From the IMG/VR virus record IMGVR_UViG_3300036766_000670, positions 14,591 through 78,590 of that record: 64,000 nucleotides of DNA; one strand, written 5' to 3'. The first letter of the stretch is position 1. Every line of letters starts with the position of its first letter. The DNA is from a virus. Shown here one piece after another: positions 1-64,000 of this stretch. A program made the position numbers and the translations under genes. Under the pieces are notes generated by a model. It ran no database searches. It saw only the letters and a list, made by a program, of their open reading frames with translations, and was not told the origin of the DNA.

Positions 1-23
1 GTCAGAAAGGTATTGGAGTAAGA

Positions 24-1229
24 ATGATAAGGGATGGATTAGATGAATATTTCAACAATATTCTGGAAACCGATCCGGATGCGAAACTGGAACTTAATAT
101 TGTAAATCCTTCTATAATAGATTATCTTAAACGAATAGGGATGGAAGTGGAAAAGAGTGTTGGAGGACGTGTTATAATGTTTTATTCAAAAGGAAAAGAA
201 AGTTCTATAGATGAAAATGGGGGAGGGGGAATAGGATATTTTAGTAAAGAACTTGAAGCAGATATTCAACATCTAATTACAACCAGTGAGGATAGTATAG
301 AGTCTGGTGAGCCGGTTCTTACTCGTGCTCAAGCAATTCGGTACTTAATGCAGGACATGGATGATCCTGGGCATTATTCACATGAGCATAGAAGGGAACT
401 TCAAAATTTTGGTGTTAAGATCGGAATTTTTGAACCTTGTACAAGAGAAGAATTGGATAATATTGTAGTTATAGGTGGAAGAGGGCGAAAATATGACTTT
501 AAACGAGGAAATTTATACTATAGATTTAATTCTTGGAAACCTTTAATAGGGCACGAAGATCCAGTAGATGAAAATAATGAAGATTTAAAAAGTGATTTTG
601 ATTTGGCTGAACAAGGAGATACTGTTTCTGTTGTAAGAAGAGCGATAGAGAAGCTGGGAGGAATGGAAAATTTCAAAGCGTGGTTTATGGGATGGATTTC
701 AAAAGAAAAAATTCCATATAGACAAATAGATTCTTCGGGACAATCGCATACTGTAGAATTTTTTGCGAGAAAATATTTAAAAGGCGAGATAGATTTGCGT
801 CGTATTAGTGAAGGTTATGGAGCGGGTATTCCAGGCACAGATAAGCGTTTAGGTATTCCAGGTGAAAGATGGAGAATTAGAAGCAAAGACGCTCCAAAAA
901 CTCCAAAGATGCCAAGCGACGAAGAGTTATCAATAACTATAGATCTCGATGAAATTGTTGATAGTACATTGGAATTACTATTCGAATCTCCTAATATGGA
1001 AACTCTTAAGAAAAACAGAAAAACTCTTTCTGATGAAGAAAGAAGAATAGTTATGGATTCGGGAGCGGTATGGCATCATAGTCCAAATGGAAAAGAAACT
1101 CCTGGGGTTTGGAAATCTATAGTCAAAGGAAAAACATGGTACGTTTGTAATACTCACAGAGCTTATCAATGTAAGCCAACTCTAAGGGGAGCCATAAAAG
1201 CTTTCGAATTTATAGAGACAACCTCGTAA
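24..1229 (+). CDS. hypothetical phage protein (5' end may extend beyond the window)
   Basis: 401-aa ORF; no recognisable catalytic motif. Confidence 0.6.
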   Translation: MIRDGLDEYFNNILETDPDAKLELNIVNPSIIDYLKRIGMEVEKSVGGRVIMFYSKGKESSIDENGGGGIGYFSKELEADIQHLITTSEDSIESGEPVLTRAQAIRYLMQDMDDPGHYSHEHRRELQNFGVKIGIFEPCTREELDNIVVIGGRGRKYDFKRGNLYYRFNSWKPLIGHEDPVDENNEDLKSDFDLAEQGDTVSVVRRAIEKLGGMENFKAWFMGWISKEKIPYRQIDSSGQSHTVEFFARKYLKGEIDLRRISEGYGAGIPGTDKRLGIPGERWRIRSKDAPKTPKMPSDEELSITIDLDEIVDSTLELLFESPNMETLKKNRKTLSDEERRIVMDSGAVWHHSPNGKETPGVWKSIVKGKTWYVCNTHRAYQCKPTLRGAIKAFEFIETTS

Positions 1230-1242
1230 TCAAAAGAAAAAT

Positions 1243-2089
1243 ATGATTACATTGAAATCATTATTGTGCGAGCAAGTGAAGAAAATATCTCTTCAAAAGG
1301 CTGTTGATAATAAACTTTTTGGTCCTGTTTATCACGGAACAAACCAAGAAGCCCTTTCTAAAATAGATAAAGAGGGTTTCAAAGTGATTATGGGACTTCA
1401 TGGTACATCGGGTATGTCACATGGATATGAATATGAACCATATGGATATTTTACTGATGTTCCTCCCCCAATTCATCATCTTGGGTTCGGCGTGTATTTT
1501 ACTACTGTCAAAGCTATTGCTAAAAGATTTGCTGGTGGTACAGCAAAAGGAATGAAAGCATATTTCTTGGATATTCCAAAGAAGGAAACAATAAATTTTG
1601 CTTCACCGAGAAAAATGATGAAATGGTGGATTGAAAATGGATATGATCCGGAATTGGCTAAACGTGGCGAAGGTGGTAGGTACATGGCAACGGCAAAAAT
1701 GACCGAACAATTGAAATCCAAATACGAGGGGGTGTGGTTCAAAGGAAAAGGAATACACAGACTTTTGGATGGTGATCAAGTAGTTGTATTTGATCCTAAA
1801 GACATTTATGAAATAGATTTGTCTTTATCGAAGGAATTTGACCTTGGTGCTAAAGTTAAAGCCAAAATTGACATAAAATATACTGATAAGGAAGGAAATG
1901 TATATGGAAGTGTTGTTCCTATTGGAACAACAGGGATTATAGTTAAAAGATACGATGTCAAAAAAAATGGCGAAAGAATATCCTCTCTATTGGGCAAAAG
2001 ATGCCGAGCGATATGCATTTGATGTAAAGTTCAAAGTTGGTGGTGAAAGACAAGTAAAGGATACTTGGGTGGAACCTTTGAATTTATAA
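1243..2089 (+). CDS. ADP-ribosyltransferase-like protein, with an apparent +1 frameshift at A8 (1960-1967)
   Basis: VYHGT...GFGVYFTT...QVVVFDP ART-like motifs; ORF 1243..2022 continues plausibly in the +1 frame to TAA at 2087-2089. Confidence 0.6.
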
Positions 2090-2162
2090 CTTTTTATTTT
2101 TCTCGCTTATTTCTCCAGGAGGCATATATTTATAATCAGAAGCATAAATAAGGATTCTATCT

Positions 2163-2654
2163 ATGGCAGACTTACTAACAAACAACGAGATGTTCTTCAC
2201 GATTTGGGAACCCAAAACGAAGAATCGTTTCCTCATGTATATTGACGGCGTTCCAACGTACCTCATTCGTAAAACCGACCGTCCAAAATGGACCCAAGAT
2301 CGTCAAACGATTGATTATATCAACTTGCAATGGTTCTACAAGGGTAAGACCAAGTGGCAGGAAATTGATATTGAACTTTACGATCCCGTTGTTCCTTCCG
2401 CCGCCCAAACAGTTTTTGAATGGTTCCGTTTGTCGCATGAATCTGTGACTGGGCGTGATGGATATCAAGATTTCTATAAAAAGGAAGTTACTATTGATAT
2501 CCTCGGTCCTGTCGGTGATAAAGTTGAAGAATGGACTCTGAAAGGTGCTTTTCCAACTTCTTTTGATGGTGGGACAATGGAATGGGTCAATGATGCTGAA
2601 CCAGTACTAGTTACTCTTAGGCTATCATACGATTATGCGATCCTCCAATATTGA
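2163..2654 (+). CDS. tail tube protein (T4 gp19-like)
   Basis: EPKTKNRF...LYDPVVPS...LGPVGDKVEEWTLKGAFP...LSYDYA; 163 aa; upstream of the tape measure gene. Confidence 0.9.
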   Translation: MADLLTNNEMFFTIWEPKTKNRFLMYIDGVPTYLIRKTDRPKWTQDRQTIDYINLQWFYKGKTKWQEIDIELYDPVVPSAAQTVFEWFRLSHESVTGRDGYQDFYKKEVTIDILGPVGDKVEEWTLKGAFPTSFDGGTMEWVNDAEPVLVTLRLSYDYAILQY

Positions 2655-2802
2655 TGTATGATTATGCTGTATTGATTAGAATCGCATAATCAAAGTGAAC
2701 TTTTAGAAATTTTCTTGTTATATAATAGAGAAATGAACTTTCCGGCGATCTATGTCATACTTATTTAATGTAAGGTGACGCTTATGATCGATTTGAAGCA
2801 TT

Positions 2803-2843
2803 GCCCATTGAGTTTTGGCGTCACCTTACTCAATGGGCTTTTT
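2803..2843 (+). terminator. terminator-like hairpin, part of an alternative RNA structure
   Basis: gcccattgagt (2803-2813) / actcaatgggc (2828-2838), followed by T5. Confidence 0.65.
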
Positions 2844-2858
2844 ATTTGAAGGTGACGT

Positions 2859-3311
2859 ATGGCAAGAAGCAAAGAAGAATTAAGAGAATATGGTCGGCAG
2901 TATTATTACCGTAACAAAGAATTACATAATAAACATAACAGAGAATATAATCAAGCAAACAAAGAATGGTTAGATGTTTATAAAAAGAAGTGGAGATTAA
3001 GTCAATCCGGAAGAGTATCTCAATACATTTCACGACAAAAATATAAGTGTCGTAAATATGGAATAACTTTTGATCAATTAAACCAGATGAAGATTGACCA
3101 AAAAGGAATGTGTGCTATTTGTTCTAAGCCTTTTACAGACAGCAAAAAAGTGCATTTTGACCACGATCATATTACAGGAAAAGTTCGTCAGCTATTATGT
3201 AATAATTGTAATTGTGGAATAGGATATTTTAAAGATAACATAGAGATGTTATTAAATGCAGTTGAGTACTTGAACAAATGGAATAAACGATGTTCTCTTA
3301 ACTTTGTATGA
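2859..3311 (+). CDS. endonuclease VII-type HNH (free-standing homing) endonuclease
   Basis: CAIC...DHDHITGKVRQLLCNNCNCGIG, with a basic N-terminus. Confidence 0.85.
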   Translation: MARSKEELREYGRQYYYRNKELHNKHNREYNQANKEWLDVYKKKWRLSQSGRVSQYISRQKYKCRKYGITFDQLNQMKIDQKGMCAICSKPFTDSKKVHFDHDHITGKVRQLLCNNCNCGIGYFKDNIEMLLNAVEYLNKWNKRCSLNFV

Positions 3312-3341
3312 TATTTATAAAGTGAAAAGGATAAATCATAT

Positions 3342-4022
3342 ATGAAGCAAAAACTTTTGGAATATCTCGTTAGGCAATGTGTACGAGAAGTATTGGCCCA
3401 AGTGAGAGAGCAGGATGACGAAACTAAAGGTGCCCCATCACCACCAGCGGCGGGCCTGGGAACTGCCGATACTCCGGCGGTTCCAAAACCGAAAGATACT
3501 ACGCCAGAAGAACCATCTGAACCAGAAACTCCACCCACCAGCTTGAAAGGAGCGATATTTGTTAATCCAAGAGATAAATCAAAACTATCTCCAATCGGGC
3601 CTCTTCCTTTTAATATAAGTGATGCCGCTTTGGAAAGAAAACTTTATGATATATCAACAAGTTACATAGGACCGGAGGTAAAAGTTTCTCTTTCTGCATT
3701 TCGAATGGTTAAAGATGCCATTAGAAATCCAGGCTCAACTGTTTACTTATACTTTGGGAAATTTGACCCAGAATCAGAGGAGATATTTTTGATGGCAGAT
3801 AAAAGTTTGCAAGCAGCCAAAGATGGTACTGTTCCTCCAGCAGAACTTACTAGAACTCCTGTTTCTACTGCTTCTCCAAGTCAGTTTGATCCAATTACAG
3901 CAGAACCGGAACAATATGCTCAACAAATGACTAGTGGTGGTATGTCTCCAAGACGTGGGATTGATGAACGAATAGTCAAAGCCATAAAGAAAATAGTCAG
4001 AGAAGTATTGACACGAAAATAA
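3342..4022 (+). CDS. hypothetical Pro-rich protein, possibly virion-associated
   Basis: 226-aa ORF; TATTTATA upstream; VREVL motif at both ends. Confidence 0.6.
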   Translation: MKQKLLEYLVRQCVREVLAQVREQDDETKGAPSPPAAGLGTADTPAVPKPKDTTPEEPSEPETPPTSLKGAIFVNPRDKSKLSPIGPLPFNISDAALERKLYDISTSYIGPEVKVSLSAFRMVKDAIRNPGSTVYLYFGKFDPESEEIFLMADKSLQAAKDGTVPPAELTRTPVSTASPSQFDPITAEPEQYAQQMTSGGMSPRRGIDERIVKAIKKIVREVLTRK

Positions 4023-4023
4023 G

Positions 4024-4389
4024 ATGAACCAAAAAAATCTTCAAGAACTCATCCGTTGTATAACTCGGGAAATATTGGAGGAGTATATGGATACTCCTAC
4101 TAAAATTGGTAGTATTTCTGATAAAAGCGATGAAGATGATAAGGATATTTCTGCCATGACCGCTGTTGAAAAAGCAAAGAAAAGGCGTGAGGAAGAAAAA
4201 GCGAGACAGGATCAAATTAGAGGGGGTAAGCTGGAATTGAATGCTACAAAAAAACAAACCGATTATTTTGGGCAGCAACTTAAACAGAATAGATTAAAAC
4301 AGGCTGCTCAGAGAAAAGTTCTTCAAAATCTTCAAGCAGATAAAGACATTAGTGTTGGTGGTGCAGGTAGTATTGGTGTCAAAATATAA
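4024..4389 (+). CDS. hypothetical coiled-coil protein
   Basis: 121-aa ORF; N-terminal LQELIRCITREILEE. Confidence 0.6.
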   Translation: MNQKNLQELIRCITREILEEYMDTPTKIGSISDKSDEDDKDISAMTAVEKAKKRREEEKARQDQIRGGKLELNATKKQTDYFGQQLKQNRLKQAAQRKVLQNLQADKDISVGGAGSIGVKI

Positions 4390-4455
4390 TAAGTCAAAAA
4401 ATCTACAGAAAACATATATATTCTCAGAAGCGTGTAACAATCTGTAGAAAAGTTT

Positions 4456-5292
4456 ATGCCAGATCAAATCATTCCAATTGCAAGATCGAGTAATACTCCA
4501 TCATCTCCACCAGTCCCACCGGGATATCAAAAAATGGAATCCAAGTTTCCAACGGAAATAATCAACCTTCCGTCAAAAGGATGGTTTTATCCTTCCGATA
4601 ATCCTCTTTCTTCCGGCACTCTTGAACTTAAGATGATGACTGCAAAAGAAGAGGATATTCTTACATCTCCGAACCTTATTCAAAAGAATATTGTTCTGGA
4701 TAAACTTCTTGAGTCGGTAATTGTCAATAAAGCGATTAATGCTGATGAAATGCTTATTTGTGATCGGAATGCGGCATTTTTTGCTATTCGTAGATTGGCT
4801 TATGGCGATACTTATGAGGCAACGATGACTTGTGGTCGCTGTGGTAGAGAAAACTCCATTTCGATTGATTTAGGAAAAATGGATAATAAACCTTTCGACT
4901 TTGACAAGTATCCTAAAGGGGAAAATTCTTTCACTTTTCAACTGCCATATTCGAAAGTCACAGTTACTTACAAAATTTTGAGTAAAAAGGATGAAAGCAT
5001 CATTGATCAAGAACTCACCGGATTTGCTAAAGTGACCAAAGATTTTGCCCGACAAATTACTACTCGTTTAAGTCATATTATTACCGCAGTTGATGGTAAT
5101 TCCGAAAAAAATCGCATTCGTAAATTTGTCAATGAAGAACTCCTCTCGAAAGATAGTTTAGCATTTCGCAAACATATTCGAGAAAGTATGCCAGATATTG
5201 ACTCTTCATTCATGTTTTCCTGTGCTAATTGTGGGCTTGAAAGATTGGAGGAAACGCCGATGGGCGTATCCTTTTTTTGGCCTAACGGATAA
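4456..5292 (+). CDS. baseplate hub/tail assembly chaperone (T4 gp26-like)
   Basis: LPSKGWFY...MTAKEEDIL, CxxC pairs, FFWP ending; lies between tube and tape measure genes. Confidence 0.75.
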   Translation: MPDQIIPIARSSNTPSSPPVPPGYQKMESKFPTEIINLPSKGWFYPSDNPLSSGTLELKMMTAKEEDILTSPNLIQKNIVLDKLLESVIVNKAINADEMLICDRNAAFFAIRRLAYGDTYEATMTCGRCGRENSISIDLGKMDNKPFDFDKYPKGENSFTFQLPYSKVTVTYKILSKKDESIIDQELTGFAKVTKDFARQITTRLSHIITAVDGNSEKNRIRKFVNEELLSKDSLAFRKHIRESMPDIDSSFMFSCANCGLERLEETPMGVSFFWPNG

Positions 5293-5518
5293 ATATAAAA
5301 TCCAGCTTCACGAGTTAATATTCGATTTCTGCTATTATGGCCAGATCGAATATGATGCGGTATACTCCATGCCTGTCCAGTATCGCAATTTCTATGTTCA
5401 TAAGCTTGTAAACATGAAGGAAAAAGAAAAACGCCAATATGATATGGTGGCAGGCAAAGCAGAAATGCCTTCTTCAACCCAACAAATTGTGCGAGGACCA
5501 GCAATTAACTGTCACTAA
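5272..5518 (+). CDS. gp51-like/chaperone extension, probably expressed by frameshift
   Basis: +1-frame ORF FFGLTDKYKIQLHELIF...YSMPVQYRNFY overlapping the T7 run; no ATG at its start. Confidence 0.6.
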
Positions 5519-5554
5519 TCTTTTTATATTATCTCAATGTGAAATCCCTCATGA

Positions 5555-5860
5555 TTACTGTGACCATGCCCACTCCGGATGGACATTCAGCAGAAAAACC
5601 GCTGTCCAGGCGATGATGCAGACAATCCACAGGGCGATTTTGACAAACACCATTTTCCGCCATACATCAGGCATGTCAATCATGTTGATAAAGCAGCCGT
5701 TCGGTTTTCGCATTAATTTGCCCTCGATGATGGTGGCAAAAACGGGGGCAAACAGGCAACCGAAAATTATTGCCACAACGAGAAGTCCGATTGTGTCCCC
5801 GGCAATCCCCTTTACGGAGTTGGAGATCGATCCATTGATGTCAATTTTTTCTCTTTTCAT
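5555..5860 (-). CDS. small membrane protein (2 hydrophobic segments)
   Basis: hydrophobic stretches; own promoter TTGACA-16-TATATT (5894-5867). Confidence 0.6.
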   Translation of the reverse strand: MKREKIDINGSISNSVKGIAGDTIGLLVVAIIFGCLFAPVFATIIEGKLMRKPNGCFINMIDMPDVWRKMVFVKIALWIVCIIAWTAVFLLNVHPEWAWSQ

Positions 5861-5946
5861 GTAGCCAATATACACCCTTTTTTTATTTTGTCAAGGGGAA
5901 AAATCGTTTGCAGGCCATATTTATACTCATGGAAAGCATTTGATTT

Positions 5947-8424
5947 ATGCCACTTCTAACTGACGCAGTCAACCTTATAACCGACACCCTTCCGATGTGG
6001 AAGGAATACCGCAATCTTCAAGATGATCTGGTAGATATCTACAAAAAACAAACCACATCTATTAGAGAAATAGCTGGTGTAAATAAAAGTATTGAAAAGG
6101 GGTTATTAGAGCGTCATAGACGTGAAAAAGAACTGATTCAACTTATTAGAGATAGTAAAGAGAATTTGCTTAATGCCGAAAAAAAGGCCGTAACGGTTCG
6201 GGGAAAGGATAAAGATGCAGCAATGGCAAATGTAGCGGCTAGAAAGCAAGCACTAATTGCCCTTCAAGCAGAATATGACATGCTTCAAAAGATAAATAAA
6301 CAAGTTATGATTCCGTGGATATACTTCATGGTAAAAACCTGGACATTATTCATGAGAATGGATAAGGCTGCGGAAGCTTTGAGAATGACGATGGGTGTTT
6401 TCCGTGGACAAGTTGCCGATATTCGTTCCCAAGCACAAAAAATGGCAATTCAGTTCATGAATGTCGGTGTTACTATTGATGGAGTGTATAATGCTCTTGT
6501 AGCTCTGGGTAAAGAAATGGGAAGCATTCGTATAGCCAGTACTGCTCTTGTTCAAACTATTGCTCTTTTGAAAGCCCAGTTAGGAGTTGCCGAAGAGGAT
6601 AGTGCCGGATTTTTTAGAAATATGGCGGCTTTGTCTAAGACCACTATGGCGTCTCAGGAAAACATGGCATATTTAGCTCAAGATTTAAGTCAAGCTGCGG
6701 GAGTACCTCTTCCTACAATAATGAGTGATATTGCTCATATGTCAGAAAAGACATTATCTTTAATGTCAAGAGTTCCAAGTCAAATTGTAAAGGCGGCTGT
6801 AGAGGCTCGTAGATTAAATGTTTCCCTGAATGAAATGGCAAGAGGAAATGAACAACTTCTCAATTTTACGGAAAATATACAAGCCGAAATGGAAGCATCG
6901 GTATTATTGGGTAAAGCAATTAACTTACAAAAAGCTCGTGAATTAACTTACCATCGTAATATAATTGAAGCTACCAAGGAAATCGTTGGTATAGCCGAAA
7001 AAATAGATTTCACCAACCTTGATTATTTCCAGCAACAGGCTTTTGCCCGTGCGACCGGAAGAAGTGTAGAAGAACTTTTTAAGATGGTACAGGCACAAAA
7101 AGAGTGGAATGAAGCAAGACTTTCAAATGATCTAATTGTTAAAAAATCAGTAGCAGAATATGATAGACTTCTTCGAATGAATAAGGAAGAAACATCAGAT
7201 AGAGCACAACATATAAAACAGATGGTTATACAGCAGGCTAACCAACAGCGAATAATAACAATTCAAAATAAATGGAATAAAATTGTTGCTCAATTAGGAG
7301 AGATATTCCTTCCGATAATAGATAAATTGCTTTCAGCAGTAACTTATGTGATTGACATAGGAACAGGGGTTGCAAGATTTGCCATCAACCTTTATGGAGC
7401 ATTTTACGCAATTGAAAAAATATTCAAGTATTCTGGAAATATATCTGTAATATTTCACAATCTTGGACTAAAAATAAAGCTCCTGAATTTCATATTTAAG
7501 CCGTTAAAAAGTCTTTTTGGATACATTATGGTTGCAACGGATAAGATTTTACCTACGCTTATTAGAATAGTAGGAGTAGGATCGAAATTTCCTAAAATTT
7601 TCGGAATAATAGCTCCACTTCTCAAAACATTTGGTAAGTTTACTGGAATCATTAACATATTACTTGCTGTATGGAATGTTGTAAAATCTATATTTCATGG
7701 CATAATAGATATAATAGATGGCATAAAAATAATGTTCAACGGAAATGTATGGGGAGGAATATTGAAAGTGTTCCACGGATTGTTCAAGGCGACTATAGGA
7801 GCAATTTTGGGAGCTATTGAAGGAGTATTTGGATTTATCATAGATATTCCTATATTGATATTGAAGGGATTGGGAGCTATGGGGGTGGGTTGGGCTAAGG
7901 CTGCGGGAGAATGGGCGAATAGCATGTGGACAGCATTGAAGGATTGGTTTGGATTCTCCCCGTCTAAAATTGCGCTGTTAATTCTCAAAGGAATAACATC
8001 AATCGGGACAATGATGTTTGATGCTTTGACATATCCATTTCGTCATGCATTTGCATGGATATTGGATAAAATTCCGGGAATGGGAAAATTTGCTGGAAAA
8101 CTTCGTGAAGGAATGGGCGGGGTTCTTGCTGAACCAGTAGAAAAGAAAGCAACCGCTGCTTATATTCCTGCTGTTACAGTAACTCCCACTGGAACTAGAA
8201 TTGCTACTCCGGAACCGGCAAAAACCGCTGTTACTGCTGAAACTAAAGCAGAAAGTACTTCAGATAGTAAAACCTTGGGAGAAATTCTAGCGGCACTTAC
8301 TACATTGAATAAAAACCTGGAAGCTGGAAAGATTGGATTCTATGTAGATGGACAGTTATTAAGTGCAACTTTAGCAAGACAAACTGAATTTCGTAAAGGA
8401 TATGGAGTGAATAGCATCGCTTAA
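5947..8424 (+). CDS. tape measure protein
   Basis: 825 aa; helical Ala/Gln-rich N-half, amphipathic G/I/F-rich repeats, VDGQLL C-terminus; position in tail module. Confidence 0.8.
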   Translation: MPLLTDAVNLITDTLPMWKEYRNLQDDLVDIYKKQTTSIREIAGVNKSIEKGLLERHRREKELIQLIRDSKENLLNAEKKAVTVRGKDKDAAMANVAARKQALIALQAEYDMLQKINKQVMIPWIYFMVKTWTLFMRMDKAAEALRMTMGVFRGQVADIRSQAQKMAIQFMNVGVTIDGVYNALVALGKEMGSIRIASTALVQTIALLKAQLGVAEEDSAGFFRNMAALSKTTMASQENMAYLAQDLSQAAGVPLPTIMSDIAHMSEKTLSLMSRVPSQIVKAAVEARRLNVSLNEMARGNEQLLNFTENIQAEMEASVLLGKAINLQKARELTYHRNIIEATKEIVGIAEKIDFTNLDYFQQQAFARATGRSVEELFKMVQAQKEWNEARLSNDLIVKKSVAEYDRLLRMNKEETSDRAQHIKQMVIQQANQQRIITIQNKWNKIVAQLGEIFLPIIDKLLSAVTYVIDIGTGVARFAINLYGAFYAIEKIFKYSGNISVIFHNLGLKIKLLNFIFKPLKSLFGYIMVATDKILPTLIRIVGVGSKFPKIFGIIAPLLKTFGKFTGIINILLAVWNVVKSIFHGIIDIIDGIKIMFNGNVWGGILKVFHGLFKATIGAILGAIEGVFGFIIDIPILILKGLGAMGVGWAKAAGEWANSMWTALKDWFGFSPSKIALLILKGITSIGTMMFDALTYPFRHAFAWILDKIPGMGKFAGKLREGMGGVLAEPVEKKATAAYIPAVTVTPTGTRIATPEPAKTAVTAETKAESTSDSKTLGEILAALTTLNKNLEAGKIGFYVDGQLLSATLARQTEFRKGYGVNSIA

Positions 8425-8437
8425 GATATTTATAAAT

Positions 8438-10732
8438 ATGGCAACAGATTTTGAACCAATTCCCTCAGTAGTACTAACTATTCCTCGGAATTATCCAACA
8501 TTCCCCGTGCCCGGAAAATTGGAGATTTTATGGGATACCAACTATCACAAGTTGTATCATAAACTGTCTCCATATACTTCTGTCGGCCCTGGAGTGCTTT
8601 CCTGGGGAAATCAACCATTTTATTACGTCTTTGCCGATCAAAATAATAGTGGGTTGAATGCATTGAAAAAATATGAATCCAGATTATTTCCCGCTGGTTC
8701 CGGACCTATTGATGTAATACGTGTGACGAAGTTTCTGGTTTCAGGAGCAGGGGTGACATTTTTGAGCAAGCAATTTTTACTTCAAACCGGAAATGCATAT
8801 AATGAAACTCGCATTTATAATCCAACGTCACCTATTGTAACCGCTGGTATGCCATTGGTAATGGGAAGTGTTAGACCGATGAGGTTTATTGATTTATATG
8901 GGGGCCTTGGTGGCATTGCTCAAAGTTTAATCGGTAGTATTGGATCATTATTTGGAAGTTCTGCTATAAATCCTCCTCCTGGCACAGCCGGGAGAGGAGC
9001 TTTGCCAGATGTCAATGTAAGTACTGATGGGAAAGGACTTCTTCGTGCTGGAACTGCGAATAGAGGGCTTTCTAATTTGCAATCAAGATGGGCTTCTTCT
9101 CAAGGCGGTGCCAGTAATGGATTTTTTTCGGCGGTCGCTAAGGCAGTCACTTCTTTATTTTCCAATTTTATTCCCGCAAGTCAACTGAATATAACATATA
9201 GAAGCGATGAGGGGGCATATGGGTTGATGATTGGAGGAGGGGACTCAAAATTTAAATACACTGGGCAAGACTACAGAGAGTATGGATTCGGACAAATGTG
9301 GATTGGAGGAGGAACAATAAGTAGAAAAAAGAATGAGTATCCAGTCAAACCATATCGCTTATTTGTTACATATAACTCTCAGGGAATGCGAACGACAGAT
9401 ATTCATTTAACGACTGGCGGAATTTTTACTTCTATACCAGAAGTAGGTAATGTTGGGTATTCTCCTGTACAAAGTACTGATACGAATAAACCAGGATATC
9501 GTTATGAAGATTCTGTTGGGGTAAGTGCAGGAGAAGTAGGCCAAGGATATGATGCATCTGATGTAATGTATCAGTATAAAGACTATGCCGATCCCTCCCA
9601 ACAGTTTCTTACTAAAAATCCGGATTTCAACAAGGATGATACGGACACACTTAATAATACGTTGAAAGAAGTTATTAAAAAACTAAAGGCTACAAGTGGA
9701 GGAATTTACAGTGTAAATATTACAAATGTAGATTCGAAAGTTATAGGAACTGGAAATGCAACTATTCAAGGTTATAATCGTTTATTTGCCACAAAGAATA
9801 AAATGGATAATAGATCTGGTCTCAATTATCCTCTCGGTGTTCTTAAAGAATACGATGAGACGGTTGTGGTAGATAATACTCTTACTATTGATCCCGTATT
9901 CAATTCAATGAAACTATCAACTGCTGGACATTTTGATGCGCTTAACACATTAAATGTATTAAGTGGAAGCAGAGCCATAGTTAATTCTAAATTGAAAGGT
10001 TGGAATGCATGGAACCCGTATTTGGATGATCAGATTGCCCTTTATTTTTATGATGTAGTAAATGATAAATATATTCCGTTTCGTGCCGCAGTCAAAGGTA
10101 TAGCAGAATCTAGTAATGCGTCGTGGGAAGAATTGCCATTTATAGGTCGTGCAGACAAAATATATTCATATGGAGGATTCAATAGAAGTTTATCTCTAAG
10201 TATTCATATCGTAATCAGTAGCATTGCCGAGCTTGCTCCAACATGGCAAAGAATCAATTATTTGGCAACGCTTGTCAAACCATCAAATTATACTACGGCT
10301 ACTTATCAAGGTGTTATGAATAGGTTTATGATTCCTCCAATGGTAATGTTGACTCTTGGAGATATGTATAATAGTCAGCCGGTGCTTATTCAATCTCTTA
10401 CTACAACTATTCCGGAGGAAGCAATATGGGAAACCATAAATGAGGATAATTCCGGGCAGTGGGAATATCTTTCTACTTACATAACGGCTCCCGGACTTCT
10501 TTATGGACAATTGCCTCGGGAAGTAGAACTTGGACTAGGGCTTATTTTACTTGAAAAGGAACGTGCTATTGTTGGCGGAGCGAACTTCGGAAATGCTCCA
10601 CGAAATGAAGATTGGTCCGCCCCGAATTACAATGCCATTTCTAATAGAGGAGCAAAACAAAACGAACTTGATCAATCGTTGATTGTAGATATTGTTAATC
10701 GTTCTAAACCATCCTCAACTACTACTCTATAA
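8438..10732 (+). CDS. baseplate/tail-tube initiator-like structural protein
   Basis: C-terminal FRA...W.E..FIGRADKIYSYGGFNRSLSL...PPMVMLTLGD tube-fold-like pattern; follows tape measure gene. Confidence 0.6.
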   Translation: MATDFEPIPSVVLTIPRNYPTFPVPGKLEILWDTNYHKLYHKLSPYTSVGPGVLSWGNQPFYYVFADQNNSGLNALKKYESRLFPAGSGPIDVIRVTKFLVSGAGVTFLSKQFLLQTGNAYNETRIYNPTSPIVTAGMPLVMGSVRPMRFIDLYGGLGGIAQSLIGSIGSLFGSSAINPPPGTAGRGALPDVNVSTDGKGLLRAGTANRGLSNLQSRWASSQGGASNGFFSAVAKAVTSLFSNFIPASQLNITYRSDEGAYGLMIGGGDSKFKYTGQDYREYGFGQMWIGGGTISRKKNEYPVKPYRLFVTYNSQGMRTTDIHLTTGGIFTSIPEVGNVGYSPVQSTDTNKPGYRYEDSVGVSAGEVGQGYDASDVMYQYKDYADPSQQFLTKNPDFNKDDTDTLNNTLKEVIKKLKATSGGIYSVNITNVDSKVIGTGNATIQGYNRLFATKNKMDNRSGLNYPLGVLKEYDETVVVDNTLTIDPVFNSMKLSTAGHFDALNTLNVLSGSRAIVNSKLKGWNAWNPYLDDQIALYFYDVVNDKYIPFRAAVKGIAESSNASWEELPFIGRADKIYSYGGFNRSLSLSIHIVISSIAELAPTWQRINYLATLVKPSNYTTATYQGVMNRFMIPPMVMLTLGDMYNSQPVLIQSLTTTIPEEAIWETINEDNSGQWEYLSTYITAPGLLYGQLPREVELGLGLILLEKERAIVGGANFGNAPRNEDWSAPNYNAISNRGAKQNELDQSLIVDIVNRSKPSSTTTL

Positions 10733-10735
10733 ACT

Positions 10736-11032
10736 ATGCTAAGATATAATAACATTCCAATAACAACGAGATATGATGGAAAAAGAGTTTATCTATCCAC
10801 ATTCTATCCTTCGGTTTCTCCGTCCTCCACAGATCTTTTAATAGTATCCCAAGAGGGAAATTGCTTGGATACCTTGGCATACAAGTATTATGGAGATCCT
10901 ACTTTATATTGGATTATAGCCAATGTTAATAATATAGGAAGGGGAAGAATGAGTATTCAATCTGGACTAATATTGAGAATTCCAACAGATATTAATTCTG
11001 TCATAGATAAGTTTAATACCGCAAATTCGTAA
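10736..11032 (+). CDS. LysM-like baseplate protein (gp53/tail X-like)
   Basis: LDTLAYKYYGDPTLYWIIANVN...LRIP. Confidence 0.8.
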   Translation: MLRYNNIPITTRYDGKRVYLSTFYPSVSPSSTDLLIVSQEGNCLDTLAYKYYGDPTLYWIIANVNNIGRGRMSIQSGLILRIPTDINSVIDKFNTANS

Positions 11033-11036
11033 AGTT

Positions 11037-13589
11037 ATGGCAGGCATAGCACCAGTGATCCCGTGGGAACCATGTAATATCCCAAGCGCAATTCAAGATG
11101 AACTTAACCGCCGTAAGGTTAATAGAAGTTTCGTATACATAGATGCTAATAAGGGCGGTTGGAGCGAAACGGGGGAAAATGCTGGAGATTGGAGAAAATA
11201 TCGTGGCCCAACAAGTCCTTGGGTGAGATTTTGCTCAAATGGAATGGGACGGGAATTTGAAACAAATGCTGATGGAAGTTTCAGATTGAAGAATGGAAAA
11301 CGCATTCCACTCAGTAAAATAAAACCCGGATTTGTTTTATTCGGAGGGAAAACATTCTACAGTGGATATGGTTTTAACAATGTTAATTCAAGTCCTGATA
11401 GTATCATAGGATATTTGCCAGACGGAATCCATACTCACACTATTTCAAATGATCTTCAAACCAGTAATTATCCGATTCACGTTCCTCCTCCTGAGATTGA
11501 AAAAATAAATGTAATCATTCAAAAGGAGTTATATCGTAAAGCCACGGTGGATTGGATTTGTTTTTCCAAGGCACAATTGGAATATATGACTCCATATTTT
11601 CTTGTTCCCGGAATTTCTTGTATTTTGGAATGGGGATGGAACAACTTTGATTCAAATGCTCTGCTTAATTTGGATAATCCAGATGAACTAAAGGTATATA
11701 ATAACAATCCTTATCCCTTGTATAATGATCATATTATCAAGGCAAAGGGAAATTATGATGTTATTTTTGGAAGAGTGACAAATTTTGAATGGGCTATCGA
11801 AGGAACTAGGATTAGATGCAAAACTGAGATTACATCTCAAGACCGTATTTATTCTGGTGTAGTGGTAGATTCTACGTCTGTTACTTTGATTGATGATGCT
11901 AAAAAGGAAGAAGTAGGAATCAAGCCCGAAAATAATTTACAACAGTTTATTGAGAAGTATCTGCCTTCATTTAAAACCGTTGGAACTAAGAGTGGTTCTG
12001 ATATATTCACTATACACGAAATATACGATGTTCTTAAATATATAAGTGCCAATCATCCGAATAACTGGAGAGAGTATGCATATGGAGTGTTTTATGGACG
12101 TGATAAGCAAGATATAAAACATGTAGCGGCAGATACAGATCGAAATCTTAAAGAGGACTTCGATCATGATGGAGATATGAAGGAACTTTGGATAAATTTT
12201 GGATTGGTGGTTGAAATCGTAAACTATCATGTCTCAAAAATGAAAAGTTTCAAAAAAGCAGAAATATTTCGCATAGACATTGATGATGTTGTTATTACTG
12301 GTCATCCAAATTTAATTTCTGGTGATGGTAAAGTATTGCTTATTCCAAATGCCGAAGCCCCGAAATATTTCAAGGGAAGGTTTAGTAAATTCGATCCAAC
12401 CGCTAAAGGAAACATAGATTATAAGGTGATGAGCACTGCTACAAATCCTCTCATATCTCTTACTAACCGAGACGATGCCAAAGCAAGTAAAACTATTGCC
12501 GATTATAGATTGGCTGTGGTGTGTGGGCAGGGTCTTAATGCTTATCGTGATGATTTGAATATTCTTATAAATCGAATCCGCATCGAAAAATGTGGGTCTA
12601 ATAGTTCTACAAGTTTATCGTATCCGTTTGAGTTTCCGTTTCTTTTTGATAGAAATCCGGAGATAGAAGGATCGAATGGAAAAAAATATCCCGCAAGATA
12701 CTCTGGATACCTTAAAAATCTATACGTCAATATTGGTTTTCTACAGGAGACAGTAAAAGATTCTAAAACTTACATTCAGTTTATTGAAAAAATTTTGAAT
12801 GGAATCAGTAGTGCGGCGGGAGGATTTTGGGATTTTCGTATAGTCGGAGGAACTGGAAAAGCAGGGCAGTCAAAAAATAAACCAGCAACTCTCAAGATTG
12901 TAGATTACAAATTTGTAAATACATTAAATTCTGGTGCCCCATTCACATTCGACTACTTTGATGCAGATAGCTTGTTGCTCGGGCTTAATTTCAAACCTAC
13001 GTTGAGCAATGCCCAGGCAATTCGTACAATATATGCCCAGACTAACAACCCAGATTCAAAAACAGTTATTACTAATGGAGATAATGAACTTTTGGATTAT
13101 CATTTTAGAGATCGTTTAATTAAAGATGATAATATAAAAGAAAATGAAAATTCTCCGTCTCCAAAAGCTCCAAATAACGAATTTCTTGAAACTATGCGTG
13201 AATTACAGCAACTTTCTGGTACGGACGCTATGTATCAGATGACAAATAGGTTTGAAGGTAAAATTATTATTCGGCGTTTGGTACTTCCTGCATCCAATGT
13301 CTTAAGTCTTTTGCTTGATGATGGAGATGAAGAAAACAATCCAAAATATAGCGGGATTATGCCTGGTATTCAAGCAACTTTTACTATTCAGGGTATTGGT
13401 GGGTTAAGAACATTTATGATGTTTCTTGTTCGTAATTTGCCGGAGCCATATTCTGAGAAAAACATCGTATTCCGTATCGTAGATGTTCAAGAGGCCATTG
13501 AATCTGGAAAATGGATTACAACCATCACAGCGGGTCTTGTTCCTCTTCGAGGATATATTAAAGAGCGACTAGGTATTCCCAACATTTAA
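11037..13589 (+). CDS. probable baseplate hub protein
   Basis: 850 aa following the LysM gene; LEWGW motif and C-terminal GIGG...F.I..V...I..GKWITTI. Confidence 0.55.
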   Translation: MAGIAPVIPWEPCNIPSAIQDELNRRKVNRSFVYIDANKGGWSETGENAGDWRKYRGPTSPWVRFCSNGMGREFETNADGSFRLKNGKRIPLSKIKPGFVLFGGKTFYSGYGFNNVNSSPDSIIGYLPDGIHTHTISNDLQTSNYPIHVPPPEIEKINVIIQKELYRKATVDWICFSKAQLEYMTPYFLVPGISCILEWGWNNFDSNALLNLDNPDELKVYNNNPYPLYNDHIIKAKGNYDVIFGRVTNFEWAIEGTRIRCKTEITSQDRIYSGVVVDSTSVTLIDDAKKEEVGIKPENNLQQFIEKYLPSFKTVGTKSGSDIFTIHEIYDVLKYISANHPNNWREYAYGVFYGRDKQDIKHVAADTDRNLKEDFDHDGDMKELWINFGLVVEIVNYHVSKMKSFKKAEIFRIDIDDVVITGHPNLISGDGKVLLIPNAEAPKYFKGRFSKFDPTAKGNIDYKVMSTATNPLISLTNRDDAKASKTIADYRLAVVCGQGLNAYRDDLNILINRIRIEKCGSNSSTSLSYPFEFPFLFDRNPEIEGSNGKKYPARYSGYLKNLYVNIGFLQETVKDSKTYIQFIEKILNGISSAAGGFWDFRIVGGTGKAGQSKNKPATLKIVDYKFVNTLNSGAPFTFDYFDADSLLLGLNFKPTLSNAQAIRTIYAQTNNPDSKTVITNGDNELLDYHFRDRLIKDDNIKENENSPSPKAPNNEFLETMRELQQLSGTDAMYQMTNRFEGKIIIRRLVLPASNVLSLLLDDGDEENNPKYSGIMPGIQATFTIQGIGGLRTFMMFLVRNLPEPYSEKNIVFRIVDVQEAIESGKWITTITAGLVPLRGYIKERLGIPNI

Positions 13590-13595
13590 AACAAA

Positions 13596-13624
13596 TTGAC
13601 TTCTGATCTAAATGCTGGTATTGT
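13596..13624 (+). promoter_or_regulatory. sigma70-like promoter
   Basis: TTGACT-17-TATTGT, 9 nt before ATG 13634. Confidence 0.5.
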
Positions 13625-13633
13625 GATCGGCTG

Positions 13634-14983
13634 ATGATTGAGACAGAATCAGACTTAAACCGATTCAAGCTGGAAAATCTTGAATGTGAATGGATTGTAC
13701 ATATAATTCCTGTTGAGGAAGGTGTACATCCTGTGATCAATAAACCGTGCATTCTTTTTATCCGAAATACTTCTACTGGAAAAACTTACTACTATTCATT
13801 TAATCATCCCGATTCTATTTCTCAGGTGACAGATTCTTATTTTATTAAAGAATGTCTCCTGAATATGGATGATGTGAAGTGGGTGCTTGATATGAAGTCA
13901 TTTTCTCAGATACTCCGCCTTTCAAACATGTTCGATATTAATCTCTGTAATTTTTTTAAGCACGGTGAAACTATAGATTTTATGGAGTTTGAAACGCCTG
14001 CTCATAATCTTGTTCGTAGAAATTGTGGTAGTATCAAACAAATCAATAAAGCAATTTCTTTGATGAAACATAAAGAAGCTTTTGATGATATGTGTGAATA
14101 TGTTGAAAAGTTGATTGAAGGATTCCCGGCAAATGACTCATTTATAAAGGTTAATGATATTATCATTGGAACTCTTAGGGATATTGAATCAAATGGTATC
14201 CATGTTGATCGAAAGAAATTCATTCAATATTTTAAGGTTGACCCCGGTCCTTCTGAAATGGTTTATAGTCAGTACAATATCTATACAGCTACAGGAAGGC
14301 CAAGTAATCACTTTGGCGGGGTGAATTATGCTGCACTGAATCATACTGATGGTTCCCGTTCCGCCTTTGTTTCAAGATATGGCAAAGATGGTAGAATGGT
14401 CGTGGTAGATTATACGACATTTCATCCTCGTATTGTTTCTAAACTGACAAACTATGATATTCCCATAGAAATTGATATTTACGAGTATCTCGCCAAGTTA
14501 TATTTTCAGAAAAAAGAAGTTGATGAGACGGATATAAAAAACGCCAAACAACTCACGTTCAGGCAATTCTATGGCGGTGTTGAAAAAGAATATGAACACA
14601 TTAAATATCTTGCCAACCTGAAATCTTATATTGATAAACAATGGAAATTTTTCCAAGAAAAAGGGTATGTCTTGACTCCATTTTTCAAGAGGGCAATTTC
14701 TCATATTCCCGACCCCAATCCTCCCAAAGTGTTTAATTATATCCTTCAAGCTGCCGAAGGTGAAATTGCTATACCAAGAATTCAAACAGTATTGAGATAT
14801 TTGGAAGGTAAGAAAACCAAGATAATACTTTATACTTATGATGCAGTACTGCTTGATTTTCACAGGGATGATGGATTTCCGGTTTTGAATACAATTCGTC
14901 AAATAATGAGTTTCAATAATGTCTTTCCAGTGAAAACTTACCTTGGGAATTCATATCACGATGTAAAACTTATCGATATCTAA
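13634..14983 (+). CDS. family A DNA polymerase-like protein (short, atypical motifs)
   Basis: TGRPSN, DYTTFHPRI (motif A), AKQLTFRQFYG (B), NYILQA, YTYDAV (C). Confidence 0.8.
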   Translation: MIETESDLNRFKLENLECEWIVHIIPVEEGVHPVINKPCILFIRNTSTGKTYYYSFNHPDSISQVTDSYFIKECLLNMDDVKWVLDMKSFSQILRLSNMFDINLCNFFKHGETIDFMEFETPAHNLVRRNCGSIKQINKAISLMKHKEAFDDMCEYVEKLIEGFPANDSFIKVNDIIIGTLRDIESNGIHVDRKKFIQYFKVDPGPSEMVYSQYNIYTATGRPSNHFGGVNYAALNHTDGSRSAFVSRYGKDGRMVVVDYTTFHPRIVSKLTNYDIPIEIDIYEYLAKLYFQKKEVDETDIKNAKQLTFRQFYGGVEKEYEHIKYLANLKSYIDKQWKFFQEKGYVLTPFFKRAISHIPDPNPPKVFNYILQAAEGEIAIPRIQTVLRYLEGKKTKIILYTYDAVLLDFHRDDGFPVLNTIRQIMSFNNVFPVKTYLGNSYHDVKLIDI

Positions 14984-15029
14984 AATATTGTGTTTTGATT
15001 ATCCTTTAGATATTTATAATCCAAAGGAT

Positions 15030-15779
15030 ATGAGTAACGTTGTTGACCGAGTATTTGCCGAAGTCTGCCTAGACGAAAGAGTTTCAGACGGCATATTCCA
15101 AATGGAAAATGAAGAGCATATGAATGCTCTTCGTGACTATTTTGTTAAAAAAGGCATTCCTCAGGAAGCCGCCATCCAGGTGACTAATCGCATGGTTGAA
15201 GGCAAGTATCCAGAACGACAAGCTTATCGAACGGAAGATGGTATTTTAGTAACATGGCCTTCTCCACAACATAAGAAAAGGGCTATGGCTGAACATCCAG
15301 GTAAGTATGTTGAAGAAAACCCATTCCCCAAAAGACCATCGGAAAAAGAGCCTGAGAAAAGGGAACCTATCAGACGTGAACCGCCTCCTAAAGAAGAACC
15401 GAAAGATAAAGATAAAGATGAGGATGATAAATCTTTGCCAAGATCTGGTGGTAGCGTATTTGGTGGTGAAAAAATAACTCAAGGTGATAAAAAACTGGAA
15501 ATAGAACCGCCTCGGGGCGAGGAAAAGCCAGAACCACCAGCCTCGGCTCCTCCAGTACCCACTATTGCACCAAGAACTCCAGAAAGAATTGCGGCAGAAA
15601 AAGAGGTTGTAAAGCAAATTCTCGGTACTGATAACAACGCACTCGCAAATATTACTGGCCCGCTGAAAGAAGAAAATAAAGAATTACTGCGTTATCAATT
15701 AAACGAATTATATAAAAAAGCGGACGCATTGGGGTTTAAGGAAGCTGTCACATTTTTGACTCCTTATGTAAAGCCTTAA
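15030..15779 (+). CDS. hypothetical Pro/Glu/Lys-rich protein
   Basis: ORF; AAGGA before ATG 15030; TATTTATA at 15011. Confidence 0.6.
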   Translation: MSNVVDRVFAEVCLDERVSDGIFQMENEEHMNALRDYFVKKGIPQEAAIQVTNRMVEGKYPERQAYRTEDGILVTWPSPQHKKRAMAEHPGKYVEENPFPKRPSEKEPEKREPIRREPPPKEEPKDKDKDEDDKSLPRSGGSVFGGEKITQGDKKLEIEPPRGEEKPEPPASAPPVPTIAPRTPERIAAEKEVVKQILGTDNNALANITGPLKEENKELLRYQLNELYKKADALGFKEAVTFLTPYVKP

Positions 15780-15808
15780 AATTTGTTATACCATTTTGTT
15801 TCAAACTT

Positions 15809-16207
15809 ATGCAAGACCTAGACAACCGCCAATTGCTGTGTACTTTCTCAAACAATAAAGATTTTCAAACAATCGCCGAGGAAATCAAAAAGTTTTATGA
15901 AGTATACAGCAATCGAATTTTCGCATTTTCCAATATTAAGAACCCCAGAGAAGTTTATTTGACTTATAATGTTCTTAATATGAAAAAAGATACCCCCAAG
16001 TTTTCAAATACCATTCTTATTCATCGTAAAAAACAAACCAATACGCTTTATACTTTAAATGCAATGAATCGTCTTATCGAAGAAGAAAATGGAAAAGCAG
16101 ACAATACTTACATTGTGAATTGGTCACTCTATTCCAACTCTTTAATCATCACGGGGGGCGTTTCAATTCGCATAATTCCTCTGAAAATTTTAAGTATTTT
16201 GGACTGA
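15809..16207 (+). CDS. hypothetical phage protein
   Basis: 132-aa ORF (QLLCTF...HRKKQTNTLYTLNAMN). Confidence 0.6.
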   Translation: MQDLDNRQLLCTFSNNKDFQTIAEEIKKFYEVYSNRIFAFSNIKNPREVYLTYNVLNMKKDTPKFSNTILIHRKKQTNTLYTLNAMNRLIEEENGKADNTYIVNWSLYSNSLIITGGVSIRIIPLKILSILD

Positions 16208-16280
16208 AAACAAAAAGTAATAAAAAAAATATTTTTTGTTTTTTTCGTTACTATGTATAGTGGAAGAAAGATTATATATT

Positions 16281-16745
16281 ATGAAAAAAGCAAAAAATGA
16301 AAAGCGGGTCATCAATATTCCCAAGGGACAATTTGATGAAATTAAGGATTACTGTGATAGAAATTCTTTGGACATGGTAAAGTGGATAGTAAAAAATTCT
16401 TTGGAAAAAACAACTAAAAAAATTCCAGAGGGTATGCTTACTGTCAAGGAATTGGAAATTATAAGAAAAACTGCTACCTTTAGTTGTCCCGATAACTGGT
16501 TGGAAATGGTATTGAAGGAGATAGGCAGCAGATTAGTAGATAGTGTCTCGGCAAATTCAAATCAAAGAGAAATTAACTGGGGGCCAGTTATAGACGTTGT
16601 AAATACATATGGAAGATGGGTACAATTGATTTTAACAGAAGAACAAGTAAAAACTGTTGCGAGAGAGTTGAAATCCCGTGGATTTAATTTATCTGTAAAT
16701 CCAGACGGATATACAGTTCCGCATAAGTATAAAATAGTTTGGTAA
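16281..16745 (+). CDS. hypothetical protein with N-terminal ribbon-helix-helix-like segment
   Basis: RVINIPKGQFDEIKDYCDRNSLDMVKWI. Confidence 0.5.
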   Translation: MKKAKNEKRVINIPKGQFDEIKDYCDRNSLDMVKWIVKNSLEKTTKKIPEGMLTVKELEIIRKTATFSCPDNWLEMVLKEIGSRLVDSVSANSNQREINWGPVIDVVNTYGRWVQLILTEEQVKTVARELKSRGFNLSVNPDGYTVPHKYKIVW

Positions 16746-16796
16746 AAAAATTCTTAAAGGTCGACTTAAAATAACACTTTTTTTATCTAAAATAAG

Positions 16797-16825
16797 TTGC
16801 AGAGTGACTTTTTGTAGTGTAGAAT
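16797..16825 (+). promoter_or_regulatory. sigma70-like promoter of the SSB gene
   Basis: TTGCAG-17-TAGAAT. Confidence 0.5.
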
Positions 16826-16915
16826 GCTATTTATTGAGGTAATAAAGTTCAAGACTTGATCCACCGATTAACGATTGAATTGATTACCTAGTTAACACTT
16901 AACCAATTAAATAAT

Positions 16916-17767
16916 ATGGCAATAAATGTACAAAAACTCGCCGCCCGACTTAAGGAATTTGAGGATGGGCAGAAAGCTTCCGAATTCGCAAAACTTCTAT
17001 GGAAACCCAAAGAAGGTATGCAAACAGTCAGGATTGTTCCTTACAAATTCAATCCGGATTCACCTTTTGTAGAACTTAAATTTTATTACAATTTAGGTGG
17101 AAAACATTATCTCGCTCCATGTACCTTTGGCAAGCCAGATCCAATCCTTGAAGTGATTGAAACGTTGCGTGCCAGTGGCAGCAACGAGGAAAAAGAAATC
17201 GCCGCAAAGTTGGCTCCAACTTCTCGCACCTACGCACCAGTCATTGTTCGTAAGGAAGAAGAACTAGGGGTAAGATTTTGGGGCTTTGGTATTCAAGTTT
17301 ATAAGCAGCTATTAAAGCTGATTACAAATCCCAAATATGGTGATATTACTTCTTGGACAGAAGGAAGAGACATTGATGTAGAGTTTCACAAAGTAAGCAA
17401 TAAAAAGAATGTGAAAACTGGTCAATCTTTCCCTGAAACTACCATCATCTGTGATCCTAATATCACTCCTGTAGTCGATCCAACCCGTCATGACTTAATA
17501 GAAAAATTGAAGGATCAAACCGATATCCTCAAGATTTTCCCATTGAAGTCTTATGATGAACTCAAGGAAGCCGTTGATAAATGGCTTCATCCAGAAGAGA
17601 CCGCCGAAGAGGTCGAAACAGCCGCCGAATCTGTTGCTTCCGCAGCCGTGTCTGTAACAGAAACACCCGCTGCTGCAACTCTGCCCACAACGACATCGGC
17701 CACAGTACCAGCAGGAGAAGCTCTTGCCAATGAATTTGACAAATTCTTTGAAACTACTAAACAATAA
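16916..17767 (+). CDS. single-stranded DNA-binding protein (T4 gp32-like)
   Basis: LWKPKEG...VRIVP...GVRFWGFG...YGDIT..TEGRDI; acidic FDKFF tail. Confidence 0.8.
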   Translation: MAINVQKLAARLKEFEDGQKASEFAKLLWKPKEGMQTVRIVPYKFNPDSPFVELKFYYNLGGKHYLAPCTFGKPDPILEVIETLRASGSNEEKEIAAKLAPTSRTYAPVIVRKEEELGVRFWGFGIQVYKQLLKLITNPKYGDITSWTEGRDIDVEFHKVSNKKNVKTGQSFPETTIICDPNITPVVDPTRHDLIEKLKDQTDILKIFPLKSYDELKEAVDKWLHPEETAEEVETAAESVASAAVSVTETPAAATLPTTTSATVPAGEALANEFDKFFETTKQ

Positions 17768-17788
17768 ACTGATAGCGGATAGTTAAAA

Positions 17789-17831
17789 TAACTTGAGGAT
17801 GGTAGTGTTTTATATTATCATCCTCAAGTTA
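17789..17831 (+). terminator. long stem-loop between SSB and recA
   Basis: taacttgaggatg/catcctcaagtta 13-bp perfect arms, extended to 20 bp with G-U pairs. Confidence 0.55.
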
Positions 17832-17857
17832 CATAATTCAGCGGGAAGGATAATTCT

Positions 17858-19036
17858 ATGGCCCCAGCAAAAAAGGTGTCAAGCAAGCATGTTGAGTCAG
17901 ATGCTAATGTCGAACGTGATGAATTAGCTCTATTTTTACAGAAAGAACTTAACAAATCTAATAAAGATGGAAGCAAAGTTTCGTATTTTCTGGATGAAAA
18001 TGATAATCCATCACAAATTACAGAATGGGTATCAACTGGATCAACACTATTAGATTTGGCGGTTTCTAATATACCCCACGGAGGGTTGCCTGTCGGTCGA
18101 ATGGTTGAATTAAGTGGCTTGGAGAGCACGGGTAAATCACTCATTTGTGCCCAAATTATTGCGGAGACGCAGCGTCAAGGCGGTCTATCAGTTTTCTTCG
18201 ACTCAGAGTTTTCGGTGGATAAAAATTTTTGGGTCGCTCTCGGTATTAATGTCAAAAATGTTAATTATGTTCCATTTACTACTCTCGAAGAGTTTTTTAA
18301 TAAATTTGAATTATGTATTGGAGCATTTCGCAAAAAATGTCCTGATAGACTTCTTACAATTTTAGTTGATTCGGTGACTCAAGCATCCGTTGAAAAAGAA
18401 ATGGAAAGTGAACACGGAATTGATGGATATAATACTGGCAGAGCGATTGTTATTAGTAAGGCCATGCGTAAATGCACTGGTCTGATTGCCCGACAAAGAA
18501 TTCTTCCAGTATTTACAAATCAAGTCCGTTATAATATGAATGCTGGCCCATTTGGTGATAAATGGATTGTTCCTGGCGGTAAAGCTTTGCCGTTCGCTTG
18601 TTCAATTCGTATTCGTTTTGCCAATCTTGGAAAACTTACTAAGAATGATGAAGTTATTGGAATGAAGTGCCAAGCCCAAGTCATCAAAAATCGTTGCGGC
18701 CCGTGTTATAGAACAGCGGCATTTGAAGTTCATTATGATAGCGGTATTCAAGATCTTACAAGTTGGCTTCAATTCATGAAGAAATATGGCATTATCACGG
18801 GTGATGGTCATGGTTATGAATATAAACTCCCCTCAGGAGAAAAACTTGAATTCAACACTCCAAAGTTTGTTGAACTTATGAATACAGATGCGGCTTTGAA
18901 GGAAGAAATCTATATGGCTATTTGCGATAAATATATTATGCAATATCGTAACCCAAATAGTAAAATTGTTGAGGATGTTGTAGAAACAAACACGGAAAAC
19001 GATGACATTACAAAAAATGCAGTAAAAGAGGAATAA
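17858..19036 (+). CDS. recA: RecA/UvsX recombinase
   Basis: STGSTLLD...GGLPVGR; Walker A GLESTGKS; VDSV; TNQVR; GGKALPF; KNR. Confidence 0.92.
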   Translation: MAPAKKVSSKHVESDANVERDELALFLQKELNKSNKDGSKVSYFLDENDNPSQITEWVSTGSTLLDLAVSNIPHGGLPVGRMVELSGLESTGKSLICAQIIAETQRQGGLSVFFDSEFSVDKNFWVALGINVKNVNYVPFTTLEEFFNKFELCIGAFRKKCPDRLLTILVDSVTQASVEKEMESEHGIDGYNTGRAIVISKAMRKCTGLIARQRILPVFTNQVRYNMNAGPFGDKWIVPGGKALPFACSIRIRFANLGKLTKNDEVIGMKCQAQVIKNRCGPCYRTAAFEVHYDSGIQDLTSWLQFMKKYGIITGDGHGYEYKLPSGEKLEFNTPKFVELMNTDAALKEEIYMAICDKYIMQYRNPNSKIVEDVVETNTENDDITKNAVKEE

Positions 19037-19040
19037 AATT

Positions 19041-19223
19041 ATGAAAAGAGTTTACAAACCAAAAGTTTGTATAGACAATGATTACGTTTCATTACCTATT
19101 GTAAATACTGATAATGCTACAATAAAACTTTGGAATGTTGAAAAAGATAATTTTGTTACTATCACATTCGAAGTCGTTGAAGCACTGTATAAATTAATTC
19201 AGAAAAAGAAAGATAAATTGTGA
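19041..19223 (+). CDS. hypothetical protein
   Basis: 60-aa ORF in the operon, GAGG upstream. Confidence 0.5.
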   Translation: MKRVYKPKVCIDNDYVSLPIVNTDNATIKLWNVEKDNFVTITFEVVEALYKLIQKKKDKL

Positions 19224-19480
19224 AAAAAGTAAATTTAACACAAATAATTGATGCTCAAATATGGGCCAAAGAATGGCTTAAAATAATCAAAAAGCATCCA
19301 AATATTCCGACAGACGAAGGTACAATGATTAGTTGGTTTGCCAACGCAATCATGGCGGGGTATGATGAAGCAAATAAAAGATGCAAATGTGATCCATATG
19401 CAAAAGAATGTTGTGATATTTGTACAGGATATACTAACGCAAAAGTACATGGGAAACTAAAAGATAAAGTTGGAGCATGA
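19220..19480 (+). CDS. hypothetical phage protein
   Basis: 86-aa ORF, 4-nt overlaps with both neighbours. Confidence 0.55.
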   Translation: MKKVNLTQIIDAQIWAKEWLKIIKKHPNIPTDEGTMISWFANAIMAGYDEANKRCKCDPYAKECCDICTGYTNAKVHGKLKDKVGA

Positions 19481-20559
19481 ATCTAACGCCTAAAGAAAAA
19501 TCTAAACTTGTCAATATTTTCAAGAACCGTGAATCCCAGATCCAGGAGATTCATGATAATTGGAAAAGAACTACCGACTCTGACGTTCTCTTAGTTGATG
19601 GTACTAATACTTTTATTCGTTGCTGGTCGGCAAATCCGGCAATGGACGAAAATGGAAATCATACGGGTGGTATTGTGGGATTTTTGAAGTCAATTGGTTA
19701 TGCTATCAAACTTCTTGCATCTACACGATGTATTATTGTGTTTGATGGGGTTGGCGGGTCTTTCAAAAGGAGACAACTTTTTCCAGAATATAAAGAACAC
19801 CGCAAAGGACGCATTAGACTCAACCGTTCTTATGAAGAAATGTCTGATGCACCTACAGAAGAAGAAAGTTGCCGAAAGCAATACCAACGAATGGTCAATT
19901 ATCTGCAAATTTTACCAGTAAATCTTCTTTCCATCGATCATGTTGAGGCAGACGATGTTATAGCTTTTCTTGCTACAGAATATTTTAGGGCGTCAAGAAA
20001 AGTATATATTATGTCGTCTGATAAGGATTTTCTCCAATTATGTACAGGTAATATCAATGTTTACTCACCTACTAAAAAACGTATTTATGGCACCCCTCAA
20101 ATTCTTGAAGATTACCAAATTCACCCCAATAATTTTGTCTTATACCGTGCTTTAGATGGCGATGCTTCTGATAACGTTAATGGTATCGAAGGCGCAGGTC
20201 CAAAGACTATCGTAAAACATTTCCCGTGGCTCAATGAAGATGTCAAACATACTATTGATGAAGTAATTTCTCATGCAATTAATTTGAGAAACAAGTATAA
20301 AGTCTGCGAAAATATTGCCGAAGGCCGTCTAATTTTGGAAAGAAATATGGCACTTATGCAGTTGAGAGAAACCGCCCTTACGACCGCTGCACAACTTCAT
20401 TGTATTGGGTGTCTGGATACCAAGAAAATACCCAAACTTGATAGGAATGCGTTTTACAAACTGGTTCGGGATGATTTATTGGAAAATGTTCTTCCCAATC
20501 ATGTGACTTGGGTAAGTGAAGTTTTTGATCCATTAGATAGAGTAACCAGAAGTGAATAA
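19477..20559 (+). CDS. 5'-3' exonuclease / flap endonuclease (T4 RNase H-like)
   Basis: LLVDG, VFDG, YKEHR, EADDVI, SSDKDFLQ, GDASDNVNGIEGAGPKT. Confidence 0.92.
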   Translation: MNLTPKEKSKLVNIFKNRESQIQEIHDNWKRTTDSDVLLVDGTNTFIRCWSANPAMDENGNHTGGIVGFLKSIGYAIKLLASTRCIIVFDGVGGSFKRRQLFPEYKEHRKGRIRLNRSYEEMSDAPTEEESCRKQYQRMVNYLQILPVNLLSIDHVEADDVIAFLATEYFRASRKVYIMSSDKDFLQLCTGNINVYSPTKKRIYGTPQILEDYQIHPNNFVLYRALDGDASDNVNGIEGAGPKTIVKHFPWLNEDVKHTIDEVISHAINLRNKYKVCENIAEGRLILERNMALMQLRETALTTAAQLHCIGCLDTKKIPKLDRNAFYKLVRDDLLENVLPNHVTWVSEVFDPLDRVTRSE

Positions 20560-20606
20560 AATGAACTCAAAAAATCGAAGAATAGAAAATAGATTGAAGA
20601 GACATA

Positions 20607-20981
20607 TTGATAAATGACGATTGGAAGAAGAATATGAGAGGATTATTGAAAGAAACAGAAATAAGGACATGCTCTCACAACGAGAGGAGAGGATGCGTCG
20701 TTTCATACGAGACGATTTATGAGAAAAAGTTGGAAGTAGATAGTAAGATCCTGTTACCAACAGTAGTTGGTCGTTTTGTTTTTACGGTAATAAAAATAGA
20801 AGGCGACATGGCAACACTTGAATCTGGTTCTGAAATGGCCCGAATGGAGAGGATCGGGAAGAACCGATGGAGGTACAACAATATCACTATGAATAAAAAT
20901 ATGAAAGTTAGAGTAACCGTAGTAGATGAACTACCACCAAAACCGGCGACGAATATAGGGTTTTCAAAGACGTATAAATAA
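20607..20981 (+). CDS. hypothetical protein (start uncertain)
   Basis: ORF; the 3' part looks protein-like. Confidence 0.4.
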   Translation: MINDDWKKNMRGLLKETEIRTCSHNERRGCVVSYETIYEKKLEVDSKILLPTVVGRFVFTVIKIEGDMATLESGSEMARMERIGKNRWRYNNITMNKNMKVRVTVVDELPPKPATNIGFSKTYK

Positions 20982-20992
20982 AGAATTATATT

Positions 20993-21817
20993 ATGAAAAT
21001 TAGATCATATTTGATAAATGAAAATAAGTTTGGGAAGAGTGTTGTTGGTTCAGCATTTTGGGATGCCCGATGGTTTTTATATTTTGGATATAAAAGAACT
21101 CTCAATGTGGAGTGGCAACTATTTCATCGAGCCAGAAGTCATTTTTCATGTACAACAGAACTGGGACATGGAGATGGAGATGATGGATTGATGTTGCATA
21201 TGGCAATCCCGTGGATTTTTTCAGTATTCATATCTTTTGACGGAATATTTGGAACGCTATTTCATCATCCAAATGAGCCTCGGGAGGTCGGCATTTCTAT
21301 ATTTGATGGGGCAATATGGTTTTATCCATTTTCCAAAGTCAATTCGTGGAATAGTAAAGATCCGTGGTATTCTCAATCTCATTGTTTTCGCCTAATAGAG
21401 TTTTTGTTTGGTAGATGGAAATATACAGAAGAAAATGTCGATCCTTGGAAACCCATCGTAGTTGCTATGCCCGAAGGGAAATATAAAGGAAAGTTACGAT
21501 TATATGATGGAGTATGGAAAAATCGTATTAGAACAAAACGCATTCGCCGTGGAGAAATAGAAATGGAAGAAGGTATTCCGGTTCCTGGAAAAGGAGAAAA
21601 TTCATGGGATTGTGGCGAAGATGCCTTCCACGGAACAACTTGTCCTGCCATTACTCCAGAAGAAGCGATCTGCTCTTTAATCGAAGGTGTTATGCGTGAC
21701 AGAAGAAAATATGGAAATTACAATAGCATGTTTGATTATGTTCCAGAGCAAAAGCATGTTAGATATAAGGAAATTCCTAATGGCAAAAATTATAAAGCAT
21801 CTGTAGAAAGTAGTTAA
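20993..21817 (+). CDS. hypothetical phage protein
   Basis: 274-aa Trp-rich ORF. Confidence 0.6.
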   Translation: MKIRSYLINENKFGKSVVGSAFWDARWFLYFGYKRTLNVEWQLFHRARSHFSCTTELGHGDGDDGLMLHMAIPWIFSVFISFDGIFGTLFHHPNEPREVGISIFDGAIWFYPFSKVNSWNSKDPWYSQSHCFRLIEFLFGRWKYTEENVDPWKPIVVAMPEGKYKGKLRLYDGVWKNRIRTKRIRRGEIEMEEGIPVPGKGENSWDCGEDAFHGTTCPAITPEEAICSLIEGVMRDRRKYGNYNSMFDYVPEQKHVRYKEIPNGKNYKASVESS

Positions 21818-21830
21818 AAGTGGATATTTT

Positions 21831-22628
21831 ATGACTACTATTGATATAAGACATGGAGATTTCTTGGTGAGAGAAAAAGATATACTTGATAATTCGATAG
21901 ACCTTATTGTAACAAGTCCTCCTTATAATGCGAAACAATTTTATACAAACTATAATGATAACCAGGAATTCACAATGTATTATGCTTGGTTAAAGGCGGT
22001 ATGCAAGGGAATGTATAGAATAATCAAACCAAATTCAAGTATTTTCATAAATATCTGTGACATAGGAATATCTAATGGTGAAGCAAGCGGAATTCATAAG
22101 ATTGGCAACCGAGGAAATTTTTATGTGGAGCCGACACATATTGTGATTATTGGAGAGATGATATCGCTCGGTGCTCAATATTTACATCCGATTTTTTGGA
22201 AGAAACCGAGCAATCATAATAGTCAGTTTGGAGCAAATGCTCGTTTTTGTGGAACATATCCATATCCTAAAAATTGCCATGTTCCATCAGAAATAGAATA
22301 CATTCTTCATTTTAGGAAAAATGGCATTTACAAAAAAGTGGATAGAGATAAGAAATTGAAGTCTAAAGTTTCAAAAGAGAGATGGTTACAATTATCATCT
22401 CAAGTGTGGGAATTCAATGGGGTTCAGAGAAAAGATCACCCGGCACCATTTCCATTAGAACTTCCTCTTCGATGTATTGAGGGATGGTCTTTTATAGAAG
22501 ATTTGGTGCTTGATCCATTTGTGGGAATAGGAACTACAGCATTGGCTTGCAAGAAACTTAACAGAAACTTTATCGGATTTGACATCTCTGATGAGTACTG
22601 TCGTATCGCTCGGCAAAGTATAGAATAA
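21831..22628 (+). CDS. DNA methyltransferase, N4-C/N6-A beta class
   Basis: VTSPPYN catalytic motif before HPAPFP and VLDPFVGIGTT SAM motif. Confidence 0.9.
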   Translation: MTTIDIRHGDFLVREKDILDNSIDLIVTSPPYNAKQFYTNYNDNQEFTMYYAWLKAVCKGMYRIIKPNSSIFINICDIGISNGEASGIHKIGNRGNFYVEPTHIVIIGEMISLGAQYLHPIFWKKPSNHNSQFGANARFCGTYPYPKNCHVPSEIEYILHFRKNGIYKKVDRDKKLKSKVSKERWLQLSSQVWEFNGVQRKDHPAPFPLELPLRCIEGWSFIEDLVLDPFVGIGTTALACKKLNRNFIGFDISDEYCRIARQSIE

Positions 22629-22645
22629 ATTAGCTATCAAATAGT

Positions 22646-22689
22646 AAAGTTCCTTGCCAGAATTTATGATGCTACCGGCAAGGAACTTT
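22646..22689. terminator. hairpin between convergent genes (likely bidirectional terminator)
   Basis: aaagttccttgcc / ggcaaggaacttt 13-bp inverted repeat. Confidence 0.65.
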
Positions 22690-22708
22690 CTGTAATTTCT
22701 AAGAAATA

Positions 22709-23737
22709 CTAACTTTTCCACCCTCTTGGGGGAATTGCGTATTTGCTATCTTTGAATGGTTCGGGAAAACTGACTTGTTTTTCATTTCCCATTGGAACAC
22801 CCATTTCAATCAAAGATTGTCGACTGGCATAATAGATATTTGTAGTAAATGTAAGTATGCCTTTTTCGAATTCAACTTCAATAACTCTACTCTCCTTTGC
22901 TTCACCAAAGCGGGTTCCCATGTCGAATCCCCTGGGTTCAACAGTGGAGCAGAAGTTAACGGTAACAGGAGTTGCCGAAGTCTGTTCGATGCATCCAAGG
23001 GTTTGACTACTATTGAGGGATTGACCTTTAACAGCACTAGTTCCGGTAGAGGACAATTTATTGAAACTTGTTGCATTACGAGAACGAAGAGGAGCACTTA
23101 CGCCCCCTCTTGCTCCGATTTTGCTAGAATGATAATTATTTGTTCTACTATCGGCAAGAGAATTCATTGTGTATGTATCGGAACTTCCCATTCCAGCGGT
23201 TCCACTATAAGTATTACTACACCAAATAGTCGGAGGAGGAGTGTATGAAGTAGTCCAAGGAGACTTCCAGGGCCAATATGGACGATCCCACCAATAATCC
23301 CAATCATTGTAACGATTGTGGTGATGATGATGTTCTTCTCTAATTATAATCGGTTGTGGTTTTTCCTTTTCTTGAAAAATACGAACGCCGATTACCCCGA
23401 CATTTCTCTCAGAGCCATCCTCTTTGGAGGCGGCATAAGAGCGATTTTTGTAATCAAAAACGAATTTAGCAACAGTTTCATTGGAAACACGAAACCCATC
23501 GAGCTTCAACGAACCATATCCGTTTATGACGTACCCATTTCCGTTTTCTGTTGCTGCTTTTCCGTTGAGGGCATCCAATCCATCAACAGATGTAACGGCA
23601 AGAATACGTTGCCAGGTGTTGTTTTTGATTTCGATACTGTACTCAGAGCCATGTTTGGCTTCTACGAACAGTTGACCATTGTGATTATATTGACGGCAAC
23701 GATTGCCGTTGACAAGTATATTAACTTCGTAAGACAT
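22709..23737 (-). CDS. hypothetical protein: beta-rich N-domain plus low-complexity linker
   Basis: 342 aa; SD AAGGA; own promoter. Confidence 0.7.
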   Translation of the reverse strand: MSYEVNILVNGNRCRQYNHNGQLFVEAKHGSEYSIEIKNNTWQRILAVTSVDGLDALNGKAATENGNGYVINGYGSLKLDGFRVSNETVAKFVFDYKNRSYAASKEDGSERNVGVIGVRIFQEKEKPQPIIIREEHHHHHNRYNDWDYWWDRPYWPWKSPWTTSYTPPPTIWCSNTYSGTAGMGSSDTYTMNSLADSRTNNYHSSKIGARGGVSAPLRSRNATSFNKLSSTGTSAVKGQSLNSSQTLGCIEQTSATPVTVNFCSTVEPRGFDMGTRFGEAKESRVIEVEFEKGILTFTTNIYYASRQSLIEMGVPMGNEKQVSFPEPFKDSKYAIPPRGWKS

Positions 23738-23812
23738 ACGATTTTCCTTTCTTTAGTTGAGGTTCTAAAGCTTTGGCCGCTCATACTGCGGATTTCAGCT
23801 TTGTTACGCCAA

Positions 23813-23841
23813 TATATAACAGACCACAACGAAAATGTCAA
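23813..23841 (-). promoter_or_regulatory. sigma70-like promoter
   Basis: TTGACA-17-TATATA on the minus strand. Confidence 0.6.
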
Positions 23842-23892
23842 GCTTTTTCCGGATAAAAATAACCAATCTTGAAAGTTACGATTTATTATAAG

Positions 23893-23921
23893 TTTACATT
23901 GGGATGATAGTCGGGTAGAAT
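23893..23921 (+). promoter_or_regulatory. sigma70-like promoter (divergent)
   Basis: TTTACA-17-TAGAAT upstream of the MTase. Confidence 0.5.
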
Positions 23922-23942
23922 GCAAGACACAATAAAAGAAGT

Positions 23943-24428
23943 ATGGCATTGTTCAATAATAAATTTGCGTCTATTAGACAAGATTGGAATACGCCAAGAC
24001 CGTTGTTTGACAAATTGAATAAGGAATTTAACTTTGAATGGGATCTGGCGGCAACCAAAGAAAATGCTTTATGCAACAAATTCTATTCTAAAGAAAATGA
24101 TGGACTGAAACAGAAATGGAGTGGAAATTGCTGGTGCAATCCTCCATATGGAGATAGAAATAGTAAAATGGTAGATTGGATTAAGAAATCTTACAATGAT
24201 ACACAATCCAATCTCAATTTAACAGTTGTTATGTTAATTCCCAATAGATCTAATACTAATTGGTTTGTTAATTATATTGCTAAATCGCATGAAGTTAGAT
24301 TTATTACCGGGAGGCCCAGATTTGGAAATACCATACATGGTTTACCACAACCTCTTTTAATTGTGATTTTTAAGAAATCCGAAACGCCTACAAAATGGTG
24401 TTGTTGGAAATATGAGGAAAAAATATAA
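23943..24428 (+). CDS. phage DNA N6-adenine methyltransferase (short Dam-type)
   Basis: QDWNTP, DLAA, DGL, WCNPPY, MLIP. Confidence 0.85.
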   Translation: MALFNNKFASIRQDWNTPRPLFDKLNKEFNFEWDLAATKENALCNKFYSKENDGLKQKWSGNCWCNPPYGDRNSKMVDWIKKSYNDTQSNLNLTVVMLIPNRSNTNWFVNYIAKSHEVRFITGRPRFGNTIHGLPQPLLIVIFKKSETPTKWCCWKYEEKI

Positions 24429-24481
24429 ATTTTCTTGGAGTTTTTTGCTTGGAGTAATATATTTATAGAAAGGAGTATATT

Positions 24482-24637
24482 ATGGGGCGAAAATTAAAAT
24501 ACAAAACAAATGATGAACAACTTGAAGCACAACGAAGATGGAGACGAGAATGGTATTACCGAAATAAATTCCAAGTCAATAAAGAGCGAATGCGAAAATA
24601 CTATGTTGATAAAAATATGGACAAGAAATTGCCCTGA
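24482..24637 (+). CDS. small basic protein (51 aa), absent from the ORF track
   Basis: MGRKLKYKTNDEQLEAQRRWRREWYYRNK...; SD AGGAG and TATTTATA upstream. Confidence 0.55.
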   Translation: MGRKLKYKTNDEQLEAQRRWRREWYYRNKFQVNKERMRKYYVDKNMDKKLP

Positions 24638-25220
24638 ATGTGGAAAAGAAATATTTCATTCTAGAAGAGACCATCGGAATTATTTTCAGAAAATAAATGC
24701 TAGATGTAAATCTTGTTCTAAAAAGTCAGAAAATAATCCCCAATATGGAAAACTGTTGACTGATGTATGTCGTAAGAAAATAAGTAATAGGTTAAAGGGG
24801 AAAGTCCCACGAAATATTGAACTTATACTGTGGAGAAATCATCATAAAATTTTTACCAATGACACTCGGTATAAAATGAGACTGTCTCGTATAAAATATT
24901 TACAGTCATGTTTAGGTCAAATTTTTCCAACATATAACAAAGTTGCTTGTAATTATTTTTCTCTACTCGATAAACAGCGGGGATGGAATGGACAGTATGC
25001 TACGAACGGTGGTGAGTATTTTATAAGAGACCTTGGATATTGGGTAGATTATTATGAACCAATGTTAAATATAGTAATTGAATATGATGAACCTAAACAT
25101 TATAGGAATGGGAAGTTATTAGAACGGGATATTCGCCGAATGAAAGAAATACAGAATTTTCTAAAATGTGATTTTTATAGATATAAAGAAGAAACGAAAG
25201 AATTGAAAAAATATGAATGA
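24603..25220 (+). CDS. putative homing endonuclease (Zn finger + NUMOD-like + Vsr/PD-(D/E)XK-like domain)
   Basis: CPECGK...CKSC, NPQYGK, YWVDYYEP..NIVIEYDEPKH. Confidence 0.7.
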   Translation: MLIKIWTRNCPECGKEIFHSRRDHRNYFQKINARCKSCSKKSENNPQYGKLLTDVCRKKISNRLKGKVPRNIELILWRNHHKIFTNDTRYKMRLSRIKYLQSCLGQIFPTYNKVACNYFSLLDKQRGWNGQYATNGGEYFIRDLGYWVDYYEPMLNIVIEYDEPKHYRNGKLLERDIRRMKEIQNFLKCDFYRYKEETKELKKYE

Positions 25221-26610
25221 AAATGAAACTAATACCTTTGTAAAATTTGGAAAAATTTTCCAGAATAAATGCCTTGCTGCGTTGATATCTGACCGTGCGT
25301 TTTTAGAAAGAATACTGGATATTTTATCACCAGATTTTTTTGAGACGGACGCTCAACGTTGGCTTGTCAAATTCATTATGGATTATTTCCCGAAATATCG
25401 TGAAATACCCACAGCAGAAGTATTTGCCATCGAAATTCAAAGATTACCCGATACGGATGGTATAATGAGAGAGGCAATGAAAGAGCAAGTTAAATCAGCA
25501 TATCGTCAAATGGCTGCGGCAGATATTGTATATGTCAAAGAAGAGTTTCTTGAATTCTGCAAGAATCAAAAATTGAAATCGGCGCTTTACGAAGCAACCC
25601 GGTTACTTAAAATAGCCGATTATGCTGGCATTTGGAATATTATCAATGAAGCCAGCAAAGCTGGTATGGAAAGAAACATTGGCCACGAGTATTTGAAAGA
25701 AACTGATGGTCGTTTAAGTGAAGAAGCAAGAGAAGTCATCAAAACGAATTGGGATACTATTGATATTCATCTTGACGGCGGGTTGGGTAAAGGTGAACTT
25801 GGATTTGTTGTAGCACCAGCGGGAAGCGGAAAGACGTGGTTTCTTACTCATATAGGAGCGGAAGCAATGCGTCAGGGCAAAACTGTTCTACATTTTACAA
25901 TGGAACTTAATGAGAAGTATGTTGGACGCAGGTATGATGCATACTTTTCGGGCTATGCTTTTCAGGAAGTTCGGAATCATCCGGATAAAGTCAAAGAGAC
26001 ATTGAAAGATATCACGGGAAAACTGTTCATTAAATACTTCCCGATGAATACCGCCACGGCATTGACTTTGAAGATGCATGTGGAACGTCTCCAACTTATA
26101 ACAGGAGTCAAGATTGATCTGGTCATTGTGGATTATGCAGATTTGCTTCGTCCTTCGGTGATTTACAAGCACCCAAGTCTATATGAAGAGGGTGGCAGTA
26201 TTTATGGCGAGCTTCGAGGAGTTGCTGGCGAGTTACAACTTCCTGTCTGGTCTGCATCACAGGCGAATCGAGGAGCACACGAAGAGGAATTGGTCAGCGC
26301 ACTCAATGTTGCTGATAGTTACAAGAAAATCATGATTGGTGATTTCATTATGTCTCTGGGACGAACGACTGAACATAAACTTGCTGGAACCGGAACTGTT
26401 GCTATAATTAAAAGTCGATTTGGTTCTGATGGTCCGGTATATGCTTGTTCGTTCGATGCTTCTATGGGAGCCATTAAAATTTACGATACGAAGTCGGTAG
26501 AAGGAATGGAAATTTTAAATAGGACGAAGAGTGCCCAAGAAAGCATTAAAGATATTCTTCGTAAACGTTGGAAAGAAACGCATGATAATAACAACGGTAC
26601 GTCGGACTAA
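25213..26610 (+). CDS. replicative DNA helicase (DnaB/gp41-like)
   Basis: GGLGKGEL; Walker A APAGSGKT; TMEL; IVDYADLL; SASQANR; KSRFG. Confidence 0.92.
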   Translation: MNENETNTFVKFGKIFQNKCLAALISDRAFLERILDILSPDFFETDAQRWLVKFIMDYFPKYREIPTAEVFAIEIQRLPDTDGIMREAMKEQVKSAYRQMAAADIVYVKEEFLEFCKNQKLKSALYEATRLLKIADYAGIWNIINEASKAGMERNIGHEYLKETDGRLSEEAREVIKTNWDTIDIHLDGGLGKGELGFVVAPAGSGKTWFLTHIGAEAMRQGKTVLHFTMELNEKYVGRRYDAYFSGYAFQEVRNHPDKVKETLKDITGKLFIKYFPMNTATALTLKMHVERLQLITGVKIDLVIVDYADLLRPSVIYKHPSLYEEGGSIYGELRGVAGELQLPVWSASQANRGAHEEELVSALNVADSYKKIMIGDFIMSLGRTTEHKLAGTGTVAIIKSRFGSDGPVYACSFDASMGAIKIYDTKSVEGMEILNRTKSAQESIKDILRKRWKETHDNNNGTSD

Positions 26611-26724
26611 ATATCATTCCAAATTTTCATAATGCAATTGGAAAGAAAATATTTTGGTTGCGTTACGAATTAGAAATATCTACTTATACTTTGCTAACCA
26701 AAAAAGAATTTCAATAGAGTCAAT

Positions 26725-29349
26725 ATGGATACACCTATTATTAAGTTTGAAGATGTAAAAAAGTTATCTACAGAAGAATATTTTCAGAATAATCAATTTA
26801 GTATAGATGCATTCAAAGAGAAATATGCTCTAGTGCCGGACGAGACATACGTATATGCGGTAAAACGTGTTTGTGATTTCGTTGCTTCGGTTGAAAGGAC
26901 AGAAGAATTAAGACAGTGTTGGAGTGCCCGTTGGTTTGATGAGATTTACAAAGATTGGTGGCACCCCGCCGGTTCTATTATGCAAGGTGCGGGGTCGGGA
27001 AGAAAGATTTCGCTTGCTAACTGCACAACTATATCTCTTGGAGTAAAACGAGACGATGAAGAATGGGATAGTCTCGAAGCAATCATTAAAAATGCCGCTT
27101 ACACGATTGCAAAATGTGCTGCCTATCGTCAAGGCTTAGGCATAGATTTCTCTTGTCTCAGGCCAAATGGTACAAAAGTATTAAACTCTGCGAATCAATC
27201 TACAGGAGCCGTACACTGGATGGAGTTTGAGGATAAGATCGGTTATTTTGTAGGGCAAAAGGGGCGGATTCCCGCTATGTTATTTAGTATTTCCTGTGAT
27301 CACCCCGATGTCGAGGAATTTATTCAAATCAAAAGTGATTATACTAAGATTCAAAATGCTAATATCAGCGTACAATGTACTGAAAAGTTCTATAAAGCAG
27401 TAGATAATGATGAAGATTGGGAATTGAAATTTGAAATTCCTGCTGTAAAACGTGGAGATAAAGTGTATATTGATGTTCATAGTATTGATATGAATAGTAC
27501 TCGTGAAAAGGACACTGGCCGCTTTTATAAAATCGTCACACATGATCGCAAGCGTGAGGTATTCACAAAAACAGTTAAAGCTCGCAAATTGATGGAGCTA
27601 ATTGCCAAAAATATGCACGCTAATGCAGAACCTGGTATTCAAAATATTGACATTGCTCGAAAATACAGCAATAGTGATGCTCTCTACGATCCCACCAACG
27701 AATATGATTCTCGTATTCTATCTACAAATGCCTGTTCAGAACAATATCTATCCCGAGAATCTTTGTGTGTTTTAGCATCAATTAACTGTGGGAAATTTTC
27801 CACAAAACGAGAGATTTACATGGGGCAATTGGAAAAGATTTCCAAATCAATCAACCGATTTTTAGATAATGTTAATGAATGTGAATTAGTTCACCAAACT
27901 TATGCCACTCCCCATCAAGAATTGGCAATTCGCAAACTTCGTCGAAACGGCTCTGGCATAACTAATATCGCCGCATGGTTATTCAAACGAGGAGTCATTT
28001 ATGGAACCGAAGAAGGCAATAATGCTGTTGAAGAATTCATGAAATGGTATAACTATTGGTTGTACGTTTCAACAGAGGAACTCGGAAAAGAAAAGGGAAA
28101 TTTTGGGTTATTTAACAAAGATAAGTGGCAAAATGCTCCTTTCATTGTTCGGATGATGAAAGAATCGGAGAAACTCAACGCCGAGTTTAAGACGCCTCTT
28201 ATCAAAGGAACTCATGCTCGCAATGTTACAGTAAGTTCTATTGCTCCTACGGGCACCCTGTCTCTAATGTTCCGTGACTTTGTACTAAGTTATGGAATAG
28301 AACCTGCCTTTTTTATGTATTTCTGGAAAAGGACTCGTATGAATGGAAATTACGAGTACTATTTCTGTGTTCCACGAGTAGTACGTGATATGTTTGTAGA
28401 GGCGGGGTGCTCTATACCTATGGAATCTGATTGTATCAAGGATGATTGGAATGGTTCCAAGGGAAAGGCGATTGCGGCATTTGTTGAAGAACATAGACAT
28501 AAGTTCAAGTTCAAGGAATCTATTGAAATTGATCCTATGAATAAACTTGAACTTATGTCTCGGGTGATGAAATGGGTAGATAGTTCGATTTCGGTTACTT
28601 ATATGCTTCCTATTGGTTCTACATGGAAAGATGTTTATAACTTCATTCTCGAAGCTCATAAAAAAGAAGTCAAAAGTATTGCCGCTTTTCCTGACAAAAA
28701 AATGTATGGTATTGTGTCAAGTTTTCCATTTAGAGATTTGGCATTTAAACTCAAAGATGAGGGGGTTATCATGCACCATCAAAATTTTTCAGATGAAGAA
28801 TTGAAAGAGTTGAATCTTTCTCGTGAGACTATTCAATCAGGAGCTATGACTCGCCCAAAGCGTCTCCAGACATTAGATGCCGATATTTATATGGTAAGTG
28901 TTAAGGGAGGAAAATATTGTGTGGTGGTAGGACTCCAGAATGATCAACCTTATGAAATTTTTGGCGGGCATCTTAACGGTCTGGGGTTGAAATCAAACTA
29001 TAAAAAAGGAAAAATTACTAAAGTTAAGCGAGGTCAATACGCCCTTGAGTTTGACGATATTTTCATTGAGGATTTTTCGAAACAATTCACTCCTACAGAA
29101 CAAATATTATTTAGGATGGCATCACTTCAAATGAGACATGGTATTCCTATTCGTTTCATTGTTGAACAATTACAAAAAGCGACCGATGATATGACAAGTA
29201 TGGCATCTGCCGCAGCAAGGGTTCTCAAGAAGTATATTGAAGATGGAGAAACAGTAAGTGGTCAAAAGTGTCCATCATGTAATTCAGATGAATTAACTTA
29301 TATAGATGGATGTGTTTCTTGCTCCTGTGGATGGTCAAAATGCAATTAG
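26725..29349 (+). CDS. nrdJ: ribonucleotide reductase, class II (B12-dependent)
   Basis: SLANC, NANISV, EPG, TNACSE, IAPTGTLS, SISVT, C-terminal CPSC...CSCGWSKC; no beta-subunit gene adjacent. Confidence 0.85.
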   Translation: MDTPIIKFEDVKKLSTEEYFQNNQFSIDAFKEKYALVPDETYVYAVKRVCDFVASVERTEELRQCWSARWFDEIYKDWWHPAGSIMQGAGSGRKISLANCTTISLGVKRDDEEWDSLEAIIKNAAYTIAKCAAYRQGLGIDFSCLRPNGTKVLNSANQSTGAVHWMEFEDKIGYFVGQKGRIPAMLFSISCDHPDVEEFIQIKSDYTKIQNANISVQCTEKFYKAVDNDEDWELKFEIPAVKRGDKVYIDVHSIDMNSTREKDTGRFYKIVTHDRKREVFTKTVKARKLMELIAKNMHANAEPGIQNIDIARKYSNSDALYDPTNEYDSRILSTNACSEQYLSRESLCVLASINCGKFSTKREIYMGQLEKISKSINRFLDNVNECELVHQTYATPHQELAIRKLRRNGSGITNIAAWLFKRGVIYGTEEGNNAVEEFMKWYNYWLYVSTEELGKEKGNFGLFNKDKWQNAPFIVRMMKESEKLNAEFKTPLIKGTHARNVTVSSIAPTGTLSLMFRDFVLSYGIEPAFFMYFWKRTRMNGNYEYYFCVPRVVRDMFVEAGCSIPMESDCIKDDWNGSKGKAIAAFVEEHRHKFKFKESIEIDPMNKLELMSRVMKWVDSSISVTYMLPIGSTWKDVYNFILEAHKKEVKSIAAFPDKKMYGIVSSFPFRDLAFKLKDEGVIMHHQNFSDEELKELNLSRETIQSGAMTRPKRLQTLDADIYMVSVKGGKYCVVVGLQNDQPYEIFGGHLNGLGLKSNYKKGKITKVKRGQYALEFDDIFIEDFSKQFTPTEQILFRMASLQMRHGIPIRFIVEQLQKATDDMTSMASAAARVLKKYIEDGETVSGQKCPSCNSDELTYIDGCVSCSCGWSKCN

Positions 29350-29385
29350 ATCGGGGTTTGGAAATAAATAACTATATTTATAGGC

Positions 29386-29640
29386 ATGATTAAATCTCTG
29401 CTTCTATTTCACATCGACAAACCTATATTTGGCAACGGAACGTTTTTTGGATCTTATGGTGTAATAGCCGCCAGTTGGTTTCATTTGATTCCGTCTTTTT
29501 TCGGCATCGTAGGAGCAATAACTGGGGGAATAACGGGTATTATAATTCTCACCGCTCAAATTTACAATAATGGGGGATTCAGGGGGGTATGGTATAAAAT
29601 AAAACATTTGTGGGAAGGAGATAGTCCCAAATCGTTGTAA
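29386..29640 (+). CDS. small membrane protein (holin-like?)
   Basis: 84 aa with Gly-rich hydrophobic segments; TATTTATA upstream. Confidence 0.45.
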   Translation: MIKSLLLFHIDKPIFGNGTFFGSYGVIAASWFHLIPSFFGIVGAITGGITGIIILTAQIYNNGGFRGVWYKIKHLWEGDSPKSL

Positions 29641-29721
29641 AATGTGAAGAAAATTTCATTTGACAAAATAGAGCGGCTTTTCTAGGCGGGGAGATATATT
29701 TATAAGAGGCGATCTATTCAT

Positions 29722-30456
29722 ATGAAACCAGAGACATTTAGACAACTTATCCGAAGAGTCCTCAACGAGGAAGTTGAAAAAACCAGCGTTACCGGCAAGA
29801 CTACATTTAACCGTGTGCCAGAAATTGTACATGGTGAGGATTACAAAGAGATCATGCCTAATAAGCGTGCTGATATGAGCAAGGATAATTTACTCGCTGA
29901 TATGGACAAAGTAGTTAAGGCAATTGATCCCGAGTACATAGTTGTATGGGACGATCACGATGATATTTCAATTTCTGCAAGAGATTTATTCCGTATTCGA
30001 ATCATTCCTAAATGGGAAGGTAATTTTTGCATTGAAGCAATGACACGCAATGAAGATCGCATTTATATCACTGGCCAGACATGGGAACAAGTTAAACAGT
30101 TTGTAAAAGTTAATCTAAAAGACTCTAAAACCAAGGTTGATGTGGCTTATGATAAATCAAAGAAGAATGTAACGGCTGATGAAACTTCGGCTCCAGACAA
30201 AGGGATGCCTCAGAAGGATAAGCCAAATATTTTGCCACTTACTAATGAACCTCCGAAAGAAACCAAAAACAAAGAGAGAGATTACACCGAAAAACAAGTT
30301 AAGAAGGAGAAAGATTTACCAGAAAAACCAATGAAAGAGGTTGAAGATTTCGAGAGACAAAAAGAACATAGAGTAATGAGTCCGCTTAAAATTCGTAGAG
30401 AAAGAACCAAATATCCGGTCAAAAAGCCGAATACTACTTTAACAGTTAAGTTGTAA
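29722..30456 (+). CDS. hypothetical protein, possibly virion-associated
   Basis: 244 aa; N-terminal FRQLIRRVLNEE; TATTTATA upstream. Confidence 0.6.
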   Translation: MKPETFRQLIRRVLNEEVEKTSVTGKTTFNRVPEIVHGEDYKEIMPNKRADMSKDNLLADMDKVVKAIDPEYIVVWDDHDDISISARDLFRIRIIPKWEGNFCIEAMTRNEDRIYITGQTWEQVKQFVKVNLKDSKTKVDVAYDKSKKNVTADETSAPDKGMPQKDKPNILPLTNEPPKETKNKERDYTEKQVKKEKDLPEKPMKEVEDFERQKEHRVMSPLKIRRERTKYPVKKPNTTLTVKL

Positions 30457-30484
30457 TTTGTTTGTTCGATGATTAGGGGAAGGG

Positions 30485-30512
30485 AGGGAGCAAGTCGCTT
30501 GCTCCCTTCTTC
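30485..30512 (+). terminator. terminator-like hairpin
   Basis: agggagcaag-tcg-cttgctccct followed by tcttc. Confidence 0.55.
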
Positions 30513-30540
30513 ATGTACCGAGATAAAACACCCTTTTTTC

Positions 30541-30568
30541 TTGACATCTAACCGGAATATGATATACT
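30541..30568 (+). promoter_or_regulatory. sigma70-like promoter
   Basis: TTGACA-16-TATACT, 7 nt before ATG 30576. Confidence 0.6.
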
Positions 30569-30575
30569 ACCATCA

Positions 30576-31508
30576 ATGAATGAGGTAGAAATTGAGGATG
30601 TTCTGCGTACTTGTGTTGCGCTTAAACCCAAGGAATTAATAATCAGTGACTTAAAATGGAAGTACCTTGTACGTGCAGTTTTGCGTGCAAAAAATATTAT
30701 GATTATCGGCCCCTCTGGATGCGCTAAAACAATGGCGGCAAGGTGTGTTGCTACGGCTTTAAAGCGTCCGTTTGAAAAATTCAATATTGGAAGCACTCAG
30801 GATGCTCGTGCAACTCTTATTGGAAATACCACCTACAAAAAAGAAACGGGTACTATATTTCACAAGTCGGCTTTTGTTAAGGCAATAAGCACTCCTAAAA
30901 CAGTCGTTCTTTTAGATGAATTCACCCGTGGCACTCACGATGCCTGGAATATTTTAATGACCGTGACAGATCCTACTCAACGATGCTTGCGGTTAGATGA
31001 GGATGAGGAAAGTTCTGTTATCAATGTGGCCGAAGATGTTAGTTTTATTGCCACAGCGAATATTGGAAATGAATATACAGCCACCAAAGTTCTTGACAAA
31101 GCAAGTGCAAGACGTTTTCCCATAAAACTGGAAATGTCTCCTCTCAAGGGGAAAGAATTGAGGCATTTATTTAGCATTTTGTTTCCAAAACGAACTGTTG
31201 CCCAAGAAGAATTGATGAAAACTCTCACGAAGATTTCTGATGATTTGATTGCCCAATGTAAAATCGAGGATGCCTCAATTTCTACTTTTATTGCTCCCGC
31301 AAATATGGTAGAGATGGGAGAATTAGTTATGGATGGATTTGGCCTTGAAGAAATTGCCGAAGCTGCTATTTATCCGGAATACCCCGATGATGGTGGGGCC
31401 GATTCTGAACGGACATTTACTAAAAGTGTGCTTCAAAAGTACTTCCCAAGTGACGCCAAGAGTCCAATCAACGATCCTCTGGCGGGGAAGCGAGTCGAAG
31501 AGTTCTAA
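30576..31508 (+). CDS. MoxR-family AAA+ ATPase (CbbQ/NorQ/CobS-like)
   Basis: GPSGCAKT; LLDEFTR; FIATANIGNEY; LDKASARRF. Confidence 0.88.
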   Translation: MNEVEIEDVLRTCVALKPKELIISDLKWKYLVRAVLRAKNIMIIGPSGCAKTMAARCVATALKRPFEKFNIGSTQDARATLIGNTTYKKETGTIFHKSAFVKAISTPKTVVLLDEFTRGTHDAWNILMTVTDPTQRCLRLDEDEESSVINVAEDVSFIATANIGNEYTATKVLDKASARRFPIKLEMSPLKGKELRHLFSILFPKRTVAQEELMKTLTKISDDLIAQCKIEDASISTFIAPANMVEMGELVMDGFGLEEIAEAAIYPEYPDDGGADSERTFTKSVLQKYFPSDAKSPINDPLAGKRVEEF

Positions 31509-31822
31509 TGAAAAAAGTTATAGTAAAATGTTTGGGTAAAACGGATGAGTTTAAAATTGATCCGAAGGTTTTCGATGACATTTATTATGAAGCTGCTATT
31601 CGCTTTCTTAAAAAAGGAAAGGATCAAGCGTCATTTAGAGTTTCTGCTGTAATAGAGTGTTTTGATAAAAATTTTTTGAAAATTGACAGAAAACATTTTT
31701 ATTATAACACATATCACGTACTAATTGGTGCTGGAATGTGTGGAAAAGCTGAAATGCTTCGTAGTAAATTTCTCAAGGAATTTGGAATCGATCTTCAAAA
31801 AGAAAAATTGAGAGATAAATAA
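31508..31822 (+). CDS. hypothetical protein
   Basis: 104-aa ORF overlapping both neighbours by 1 nt. Confidence 0.55.
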   Translation: MKKVIVKCLGKTDEFKIDPKVFDDIYYEAAIRFLKKGKDQASFRVSAVIECFDKNFLKIDRKHFYYNTYHVLIGAGMCGKAEMLRSKFLKEFGIDLQKEKLRDK

Positions 31823-32493
31823 TGTTTTCATACTACGGAAGGAAGTCTAAGGTTGTTAGGTATTATCCCAGTTCGTTGTATAATACTATAATAGAACCAT
31901 TTGCTGGCACCGCTGTTTATAGTTTATTTCGTGACAACTGGAAGAAAAATGTAGTATTGATTGACAAATATAATGTGGTAGTAAGAATATGGAAATATCT
32001 ACAATCTGCTACACCCGATGATATTCTAAAACTTCCAGATGTTAATAATGGGGAAGAACTTGTAAAAGTAAACGGCTTTAGCCAACTATTACAGGAAGAG
32101 AAGTGGTTAATAGGATTTTCGGTTAATAACGGAAGTGGAATGCCGAAAAATGTTGCGGGCAGAATGAATTTCAATTCATGGTTTCGGGATAAAAAAAGAA
32201 TTGCCAGAGATTTGTATAAGATAAAACATTGGCAAATAAAATGTGATGATTATACGAATGTGGAAAATGTAATAGCAACCTGGTTTATAGATCCGCCATA
32301 TCAGTTTGGTGGGGAATATTATAAGCATAGAGATATTGATTATAACACTTTATCAGAATGGTGTAAATCAAGAAAAGGACAAGTAATAGTTTGTGAAAAT
32401 TCCAAGGCAAATTGGTTGCCGTTTGTTCCACTAAAAAAGATGAGTGGACAGTTGCATATAACGACCGAAGCAATGTACTATCAGGAAACTTAA
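31822..32493 (+). CDS. DNA adenine methyltransferase (D12/Dam-like, alpha class)
   Basis: YYGRK, IEPFAG, FIDPPY. Confidence 0.85.
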   Translation: MFSYYGRKSKVVRYYPSSLYNTIIEPFAGTAVYSLFRDNWKKNVVLIDKYNVVVRIWKYLQSATPDDILKLPDVNNGEELVKVNGFSQLLQEEKWLIGFSVNNGSGMPKNVAGRMNFNSWFRDKKRIARDLYKIKHWQIKCDDYTNVENVIATWFIDPPYQFGGEYYKHRDIDYNTLSEWCKSRKGQVIVCENSKANWLPFVPLKKMSGQLHITTEAMYYQET

Positions 32494-32494
32494 A

Positions 32495-32797
32495 ATGTAT
32501 AGAAGTAGAAGAGTGGAAAATTTTCCTCATAATTCCTTTTATATGGAAATAGAAGAGGGTGTTAGGCAATGGGTATATTTATTGAGAAATGTGGGAATAA
32601 ATACTGAGTGTTCCTGTCATCACAAAGGTTATATTCAATGTCAAACATTAGATCCAACAACCGAAATTTTTAGAATAAAAAGTGTACTTTTGGAAAATGG
32701 AATAGAAGATTTTGATATATCTATTATTCATAAAGGAACTAAGTGTAGTTCTTTGGAAATTCATTCTCCATCTTTTGTGAAAAATTGTAATGTATAG
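32495..32797 (+). CDS. hypothetical protein
   Basis: 100-aa ORF with GINTECSCHH. Confidence 0.5.
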   Translation: MYRSRRVENFPHNSFYMEIEEGVRQWVYLLRNVGINTECSCHHKGYIQCQTLDPTTEIFRIKSVLLENGIEDFDISIIHKGTKCSSLEIHSPSFVKNCNV

Positions 32798-35099
32798 AGG
32801 AAAAGTTATATCACCTGCCGAAGTTGATTTCTGGCTGGATTTTGATAAGTATGTAAATTACTTTTCAAGCACTTCGGGAAATGTAAATGATGTCGGTATT
32901 TTCACTATTGACATGGTACGTCTATCCTCTATCCGGAAAGCGGTTTCCAATTTTGTTCGTATTTTAACTCGCAGCCCCATTCCTGTCTATTTTAATGATG
33001 TCGAGGCTAATTTCAATCTCGGAGGTAAAGTCATTTATATTTCTGCGACAATTAACTCCAAGCAGGATTTTGATGTCGCCGTGGGTCAAGCTCTTCATGA
33101 AGGCGCACACACGGTTAAGACTAACTTTGATGTTGTTAAAAATGCCTGGGCAAATATCCCATCTAAAATTCTCAAATTATCTGACTCAAAAAATATTCGC
33201 CGGGCATCTTTGGAAAAGTTTATTCATAATATATGGAATGTCATTGAAGATAGATATATTGATAATTACGTATTCAATGAAGCCCCGGGTTATCGTGGAT
33301 ATTATGTTGCTTTGTACAATAGGTTTTGGAATAATCCCGAAGTTGATGAACTATTGCTCAGTGATAAATTTCGATATCCAAGCCTGGATTCTTACAGTTT
33401 TCGTATCACCAACTTTACTAATGTGAATACAGATCTTCTTGCTTTGCCTCGTCTTTCGGATATTGCTTATACTATTGACATTTCTCATATTGACCGTTTG
33501 AAGAAAACCAAGGATAGAATTGAAAAAGCATTTGAAGTAACGGAAATTGCATTGGATTGTTTAGATGGGACTCCTCAATGTTTTGGTCTTAGTTTATTAG
33601 GTAAAAAAGTAGTAATAAAACAATCAAAAGATAATCTTGCCGATCCCAGAGATTATTTCGATTTTGATGACGAATCTGACAAAAAATCAAAAGGCGAAGA
33701 TAAAAAGGATAAGGAAAAAAAGAATAGTGATAGCGAAAAAGAAGATGTTGATGTCGGAAAAAAGATGGTTGATGAAATTTCTGATGTTTTGACTGGGAAG
33801 GATCAAGAACCCGAGAAACTGAAAGAAAATAGTGATGTGGTAAATAGGATTTCCGAGGAAGATAATATTGAGAGAGAAGTTAAAAAGAAGATTAAGGATG
33901 TTGTCGAGTCTCAGCGTCAATTCCTGGCAGGAGAAATTCCTAAGACTATTGTGACAGAACAACAGAAATCTCTACTTGATTTGGTAGAAAAGCATGGTAT
34001 TGTCATTGTACAAGTTGATGTTCCCAATATTTTATCGGGCGATGATAAAAATCTTAAGGTAGATTGTATTGTGGTTCAGAAAATGACCAAAGAACTTGTT
34101 TTTTCGGGTCGGGAAGTATTCCCGCTATCAAGTGTTATGAAGATCGGGGATCAAATTCCCAAACCAGAGAAAGAAATGGTGGAAGCGGTAAGAAAAGGAG
34201 TACAACTTGGCATTAAACTTGGTCGAAAATTGCAAATTCGTGCCGAGGTTCATCCTATCAAAATAGTCCGCAAGAAATGGGGGAAAATTAACAAGCGTCA
34301 AATACACGAAGCAGCGTTTGATGCTGAGGATTTATTCTATAAAATTAAAATTGACGATCATCATCGTGCCAATTTGCATATTACCGTGGATGCTAGTAGC
34401 TCTATGACCGGAAACAAGTGGCTAAGAACAATGACAGCCGTTGTCGCCATTTGTAAAGCTGCTTCGATGATCGATAATGTTCACATCACAGTGTCATTCA
34501 GATCCACACAAGCATCGGGAATAATGGCATTGCCTTATATCGTGTTTGCTTACGACTCAAAAAAGGATAAATTCTCTAAAATTCGTACTCTATTTCCATA
34601 TCTATTGCCGAATGGGTGTACTCCAGAAGGATTAGCATTCGGTGCAATTATGAATTTGTTTGAAGGAATCACACCAGACGAAGAAGATCGCTACTTTCTC
34701 AATTTATCGGATGGAGAACCGTATTATTTATTGAGCGTTCCCAACTCTGGTCTTGCTCTTTCATATTCAGGAGAAGTAGGGGCAACCCATACAAAGGCAC
34801 AAGTAGATAAGATCCGTCGCCACGGAGTTGAAATATTGAGTTATTTTATTGAAGAGGACTATAGCTGGCGATTTCAGACAGCAGCGGGGCAAAATCTAAA
34901 AAAGAAGCCCGAAGAAATGACTAAAGAAGAACTTGAGGAAGAGAAACGATTACAGCTAGAGAAAGAACAAAGTCCTCTTCGTAAAAACTTCCGAAGGATG
35001 TATGGACCTTCGGCAAAATTTATTGAAGTTAATGATATCGTTCCTTTAGCAAAAACAATGAATGATTTATTTTTGAGTAAAAACAGAAATTGTTCTTGA
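32790..35099 (+). CDS. vWA-domain protein with N-terminal HExxH metallopeptidase-like domain (CobT-like MoxR partner)
   Basis: LHEGAH...NVIEDRYID; MIDAS DASSSM, TPEG, LSDGEP. Confidence 0.85.
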   Translation: MYRGKVISPAEVDFWLDFDKYVNYFSSTSGNVNDVGIFTIDMVRLSSIRKAVSNFVRILTRSPIPVYFNDVEANFNLGGKVIYISATINSKQDFDVAVGQALHEGAHTVKTNFDVVKNAWANIPSKILKLSDSKNIRRASLEKFIHNIWNVIEDRYIDNYVFNEAPGYRGYYVALYNRFWNNPEVDELLLSDKFRYPSLDSYSFRITNFTNVNTDLLALPRLSDIAYTIDISHIDRLKKTKDRIEKAFEVTEIALDCLDGTPQCFGLSLLGKKVVIKQSKDNLADPRDYFDFDDESDKKSKGEDKKDKEKKNSDSEKEDVDVGKKMVDEISDVLTGKDQEPEKLKENSDVVNRISEEDNIEREVKKKIKDVVESQRQFLAGEIPKTIVTEQQKSLLDLVEKHGIVIVQVDVPNILSGDDKNLKVDCIVVQKMTKELVFSGREVFPLSSVMKIGDQIPKPEKEMVEAVRKGVQLGIKLGRKLQIRAEVHPIKIVRKKWGKINKRQIHEAAFDAEDLFYKIKIDDHHRANLHITVDASSSMTGNKWLRTMTAVVAICKAASMIDNVHITVSFRSTQASGIMALPYIVFAYDSKKDKFSKIRTLFPYLLPNGCTPEGLAFGAIMNLFEGITPDEEDRYFLNLSDGEPYYLLSVPNSGLALSYSGEVGATHTKAQVDKIRRHGVEILSYFIEEDYSWRFQTAAGQNLKKKPEEMTKEELEEEKRLQLEKEQSPLRKNFRRMYGPSAKFIEVNDIVPLAKTMNDLFLSKNRNCS

Positions 35100-35374
35100 C
35101 ATTTCATACATTTTCGGGTATGATAAAACGCCATTAAGGAATAAATATGAGAATAGATGTAGTTTCAGAATACAATGATCACTATGTTCGAGCAATATTC
35201 AAATTTGAGAAGACCATCGTTGATAGTGGATTATTAAATGAGAAAGATTGTTTAGTATTAGCAGAACATCTTAGAATGGGTGCTGATAGTCTTGAACATT
35301 ATTCAAGAGTTATTGCTGATACTAAAAAACAAAAAGAAAGTTCTTGACATTTTATACATTTTGAGGTATTATAA
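35092..35374 (+). repeat. 35-bp direct repeat containing a sigma70 promoter (copies 35092-35126 and 35340-35374)
   Basis: 31/35 identical; TTGACA-17-TATGAT and TTGACA-17-TATTAT. Confidence 0.85.
35147..35347 (+). CDS. hypothetical protein between the promoter repeats
   Basis: 66 aa; SD TAAGGA. Confidence 0.6.
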   Translation: MRIDVVSEYNDHYVRAIFKFEKTIVDSGLLNEKDCLVLAEHLRMGADSLEHYSRVIADTKKQKESS

Positions 35375-35421
35375 TGTCCTACTAAGGAGTGTGTAAGCAA
35401 ACACTGATCTAGTTAAATTTT

Positions 35422-35799
35422 ATGAAGAAAAATACACGAAAAAACAAAACAAATCAAACATTAAATATGCCCAAGAAGGCATATTATACATTGAAAGAGT
35501 TATTTGCCATTAACAAACATTTCAATGCAGAAATCACAGTTAGGGTTCGACATACCAATGTTATTGAAGATGGCAGGGTTGCCGAAATTGGCGCAGTTCC
35601 TGGAGGAAAAGGTCGCCCTCAGAAGGTATATGCCTTGACTCCCGTTACCAAAACTTTGCTTGAAAAGGTCAGAGCAGACGGTATTAGTCTTGTTGATAAT
35701 GCTGAAAAACTAATCAATATTATTAACGTGGCTCCAAATACATCACCAACAACTCCGGTTGTTTCACTCGTAGGATCAAAATCAGTTGCAACGAGTTAA
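35422..35799 (+). CDS. putative winged-helix-like DNA-binding protein
   Basis: basic; GKGRPQKVYAL wing-like motif. Confidence 0.45.
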   Translation: MKKNTRKNKTNQTLNMPKKAYYTLKELFAINKHFNAEITVRVRHTNVIEDGRVAEIGAVPGGKGRPQKVYALTPVTKTLLEKVRADGISLVDNAEKLINIINVAPNTSPTTPVVSLVGSKSVATS

Positions 35800-35826
35800 T
35801 AGAACGAATGCTGTATATCCGATTAT

Positions 35827-36012
35827 ATGACCAAAGATAAAAGGATGGTAAAGGTCAAGCCGAAAAGATATCGGATATATGGCATTTTTAATTTTAAGAC
35901 GAGAAAACTGGTATATGTTAGCCTGAGTCTGGATTTAGTAGAATTCGAATTTGGGCTTGGTGAATATGGGGAAAATTGTGGTACAGTTTCGACTGACATT
36001 ATCTTATATTAG
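35827..36012 (+). CDS. hypothetical protein
   Basis: 61-aa ORF. Confidence 0.45.
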   Translation: MTKDKRMVKVKPKRYRIYGIFNFKTRKLVYVSLSLDLVEFEFGLGEYGENCGTVSTDIILY

Positions 36013-36317
36013 TAACGTCTAATATATTTTCCGATGGTTTCTATTGGTCCATGATAAATGTCAATTCTACGATAACCTTCGGAGGTCATAATGTACGAAT
36101 AAATCCAGACTTTGGAATTCGGTTTGACGTTCATTTCTCTGTCAATACCCTTGAGTGTGGTCATAACGACGTTTTTAGAACCAAAAATTATGGGTTCGAT
36201 AAAGTCATTATCGAATAAAAAAGAGGTATTAAGGTCGGGATAAAATAAATGAAATACATTGCCTATTATTTTATTTCTTTTATTTGGATTTACAACATTT
36301 TTCGGTATCATATCCAT
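36009..36317 (-). CDS. hypothetical protein
   Basis: start moved to ATG 36317 (within TATTTATG), which removes the overlap with 36374+. Confidence 0.45.
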   Translation of the reverse strand: MDMIPKNVVNPNKRNKIIGNVFHLFYPDLNTSFLFDNDFIEPIIFGSKNVVMTTLKGIDREMNVKPNSKVWIYSYIMTSEGYRRIDIYHGPIETIGKYIRRY

Positions 36318-36373
36318 AAATAGCGTTAAAATAACTTGAATGCTCTCTGGAAATATGGTATTCTCTGAAAAAT

Positions 36374-36679
36374 ATGAAAGAAATAGTTTATTTGAATCAT
36401 ACGTGTGCTCGTCTTCCGGAAGGAAAAGAAAAAGGCCGATGGAATTTTTCTGATATAGTAGCGTCACCACTTCCAATTAAATGTAAAGTTACAATAAATA
36501 AAAATATAGTAATAGATAATGTTTACGTTTACCATAAAGATAATGGCCCATATATTCTCTATAAAGATTATGAAATATATCCGGTGAGAATGGATTATGA
36601 TTCATATTATCAACTTATTGGAAAAGAAATGGTACTAGAGTTCAAGTCTGACGATTTTGTAATACAATCATGTGAATAG
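36374..36679 (+). CDS. hypothetical protein
   Basis: 101 aa; promoter TTGAAT-17-TATTCT (36336-36364). Confidence 0.5.
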   Translation: MKEIVYLNHTCARLPEGKEKGRWNFSDIVASPLPIKCKVTINKNIVIDNVYVYHKDNGPYILYKDYEIYPVRMDYDSYYQLIGKEMVLEFKSDDFVIQSCE

Positions 36680-36687
36680 ATATTGAT

Positions 36688-36852
36688 ATGGGTAAAACAT
36701 ATAGAAAAGATAACAAATTCCGATTAAAGAAAAATGGTCGTGTATTTGTAAAAGATCAACCGTGGAAGAAAAATAAACATAAAAATAATTCGCCTCCGGA
36801 AGAGAAACCTCTTCCAGAACCGGCGGATTATCTCAACCAATTTCTTAACTGA
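36688..36852 (+). CDS. small basic protein (54 aa), absent from the ORF track
   Basis: MGKTYRKDNKFRLKKNG...; fills the gap between neighbours. Confidence 0.45.
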   Translation: MGKTYRKDNKFRLKKNGRVFVKDQPWKKNKHKNNSPPEEKPLPEPADYLNQFLN

Positions 36853-36854
36853 CT

Positions 36855-37073
36855 ATGACAACATTTTTCATGCTAATAGCGTACATCCTATTGATAGGAT
36901 TGGGAATGTTATTTTACTTATTGCATAACCGAGTGGAAAATTTGGCAACAAAACTTAACCAGTCGGTGCAATGGCAGATTATTCTAAGAGACAATCAAGA
37001 CGTTCTCCAAAATGATTTCAAGAGACTTTTCAATGAGTTCCAAAATATCAAAAAAGAAGTCAATCAAAAATGA
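36855..37073 (+). CDS. small membrane-anchored coiled-coil protein
   Basis: N-terminal hydrophobic helix. Confidence 0.55.
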   Translation: MTTFFMLIAYILLIGLGMLFYLLHNRVENLATKLNQSVQWQIILRDNQDVLQNDFKRLFNEFQNIKKEVNQK

Positions 37074-37143
37074 GGAGCCGAAAAGATGTCAGAGAAAAAT
37101 AGTTTTCCGAAGGAAAAATTACTTAAACAAAAAAAGGAATTAT

Positions 37144-37482
37144 ATGGAAGCGGGTGAAATGGATTGTAAAATAGCAGAAGCAATTGGTTGGACACTTATA
37201 CAACGATGTGAAGAACTAGATGATCTCTATGCCCTTATATATGGATTGCCGCCTGGAGTAATAATACAATCAGAAAAAGAATATGACTCCAAATGTCAAA
37301 TAGTACCCCGCTTTGTCCGCTTTCCACCAGATATAAAAGCAAGGTGTGATGCTAAACAAACACTTACACAAGAAGAATTAAAACGTTATGACGTAGAATT
37401 GGAAAATATGTCCTCAAAATTAAAACAAAGATATCAATGTGGTGAAACTTTCTTACGTATAAAAAATCTGTGGAAAGAATAA
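37144..37482 (+). CDS. hypothetical protein
   Basis: AGGA before ATG 37144; DCKIAEAIGW. Confidence 0.5.
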   Translation: MEAGEMDCKIAEAIGWTLIQRCEELDDLYALIYGLPPGVIIQSEKEYDSKCQIVPRFVRFPPDIKARCDAKQTLTQEELKRYDVELENMSSKLKQRYQCGETFLRIKNLWKE

Positions 37483-37515
37483 TTTGAAATAAAAAAGCAA
37501 ACTACAGGAGACGAG

Positions 37516-38001
37516 ATGAAAAGGATTAATGACAATCTTCCAAAGAAGAAGTCATTATTTGATCACGTAAAGCATATTCGGCAAGTTCAAGACCCGAATT
37601 ATTACATTAATCTTTCCGAAGATGATCGGAAAAGTTTTAATCACTTCATGATTCTTCGAGCATTGGCAATGGATGAAAGTCTTGTTGAGGATATATCTCA
37701 ATTATTTCAAATATTTGACAAAATACCTTCTCCACAGTTTTACCAATTTCTCATCGCTTTAGTTCCTAGAAACAATAGGTTCTGTCCGTGGGTAAAGTCA
37801 AAAGTAATGAAACACAAACCGGCCTTGCTTGGTTATGTTGCTAAACGATTCCAAGTTTCCAAATATCAGGCTAATGACTATGTAAATCTTTTGTTGCGAA
37901 CTGAAAAGGGACAGGAAGAACTTGTGGCTATTTGTAAAACTTTTGGCCTTGAGGATAAGGAAGTTGAGGATTTGTTTGAAGAGAGAAAGTATGATGAATG
38001 A
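37516..38001 (+). CDS. clamp loader small subunit (T4 gp62-like)
   Basis: LFDHVKHI...FNHFMILRALAM...YQFLIALVP...WVK. Confidence 0.65.
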   Translation: MKRINDNLPKKKSLFDHVKHIRQVQDPNYYINLSEDDRKSFNHFMILRALAMDESLVEDISQLFQIFDKIPSPQFYQFLIALVPRNNRFCPWVKSKVMKHKPALLGYVAKRFQVSKYQANDYVNLLLRTEKGQEELVAICKTFGLEDKEVEDLFEERKYDE

Positions 38002-38173
38002 TATGAAAACAAAACCGACATTTGAAGATGTAAGAAAAGTGGAAACCGAACTACTACATTGCCGACCGAGGCAACGCCTGCCCAGGATGAACGTGGAAAT
38101 AGAACTTACGATGCAGGATAAACATTATGGCAAACAAAAAACTATCAGATCTTCCCCGAGTAACTGCCGATGA
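37991..38173 (+). CDS. hypothetical protein
   Basis: short ORF in the operon. Confidence 0.35.
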   Translation: MMNDMKTKPTFEDVRKVETELLHCRPRQRLPRMNVEIELTMQDKHYGKQKTIRSSPSNCR

Positions 38174-38471
38174 TCTTATTAAGGCGGGGATGGACAATGA
38201 TACATTGGTATTTATATCAATCCCTAACGAATCATCATACGCAATAAAAGTTTCTGAATTGCGGAAATTGACATCGTTATGGAGACATTGGTTAAAATTC
38301 AGGAGGATATTTATAAATGAAAGTAGTCGGAATAGCAGGATATGCGAGATGCGGGAAGGATACATTCGTGGGGATAGCGAAGAACATTTTAATGAAGAAC
38401 GGCTATCTCCCCTTCCGTGTGGCATTTGCGGACCAGTTGAAGAAAGAAGCTCAATCAATGCTGGAGGCTAA
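38127..38471 (+). CDS. hypothetical protein (3' end overlaps the kinase gene)
   Basis: AGGA + ATG; MANKKLSDLP start. Confidence 0.4.
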   Translation: MANKKLSDLPRVTADDLIKAGMDNDTLVFISIPNESSYAIKVSELRKLTSLWRHWLKFRRIFINESSRNSRICEMREGYIRGDSEEHFNEERLSPLPCGICGPVEERSSINAGG

Positions 38472-39015
38472 TGCCTTTAAGGCATCGGTTTATACCGATG
38501 TCAGTGAAGAAAAAACCTTGATCCGTCCTCTTCTCGTATGGTGGGGATGTCAGCGAAGATATGAAAGCCCCGAGGGGTTATATTGGGTAAATATTGCCGA
38601 TGAAATAATCCACAATTACATGGCGATGACCCATCATACTATGGATACTGATGAAAATAAGCTTATAACTTTTGTATCTGACGTTCGATTTCCGAATGAA
38701 GCCAAATGGATTCATGAAAAGTGGGACGGAACAGTTATTCATTTGAAACGATATAGTATGAACTGGCGAAAGGGAGGTCAAGATGGAAGCGACCTATATC
38801 ATGTGAAAGAGTACGACCCCGCTCCAAACGAGGAAGAAGAGAAACAAGATCCTATCGTTCAGAAAATGGCGGATCACTGTATCGAGTGGCAAAACAAGAA
38901 AAAAATGACAAGTGCCGAAGCGATAGAAGATTTAGAACTTCAAAAAATAGTTTTGGAAGCCCTCAACTCAACGAAATTTTTCAAACATCCAACTATCGGG
39001 ATATTATCCCAATAA
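38317..39015 (+). CDS. deoxynucleoside monophosphate kinase (T4 gp1-like)
   Basis: GIAGYARCGKDT, AFADQLK, RPLLVWWG, SDVRFPNE. Confidence 0.85.
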   Translation: MKVVGIAGYARCGKDTFVGIAKNILMKNGYLPFRVAFADQLKKEAQSMLEANAFKASVYTDVSEEKTLIRPLLVWWGCQRRYESPEGLYWVNIADEIIHNYMAMTHHTMDTDENKLITFVSDVRFPNEAKWIHEKWDGTVIHLKRYSMNWRKGGQDGSDLYHVKEYDPAPNEEEEKQDPIVQKMADHCIEWQNKKKMTSAEAIEDLELQKIVLEALNSTKFFKHPTIGILSQ

Positions 39016-39286
39016 GTTGTCCGTTGTCGTTATAGAAAGAAATTTGTCGTTCCGAAATTTTTGAGAGGAACTCGTGCTTTAATCTTGGAATTACGTTTCG
39101 TACTGCATTATGATAAACACCATTACACATATTATAGATCTTCACCTTGTCCTCCCGCTTATAGCAACTACATGCTGCTGTGTAATTTTGAATACATTGT
39201 ATCACTTGTAAAAAAGATGAATCCATCCTTGTTATACCATTTCCTTCGAGAAAGTTAACGAACTGTGTAACATTTCGTATATCCAT
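38993..39286 (-). CDS. hypothetical protein
   Basis: 97-aa ORF; last gene of the minus-strand block. Confidence 0.5.
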   Translation of the reverse strand: MDIRNVTQFVNFLEGNGITRMDSSFLQVIQCIQNYTAACSCYKREDKVKIYNMCNGVYHNAVRNVIPRLKHEFLSKISERQISFYNDNGQLIGIISR

Positions 39287-39292
39287 AGGTTC

Positions 39293-39631
39293 TTATCCAA
39301 GTAGTTTATCAATGACGGTGAATAGTAATAACCCACCAACGATGTAACCCGGAGTTAACCACATTGCAGTAATTACTCCGAAGAATATTCCCATCCATAC
39401 TGCAAGGCAAACCGGACAAGTAATCAATCTTATTACAAAGCAGTTGTGGTATAATCTAAGATAATGTAAATATTCTAATGATACATCTTCCTTGTGTTTA
39501 GTATCAAAGTCCTTATAGAACGATAAGAAGTTTAACCGAAAAAGACGAGTATATTCAAGCCAGGCATCGGTACGAAACCATATCAAAAGATTCAAGGCGA
39601 TAAGACATGTGAAAACGAATAGTGATGTCAT
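39293..39631 (-). CDS. membrane protein with CxxC
   Basis: LITCPVCLAVW plus hydrophobic helices. Confidence 0.6.
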   Translation of the reverse strand: MTSLFVFTCLIALNLLIWFRTDAWLEYTRLFRLNFLSFYKDFDTKHKEDVSLEYLHYLRLYHNCFVIRLITCPVCLAVWMGIFFGVITAMWLTPGYIVGGLLLFTVIDKLLG

Positions 39632-39636
39632 TATGC

Positions 39637-40929
39637 TTATAAATATATCAACTCTACACTATCAAGAGAAGGATTTTTGACTGCTACATTTTCCTGTATT
39701 CGGTTCGGTATTGGAAAAGTATTTATTGTGAGATAGCCCTTTCCCCATTGGTATGTTCCAGGACCATCTTGATTACTTTGTTGGTGTAAAATATCGTTAA
39801 GATTGAGAAGTACATTATCTGAGAACACATTCATACTTTGATAGTCTATATCCATGATAACATCTTCGGTTTCCAAGGGCTTATTTACAAAAATATCTTT
39901 TCCTTCCCATGTTCGATAGTACTTTTTGTATATCTCCCATAATGGTGGTGTAATGTCAAGAAGATTATTGGCAGGAATATGCAATTTGTCATATTCTTTA
40001 ATTAAGTTGTTTCTCACCACTTCATTGTCAATGTATATCTTGTCAAATCTATAATAGTTTTGGAATATGACAACTCCATCAAGAGGAGTAACATTCTTGA
40101 AATTGATACTAGCGTGATATTTGTATTCTTTTAGAGGATCAAAAGTCGTTGTATGCTTAAATGTTGGCCATTTGCGAAGAAATCTTTGCATTTCAATTAT
40201 ATCGGCTATAGATTGGAGCCGGGTTCTTGCTTGGAATTTTTCAGTCCACCATTCAATTCCTCGGGACGAAATGCAGGTGAAATGATATACTAAAGCATTC
40301 CAAATTTGCTTAATTTTCAATCCTTTCATCGAAAAACGATATAATAAGTCAGAATCTTCCCGAGAACGACGAAAAAGGGTATCATGTCCTCCAATTTCAA
40401 CCCAATTTTTCTTATAAAGAGTGAAGGGAGCGAACCAGAAGTCGGTCTGATGAAGGCTTTTATTTGCCTCGGCAAATGTTGTGAAATCATCCAGGATAAA
40501 TGTTTTGGGGTCTAACCCAAAGTCATAGGTAATTTTTTCCGGAGATGGTGGGTGAAGTGGTGGCTCGATTCTGGTAGCTGATATGATAGTATCGGGAGTT
40601 AGATATTTCAATATTTCATCATCATAATCTTTACAGATGATCATATCGCTCTGTAAGTAACTTACAACATCAGTTTGAGCCATTTCAAACATTAAGTTTA
40701 TATTTCTAGAATATCCCAAAGGTATTGGTAATGGATTTTTTATAATTCTGAGATTGGGGAAGTGTTGTTTTTGAGTTACGAGGAAGCTCGTGGTGTCCTG
40801 ATTATCATTTTCCACATAAACGAGAATGTCGTGGTCTTTGCGGGAAAGATTTTTGGCAAGAGAACGGAAAAGTAACTCAAGATGCTGTCGCTCGTTTTTA
40901 GCAGTATTGATGCAGAAAGTTATTTTCAT
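39637..40929 (-). CDS. glycosyltransferase, GT2-like
   Basis: ITFCINT...YLQSDM...GGHDTLF...EDSDLLYR...VYHF. Confidence 0.8.
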   Translation of the reverse strand: MKITFCINTAKNERQHLELLFRSLAKNLSRKDHDILVYVENDNQDTTSFLVTQKQHFPNLRIIKNPLPIPLGYSRNINLMFEMAQTDVVSYLQSDMIICKDYDDEILKYLTPDTIISATRIEPPLHPPSPEKITYDFGLDPKTFILDDFTTFAEANKSLHQTDFWFAPFTLYKKNWVEIGGHDTLFRRSREDSDLLYRFSMKGLKIKQIWNALVYHFTCISSRGIEWWTEKFQARTRLQSIADIIEMQRFLRKWPTFKHTTTFDPLKEYKYHASINFKNVTPLDGVVIFQNYYRFDKIYIDNEVVRNNLIKEYDKLHIPANNLLDITPPLWEIYKKYYRTWEGKDIFVNKPLETEDVIMDIDYQSMNVFSDNVLLNLNDILHQQSNQDGPGTYQWGKGYLTINTFPIPNRIQENVAVKNPSLDSVELIYL

Positions 40930-41780
40930 AGAACTTTTTCTATAGTACGACACAATCCTTCATCAAATCCAATCAATTTATCGACTATAGGCAATTCATA
41001 AAGATTTTTATAATCACCTGTATAACTTCCATACCCAAATGGTTCTATTTCTTTGATTGCAGGTCCATGTATTTTGGTATGTTTATGTATAAGATTTGCT
41101 ATTTTCAACAAATCCATTTTTTTGTCATAAACTAGGTTGAGATTTCGTTGCCAAGTTGGATTATGGAAAATATAATCCATCACTATGAAAATGTCATCCA
41201 TGTAAAAAAAATCCATCTCCATATTCCGATGGATTTCTATTGGCAATCCTTTTTTAAGATTGAGAATAGAACGTTTTATAAAGCGGGTATCCTCTTCATT
41301 ATAATTGAAACATCCAAAAATGCGAAGCACCCACATATTCTCGAAATCCGAAAGTGCTCTTCGTGCAATAATATTTTTTGATAAGCCATAAGGATCGGTG
41401 GGCCACCTGGAGAAAAGGTACTCTTCACGACATAATTGTATTGGATATCTTCTATCAAACTCTGCTCCCGAACCTATAAGAATTGTTGGAGGAAAATCAT
41501 GATAGTTTTGAAGTATAGCACGATATAGATTTTCAAACATTCTGATATTTGGAATATATACTTCATCAAATGTATCCTTTTTGGTGCGTTTCCCTCCCTT
41601 TGTAGCAGCATGGATAATAGCATCTGGATGATTTTGTTTTAGATATTCAACCAAAGATTCAAAATTGAAAAGATCCAGTTCTGTTCGTGAAGGAGCAAGA
41701 ACATCATACCCCGCCCGTTCAAATAGAGGTTTGAGATTTCTTGCTATATAGCCGCTTCCACCTGTGATTAGGAGTTTCAT
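40926..41780 (-). CDS. NAD-dependent epimerase/reductase (SDR)
   Basis: ITGGSGYIA, GSGAE, YGLSK. Confidence 0.88.
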   Translation of the reverse strand: MKLLITGGSGYIARNLKPLFERAGYDVLAPSRTELDLFNFESLVEYLKQNHPDAIIHAATKGGKRTKKDTFDEVYIPNIRMFENLYRAILQNYHDFPPTILIGSGAEFDRRYPIQLCREEYLFSRWPTDPYGLSKNIIARRALSDFENMWVLRIFGCFNYNEEDTRFIKRSILNLKKGLPIEIHRNMEMDFFYMDDIFIVMDYIFHNPTWQRNLNLVYDKKMDLLKIANLIHKHTKIHGPAIKEIEPFGYGSYTGDYKNLYELPIVDKLIGFDEGLCRTIEKVL

Positions 41781-42265
41781 TTAATTAGATTTATGTAATG
41801 AGGTTTTTCATCATGTAAAAAAAGTAGAAATTCGTTTGTTAGATCTAATACCGTTGGCGGTTTTGATGAAATGATGCTTTTGAATTGTTTCATAATTGCC
41901 ATATCTTCTTCGGCCCAGTGCGTAAAACCTAAATATCCATAATCTTTATCTCTTCCTCCACCAACCAGTTTTATAGGAAGTTTTTCATATTCCATAAAAT
42001 TTCTTATGAACTCGAATGGACGATAAAGCAGAAAAGATGTAATGGAATAGCAGATAGGGGTCTTTCCTTCCATTGCTAAACCAGCGGCAACTCCAATCAT
42101 AAATTGTTCAGCCGAACCCACATTGAAAAATCTATCAAAAAATTCTTTACGAATATCGTCCCATAGACCATATCCCATATCAGCGGTTATAAGGATGATG
42201 TTTTTTCCACGATCCTTACGCATTTCTGTTAAAAGCATTTTGGCAAAATCTCGTCTCATTTGCAT
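41777..42265 (-). CDS. transketolase-like, pyrimidine-binding subunit
   Basis: TADMGY, NVGSAEQFMIGVAAGLA, GFTH. Confidence 0.85.
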   Translation of the reverse strand: MQMRRDFAKMLLTEMRKDRGKNIILITADMGYGLWDDIRKEFFDRFFNVGSAEQFMIGVAAGLAMEGKTPICYSITSFLLYRPFEFIRNFMEYEKLPIKLVGGGRDKDYGYLGFTHWAEEDMAIMKQFKSIISSKPPTVLDLTNEFLLFLHDEKPHYINLIK

Positions 42266-42891
42266 ATCTCCATTGCTATATCATAATCTTCTTTGGACAT
42301 TATTTTATAATGGGCGTTCAAATCATGAAGGAAGGGGAAGTGTTCGGAAGTGCAGTTTATAATTGAAACTTGAGCTTTTTGAGTAAATCCCGATATTTGA
42401 CGATATAATTTATATGGTGGAATTGGATCATAAGCACCATAGCCATTAGACATAATATACACTTGAATGTTGGGAACATCATTCATGTCTAAAAATCGTA
42501 ATGCTTCCCAAAATACACCCTCGGCTGTTTCTCCATCACTAACCATTACGTGAATTCGACGATTTTTATTAGTCAATGCTCGGCCAACGGCGGCAGCTAT
42601 TCCCATTCCTAAACTGCCAGTAGAGCAGTAAATGTGATTTTCCTCGTCTAAGTGAGGATGTCCACCATGCTTTTTGAAAAGTTCCTCGGCATCATGACCA
42701 TAGTATTTTTCAAGTACAACATATAAAGCGAGGGCAGCATGTCCATTAGAAAGAATGAAAATGTCATCGAGTTTCTTTTTCTTAAAAATCCAATCAATCG
42801 TATCTACACATGAAAAATAGCTTCCCAGATGAGCAAGTTTATGTTTATAAGCAATCTCAATTATTCGTTTCTTCAAGTCTTTATTTACCAT
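42256..42891 (-). CDS. transketolase-like, TPP-binding N-terminal subunit
   Basis: HLGS, LSNGHA, GHP, STGSLGMG, SDGETAEG. Confidence 0.88.
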   Translation of the reverse strand: MVNKDLKKRIIEIAYKHKLAHLGSYFSCVDTIDWIFKKKKLDDIFILSNGHAALALYVVLEKYYGHDAEELFKKHGGHPHLDEENHIYCSTGSLGMGIAAAVGRALTNKNRRIHVMVSDGETAEGVFWEALRFLDMNDVPNIQVYIMSNGYGAYDPIPPYKLYRQISGFTQKAQVSIINCTSEHFPFLHDLNAHYKIMSKEDYDIAMEICK

Positions 42892-43856
42892 ATAAAATTG
42901 TCCTGGTAATATTTTACCACAGTCGGCAATTCTTTGTCAAATTCACAGAGATTTTTCCACCCGAGTTTTCGTAATTTACTATCATCAAGACTATAGCGTA
43001 AATCTTGACCATCACGAGAATATGAAAAATCACAATAATCTTTTGCTTTTCCAGTTAAATTCACATCTGAACTCATAATAAGTTTAGTTATTTTTTTGAC
43101 TACCTCTATATTAGAAAGTTCACAATCTCCCGAGATGTTATATATCTCATTGAGTGGCGCTCCTTCATCATTGGCATAGATTATAGTTACAACGGCATAT
43201 GCTGTGTCTTTAGCATGTAACCATACTCGTTTTGGAAGCCCAAAATTATGAAGAGGAATTTTTTTCCCGAGTTGAATAAATTTGCATGTCTTGGGAATGA
43301 GTTTTTCTACGTACTGTCCAATCCCATAGTTATTCGTAGGTCTAACAATAATGTATGGAACCTTGAACGTTCTTCCCCAAGCTGTGATAAGCATATCTGC
43401 CGCTGCTTTAGTTGCTGAATATGGATTGCTTGGTTTGAGTAAATCTTTTTCCGTATATGAACCTTCTTTGATGTTTCCATATACTTCGTCGGTGCTAAAA
43501 TGTAAAAATATTGGCATCTTGTACCTATCCTTTTGACGAATGAGTTCCAATAGATGTTTTACTCCTTTGATATTAGAATGAATGAACTCATCACTATTTA
43601 CGATAGAATTGTCCACATGTGTTTCAGCAGCAATATTGATTACATAATCGCAATCGTATAATGAAGTCAGATCATTTATATCGGCGTGGATAAACTTGAA
43701 TTCTTTCCATTGAAGAAACTCTTTCAATGCCTCTGGTTGAGCGGCATAGGTCATTTTATCTACTCCGATGACATACCATCCTTCATCTAAACATTCTCTG
43801 GTAACATATGCTCCAATAAATCCAAGGCAACCTGTAATATATACTATTTTTTTCAT
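42885..43856 (-). CDS. rmlB: dTDP-glucose 4,6-dehydratase
   Basis: TGCLGFIG, DKMTYA, AAETHVDNS, STDEVYG, PYSATKA, NNYG..Q..EKLIP. Confidence 0.9.
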   Translation of the reverse strand: MKKIVYITGCLGFIGAYVTRECLDEGWYVIGVDKMTYAAQPEALKEFLQWKEFKFIHADINDLTSLYDCDYVINIAAETHVDNSIVNSDEFIHSNIKGVKHLLELIRQKDRYKMPIFLHFSTDEVYGNIKEGSYTEKDLLKPSNPYSATKAAADMLITAWGRTFKVPYIIVRPTNNYGIGQYVEKLIPKTCKFIQLGKKIPLHNFGLPKRVWLHAKDTAYAVVTIIYANDEGAPLNEIYNISGDCELSNIEVVKKITKLIMSSDVNLTGKAKDYCDFSYSRDGQDLRYSLDDSKLRKLGWKNLCEFDKELPTVVKYYQDNFIW

Positions 43857-44551
43857 AACATTTTCTTGAATTGAAAGTAAAAATTCCAACTCTGTATTAG
43901 TTCATCCGGCATTGTTTCCTCACTATTCAGTTTTGGGTAATGCGGAGTTTGTAGCGGTGACGGATAGACCGCAACAGACTCAAGTTTATGTATGTACATA
44001 AAATACAAAAAATTGTCGTAATCCCATAATCCTCTATATAAAAACTGGTGGGCCATTCTCCAATTTGGAATGCTTATCATTAAAATAGAGTTCTTGTGCA
44101 TCAAACTGTATATTTTTTTCATTACATTTGACGGAGCTATCAAGTGTTCGAGGGTATCATTACAAATAATAAGATCATAGACAGGAAAAAGTCCACTTAC
44201 ATCCATATCCATAGAAATATCTTTCACAAAAAAGGTTCCTTTGAACTTTTTATTATCAAAATATTTTTTGGCAAATGGTTTATCTACTAAATGATAATTC
44301 ACTGGATACGAAAGTTTGGTTTGTATTTTTTGACTTAGAATACCCGGGCCAGACCCAACTTCCAGTATGGTCTTGACCTGAATTGAAGAGACAATTTCAA
44401 CAGTAAGAGATGCTTCGTATTCATATCGGTTATCCCACCCGTTTTCGTCTAATCGTCCGACAGTATCCCATTCATTTGGATCGAGAGTATCTACTTTGTT
44501 GGCAGTAAAACTTCGTTCAAAATCGTTATGTGTAACTCGGAACATTGCCAT
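43853..44551 (-). CDS. SAM-dependent methyltransferase
   Basis: ILEVGSGPG, YDLIICNDTLEH, SIPN. Confidence 0.85.
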   Translation of the reverse strand: MAMFRVTHNDFERSFTANKVDTLDPNEWDTVGRLDENGWDNRYEYEASLTVEIVSSIQVKTILEVGSGPGILSQKIQTKLSYPVNYHLVDKPFAKKYFDNKKFKGTFFVKDISMDMDVSGLFPVYDLIICNDTLEHLIAPSNVMKKIYSLMHKNSILMISIPNWRMAHQFLYRGLWDYDNFLYFMYIHKLESVAVYPSPLQTPHYPKLNSEETMPDELIQSWNFYFQFKKML

Positions 44552-44552
44552 A

Positions 44553-45215
44553 TTAGGTAATTTGTTTCATTTGAAGATTGGTCAGGTCATATTTATATTT
44601 TATGGACGATTTTTTCAAAAATACTTGCCAGGCGTGGTCAAGCATTTGAAAATTTCCCTGATAAGCATTTAAAAAGGCATCAATTCCTAGTTTTGGTTTT
44701 TGTTTTTCGTCAGTGGTATGAATACCCCATCCATAATTGTTGAAAATAAGAATTCCTCCATCTTTGAGGAGATTCCATGACAGAACAGCATCACTTAATA
44801 CATCAATTGCCAAATTAGAACCATCAACATAAACATAATCCACAGTTTCAGATATGAATACACTTGGATCACGAAGTATGTCATACGATTTTCCTTTCAT
44901 AAACCGAATGTTTTTGTAAGGAACAATGTTATTTGTGAGATATTCAGTCTCGGTGATGTCAATAGTGTAATGGAGACTATTTTCTCCATTTGTAATTCTA
45001 TCGGCGCAGAACACAGCGCAATCTCCATTATACGCTCCTATTTCTATCCCAAGTACATTTGGTTTATTTGAAAAATGCCCTAAATAAGTTTGCCATTTTG
45101 GAATCCACTTCTCAAAAAAATTTGATCCCATAAATCCTTCGGGTCTTTTCATGTGAAATGGATAAGTGTAGGTTGTAATATCTTTTGTTAATGTATATTC
45201 CGCTTTATCACTCAT
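44553..45215 (-). CDS. class I SAM methyltransferase (possibly degenerate)
   Basis: IEIGAYNG, DYVYVDGSN, LKDGGILIFNNY. Confidence 0.75.
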   Translation of the reverse strand: MSDKAEYTLTKDITTYTYPFHMKRPEGFMGSNFFEKWIPKWQTYLGHFSNKPNVLGIEIGAYNGDCAVFCADRITNGENSLHYTIDITETEYLTNNIVPYKNIRFMKGKSYDILRDPSVFISETVDYVYVDGSNLAIDVLSDAVLSWNLLKDGGILIFNNYGWGIHTTDEKQKPKLGIDAFLNAYQGNFQMLDHAWQVFLKKSSIKYKYDLTNLQMKQIT

Positions 45216-46570
45216 ATGTTTTTAAAAAATTCCTTTACTATTTGTTCTACATAATCCAGTTGTGGTGATGTAATTACTGGACTGGTTCCTAAAAAGAAAG
45301 TGTTGGTTGTTACTAAAGTTGCCACCGGAAAAAGTTTTCTCGCCCACTCAGCGTTCATTCCTATTGCTTGTCGTAATATTCCATAATCATTATGCCACCA
45401 CCCTATGTCTGCATATGCAGGTTGAAGAAGAAGATTGCCGCCGAAATAATTTCGGGTTTGAATCTTGTATTCTTCCAAATAACTTGTAAGTTTAGATCGT
45501 GTAAATGGGCCACATTGTTTTACTGTAAGAGGAAATGCAAACCAAGAAGGATCTGAATTCGGCGTAGCTTCATGAATATATAGAAATTCTTCATAGGGTT
45601 TGAATATATCATATAACCGCTTATAGTTTGCCTTCCGTATTTCGTGGATTTTTGGTAATTTTTTCATCTGAGCAAGTCCAATAGAACATTGAAGTTCTAT
45701 GGGTTTCAGATTATACCCGATATTATCATATACATATTTGTGATCAAATATTTCTTCTGGAAGCGAAGGCAACCAGTTTTTGAATCGGCATCCACAGGTG
45801 CCCTTGGGTGAAAGATTTGCCTTCTTTCCAACACAATAGCATCCACGTCCCCACTCTCTAAAGCTACGGGCGATTTTCTTTTGTTCTTCATTTTCACAAG
45901 CAAGAAATCCACCTTCGCCCATTGTCATATGATGAGCGGGGTAAAATGAGCATGTAGATAATTTTCCATAACTTCCCAGAGGCTTGTTTCTGTAAGTTGA
46001 GCCGAGGGCATCACAACAATCTTCCAAAAATATCATGCCATATCTATCCATAATGTCGATCAATTCATCCATATTGGGAGGATTGCCTAACACATGAGCA
46101 AATATAATAACTGCGGCACCATTTTTGGCAGCTATTTTTACTTGATACAAATCCGGACCAAGATTCCACGGATCAATATCAATAAATACAGGTTCAAATC
46201 CGGCTTGAATGATTGGATTGACTGTCGTTGGAAATCCTGCTACAGGAACAATGACCTTGGTTCTGTTTTTGAGTTTGAAGTACTTCTTGGCAGTGACCAT
46301 CATTAAAAGATTGGCACTGGAACCACTATTGGTGATTATGCCATAGTATTTTCCAAGCAGGGATGGAAACGTCTTTTCAAATTCCACCGCATCTTGTCCA
46401 AGAATAAGCCATTCATCGAGCAATGTGTTTATCGCTTTGGAATACTCCTCACCATCAAAGTAAGGACCAGAATATTGAACCCAATCTTTACCTGGAGTCC
46501 ATATTTTGGCCGCTTGTTTTTCGGCCATATATTCTTCGATGAGGTTTAATATTTCTTGTTTTGTAACCAT
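45212..46570 (-). CDS. rfbH: NDP-4-keto-6-deoxyglucose 3-dehydratase (RfbH/DdhC, E1)
   Basis: NSGSSANL, EDCCDALG, SFYPAHHMTMGEGG (His in place of the PLP Lys), WGRGCYC...TCGCRF Cys cluster, DHKY...GYNLK. Confidence 0.9.
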   Translation of the reverse strand: MVTKQEILNLIEEYMAEKQAAKIWTPGKDWVQYSGPYFDGEEYSKAINTLLDEWLILGQDAVEFEKTFPSLLGKYYGIITNSGSSANLLMMVTAKKYFKLKNRTKVIVPVAGFPTTVNPIIQAGFEPVFIDIDPWNLGPDLYQVKIAAKNGAAVIIFAHVLGNPPNMDELIDIMDRYGMIFLEDCCDALGSTYRNKPLGSYGKLSTCSFYPAHHMTMGEGGFLACENEEQKKIARSFREWGRGCYCVGKKANLSPKGTCGCRFKNWLPSLPEEIFDHKYVYDNIGYNLKPIELQCSIGLAQMKKLPKIHEIRKANYKRLYDIFKPYEEFLYIHEATPNSDPSWFAFPLTVKQCGPFTRSKLTSYLEEYKIQTRNYFGGNLLLQPAYADIGWWHNDYGILRQAIGMNAEWARKLFPVATLVTTNTFFLGTSPVITSPQLDYVEQIVKEFFKNI

Positions 46571-46578
46571 ATTTTTGT

Positions 46579-46607
46579 AGTATATCACCTTTGTTACTAC
46601 CTGGCAA
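46579..46607 (-). promoter_or_regulatory. sigma70-like promoter inside the glycan island
   Basis: TTGCCA-17-TATACT, 8 nt before ATG 46570. Confidence 0.6.
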
Positions 46608-46621
46608 CTTATTTTATGTTC

Positions 46622-47551
46622 TTAACCAGTATATATATCTTTTAGATGATCAAATATTTCAAATTGGAGATTTGGATTGAATGTAAGAATTCCAAATGTA
46701 ACATTGCTCGGTGATCCAATAAAATAATGACATCGTGACAGGTTTATTGTATCAGTAAGAACATAAACATATTCATCCAAAAGAGATTCGGTTTTAATCC
46801 AACCTTTTCTAAATCCTCCATCTGTAATTGAAGATATACTACTTCCATCCAAATATGATGAGGTTTTTCGTGTCCAATCTTCGAGACCAAAAGTTCTTTG
46901 ATGGTTGACATAAATTAACTTATCCTGAAACTTGATTTTGCAAAGTTCCAAAAACCCATGTTGATCACAACCTAAATATATCTGTTCAAATCCCCCACTT
47001 TCAAATGTTCGTTCTATTTGGTTAAGACACATTTCATGATATTGTTCATTCGAAAGTCGGACAGAAAGCGGTAAGTTTAATTCGGAGTTCTGGAAATAAT
47101 GAAGAATAAATCTATACTGAACCCCAAGAGTTTTCTTTGAGAAATCGGCAAAGGATATTATATTCGGTTTAAGAGTTAAATACTTCGCATAAGCATTGTA
47201 AAGAACGGCTCTCAATTTTCCAAACTTGGGGTTTAAATATATTTTTCCACCGCAATAGAACCATCCCTTATATTCGTCATACATGTCTCCAACAATTTGT
47301 TGTCTCAACTGGTCAACTCTATTTATCCTAAATGATGAACCTTGATAATATCCATCATTGTTTTTGTCAGAAGGTTCAAATTTGTATTTTTGATTAAATA
47401 ACTCCTCAAATATGTTTATACCATCTCTGTCCCATCCGTTCCACAGAATATAAATCGGTTCTCCGCTGAGTTCGGAATACCAGCACCAATCAATAACAGC
47501 GTTGAAATTACTGAAAAATCCTGCCAGAGGTCTGTTTTTGATGATAATCAT
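46622..47551 (-). CDS. NodZ/O-fucosyltransferase-like glycosyltransferase
   Basis: AGFFSNF, LGVQYR, IYLGCD, LSRCHYFIGSPSNV. Confidence 0.65.
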   Translation of the reverse strand: MIIIKNRPLAGFFSNFNAVIDWCWYSELSGEPIYILWNGWDRDGINIFEELFNQKYKFEPSDKNNDGYYQGSSFRINRVDQLRQQIVGDMYDEYKGWFYCGGKIYLNPKFGKLRAVLYNAYAKYLTLKPNIISFADFSKKTLGVQYRFILHYFQNSELNLPLSVRLSNEQYHEMCLNQIERTFESGGFEQIYLGCDQHGFLELCKIKFQDKLIYVNHQRTFGLEDWTRKTSSYLDGSSISSITDGGFRKGWIKTESLLDEYVYVLTDTINLSRCHYFIGSPSNVTFGILTFNPNLQFEIFDHLKDIYTG

Positions 47552-48357
47552 ACTTTTATTGAAATCCAGTCTGAGGGGAACCACGATCCATTTATAAAGT
47601 CAAATTCTCCTGGCCCAACATACTGATATGGACATACTACTATTTTGTCAGGATTAGGATTGAGATATGCTCCCCACCAGCCGAATGTACTATTTGCTAT
47701 GATATTATGATTACACATGGACATTATACACATGTCAACATAGTTAGAGTTATTTTCACTATAAACAACATTATCTCCTGTTATGTTTTCTTTACACCAC
47801 GGGATGTCATCCGAGAAAACTATAATAGTAAATTGTGGAACCTTCGTTTGAATAATGTTAAATGCATCTTGATAATAATTCAAATCAAGATTGAGAGAAG
47901 ATACTTGTAAATAATCTGTGCGTCTGAAATGCATAGATACGAATGGAGGCTTGATGGATTGTAAAAAAGAGGAGGCTTTCTCTACTATTTCTTTTTTGAA
48001 CCGATATTCTTTACATATGTCTGATCTATATTCATCCCAATATTTGTACACATGGAAACACCCCATAATATCCCAGTTGAGAGACGGATCTATGGAATAA
48101 ACATCTAAATCTACTACTTGATTTTTCAAATAATATCTGCAAAACTGGACTCCTTGTAGTTCTGACAAGGATACCAACTTTCCGGTTAAGTTAAATGGCT
48201 CGAATATTTTTATCCCACGATGGACATTCATCAATTCTCGAAAAAACACGATATCATGCCCCATTTTTTTGGATAATGCATAGAGACCGGCATATTGACT
48301 CATTTGCGAACCCATTTGTGGTCCCATAGACAAATCAGTTTTGGTTAGAAAGCTCAT
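47548..48357 (-). CDS. alpha-1,2-fucosyltransferase-like (GT11)
   Basis: MGSQMSQYA, MHFRRTDY, FSDDIPWC, CNHNIIANSTFGWWGAYL. Confidence 0.88.
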   Translation of the reverse strand: MSFLTKTDLSMGPQMGSQMSQYAGLYALSKKMGHDIVFFRELMNVHRGIKIFEPFNLTGKLVSLSELQGVQFCRYYLKNQVVDLDVYSIDPSLNWDIMGCFHVYKYWDEYRSDICKEYRFKKEIVEKASSFLQSIKPPFVSMHFRRTDYLQVSSLNLDLNYYQDAFNIIQTKVPQFTIIVFSDDIPWCKENITGDNVVYSENNSNYVDMCIMSMCNHNIIANSTFGWWGAYLNPNPDKIVVCPYQYVGPGEFDFINGSWFPSDWISIKV

Positions 48358-48358
48358 C

Positions 48359-48529
48359 TTATTTCCACTTGTTTAAATAATCTACCGCTTTTAGAATTGT
48401 AGAAATATTTTCTCCAAATAAACCAATCGCTTGATTACATTTTTGGCATAATAACTGTTTTACTTTTCTTGTCGTATGGTTGTGATCATCCATATATCTT
48501 TTTTGTTGTTCTTTATCTTTGTATGCCAT
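48359..48529 (-). pseudogene. internally deleted endonuclease VII-type HNH remnant
   Basis: 56 aa MAYKDKEQQKRYMDDHNHTTRKVKQLLCQKCNQAIGLFGEN...AVDYLNKWK; resembles the C-terminus of 2859..3311 but lacks the first CxxC. Confidence 0.75.
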
Positions 48530-48535
48530 ATTATT

Positions 48536-50185
48536 TTATAAAAGATCTTCCAAATAGCGACTGAAAAACTTGTCGTTATCCATCCATAAATCGTCAGCAA
48601 GTTTGTAGTTTTTTTCGATGACTCCAATTCTTTTAGTATAATCATCGGGAGTAAGTGTAGTAACAATATTTAGTAACTCTTCTGGAGTATTGAATGTGAT
48701 GATTCCATCCATATCAAAGAAATCAGAAATATTCGGGCATCCCCAATAAATCGGAATGGTTCCCGTCAAAAAGCAGTCAAGGATTTTTTCACTATAGTAA
48801 TTCGGATATATTCCATTTTCCATTGAAACTGAAAATCGGTATTCTTTCAATGCTTCAATTTTTCCTGCTATCTCACGAATACCAACCCCAAACAAATCTA
48901 TGTGAGCGCCTTTGGAGAGGAGATATTCCACACATTTTAGACGAAATTGGTGTCCTTCCGAGAAAGTTTTGGCAGAAGTGATGAAAGATATGTTCTTCGA
49001 TTTAGGATACACCTTCATCAAAGAGTTATCTTGTAAAATAGGATATGTTTGCTTGTGGATATTCTTGTTTAGAACCACTTCGTAAGCACTATTACGATGT
49101 ACAGCATTTGGTAGATGTAATAAATCTTTGCTGCAAGTTATTATCCTATCAAATTTGTCGGCGGAAGTTAGTACTCTTTGATATACTTTACTCTGTTCGA
49201 AGAGATAAGGAGGTTCATGAACATCTGCTACAATTTTTCCGTGTGGAATCTTGTAAGTTCCGTCTAAATACTTCAAAATTTCATCGTCTTGAAACAATGT
49301 AATATCGAATTCTCCCCAGGTTCTCTTATAAACGAAAGAAAATTTGGTGGGAATGCTATTTCTTTCTTTATAATCCCCGAACATATTGATTTGAGGCAAT
49401 TTTACACCACGTTCCAATTCTTCACGACTCTTTACTCGAATATAGATTTTTTTGACACGAATTTCTTCTTCATAGATTGTATTTTTGCTATCTTCACGTT
49501 CCCTGGTTCGAAGATTGTTCTGTTTGGAATTATTATAGACATATGTTGGAAAAGTTATCACTCCAATTTTTTCTATGGGAGTCATTTCCAGCATAGGATA
49601 CATCAATGATAAATCGTGGGCATGCCAATACAATTTTTTGTCTATGTTAGAAATTAAATCTACCGGATCTATCTTGTCATACAAAAACTTGCGGAAAGTT
49701 CTCATGTGGGATGCTCTCCACATATCTCTTCGGTAGAATTGATGTTTATGTACGAATGAGTCGTATGGGGTATTTTGAGGATTTGCTTCCATCAATCGGT
49801 CGGTGCCGTCATAGACCATCATTTTGCCATATGTTATCCAATAATCATTTTTGCTATATGCTTCATTTAATCTTTCTAATGTAGTAGTTGTAGCTAACCA
49901 ATCATCTCCATCAAGATTGATTATGATATCATTATCCTCACATAAACCAAATCCCATCATGTAATTTTTGGCCGCTCCTAAATTAGTGGTATTACGAATA
50001 TATGTAAACTGTTTGTTATCTCCTATGCGAGTAGTAATGCATTCATGAGTTCTGTCTGTAGAACAATCGTTAATGTAAATTACACGATAGTTTTTGTATG
50101 TTTGATCTATAATGCTATCAAAATATACATCTACCCAATCTTCATTATTATAGGAGGGAGTTATTATGGCGAACTTATTATTCAT
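48536..50185 (-). CDS. fused GT2 + GT10-like glycosyltransferase
   Basis: IITPSYN...INDCSTD...LDGDDW; C-terminal YRFSVSMEN...YYSEKILDCFLTGTIPIYWG. Confidence 0.85.
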   Translation of the reverse strand: MNNKFAIITPSYNNEDWVDVYFDSIIDQTYKNYRVIYINDCSTDRTHECITTRIGDNKQFTYIRNTTNLGAAKNYMMGFGLCEDNDIIINLDGDDWLATTTTLERLNEAYSKNDYWITYGKMMVYDGTDRLMEANPQNTPYDSFVHKHQFYRRDMWRASHMRTFRKFLYDKIDPVDLISNIDKKLYWHAHDLSLMYPMLEMTPIEKIGVITFPTYVYNNSKQNNLRTREREDSKNTIYEEEIRVKKIYIRVKSREELERGVKLPQINMFGDYKERNSIPTKFSFVYKRTWGEFDITLFQDDEILKYLDGTYKIPHGKIVADVHEPPYLFEQSKVYQRVLTSADKFDRIITCSKDLLHLPNAVHRNSAYEVVLNKNIHKQTYPILQDNSLMKVYPKSKNISFITSAKTFSEGHQFRLKCVEYLLSKGAHIDLFGVGIREIAGKIEALKEYRFSVSMENGIYPNYYSEKILDCFLTGTIPIYWGCPNISDFFDMDGIITFNTPEELLNIVTTLTPDDYTKRIGVIEKNYKLADDLWMDNDKFFSRYLEDLL

Positions 50186-51003
50186 GCTGGAACATTTTGA
50201 AATACACTACCATTGCTAACTTCTCTGGTGTTATTATCGTTTATAATGCCTAATATCTCATTATTTTGTTCAAAAAGTTGTTGATATAACTCTTTATCTT
50301 GAGGAGACCAGTTGCCGGTTTGATCGGCTTCTCGATATAGTTTCAATCCATATTTTGTGGCTAAGTTAGTCATGATTGCCTGCTCACACCTATGTTCTTT
50401 ATGTTCAGGATCTTCATCTCCTAAAATGGAAGCGTCAAATGTAGTTGCCAGCCGATTGGTAGAATAAGTAATCCATTCCATAAGAAACTGAGTTGCTTTC
50501 CATCTTCCTTTTTGAAAAAGCATAAATCTAGCTGTTCCTGCCGGGGCATATAGAGATTTTTCATCATGCTGTCCCATGACTATGAAACAGTCTGCTTTGC
50601 ACCACACGGCTTGTTTGGGCCAGGAAGATGCTGCAAATAGCATTATTCCTCCATCTTTAACACATTGATCGAATAGCATGGAGAAATCTCTAATGGGATA
50701 AGTATCTGCATCGGTGAATAGTACAATATCTCCATTGTTCAGTTTTGATAACGCATCCCATATGACATATGGTTTCCAACAATACCATCCAAATCCTCGT
50801 TCTGGTATTTGTGAATTTTTGTGTTCCCACAACCAATGATTTAGTTTGTAAAAGTCTTGAGTCATTAGCCATACATCGTCATAAACCCATACTTCCTCAG
50901 CACCATATTTTGGTGCATTCTCAACAATTATTTTGGTTGTTTCATGATACGCTTGTCCACTGAATGTTATGTATATTTTCCTCATATTACTTCTCTCATT
51001 CAT
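50182..51003 (-). CDS. putative glycosyltransferase (GT-A-like)
   Basis: GFGWYCWKPYVI...LFTDAD...EHRCEQAI. Confidence 0.6.
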   Translation of the reverse strand: MNERSNMRKIYITFSGQAYHETTKIIVENAPKYGAEEVWVYDDVWLMTQDFYKLNHWLWEHKNSQIPERGFGWYCWKPYVIWDALSKLNNGDIVLFTDADTYPIRDFSMLFDQCVKDGGIMLFAASSWPKQAVWCKADCFIVMGQHDEKSLYAPAGTARFMLFQKGRWKATQFLMEWITYSTNRLATTFDASILGDEDPEHKEHRCEQAIMTNLATKYGLKLYREADQTGNWSPQDKELYQQLFEQNNEILGIINDNNTREVSNGSVFQNVPA

Positions 51004-51998
51004 CCATAAATTGTATTATTCATATGCTCAATCCACTTTTTGACATCAGTATATATGCTTTCCATTGCTTTATTCTTTGCGTAGTAGCTGATATGTTCGT
51101 AGAACTCTTTATTATCTCGCAGTTGCATAGCGACGAATCTTGCTCCATAAACGTCATTTACATCGAAGCTCAACTCGGGAAATAGATTCTGTTGCGTATC
51201 TATTTTCTCGTTTCCTATGCAGGGAATTCCAAAGTAAGCACAGTTGAGGCTAAATGTTCCCGCAGCCACGGTCGGCATAAGATTGACTGCATATTTGAAA
51301 CTGTATAATTGCAACATCCAGTCATTCCACATGACCCACGGCAAATGTTTGAGATTTGGAACTGCCTCTTCACCTTTTCGTTTGCAATGAGAGGAAGGAA
51401 CATAGATTGGACAATTGAACTCGGTTGCAACAACATAACTCTGAAACCCGCCGTACCAATGGCAGAAGTTTCCTCCAATAATGGCTTTTTCTTCGGTCTT
51501 GTACATACACGGAGTATTAAATCTATTAACTATCATTAGCGTCGGAATGACCGCCATTTTGCTTTGGGGAAACAATCCCTTGTAAAAATGAGTATCACAT
51601 TCATTGTGAGCGAACAGAATATCACACTCGGCAAGTTGATTGTAAAAATTGAACTGAGTTACTATGTCATATTCGTTGAAAAACCATGACGGTCCCTCTT
51701 GAATGTTGCATACTTTGCTATTGTTCTTCTTAAGAGTTTCTACTACAGGTTTAGAATAAATGGATATGTCTTTGTCCACACCAGGAGTACTCATTTCTAC
51801 GCCAACAGTATTTAGCTTGACAGTTGCCTTCGGAAAGATGATGAATACAACATCATATTCCTTTATCTGTTCATATTCGTGAATGTTAAAGTGATCTGCT
51901 TGCAGGGCGTACATCCAACAAAATTCTGTTCTCATATTGGTATGTTCTGGCGGGATTTTTCCATGAAATCCCATTTCAGTTAGAAATGCTGTTTTCAT
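51000..51998 (-). CDS. putative glycosyltransferase (GT-B-like)
   Basis: AGTFSLNCAYFGIPCIG resembles a GT-B C-terminal motif; cluster context. Confidence 0.55.
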   Translation of the reverse strand: MKTAFLTEMGFHGKIPPEHTNMRTEFCWMYALQADHFNIHEYEQIKEYDVVFIIFPKATVKLNTVGVEMSTPGVDKDISIYSKPVVETLKKNNSKVCNIQEGPSWFFNEYDIVTQFNFYNQLAECDILFAHNECDTHFYKGLFPQSKMAVIPTLMIVNRFNTPCMYKTEEKAIIGGNFCHWYGGFQSYVVATEFNCPIYVPSSHCKRKGEEAVPNLKHLPWVMWNDWMLQLYSFKYAVNLMPTVAAGTFSLNCAYFGIPCIGNEKIDTQQNLFPELSFDVNDVYGARFVAMQLRDNKEFYEHISYYAKNKAMESIYTDVKKWIEHMNNTIYG

Positions 51999-52617
51999 TT
52001 TTTAAACAAATAATCGTTGTGAAGCCCGTTCCACATCGGGTTATCTTCTTTGTTAAACTGACTAAAGTTTTCTCCAGTGTATCCGTTCTTTTCTAAAAGT
52101 TGGAATATTTCTTCCTTTTTACTGTTCCATATTTCTACCAATATCAGCTTCGGAGAACAGTAAGAAAAATCAAGTCCTTTTAGTACTCCCAATTCATATC
52201 CTTCTACATCTAATGAGAATAAATCCACAGAAGTAATACTATATTCTCGAAGTATAGAAGTTAAAGTTATCCCTTTAATCAAATAATCTCCATTTCCAAC
52301 TCTTCCTCCAAGATTTCCATTAAAATTACCTGGAAACATTTTGCCTTCGTGCTCAGAAGAGGTCAATACAGCATTTATAAAGATATTCCGTTGACTTCGA
52401 TTTTGTTGACATTGAAAAATTGAAATTGGAGAAGCATCAATTAATAATCCAAGCCAGTCTCTTCTTTTTTCGAGGTTGAATGTATTGCTTTGCTGAACAC
52501 CGTCATTACATCCACATTCAATGTAAAATCCATAATACTGATTTTTACAATAATTAAATATTTTGTCTGATATTGGTATCATACAAATTCCATTTCAGTT
52601 AGAAATGCTGTTTTCAT
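51971..52617 (-). repeat. 28-bp exact direct repeat (51971-51998 and 52590-52617) flanking an FkbM gene
   Basis: ccatttcagttagaaatgctgttttcat occurs twice; equals the 5' end of gene 51000..51998. Confidence 0.95.
51995..52582 (-). CDS. FkbM-family methyltransferase
   Basis: YIECGCNDG...SNT, W.GLLID, DLFSLDVEGYEL.VLKG. Confidence 0.88.
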   Translation of the reverse strand: MIPISDKIFNYCKNQYYGFYIECGCNDGVQQSNTFNLEKRRDWLGLLIDASPISIFQCQQNRSQRNIFINAVLTSSEHEGKMFPGNFNGNLGGRVGNGDYLIKGITLTSILREYSITSVDLFSLDVEGYELGVLKGLDFSYCSPKLILVEIWNSKKEEIFQLLEKNGYTGENFSQFNKEDNPMWNGLHNDYLFKK

Positions 52618-52619
52618 AT

Positions 52620-53234
52620 TTATTTGGAACGAACATATAATGAATCTCCCCAGTTATAAGGTGCATAAGGAAACCAATCACCAACTCGATCAAATCCTTG
52701 TAATTTTAGAAAAGCATCCAGTTCATTTCTTTGTACGCAACCTTCGTAAAGTTCTGCTAGATTGACTTCGGTGTAAATAGCATCTATATTTTTGATAGTT
52801 TCAATACCTCCTTTAAATACTTCAAGTTCATATCCCTGAACATCAATGTTGATAAAATTGAATTCGATTCGGTCAAATGGAAGCAAATCTATCTTTGTTA
52901 TTGGCACATCAATTTTTTTACTAAATGAGCAGAATTGAGTTGTAGCTATTTTTGGTTTTAAGAGAGAAGAGGCTTGTCCGTCAAAAGAATCGTCAAGATA
53001 CATTTTTGAAGTTCCCTCTTTGTTTCCAAGAGCAGTTTCAAAAAGAATACACTCTGGCCCAACATTTTTCTTTAAAATTTGAAAATAGATCGGTTGCGGT
53101 TCCACAAAGATGATATTCTTGATCTTGACATCTTTATAGTACGAATATTCTTCTCCTTTATAAGCACCAACATGTATGACCCCACGAACATTTAATTTGT
53201 ACTCGGTAATGAGTTGTGGTAAAGGTTTTATCAT
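52620..53234 (-). CDS. FkbM-family methyltransferase
   Basis: VIHVGAYKG, SSLL, NIDVQGYELEVFKG, WGDSLY. Confidence 0.88.
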   Translation of the reverse strand: MIKPLPQLITEYKLNVRGVIHVGAYKGEEYSYYKDVKIKNIIFVEPQPIYFQILKKNVGPECILFETALGNKEGTSKMYLDDSFDGQASSLLKPKIATTQFCSFSKKIDVPITKIDLLPFDRIEFNFINIDVQGYELEVFKGGIETIKNIDAIYTEVNLAELYEGCVQRNELDAFLKLQGFDRVGDWFPYAPYNWGDSLYVRSK

Positions 53235-53245
53235 AGTTTTTTGAC

Positions 53246-53914
53246 TTAGATCGCTTGCAATAATTCATCTCCAGGCATATTCACATCATTATCATGCTTA
53301 AACATTTTTACCAATGTTGAATCTACAATTCGTGGATCAATCCACCAATCTTCATATACATCATTATGACTTTCATTTGATATATTTCCTGCAATCAATT
53401 CATATCCATATCGTTTGAATATCGTTCTTGACGCTCCACGCACATACGAACCTTCTGGTAATCTATAGATTTCATGTTCGAATGTAATCACCGAAAATCT
53501 ATAACTTTCCATTGGAAGTTTCAATAGGCAATTTAAGAATTGAATAGCAGGATCAATGTCTATTTGAAGATAATCTATTTGTTTGGGATAATCGGATAAC
53601 AGTTTTTCATAATCCACCTTGAGTGCATCTCCCAGAACGAATGTATTGGTTCGGTTCTGTTTGTGTAATATTTCAAATTTCTCGTTAGTCTCAATAGAGA
53701 TTCCGTGCCAGCCGAATACTTTTTCCAGCAAATAAGTGTTACTAGATTCGGTTGGATCGCCAGCGCCTATTTCCAAAAATGTTCCGTTTCGTTTTCCGTT
53801 CAGCATCGTAAGCACAAATATATCCTGGAATGTTTGTGAATAGTTTTGTTTTATAAGTTCCAGGTCAGGGAATTTATGCTTTAGGGAAACATTGTCACTG
53901 ATATACTTCTTCAT
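53246..53914 (-). CDS. FkbM-like methyltransferase
   Basis: YSQTFQD, FLEIGAGD..SNTYLLE, IDYLQIDID, ITFEH, EDWW. Confidence 0.8.
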   Translation of the reverse strand: MKKYISDNVSLKHKFPDLELIKQNYSQTFQDIFVLTMLNGKRNGTFLEIGAGDPTESSNTYLLEKVFGWHGISIETNEKFEILHKQNRTNTFVLGDALKVDYEKLLSDYPKQIDYLQIDIDPAIQFLNCLLKLPMESYRFSVITFEHEIYRLPEGSYVRGASRTIFKRYGYELIAGNISNESHNDVYEDWWIDPRIVDSTLVKMFKHDNDVNMPGDELLQAI

Positions 53915-54696
53915 ACTTTAACTTTGATATGTTTTTTATCGGTCGGCACCAAATCAATATCATGTAGTTGAGGTTCATATTTCCACCAGCCGTTTCCGCC
54001 TAATGGGGCATAAACCTTTATTTGATTTCCTAAAAATGACGCCCAAAATCCAAATGATGATTGAGATAGTATTAGTCTTTTGGAACATTTTAACATAGTG
54101 AAATCCGCCATTGTTCCCTTGTGGAATATGGACACATTTTTAAGACATTGAAGAAGTTCGTTTAGAACAGTTGCCTTTGGACTATCAGTTACGATGATAC
54201 ATCGGTTGTAATTTTCCATCATATTTATAATGTCAATATAAATTTTCATAGGAAGAGATATTCCTGCGGCAAGATAATCATCCAATCTTATGAGAACCAC
54301 TATATCATCTTCATCTGGCTTTTTATAACGAGAATCATCATACTCAAACCATTTTTTTATTTCTTCGAGATGAGGCGTGTAGTAATAATGCTTTTGCCAA
54401 TATCCACCAAGATATATCTGTCCATTGTGTTTTAAGATTGTATCCATATCTAAATATTGAAATGCAGTGTTTGAACATTCTACCCCAAAAGATAAGGAGT
54501 TGGTTGTAACTTTAGTTCCGCTAGTTAGAGGGCCAGCGTTAGGGAAATATTGTTGTACTAACGGAGGACTATTTCCTTCTCCGTCCCTATTATCTTCCAC
54601 TTCCAATTGATAACCCTTTTTTTCTGCTATAATTCGAGCCATAGCATATTCACACATTTGGTTTCCAAGCCGTCCTCTATATCTTATCACTACCAT
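53911..54696 (-). CDS. alpha-1,2-fucosyltransferase-like (GT11)
   Basis: GRLGNQM, GYWQ, IRLDDY, SSFGFWA. Confidence 0.8.
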   Translation of the reverse strand: MVVIRYRGRLGNQMCEYAMARIIAEKKGYQLEVEDNRDGEGNSPPLVQQYFPNAGPLTSGTKVTTNSLSFGVECSNTAFQYLDMDTILKHNGQIYLGGYWQKHYYYTPHLEEIKKWFEYDDSRYKKPDEDDIVVLIRLDDYLAAGISLPMKIYIDIINMMENYNRCIIVTDSPKATVLNELLQCLKNVSIFHKGTMADFTMLKCSKRLILSQSSFGFWASFLGNQIKVYAPLGGNGWWKYEPQLHDIDLVPTDKKHIKVKV

Positions 54697-54707
54697 AAAT
54701 TTTCCGT

Positions 54708-55541
54708 TTATATTGTGAATGATTTTACTCTTTGTTCCCACCATTCAAAATATAGTTTATCTAGATTCCATTCAGATGACATAATACGTTCATATTCTTT
54801 ATTTAGAAATTCTTCGGTGATTTCGTCCCATTGATTAACTAAACATATTGGCAAATCTTCATAATATGATAGATTAACGTGGCGTTTTAGCACGGGTATT
54901 GTATCCATGTACAAAGATTCCCAAGTTCTATGACAATCTATTCCACTTCCTTCTGGAGATATTACAAACTTGTGTCTATAAACATTATCAATGTATCCAT
55001 CAAAGTCAAAAATATTTGGATTTCGAACAGTAGTTACAAATGGTTTGCCTGCCAGAAGTTTATAAGGAGTTTCTCTCTCCTTACTGTTAGTTGTTATGCT
55101 ATAACACAGATATACCAGATTTTTATAAGTTTTTTCCTCTTTTATTTTTGCCAACATTCTGTCTATTTTGTAGATATGGTGAAAACTAAATCGGTGAAGA
55201 TTTTCCAATCCGAATGGGATTGATTCCCACCTATCTTTTCTAATCATTATATTCGGGCAGAACCAGTGAATAACATTTTTTGGAAGTTTGGAGTAAAACT
55301 CTTCTCCAATATTCCAATCGGAACAGTGGGTTATTAATACTACTTCCTTATTTACCTTTTCCATTACCGGGAAGAATGAATGAATGAATGAAGTAAGCGT
55401 AAAAATAATAGGAATGCCATCAAAAGCTTCCACTGCTGCTACATCGAATGTATTGGGGTGATGACAGTTATCATGTTCGCTTGGAATACTGTAGATAAAA
55501 TCCGAAATGCCCGCAAATAAATCTCCGTAAATGAACTTCAT
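54708..55541 (-). CDS. exostosin/GT47-like glycosyltransferase
   Basis: KFVISPEGSGIDCHRTWESLY..IPV. Confidence 0.7.
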   Translation of the reverse strand: MKFIYGDLFAGISDFIYSIPSEHDNCHHPNTFDVAAVEAFDGIPIIFTLTSFIHSFFPVMEKVNKEVVLITHCSDWNIGEEFYSKLPKNVIHWFCPNIMIRKDRWESIPFGLENLHRFSFHHIYKIDRMLAKIKEEKTYKNLVYLCYSITTNSKERETPYKLLAGKPFVTTVRNPNIFDFDGYIDNVYRHKFVISPEGSGIDCHRTWESLYMDTIPVLKRHVNLSYYEDLPICLVNQWDEITEEFLNKEYERIMSSEWNLDKLYFEWWEQRVKSFTI

Positions 55542-55543
55542 AT

Positions 55544-56332
55544 TTATACTCCTTGCCAACTGCAATAATGTAAGTGTATTGCATAAGTCTCGGGATATGT
55601 GAACTTTTTCATTATATTACGCAAATTACTTATTGAAAGATTTCTTATCTGCATACGATCTTTGCCCGGAAATGGAAAGAAAAATGAGGCTGAAAAAAAT
55701 ACCGTCAAATCGGGGTCAATTTCGTTTATAATAGTCTTTCCATTGAGTACTGGCCCAATATCCATTATATCTCCGATAGATAGAGGAATATTTTTGACTT
55801 CCTTCATTTTGTCAATGACATTTCTAACCATTCCGTTATTTGGACAGGTTCCTACAAATCCCGAAACAAGGCTGTGAGGAATTATAATAGGTGCTTGACC
55901 ATAGGCCGTAAAATAGTTCAAATACAACAAATCGTCCAGCGGTTTTATGTTAAGGAAATCGCTATCCATATAAATACCTCCGTAACGATAGAGTATTTCA
56001 CATCTAACGACATCGCTTTTGGCAGAAGGATTTGGTACTCTAGAATACAAATCATAGTTTTCCAACCCAAACTTTTCGAGTGCTTCTTCATTCCACAACT
56101 TGAACTCGTAAGATGGATGATTTTCTTTCCATATGTTTATGAGTTCCTGTAGTTTTGGAGGGAAAGGACAGCCTAACCATACATAATGAAATATCCTTGG
56201 TATTCTTTCGGTTCTATCTCCATTATAATTGAGATAATTATCGTTGTAAAGTTTTTCAATGATCTCCATCCTATAGTCAATGTCACTATTACATTTTTGG
56301 AAAGATTCTCTAAATGTAGGTTTGGCAATCAT
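55544..56332 (-). CDS. GT32 (Och1-like, DxD) glycosyltransferase
   Basis: IPRIFHYVWLG, SDVVRCEILYRYGGIYMDSD. Confidence 0.88.
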   Translation of the reverse strand: MIAKPTFRESFQKCNSDIDYRMEIIEKLYNDNYLNYNGDRTERIPRIFHYVWLGCPFPPKLQELINIWKENHPSYEFKLWNEEALEKFGLENYDLYSRVPNPSAKSDVVRCEILYRYGGIYMDSDFLNIKPLDDLLYLNYFTAYGQAPIIIPHSLVSGFVGTCPNNGMVRNVIDKMKEVKNIPLSIGDIMDIGPVLNGKTIINEIDPDLTVFFSASFFFPFPGKDRMQIRNLSISNLRNIMKKFTYPETYAIHLHYCSWQGV

Positions 56333-57021
56333 ACATTTTGTTTGTATCCTCCATACCCCCTATTTTCATCTTCGGTAAACTCTTTGTTATACCACAGATT
56401 TGTCTGGAGTTGGGTTTCTATAGTCTTATCGTGATACAATGAAAAATCAACTTCGGCAGGCAGAGCGGAATATTTGGTATATCCTTCGATCTTTTCATGC
56501 AGACGGCGATCCCATCTTATTCTTGCAGAGACATTCTTGTAAACTCTACCCTGATAATCGGGCCAGTTGATTATTGGTCGACCTCCATATTCTTTACATG
56601 GAGTTAGTCTCCATCCCCATTGATTTGCATGCTCTTGTTTAACTCCTTTGAAGTCATTGACTCGGGGGAGAAGAAAAAGTTCGATATCAGGATTTGCTCC
56701 TATGATGTTTTTGATGTTCATTAGTAAAACTTCCGAAGGAAGTTCATCCGCATCTATTTGAAATATCCAATCTCCTTTACACAGTTCATTTCCATAGTTT
56801 TTGTGTGCTCCATAATTGCGATCTAGAGCATGTTGATATACTCTTACATTGTCTTTATAGGAATATTCCAAGAGAATTTTCTGACATTTGGGGTTATCAG
56901 AAAAGTCATCGAGGATTACAATCTCATCGTCCAGATCGCAAAATCTGGATACTCTTTGAAGTAGATTTTTGAGAGTACAATCTTCATTGTGGCAAGTGAT
57001 TAAGTATGAAATTTTCAGCAT
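56329..57021 (-). CDS. GT2 glycosyltransferase
   Basis: ITCHNE, LDDFSD, WIFQIDADE, LHE. Confidence 0.85.
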   Translation of the reverse strand: MLKISYLITCHNEDCTLKNLLQRVSRFCDLDDEIVILDDFSDNPKCQKILLEYSYKDNVRVYQHALDRNYGAHKNYGNELCKGDWIFQIDADELPSEVLLMNIKNIIGANPDIELFLLPRVNDFKGVKQEHANQWGWRLTPCKEYGGRPIINWPDYQGRVYKNVSARIRWDRRLHEKIEGYTKYSALPAEVDFSLYHDKTIETQLQTNLWYNKEFTEDENRGYGGYKQNV

Positions 57022-57031
57022 ATGACATAAC

Positions 57032-58459
57032 TTATTTTACTGGTATTAGGGTTGTTGATGAAGTTGTTTTTCCTTCGCCAGGAATAGATGGAGAACATCC
57101 TCCAGCGGGCATTGTCACACTTGCTGTGATCGCTGTTATTGGCGGTAATCCTTTGTTAGAGAAACTCAATTTCTTTAACTTTGGAAGTATTATTGGTTCT
57201 TCTATAGCAAACTTCGGAACATATTTGTCTAATATTGCATGAAACACCTTATCCATAGTTTCAATCGAAAACTTTTCAGCATTTTCAACCCGAAGAGCTT
57301 CGGCGTTCTTTAGAATGTCATCGCTATAATTTCTGAAATATTGACGCATCTTCTGTCCAGCAGCCACATAGTCTACCTCAAACCATCGTGCATCTTTGAT
57401 AAACCATTCATTTAAAGCTTCGTCGGGAATAGGCACGAGATTCCCTTCAAAGAATTTGCAAAGTTTTGGATTCAAGAAATCCAAGTGACCGCTCCAATGT
57501 GGGGTCAGGAGAGGCTTGCCACTTAAAGTAGCAATTAAGAGAGGATGCCCGAATCCTTCACCGTGGGTAAAACTGACATGTACTTTTACCTTTTCATGAT
57601 TGTAAAGTGCATTCATTTCTTTATCTTCCAGTTCTCCATGAAGAAGATAAATGTTTGGAAGTTTGATATTGGGCGGTAATCCCTGTTTTACCATATTGGT
57701 AACTTCACGGATTTTATTGATGCATTCATATTTATCCATGATACAAATTTGCGCTCCGCTCGTTTTTAGAATAAGAGCGGGAGGATTTTCCACACCGGCA
57801 AATGTCTCAAGAAAAGTTTTGATTAGAAATCCAATTGCTTTGCGATCTGCTCGCATATTCCCCGCCGTCCACTGACCAACAAATAGAAAACAGAATGATT
57901 CGGGAAGTTCTTTCAAACTTTCTTCAAGTGAAGCAATTTTTTCATCAGTCTTGTGATACACTTTTGTATCTGCTCCCCAAAATAATATTTCCATTGGAGT
58001 TTTGACTTTCAACTCTTCCGAGGTTCCATTAGGAAGTTTCTTGTTATAATTGGCACAAACAAACACATCACGAGCATGAACAGAAGTAACGATGTTCAAG
58101 TTCATGCGATTCAGACCTTCAAGCCATTCGGGTTTTGGAACTGTTGTTTCGATTCCTGCCGTCATACCGATATTGTACTTGGCCGGAGTAGCAAACTCAT
58201 TAGGAATGGTCATTTGAATGAATAACTCTGGTTGTCTTGTAAGAGGAGATTTTATAACACGATTGAAAAGTTCCTTTCCTTCTGGGTCGTTGATTTCTGA
58301 ATCCAAGTTTTTTTTCGAACATGCTCCCCAGATTGTCGGCGCTGTTATAAGTTCGAACTTATTATATCTCAATAAACTTTTTCCAATTGCCACTCCCCAA
58401 TCTCCGTATCCACTTCTTGTAAACAATGGAGCCTGAAAAATACAAACGGGTTTACTCAT
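57032..58459 (-). CDS. GT4-like (GT-B) glycosyltransferase
   Basis: SGYG, FLFVGQW, RK.IG.LI..F, THGEGFGHPLL, WSGHLDF. Confidence 0.8.
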   Translation of the reverse strand: MSKPVCIFQAPLFTRSGYGDWGVAIGKSLLRYNKFELITAPTIWGACSKKNLDSEINDPEGKELFNRVIKSPLTRQPELFIQMTIPNEFATPAKYNIGMTAGIETTVPKPEWLEGLNRMNLNIVTSVHARDVFVCANYNKKLPNGTSEELKVKTPMEILFWGADTKVYHKTDEKIASLEESLKELPESFCFLFVGQWTAGNMRADRKAIGFLIKTFLETFAGVENPPALILKTSGAQICIMDKYECINKIREVTNMVKQGLPPNIKLPNIYLLHGELEDKEMNALYNHEKVKVHVSFTHGEGFGHPLLIATLSGKPLLTPHWSGHLDFLNPKLCKFFEGNLVPIPDEALNEWFIKDARWFEVDYVAAGQKMRQYFRNYSDDILKNAEALRVENAEKFSIETMDKVFHAILDKYVPKFAIEEPIILPKLKKLSFSNKGLPPITAITASVTMPAGGCSPSIPGEGKTTSSTTLIPVK

Positions 58460-59190
58460 ATTTTTATTCCTAACTCTTTTTCTGTTATTATTCTAAAACT
58501 ATAACCATTTTTCTTACAAAACTTTTTGGTATATTTTATTTTTTCTTTATTATTGAAACACACCGAGTTTATCAATACAGATGGTTTTACTTCTTCTATA
58601 ATACTATTATTCACTAAAAAATCGGGAATATATCTTTGCTTCTTGTTTCTATTCATATATGGTATTACTATTCCGTGTTTTTTAGTCCACCTTTCCCCAC
58701 TATTGTCTAACTGTTTCATTCTTATCAACTCATATGAACTTTGATAATATTCTCTTTTACTGGTCATAGTAGATATATAATATCCGTGTAAATGTTTAGT
58801 TTTTGTCGGAGAAATTCGTCCCTTCGCCGTTTCGTCTATAAACCAACTTCTAAAACATTCTTGATTACAAAATTTTCCCCATCCTATTCGTATTCTTGAA
58901 GCCATCGCATAAATAGGCTTTTTACAATATTTACATTTTCTATACGTTCCTTTTCTGATGAATATCTTTCCTTTATCGGCACATTTCCTACAACAGAACT
59001 TTCCTTTATCGTCATCTATTCTATTTTTAGGAGTATAAAATATTTTACCGCATATTTTACATTTACACCTTTTGGTTCCGCTAGTATGTTTTGTTAAATA
59101 ACATTTTCGTGAGCAATAATTTCTTCCACTCCAACTTGGATAAACATAAAATACTTTGAGACATGTTTTACATTTTCTTTCTGTTTTCAT
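58456..59190 (-). CDS. putative homing endonuclease: three Zn-finger repeats + TnsA-like PD-(D/E)XK domain
   Basis: 3x CxxC...[YF]C...C; YQSSYE...IPY...YIPDFLV...EEVKP. Confidence 0.75.
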   Translation of the reverse strand: MKTERKCKTCLKVFYVYPSWSGRNYCSRKCYLTKHTSGTKRCKCKICGKIFYTPKNRIDDDKGKFCCRKCADKGKIFIRKGTYRKCKYCKKPIYAMASRIRIGWGKFCNQECFRSWFIDETAKGRISPTKTKHLHGYYISTMTSKREYYQSSYELIRMKQLDNSGERWTKKHGIVIPYMNRNKKQRYIPDFLVNNSIIEEVKPSVLINSVCFNNKEKIKYTKKFCKKNGYSFRIITEKELGIKI

Positions 59191-59311
59191 TTCTTATACG
59201 TTCGGTTATGAGTCGTTCCACAAACTTGGCGATTTTGTACCCTTCTCGTTCACAATACTCTTTGAGTATAGCATATACCTTTTCGTCTATGTTTATGACT
59301 TTTCGTCTCAT
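59168..59311 (-). CDS. ribbon-helix-helix-like protein (47 aa), absent from the ORF track
   Basis: MRRKVINIDEKVYAILKEYCEREGYKIAKFVERLI...; overlaps the endonuclease start. Confidence 0.65.
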   Translation of the reverse strand: MRRKVINIDEKVYAILKEYCEREGYKIAKFVERLITERIRNENRKKM

Positions 59312-59354
59312 ATCTAATAAGTATCAGTGTGAACACAAAAGAAAACAAAAATAT

Positions 59355-59594
59355 TCATTTTTCCCATCGGGCTTCCTCGGCTTCCAAGATGATCTCTATC
59401 TTCGGCCAGGCTGGTGCCACGGTTTCATGTTTTGTGAGTTCTTTCTTGTATTGTGTCGTATAGGTTTCGAGTTTGTTCATCAACTGAGTCAATTCAAAAA
59501 ACTCGGTAGATAGTTCTTTTGGATATTCATGTGTTTTTACAAAATAAACCAATTCAAAGGCGGTATCTATAATTCCTTGTTTGGCAGTACTCAT
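59355..59594 (-). CDS. hypothetical protein
   Basis: 79-aa ORF. Confidence 0.5.
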   Translation of the reverse strand: MSTAKQGIIDTAFELVYFVKTHEYPKELSTEFFELTQLMNKLETYTTQYKKELTKHETVAPAWPKIEIILEAEEARWEK

Positions 59595-59595
59595 G

Positions 59596-59820
59596 TTACA
59601 TTTCTATAATATCTTTGGGTTCAATTTCAAATTTTTCTCGGAGAAGTTTATACATTTCTTCCAGGCATTCGTCACAAAGATGGATTTCGATTCCGGTCAT
59701 GTCAAATTTGCTTCCACACCAACTACAAGTTTTTAATTCTGAGAAACATTCACGATCTGGATGTTTATCACAAAAATACTGCGCTTCCTCAAGAACACCT
59801 TGGGTAGTAATCTTTTTCAT
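59596..59820 (-). CDS. small Cys-rich protein
   Basis: FCDKH...CSWC...HLCDEC. Confidence 0.55.
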   Translation of the reverse strand: MKKITTQGVLEEAQYFCDKHPDRECFSELKTCSWCGSKFDMTGIEIHLCDECLEEMYKLLREKFEIEPKDIIEM

Positions 59821-60656
59821 TGCTTATTTTTCTCCTTCATTTCATCGCCATACTTTTTTCTCACAGGTACACCGCCCGCCTGTTGATACTTCTCAACAAT
59901 TGACAATCCTCCAGCATCAGGTGTTGTTTCTGTTATTTTTATGTTAGAAGGAGGGCTTTCTGCTTTTTTCATTTCCCGTTCAATAATATGATGTACTTGT
60001 GGATAATTCATTTCCCTACCAGATGGAGATTTTTTGAATGGAATTATATTATCTGAACTTCCGAATCCGCCTTCTCCACGAATAGTTTTGTCTAACTCAC
60101 TGACTAATATGAAGTTGGCTGGAACAGTTTCTTCTACTACAAGTTGTGCAATCGCATCACCCCTTTTGTAGATTTTGTCATAGTTAATTTTGCAAAGAAA
60201 GTGACCGTTTGGTTCCCACGTATAATTAGTTCCACCATCACTGGTCGGCACTTCAACCGTTTCCATCATAAGATCGTTTGGTTGCCATACATACCTAAAA
60301 CAAACAATGATTTCACCACGATAATCATTATCAATCAATCCAATGCTATTCGCAAGCACAAGATTATATTTTCGGATCGAAGAACGGGGATGAATAAGAG
60401 TATGATAGTTTGTATCAATCGGGTTTCCTGGAATAAAGTGTACTGGTTGGGGAGCAATATAAAGTCCTGTGTGATATTCGAGATAATCAATGCTGCGGTA
60501 GAATATTACCGATTTCCCACCGACTTCTTCGGCACTGCCGATTTCTCCAACAATTTTGGGATCGTCAATCGCAATGAGATCATAACCTGCCGATTGAGTG
60601 GTTGCTGGAACTGGAAGGGTAATACCTTCTATATTTTTGACTTGAATTGTAATCAT
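59817..60656 (-). CDS. dut: dUTPase (trimeric type, with insertions)
   Basis: SAGYDL, PRSS, GLIDNDYRGEI, IAQLV, RGEGGFGSS. Confidence 0.92.
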   Translation of the reverse strand: MITIQVKNIEGITLPVPATTQSAGYDLIAIDDPKIVGEIGSAEEVGGKSVIFYRSIDYLEYHTGLYIAPQPVHFIPGNPIDTNYHTLIHPRSSIRKYNLVLANSIGLIDNDYRGEIIVCFRYVWQPNDLMMETVEVPTSDGGTNYTWEPNGHFLCKINYDKIYKRGDAIAQLVVEETVPANFILVSELDKTIRGEGGFGSSDNIIPFKKSPSGREMNYPQVHHIIEREMKKAESPPSNIKITETTPDAGGLSIVEKYQQAGGVPVRKKYGDEMKEKNKQ

Positions 60657-60844
60657 AACTTAAAACAGTTTGGATATTTTTTCTTATACTCTTCAATTTC
60701 TTTGGGGGATAATGTTTTGACTGGGATTTTTTCATTACCTTCAATCCAGCGTTTTTTTCCACAGTTACATTTTTCTTCATATTCAGGAGGCATCGTATAA
60801 AATACTACTCCCGTCCGTTTCCATTCATGTTTATGATTTTTCAT
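60653..60844 (-). CDS. hypothetical protein
   Basis: 63 aa; HKHEW...CNCG. Confidence 0.5.
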   Translation of the reverse strand: MKNHKHEWKRTGVVFYTMPPEYEEKCNCGKKRWIEGNEKIPVKTLSPKEIEEYKKKYPNCFKL

Positions 60845-60873
60845 AACTTTTCCTTAGAATTGTAACACATTAT

Positions 60874-61107
60874 CTACTTTTTGGCAACTTTTTTTACTTC
60901 TTTTTTAGGTCTTTTTATTAGAGTAAAATCCCATTCGTACCCGTCTCGGACTGGGAAGAATGCAACCCGCCCCCTTCCAAAAATGGAAGTGAGGTTTTTT
61001 ATCAATTTTTCACTGTATTTATCCACATCTCCGGGAGGCATATTGCCAATAGAATGATGGATCATTACCACATCATTCTCTCCGATTTCTACTACTTCTA
61101 TTTTCAT
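60874..61107 (-). CDS. hypothetical protein
   Basis: 77-aa ORF, ATGA-coupled. Confidence 0.5.
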   Translation of the reverse strand: MKIEVVEIGENDVVMIHHSIGNMPPGDVDKYSEKLIKNLTSIFGRGRVAFFPVRDGYEWDFTLIKRPKKEVKKVAKK

Positions 61108-62591
61108 ATTTTTATTCCTTCCAGTTTTTTCAACAGGGCTTCTTTATCAATTTTCGGGATTTCAAATCCCATGTGACCATCAGTCATGGTATTTCCAATA
61201 TAATTGTTGATTGTGTAAAGACCAAATCGTTTTGGCTTTGTCCAGTTGGCAAATACATACTCCATACCATCAATGAACTGTTGCCCCATATGTTTTGAAT
61301 TGATACCACCTTCCCCCAGTGCCCATTTTCGACCGATTTCTCCACACTTTTCACGTTTGTCGTTTTCTGCGAGATACCAGTACATAAATCCCTCAGCAAT
61401 ATCTTCCCACTTTGTCAAATCATCAAAAATATATGGTGTCGGAATACTGCCTTGAATAAGGCGAGTAACTGGCCATATAGGATATGCCCACGGCCCACAC
61501 TTTTTATACTTACCGACATTATTTGATCCAAAATCTGCATCAAATTCTATTGGTTTGCCATCATCATCTATTTGACCGATTTGATCTTGTAAACCGCCCG
61601 TAACAGCGACTACTACCGGCGTACCACTCATGATACTCTCGGCAATAGATAATCCAAATCCTTCACTAGATGATGCATTGACTGTTATATCGGCTGTATT
61701 GTACATCATATTCATGTCTTGTGGAGACAATTTCCCCGGCGAGAATACAATATTATGATTGGGGCAGATAGCTTCTTTAAGAGCAAGCAAATTTGTGCCT
61801 TCGTTTTGCATGAGTTCAGTATGCAATATCATCACACATTTTGCGGCTTCTTCTTTTGGAAGATTATCACAGAATATGCGATAAGCCATCATAATATTGC
61901 TGGTACGTTTACGCAGAATATTTCGGCTATTGTAAAGAATGACATATTTGTAATCAATCCCATGAAATACTTTCTTACGAAATTCCACTAATTTTGGATC
62001 GGATTTTGCAAGAGGGAAGAAAAATTCGGGATCTATACCATGAGGACAATATTGAAGCAAAGTTCTTCCGTTCATTGGACCGTCTCCGGTATAACAGCAA
62101 TTTTTAGGTTCAAGCACCCACTTATTGATATTCATGGTCTGCTTACTGATAGAAAACAGCGCATCACAACTTTCATAAAAACTGCGATTATATTGGGGAT
62201 AAGGTAAATTATCCCAAATGTTCAAATAAGTCAGCGGCATGACGGCACGAATTTGTTTTTCAAGAGCATATAACCATCCCCAAAACCGTGGATCAGTAAA
62301 ATGGAGTATGGCATGTGGATGTTCCATTGCAATAACCTGGAATAGAGTTTGTTCATTGCCATATCCATCAGTTGGATATACTTTTACGTAAGCATCTTTG
62401 ATTTTTTTCTGTTCGTTTATTGACTGTGATAAATCAGATATTTTTCCTTTTTCCGGATGAACAACTGCGCCCGCCAACTGTACCCAATCATACATATGAA
62501 CTGTTGATAATACTAATTCACGACTCATCGTCGCAATACCAGAGTTCATACGGAGATCATCTGACAACAGAAGGATTTTCTTTTTAGCCAT
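61104..62591 (-). CDS. GT4-like (GT-B) glycosyltransferase
   Basis: KILLLSDD...SG; PHGID; RN..RK; SEGFGLSIAESIMSGTPVV...GGL. Confidence 0.88.
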   Translation of the reverse strand: MAKKKILLLSDDLRMNSGIATMSRELVLSTVHMYDWVQLAGAVVHPEKGKISDLSQSINEQKKIKDAYVKVYPTDGYGNEQTLFQVIAMEHPHAILHFTDPRFWGWLYALEKQIRAVMPLTYLNIWDNLPYPQYNRSFYESCDALFSISKQTMNINKWVLEPKNCCYTGDGPMNGRTLLQYCPHGIDPEFFFPLAKSDPKLVEFRKKVFHGIDYKYVILYNSRNILRKRTSNIMMAYRIFCDNLPKEEAAKCVMILHTELMQNEGTNLLALKEAICPNHNIVFSPGKLSPQDMNMMYNTADITVNASSSEGFGLSIAESIMSGTPVVVAVTGGLQDQIGQIDDDGKPIEFDADFGSNNVGKYKKCGPWAYPIWPVTRLIQGSIPTPYIFDDLTKWEDIAEGFMYWYLAENDKREKCGEIGRKWALGEGGINSKHMGQQFIDGMEYVFANWTKPKRFGLYTINNYIGNTMTDGHMGFEIPKIDKEALLKKLEGIKI

Positions 62592-62823
62592 AAGTCTTAT
62601 TCTCCCCCGAAAATCCACAATCTGGACAAGATAGAACCATTTCATTCATGTCTGTATCTGGATGTTCTTCTTCAACAATAGCATTTGTCTTTTTACAGTT
62701 TGGGCAGGTATATTTCTTTGGTTCTTTTGGAATATATTTTGGTCCCAATCCAAATTTAGCAAGAAAGTCATCCACAACATCTTTGCCCATAGTTTCTCTA
62801 TATTTTTCAAATTGGTCTGACAT
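62584..62823 (-). CDS. small Zn-ribbon protein
   Basis: CPNC...CPDCG. Confidence 0.55.
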   Translation of the reverse strand: MSDQFEKYRETMGKDVVDDFLAKFGLGPKYIPKEPKKYTCPNCKKTNAIVEEEHPDTDMNEMVLSCPDCGFSGENKTYG

Positions 62824-62826
62824 AAA

Positions 62827-63324
62827 TTAATAAAGGAGTTTTGCGAAACTATACTTGATTGTTGCCTTAATCGTTAAATCTATTTGGGATTCCCCATCTT
62901 TAGGAATAGCACTCCAATCAAGATCTCCAAAATCTATTGATATAAATTCTGCATCATTGATTTCCCATTCCTCAACTATATCTCCAACTGGCCCCAATAT
63001 TTTAATAATGAGATCAAATGGTCTGGGTTCTATCATATAGGAATAAAATATTTGTGTTGCACTTGGGACGATTGGATCGTATGTTTCTATTTCTATTGGA
63101 TTCCATATCCACTTTTCTGTATATTTCAGATCTTGCCCTATTTCTCTACGACAACTTGGGCGGGTAATATTTTTTAGAAGATAGGTAGGAATAAGTAACT
63201 TTTTTTCTTTATCATTTATGTAACAGATAAATCTATTCCTCGTTTTTGGTTCAAATGCTGTAAAATATATTTCATCCTGTTGGAGAAAAGATGATGTGGT
63301 AGGTAGATTGGGGGTTTCATTCAT
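62827..63324 (-). CDS. second tail tube-like protein (paralog of 2163..2654)
   Basis: FEPKTRNRF, YDPIVPSATQ, LGPVGDIVEEW. Confidence 0.8.
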   Translation of the reverse strand: MNETPNLPTTSSFLQQDEIYFTAFEPKTRNRFICYINDKEKKLLIPTYLLKNITRPSCRREIGQDLKYTEKWIWNPIEIETYDPIVPSATQIFYSYMIEPRPFDLIIKILGPVGDIVEEWEINDAEFISIDFGDLDWSAIPKDGESQIDLTIKATIKYSFAKLLY

Positions 63325-63345
63325 AATATAACCTTTTGTAGATTG

Positions 63346-63570
63346 TTAATTGCCGAATGAAGCCGATGCGGCTGAAAACGATGCTTTAAGAGAGGCCGGA
63401 AGAAAGAAGTTATTGAGAGTGCTACGAAAGGTTTCATCTTTCACGTAGAGATAAATACTTCTTTCTACAAGACCCTGTAAGGTAAGTTTATGGCGAACGC
63501 CAAGGATTTTGAAGTCATCATATAGGTCCGGTTCGACCTTTATGGTAGTTGCAACTCTGTTTGATTTCAT
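63346..63570 (-). CDS. ribbon-helix-helix-like DNA-binding protein
   Basis: ATTIKVEPDLYDDFK...LTLQGLVERSI. Confidence 0.6.
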   Translation of the reverse strand: MKSNRVATTIKVEPDLYDDFKILGVRHKLTLQGLVERSIYLYVKDETFRSTLNNFFLPASLKASFSAASASFGN

Positions 63571-63625
63571 AAATATGTATGTTATACGTAAGAATATTCT
63601 TACGTTCTTCTATACATATTTATGA
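63567..63625. repeat. nested inverted repeat / palindrome
   Basis: 14-bp arms 63567-63580 and 63612-63625 around a perfect 20-bp palindrome at 63586-63605. Confidence 0.9.
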
Positions 63626-63648
63626 TATGAAGAAAAATACGAAAAATT

Positions 63649-64000
63649 TTATTCCAAAAGTTCAGCCCTGCTGTCACATTTCCCGTTTTTCGAATAGGCG
63701 CAGTACTTGCAGTTCTTTTTATTTTTGCCGGGATTCTTGGGATATTTGATATCAGTTTTATGATCACCTTCGGTGGTGAAACAAGTATCAACAAATTTTC
63801 CAAACTCCTGGATTACTTGTAATACATCTTCTTGATGAGATGGTGGTTTAAAGATTTGAATACGGGATTGTTTATAAGTAGCATTCTCATACAACTTACG
63901 TTTCAAAATGAAAAACTCCACGGCGATCTTTGATAAAGGAATGTTATATTTTTTGCTATAAAGTGCTTTATAAAGTACAAGCTGACTTATTTTGGAAAAA
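63649..64000 (-). CDS. PD-(D/E)XK (RecB/Cas4-like) nuclease, C-terminal part only
   Basis: frame open to the window edge: QLVLYK...CKYCAY...C. Confidence 0.6.
   Translation of the reverse strand, partial: FSKISQLVLYKALYSKKYNIPLSKIAVEFFILKRKLYENATYKQSRIQIFKPPSHQEDVLQVIQEFGKFVDTCFTTEGDHKTDIKYPKNPGKNKKNCKYCAYSKNGKCDSRAELLE

What the first reader, a model, noticed from the sequence alone, without database searches (positions are those of the whole stretch)
39637..62591. ~23 kb phage-encoded glycan-building island
Seen: about 12 glycosyltransferase-like genes (GT2, GT2-GT10 fusion, two GT11, NodZ-like, GT32, GT47-like, two GT4, two unassigned) and 5 SAM methyltransferases, co-oriented and often ATGA-coupled. 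No flippase, Wzy polymerase or undecaprenyl priming transferase is recognisable. Inference: the phage builds its own complex O-methylated glycan on a cytoplasmic acceptor, most likely virion proteins and possibly DNA. This looks more like giant-virus glycosylation than like prophage O-antigen conversion. It is the best candidate here for an undescribed system.
Basis: partly seen in the sequence, partly recalled or inferred. Interest (0 to 1): 0.8.

Follow-up and report, generated by a model that had tools for sequence, protein, structure and literature searches.

The report
Jumbo-phage hypervariable glycan-building island
An uncultured large phage from sediment carries a 23-kb block of soluble sugar-building enzymes, several of them most like the enzymes that algal giant viruses use to glycosylate their capsids; the same locus, with a fixed core and swappable cassettes, occurs in two cultured phages, so its unknown target can now be tested.

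Summary
Window 38993-62645 (minus strand) holds 12 glycosyltransferase (GT) genes (13 domains), 5 SAM methyltransferases and a six-gene deoxysugar module. That module is a 4,6-dehydratase, an E1/RfbH-type 3-dehydrase, a split transketolase and a reductase. Eleven junctions are ATGA overlaps, and no enzyme has a transmembrane segment.

The island is the local version of a lineage-wide locus. A conserved core (two GT4s resembling chlorovirus B736L, a small GT2, a 332-aa GT-B-like protein, a long GT2) frames variable cassettes. This holds in 12 metagenomic relatives, in Flavobacterium phage Immutovirus and in Microcystis phage Mel-JY01.

No priming transferase, Wzx, Wzy or ABC exporter was found in the island, in the relatives' islands, or in three complete related genomes. 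One gene is a clear GT114 homologue of PBCV-1 A075L, with its catalytic residues kept.

- **DNA as acceptor:** unlikely. Immutovirus DNA carries no sugar, and two complete relatives have no ThyA homologue.
- **Best reading (about 0.5):** cytoplasmic glycosylation of a phage-specified acceptor, probably virion protein.
- **Main rival:** host-envelope remodelling.

The locus is not undescribed. It is annotated in cultured phages, similar islands are reported in cyanophages, and this scan noted look-alikes in at least 15 other genomes. Its function is untested anywhere.

The parts
61104..62645 (-). Core GT4 (513 aa), first gene of the island
   Evidence: Pfam Glycos_transf_1 at 1.4e-12. The best PDB sequence hit is chlorovirus NY-2A B736L (3oy2, E 1.3e-11). 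Homologues are 76-79% identical in L003/L005, 44% in Immutovirus gp181 and 35% in Mel-JY01.
59817..60656 (-). dUTPase-like protein (279 aa) between the two core GT4 genes
   Evidence: Pfam dUTPase at 1e-13; PHROG 135 at 3.6e-29. It holds the same position in L004, L005, L007 and L011.
58456..59190 (-). TnsA/endonuclease-I/HNH-like nuclease, a probable mobile insertion
   Evidence: Pfam Tn7_TnsA-like_N at 4.5e-11. It has no homologue in any related island. It joins the next gene by an ATGA overlap.
57032..58459 (-). Core GT4-like GT-B enzyme (475 aa)
   Evidence: AF2 model pLDDT 91. The best fold match is B736L (3oy2, E 1.6e-15). At least 7951 metagenomic homologues and 2555 clusters at 50% identity. 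It is 39% identical to Immutovirus gp180 and 37% to the Mel-JY01 homologue. It is present in all 5 distant relatives. It is nearly absent from 301 Bacteroidia-class genomes.
56329..57021 (-). Core small GT2 (230 aa)
   Evidence: Pfam Glycos_transf_2 at 1.9e-15. Homologues occur in L003-L005, L007, L011, Immutovirus (38%) and Mel-JY01 (34%).
55544..56332 (-). GT32-type DXD glycosyltransferase (variable cassette A)
   Evidence: Pfam Gly_transf_sug at 1.3e-15 and Caps_synth at 7e-7. No homologue in related loci.
54708..55565 (-). GT114 (A075L-like) inverting GT-B enzyme; the likely start is the ATG at 55541
   Evidence: PDB 8avq/8q8i/8asa (A075L) at E 1.8e-43, residues 75-283 against 67-280. The equivalents of Asp73, Arg158 and Arg208 are conserved (read against PMC11571054).
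53911..54744 (-). GT11-like (alpha-1,2-fucosyltransferase family), divergent
   Evidence: Pfam Glyco_transf_11 at 3.4e-6, 26.9 bits against a 23.9-bit cut-off.
53246..53914 (-). Fifth methyltransferase, FkbM-like (222 aa)
   Evidence: BLASTP to FkbM1 at 6e-5, and a LEIGAGD SAM-binding motif. No Pfam hit.
52620..53234 (-). FkbM-family methyltransferase
   Evidence: Pfam Methyltransf_21 at 4.3e-20; TIGR01444 at 66 bits, above its cut-off.
51995..52582 (-). FkbM-family methyltransferase
   Evidence: Pfam Methyltransf_21 at 1e-14.
51000..51998 (-). Core 332-aa protein, probably a GT-B glycosyltransferase; it divides variable cassettes A and B
   Evidence: 40-72% identical homologues in all 12 IMG/VR loci. 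25% identity to the Immutovirus 'mannosyltransferase' gp173. A profile search gives only a weak GT1 C-terminal match in the PDB (E 0.16).
50182..51003 (-). GT-A-fold protein (273 aa), ATGA-coupled to the GT2-GT10 gene
   Evidence: Atlas structure matches to GT2 and GT34-like clusters, with TM 0.75-0.83 normalised by query length. No Pfam, PHROG or PDB sequence hit.
48536..50185 (-). GT2-GT10 two-domain glycosyltransferase (549 aa)
   Evidence: Pfam GT2 at 1.2e-25 and GT10 at 7.7e-8. 816 homologues at E<=1e-10; the 120 best listed nearly all carry the same GT2+GT10 fusion. AF2 pLDDT 92. The best viral fold matches are giant-virus multidomain GTs.
48358..48535 (-). Intergenic gap holding a 56-codon endonuclease-VII-like remnant ORF
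   Evidence: Read directly from the sequence; the assignment rests on motif resemblance only.
47548..48357 (-). GT11 (alpha-1,2-fucosyltransferase family)
   Evidence: Pfam Glyco_transf_11 at 9.8e-31.
46622..47584 (-). NodZ/FUT8/O-FucT-like protein; the likely start is the ATG at 47551
   Evidence: Atlas feature scores 0.95-0.96 to clusters carrying NodZ/FUT8_N_cat/O-FucT, and structure TM 0.59-0.70 normalised by query length. No Pfam hit.
45212..46588 (-). E1/RfbH-type NDP-4-keto-6-deoxyhexose 3-dehydrase
   Evidence: NF011936 RfbH at 432.8 bits, above the 423-bit cut-off. SFYPAHH motif, with His-His where aminotransferases carry Lys. Cys192/250/252 spacing.
44553..45215 (-). Methyltransf_24 SAM methyltransferase
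   Evidence: Pfam at 1e-10. 64-67% identical homologues in L005 and L007.
43853..44551 (-). Methyltransf_23 SAM methyltransferase
   Evidence: Pfam at 3e-12. 62-66% identical homologues in L003 and L006.
42885..43889 (-). NDP-glucose 4,6-dehydratase (dTDP-glucose type)
   Evidence: TIGR01181 at 4.4e-87, 292 bits, below its equivalog cut-off of 365. Pfam GDP_Man_Dehyd at 6.7e-56.
41777..42891 (-). Split transketolase-like ThDP enzyme (N subunit 42256-42891; pyrimidine-binding subunit 41777-42265)
   Evidence: Pfam Transketolase_N at 7.7e-10 and Transket_pyr at 1e-13. The same RfbH + split-TK pairing occurs in bacterial loci L019 and L064 and in viral locus L004.
40926..41780 (-). SDR epimerase/reductase (RmlD-like N-terminus)
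   Evidence: Pfam Epimerase at 1e-21 and RmlD_sub_bind at 1.1e-10.
39637..40953 (-). Core long GT2 (438 aa) with an uncharacterised C-terminal half of about 200 aa; last enzyme of the island
   Evidence: Pfam GT2 at 8.7e-6. Homologues in 10 of the 14 related loci compared (9 of 12 IMG/VR loci plus Immutovirus gp169), 29-50% identical.
39293..39631 (-). Small 2-TM protein (DUF1360-like), preceded by TATTTATA
   Evidence: Two hydrophobic segments. 41-66% identical homologues directly after the last GT in L003, L005 and L011; a partial match also lies at the truncated end of L006. Motif at 39638-39645.
38993..39286 (-). 97-aa ORF conserved after the 2-TM gene
   Evidence: 48-51% identical homologues in L003 and L005. 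No family assignment.
62827..63324 (-). Tail-tube paralogue directly upstream of the island (context, not shown to belong)
   Evidence: 36% identity and E 1e-25 to the tail tube protein at 2163-2654. PHROG 4542 at 8.6e-8.

Best explanation
The island is this phage's version of a lineage-wide glycan assembly locus that works without a lipid carrier.

Shown: it encodes only soluble enzymes.

Inferred from family membership, steps 1-3:
1. A sub-operon converts a host NDP-glucose into an unusual sugar. The steps are 4,6-dehydration, E1-type C3 deoxygenation, ThDP-dependent two-carbon branching by the split transketolase, and SDR reduction. The product would be a yersiniose-like 3,6-dideoxy branched hexose.
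2. Conserved core GTs lay down an inner glycan on a conserved acceptor. These are two B736L-like GT4s, a small GT2, the 332-aa GT-B-like protein and the long GT2.
3. Cassette GTs extend the glycan with fucose-type and xylose-type residues. These are two GT11s, GT10, a NodZ-like enzyme, GT114, GT32 and a GT-A protein. Five methyltransferases cap it with O-methyl groups.

Inferred from comparative evidence: the acceptor is specified by the phage, most probably one or more virion proteins modified in the cytoplasm before or during assembly. The variable cassettes would give related phages different surface glycotypes.
For: - All enzyme assignments.
- No TM segment in any enzyme here, and no polytopic membrane protein in 12 related islands.
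- Bac_transf, Glycos_transf_4, Wzx, Wzy_C and ABC2_membrane gave 0 hits in this contig, in a 210-kb relative rated 100% complete, in Immutovirus and in Mel-JY01, with controls positive.
- The core genes keep the same order in 12 IMG/VR loci and in phages of Flavobacterium and Microcystis, two host phyla, while the cassettes differ.
- The core GT4-like family is huge in metagenomes. Only 1 of 301 Bacteroidia-class genomes gave a full-length match, on a 3.5-kb contig.
- About 16 of its 46 invariant or near-invariant positions lie in the N-terminal half, which binds the acceptor in GT-B enzymes.
- The GT114 gene matches the capsid-glycan enzyme A075L at E 1.8e-43 with catalytic residues kept (PMC11571054).
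- Both core GT4s hit chlorovirus B736L best.
- The best viral fold matches of the GT2-GT10 fusion are giant-virus GTs.
- Chlorovirus GTs are likewise soluble and cytoplasmic (PMC9614988).
- Immutovirus DNA contains canonical dA, dC and dT plus fdPreQ1, and no glyco-nucleoside (PMC10516641).
Against: - No glycan or acceptor has been measured in this lineage.
- The island and its relatives lie among replication, nucleotide-metabolism and lysis genes (clamp loader, dNMP-kinase-like, dUTPase, PD-(D/E)XK nuclease), not in the head module.
- Most O-antigen GTs are also soluble peripheral proteins, so a lack of TM segments does not exclude action on host undecaprenyl-linked intermediates, with the host supplying initiation and export.
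- The contig is only about 27% of the genome, so missing genes could lie elsewhere in this phage.
- No initiating protein-glycosyltransferase type was recognised.
- Ser/Thr-rich tracts in the structural proteins are weak.
Confidence: 0.5

Rival explanations
1. Host-envelope remodelling. The soluble phage GTs act at the inner membrane on host undecaprenyl-(pyro)phosphate-linked intermediates. Host initiating transferase, flippase or ABC transporter, and ligase then put a new or altered polysaccharide on the infected cell. This could block superinfection or stop progeny from adsorbing to debris.
For: - This is the usual published reading of such islands in cyanophages and pelagimyophages (PMC12801897, PMC7029224).
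- The RfbH + split-transketolase pairing and many cassette families (NeuB, RmlC, FdtA, Polysacc_synt_2) are typical of O-antigen and capsule loci.
- A small 2-TM protein is coupled to the last GT in the closest relatives.
Against: - There is no priming, flipping, polymerising, ligating or exporting gene in any island or in three complete genomes.
- The core GTs are conserved across phages of different host phyla and are essentially absent from the cellular genomes sampled.
- Cellular homologues are at most 43% identical, and no cellular locus shares more than 3 island genes.
- The phage shows no sign of temperate life in the 78 kb seen, which contain a T4-like replication module.
Confidence: 0.25
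2. DNA hypermodification. Some or all of the GTs glycosylate a modified base in phage DNA, as in T4 or in the arabinosyl-5-hydroxycytosine phages, to escape restriction.
For: - The island is embedded in the replication and nucleotide-metabolism region.
- A dUTPase sits between the two core GT-B enzymes here and in four relatives. A PD-(D/E)XK nuclease precedes the core in Immutovirus and Mel-JY01.
- Multi-sugar DNA glycans are known in phages (PMC13326640; bioRxiv 10.1101/2023.12.21.572611).
Against: - Immutovirus, which has the core GTs, has canonical dA, dC and dT, with only fdPreQ1 replacing dG (PMC10516641).
- No ThyA-family hydroxymethylase or hydroxylase occurs in this contig, in the complete 210-kb relative or in Mel-JY01.
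- Twelve GTs, five methyltransferases and a branched dideoxysugar pathway go far beyond any known DNA glycan.
- The TET/JBP search was uninformative because its control was silent.
Confidence: 0.05
3. Another cytoplasmic product. The island could make a free or lipid-anchored oligosaccharide, a glycolipid, or a glycosylated non-structural phage or host protein. Such a product might serve as a decoy or a regulator, or protect an injected internal protein, rather than forming a virion coat.
For: - The acceptor is unknown.
- B736L's own acceptor is unknown too, and may not be the capsid protein (PMC9614988).
- The island is not linked to head genes.
- First-stage notes propose capsid-cargo proteins in this phage (untested).
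Against: - There is no precedent in phages.
- The pattern of a conserved core plus hypervariable periphery is what one expects of an exposed, selected surface structure.
Confidence: 0.15

Closest known systems
Chlorovirus (PBCV-1) virus-encoded capsid N-glycosylation: A075L (GT114), A111/114R, A064R, A061L, A546L/B736L
   Same: - The GTs are virus-encoded, soluble and cytoplasmic, and methyltransferases build a fucose/xylose/6-deoxyhexose-rich O-methylated glycan without the host's secretory or lipid-carrier route (PMC9614988).
- There is a direct homologue of A075L with its catalytic residues.
- The core GT4s are most like B736L.
- The GT-A | GT2-GT10 gene pair has the same domain order as the three-domain A111/114R. 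This is an architectural parallel only.
- A conserved core with a variable periphery.
   Different: - This is a tailed phage of a bacterium, not a nucleocytoplasmic virus.
- The acceptor is unknown.
- The N-terminal, acceptor-binding 74 residues of the GT114 homologue do not align to A075L.
- The island adds a 3,6-dideoxy/branched-sugar module that is not known in chloroviruses.
[quoted passage not shown]
   Same: They have the same core genes in the same order (GT4, GT4-like, GT2 ... long GT2), at 29-44% identity, and the same kind of genomic neighbourhood.
   Different: - Their islands are smaller: 10.8 kb and 6.2 kb against 23 kb.
- Their cassettes differ. Immutovirus carries aminotransferases and a PglB-like acetyltransferase.
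- They have no embedded dUTPase and no 2-TM gene.
- They are annotated only as 'glycosyltransferase'. No study of them was found in the library.
Mycobacteriophage virion O-glycosylation (Che8, Corndog, Myrna; Freeman et al. 2023, known here through citing papers PMC12619734 and PMC12801897)
   Same: Phage-encoded GTs modify virion proteins (capsid and tail-tube C-termini) in the cytoplasm. This is the only experimentally shown protein glycosylation by tailed phages.
   Different: - Only a few GTs are involved.
- The hosts are Actinobacteria.
- No homology was tested, because the paper is not held.
- Those phages have no nucleotide-sugar pathway or cassette architecture on this scale.
'LPS' / cell-wall-modification gene clusters of T4-like cyanophages (P-SSM2, S-SCSM1, S-SCSM2R) and the host recognition cluster of pelagimyophages
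   Same: - They are large islands of GT2/GT10/GT11/GT4, epimerase and FkbM genes in aquatic myoviruses.
- The GT10 domain here matches S-SSM7, S-SRM01 and S-SCSM2R at 31-38% identity.
- Their function is equally untested.
   Different: - They belong to a different phage lineage (Kyanoviridae).
- They were not shown to share the core genes identified here.
- They are usually interpreted as host-surface modification, and in pelagimyophages they sit beside tail-fibre genes.
Bacterial Wzx/Wzy- or ABC-dependent O-antigen and capsule loci, and Gtr-type serotype conversion by temperate phages
   Same: They use the same enzyme families for sugar activation and transfer. The RfbH + split-transketolase pair is found in bacterial loci.
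   Different: - There is no initiating transferase, flippase, polymerase, ligase, exporter or GtrA/B/C-type membrane protein.
- Identity to cellular homologues is at most 43%, and there is no shared synteny beyond 3 genes.

Membership tests
CAZy GT114 (founder PBCV-1 A075L), for gene 54708-55565 | Significant full-domain sequence similarity to A075L | tested here: met
   E 1.8e-43, 152 bits, query 75-283 against chain 67-280 of 282.
CAZy GT114 (founder PBCV-1 A075L), for gene 54708-55565 | Catalytic base Asp73 and phosphate-stabilising Arg158 and Arg208 (PMC11571054) | tested here: met
   The alignment pairs HSD with CSD (Asp conserved), EERQR with KERET (Arg158 equivalent conserved) and THR with CHR (Arg208 equivalent conserved). 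Asn202 is Ser here.
CAZy GT114 (founder PBCV-1 A075L), for gene 54708-55565 | UDP-xylose donor and Fuc-O4 acceptor specificity | not testable with these tools
   The N-terminal 74 residues (acceptor domain) do not align, so specificity may differ.
Giant-virus-type autonomous virion glycosylation | Virus-encoded soluble GTs and methyltransferases, with no dependence on a membrane-carrier pathway encoded by the virus | tested here: met
Giant-virus-type autonomous virion glycosylation | The glycan is attached to a capsid or fibril protein | not testable with these tools
   This needs glycoproteomics. No capsid gene was identified on the 78.6-kb contig.
Wzx/Wzy- or ABC-dependent polysaccharide locus | Initiating phosphoglycosyl or GlcNAc-1-P transferase (Bac_transf / Glycos_transf_4) | tested here: not met
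   0 hits in the contig and in 4 related genomes, 3 of them complete; controls rang in 9 and 12 of 14 genomes.
Wzx/Wzy- or ABC-dependent polysaccharide locus | Flippase, polymerase/ligase or ABC-2 exporter | tested here: not met
   Polysacc_synt, Wzy_C and ABC2_membrane gave 0 hits. No polytopic membrane ORF occurs in any island.
Gtr-type phage serotype conversion | GtrA flippase, membrane-anchored GtrB and polytopic GtrC | tested here: not met
   The GT2 proteins lack TM segments, and no polytopic protein is present. GtrA Pfam itself was not searched.
Phage DNA glycosylation (T4 type, 5hmC/5hoC-arabinosyl type, TET-GT type) | An enzyme that makes the hydroxylated base (ThyA homologue or TET/JBP dioxygenase) | tested here: inconclusive
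   The ThyA family is absent from the contig (27% complete), from the complete relative G001 and from Mel-JY01; it is present in Immutovirus. The Tet_JBP search had no ringing control.
Phage DNA glycosylation (T4 type, 5hmC/5hoC-arabinosyl type, TET-GT type) | Glycosylated nucleosides in virion DNA | tested here: not met
   Tested for a relative only. Published LC-MS of Immutovirus DNA shows dA, dC, dT and fdPreQ1 (PMC10516641). This phage itself was not testable.
E1/RfbH-type 3-dehydrase, for gene 45212-46588 | Scores above the curated equivalog cut-off, and has His in place of the PLP lysine | tested here: met
   NF011936 at 432.8 bits against 423. The SFYPAHH motif is shared by the four close (61-69% identical) phage homologues; the two distant ones keep only the His-His pair (SFYYAHH, STYFGHH).
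E1/RfbH-type 3-dehydrase, for gene 45212-46588 | [2Fe-2S] motif C-X57-C-X1-C-X7-C (recalled from the literature on Yersinia E1) and a partner E3 reductase | tested here: inconclusive
   Cys192-X57-Cys250-X1-Cys252 fits, but the fourth Cys is at 265/267, not X7. No E3-like reductase gene was seen in the island.
'Moraphage' jumbo-phage lineage (PMC12619734) | Four core GT orthogroups, a 200-307 kb genome, and heat-shock chaperone genes in all members | tested here: inconclusive
   Core GTs and the estimated size fit. However, no HSP70 occurs in this contig or in the complete relative G001.

The most novel reading that the evidence does not exclude
A widespread lineage of large aquatic and sediment phages, including the cultivable Immutovirus and Mel-JY01, runs an autonomous, giant-virus-style protein glycosylation system. 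A conserved set of phage-specific GTs primes a virion protein in the cytoplasm. Exchangeable 10-20 kb cassettes then give each phage its own methylated, deoxysugar-rich 'serotype'. That would be the phage counterpart of O-antigen diversity, and an evolutionary link to chlorovirus capsid glycosylation through GT114 and B736L-type enzymes.
Probability: 0.4. Interest if true: 0.8.

Novelty: new variant of a known kind. Interest (0 to 1): 0.6.

Why it matters
Large 'LPS-like' gene islands have been seen in aquatic phage genomes for many years, and nobody knows what they glycosylate. The analysis here gives three things:

1. A lineage-wide conserved core framing hypervariable cassettes.
2. A specific molecular link to the only well-studied virus-encoded capsid glycosylation machinery, that of chloroviruses.
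3. Two cultured phages that carry the same core. For one of them, published mass spectrometry already argues against DNA as the target.

The open question therefore becomes directly testable with existing strains.

If virions are the target, phage particles would carry strain-specific glycan coats. That would bear on host recognition, on shielding from defence and grazing, on particle stability and on the antigenicity of phages. It would also make the cassettes a source of enzymes for rare methylated and branched sugars.

Tried and rejected
- Megablast of the island and of the left 25 kb against 50,697 phage records found no match.
- The search for related loci with the GT2-GT10 protein alone found nothing in the viral contigs. 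The single RfbH protein found nothing in the genome contigs. An alignment query then worked.
The 147-kb contig that carries the identical GT4-like protein could therefore not be read, and the sequence beyond the window's right end stays unknown.
- **Is 50182-51003 the detached first domain of a three-domain A111/114R-like protein?** BLASTP to the N-termini of the 771-782-aa GT2-GT10 relatives found nothing. Only fold-level GT-A similarity remains.
- **Timing of expression.** The TATTTATA candidate late-promoter motif is mildly enriched in the window (18 against 8.3 expected). On the island's strand it occurs only before the 2-TM gene and inside the GT32 gene. Sigma-70-like sites are not enriched (85 against 83.7). 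No timing can be inferred.
- **Ser/Thr-rich acceptor tracts.** Only weak tracts (50-60% S/T over 20 aa) occur, in four structural proteins at the contig's left end.
- **Moraphage membership:** not supported by the HSP70 test.
- The Tet_JBP search was uninformative because its control was silent.
- The look-up of sequencing runs listed no RNA holder. The DNA is held by two sediment-metagenome runs that may be its source.
- Mel-JY01 is not mentioned in the paper library. The Freeman et al. 2023 paper is not held.
- PDB sequence searches of 46622-47584, 50182-51003 and 53246-53914 gave only chance-level hits.

Full report
**Context**

The window is bases 14591-78590 of a 78,590-bp IMG/VR viral contig that CheckV rates about 27% complete, which implies a genome near 290 kb.
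- The contig carries tail assembly, sheath, tube and baseplate-hub genes.
- It also carries a T4-like replication set: UvsX/RecA, DnaB-type helicase, ribonucleotide reductase and clamp loader.
- It has no nucleotide-level match among 50,697 phage records.
- Its recombinase is closest to Microcystis phage Mel-JY01 (44%) and to an uncultured 484-kb phage record (38%).
- The DNA occurs in two sediment metagenome runs.

**Observation**

From 62645 down to 38993, every gene of 80 codons or more is on the minus strand.

Family searches, PDB sequence searches, Atlas look-ups and internal BLAST give 12 GT genes with 13 GT domains:
- GT2 (39637-40953 and 56329-57021)
- GT2-GT10 fusion (48536-50185)
- GT11 (47548-48357 and 53911-54744)
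- NodZ/FUT8-like (46622-47584)
- GT32 (55544-56332)
- GT114 (54708-55565)
- GT4 (61104-62645 and 57032-58459)
- A GT-A-fold protein (50182-51003)
- A 332-aa GT-B-like protein (51000-51998)

There are five SAM methyltransferases: 43853-44551, 44553-45215, 51995-52582, 52620-53234, and the FkbM-like 53246-53914.

A six-gene nucleotide-sugar module is also present:
- A dTDP-glucose-type 4,6-dehydratase (42885-43889).
- An RfbH/E1-type 3-dehydrase (45212-46588). It scores above the curated cut-off. It has His-His where aminotransferases have the PLP lysine.
- A split transketolase (41777-42891).
- An SDR reductase (40926-41780).

Two interlopers sit in the island. One is a dUTPase (59817-60656). 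The other is a TnsA/HNH-like endonuclease (58456-59190) that no relative has.

Eleven of 26 junctions are ATGA overlaps. A Kyte-Doolittle scan finds no TM segment in any enzyme. Only the 112-aa protein after the last GT has two.

**The island is a lineage-wide locus with a fixed core and variable cassettes**

A scan of viral contigs with the 332-aa protein returned 12 loci. BLAST mapping and a whole-record search show the same frame everywhere:

GT4(513) - [dUTPase] - GT4-like(475) - GT2(230) - cassette A - 332-aa protein - cassette B - GT2(438) - [2-TM protein - 97-aa ORF]

The islands span about 17-25 kb. Core proteins are 40-79% identical. Most cassette genes of this window have no counterpart elsewhere: GT32, GT114, both FkbM genes, the GT-A protein and the NodZ-like protein have none, and GT11a and GT11b give only weak (24-31%) matches inside a two-domain protein.

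Conversely, 126 cassette ORFs of the relatives carry families absent here:
- NeuB, CMP-sugar synthetase and GT29
- FdtA and RmlC
- YerE-like ThDP enzymes
- Radical SAM enzymes
- PseB-like dehydratases
- Nucleotidyltransferases
- A rhamnosyl O-methyltransferase

Two cultured phages have the same core in the same order:
- Flavobacterium phage vB_FspM_immuto: gp181-gp169, 10.8 kb, 29-44% identity.
- Microcystis phage Mel-JY01: 6.2 kb, 34-37% identity.

The core GT4-like protein has at least 7,951 homologues at 90% clustering, on contigs up to 364 kb. It has 2,555 clusters at 50% identity. In 301 sampled genomes of the class of a Flavobacterium MAG, only one short contig had a full-length match. 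This is a phage gene family, not a borrowed host gene.

**No lipid-carrier machinery**

Bac_transf, Glycos_transf_4, Polysacc_synt (Wzx), Wzy_C and ABC2_membrane gave no hit in any of the following, while the control genomes rang:
- This contig
- A 210-kb relative rated 100% complete
- A 130-kb relative
- Immutovirus
- Mel-JY01

No polytopic membrane ORF lies in any of the 12 related islands.

Among 185,579 species genomes, the best RfbH homologues are at most 43% identical and scattered over many phyla. No locus shares more than three island genes. All ORFs here are intact. The RfbH + split-transketolase pairing does exist in bacteria (L019, L064), so that sub-module is an old, shared design.

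**Link to giant viruses**

- Gene 54708-55565 matches the crystal-structure sequences of PBCV-1 A075L at E 1.8e-43 over almost the whole chain. A075L is the beta-xylosyltransferase that xylosylates fucose in the capsid N-glycan core, and it founded family GT114 (PMC11571054).
- In the printed alignment, the catalytic base Asp73 and the phosphate-binding Arg158 and Arg208 are conserved. The N-terminal acceptor region does not align.
- For the first core GT4, the best solved relative by sequence is chlorovirus NY-2A B736L.
- For the second core GT4, B736L is also the best match, this time by predicted fold (pLDDT 91). B736L's own acceptor is unknown (PMC9614988).
- The GT2-GT10 model (pLDDT 92) is closest to multidomain GTs of Terrestrivirus, Yasminevirus, Marseillevirus and others, at domain level only (TM about 0.4).
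- The pair GT-A(273) | GT2-GT10(549) has the same domain order and sizes as the three-domain A111/114R (PMC9614988). No sequence homology could be shown.

**Mechanism proposed**

Shown:
- The enzyme families
- Solubility
- Gene coupling
- The core-and-cassette pattern
- The absence of export genes

Inferred from the families:
1. Host NDP-glucose is dehydrated at C4/C6.
2. It is deoxygenated at C3.
3. The split transketolase gives it a two-carbon branch.
4. It is reduced, yielding a yersiniose-like sugar. No nucleotidyltransferase or E3 reductase is encoded here, so the host must supply them.
5. GDP-fucose-type and UDP-xylose-type donors are used by the GT10, GT11, NodZ-like and GT114 enzymes.
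6. The five methyltransferases cap hydroxyl groups.

Inferred from comparison: the core GTs start the chain on an acceptor common to phages of Bacteroidota and Cyanobacteria, hence probably phage-encoded. The many invariant residues in the N-terminal half of the GT4-like family fit a conserved acceptor.

**Which acceptor?**

*DNA is unlikely.*
- Published LC-MS of Immutovirus DNA shows canonical dA, dC and dT, with fdPreQ1 replacing dG.
- ThyA-type base hydroxylases are absent from this contig, from the complete relative and from Mel-JY01.

*Virion protein is the best guess (about 0.5).* It rests on exclusion and analogy.

*Against the virion reading:*
- The island lies among replication, nucleotide and lysis genes in all genomes seen.
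- O-antigen GTs are also soluble.
- The published view of comparable cyanophage and pelagimyophage islands is host-surface modification.

A tail-tube paralogue directly upstream and weak Ser/Thr-rich tracts in structural proteins are noted but prove nothing.

**Novelty**

Phage GT islands are known.
- S-SCSM2R, with 13 GTs, was called possibly the highest number in a marine phage. This island has 12 genes and 13 domains.
- 'Moraphages' have four core GT orthogroups, though membership here is not supported.
- This scan has noted look-alike islands in at least 15 other genomes, and hundreds of phage GT islands overall.

New in this analysis:
- The defined core-and-cassette architecture
- The GT114 and B736L links
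- The exclusion evidence
- The identification of two cultured phages in which the function can be tested

I rate it a new variant of a known kind, with interest 0.6.

Noticed in passing
window 62827-63324 (-): A second tail-tube-like gene (165 aa) lies about 60 kb from the structural module, directly upstream of the glycan island and co-oriented with it. It is 36% identical (E 1e-25) to the tube protein at 2163-2654. It is not at this position in L003 or L005.
   Followed up: partly
window 58456-59190 (-), with the gaps 59191-59816 and 60657-61103: A TnsA/endonuclease-I/HNH-like nuclease is inserted between the dUTPase and the core GT4-like gene. It is absent from every related island, so it is probably a homing-type mobile element. 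The flanking gaps hold several short CxxC-containing ORFs.
   Followed up: partly
window 59817-60656 (-); also L004:688-1320, L005:2458-3165, L007:6412-7107, L011:300-989: A dUTPase with an extended length (279 aa, domain matched in 2-3 stretches) is conserved between the two core GT4 genes in this subgroup. It is absent from Immutovirus and Mel-JY01. Why a nucleotide-metabolism gene is fixed inside a glycan operon is unexplained.
   Followed up: partly
window 48358-48535 (-): The only sizeable gap inside the coupled GT run holds a 56-codon ORF. Its ...HNHTTRKV..LLCQKCNQAIG... motif looks like a truncated endonuclease-VII/HNH domain.
   Followed up: no
window 39638-39645 (-): The TATTTATA motif (18 copies in the window against 8.3 expected) sits 6 nt before the 2-TM gene that follows the last GT. 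It is not found ahead of the island itself.
   Followed up: partly
window 38993-62645, start-codon contexts: Upstream regions of nearly all island genes are A/T-rich with no Shine-Dalgarno-like purine run. This fits a host that makes little use of SD, such as Bacteroidota or Cyanobacteria. It is a lead on the host only.
   Followed up: no
P0114 (644 aa); P0242, P0244, P0251, P0276 (709-900 aa): Some metagenomic homologues of the core GT4-like protein are fused to an FkbM methyltransferase domain. Others are about twice as long, with two matched stretches, which suggests fusions or duplications of the core enzyme.
   Followed up: no
L003-L014 cassettes (e.g. L007:10993-13362, L011:4938-6743): Related islands carry nonulosonic-acid genes (NeuB, CMP-sugar synthetase, GT29 sialyltransferase-like), radical SAM enzymes, DUF2334 and YerE-like ThDP enzymes. 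Each phage appears to make a chemically different glycan.
   Followed up: partly
L015 (Immutovirus NC_055915) 26905-28149 of the record: Immutovirus has a 423-aa ThyA-family ORF although its dC and dT are reported canonical. Its DNA has dG fully replaced by fdPreQ1 (PMC10516641).
   Followed up: no
P0121 (389 aa): The protein collection holds a 389-aa form identical to the C-terminal 71% of the GT2-GT10 protein, on a 76-kb contig. This could be a different gene call or a truncated variant of the fusion in a near-identical phage.
   Followed up: no
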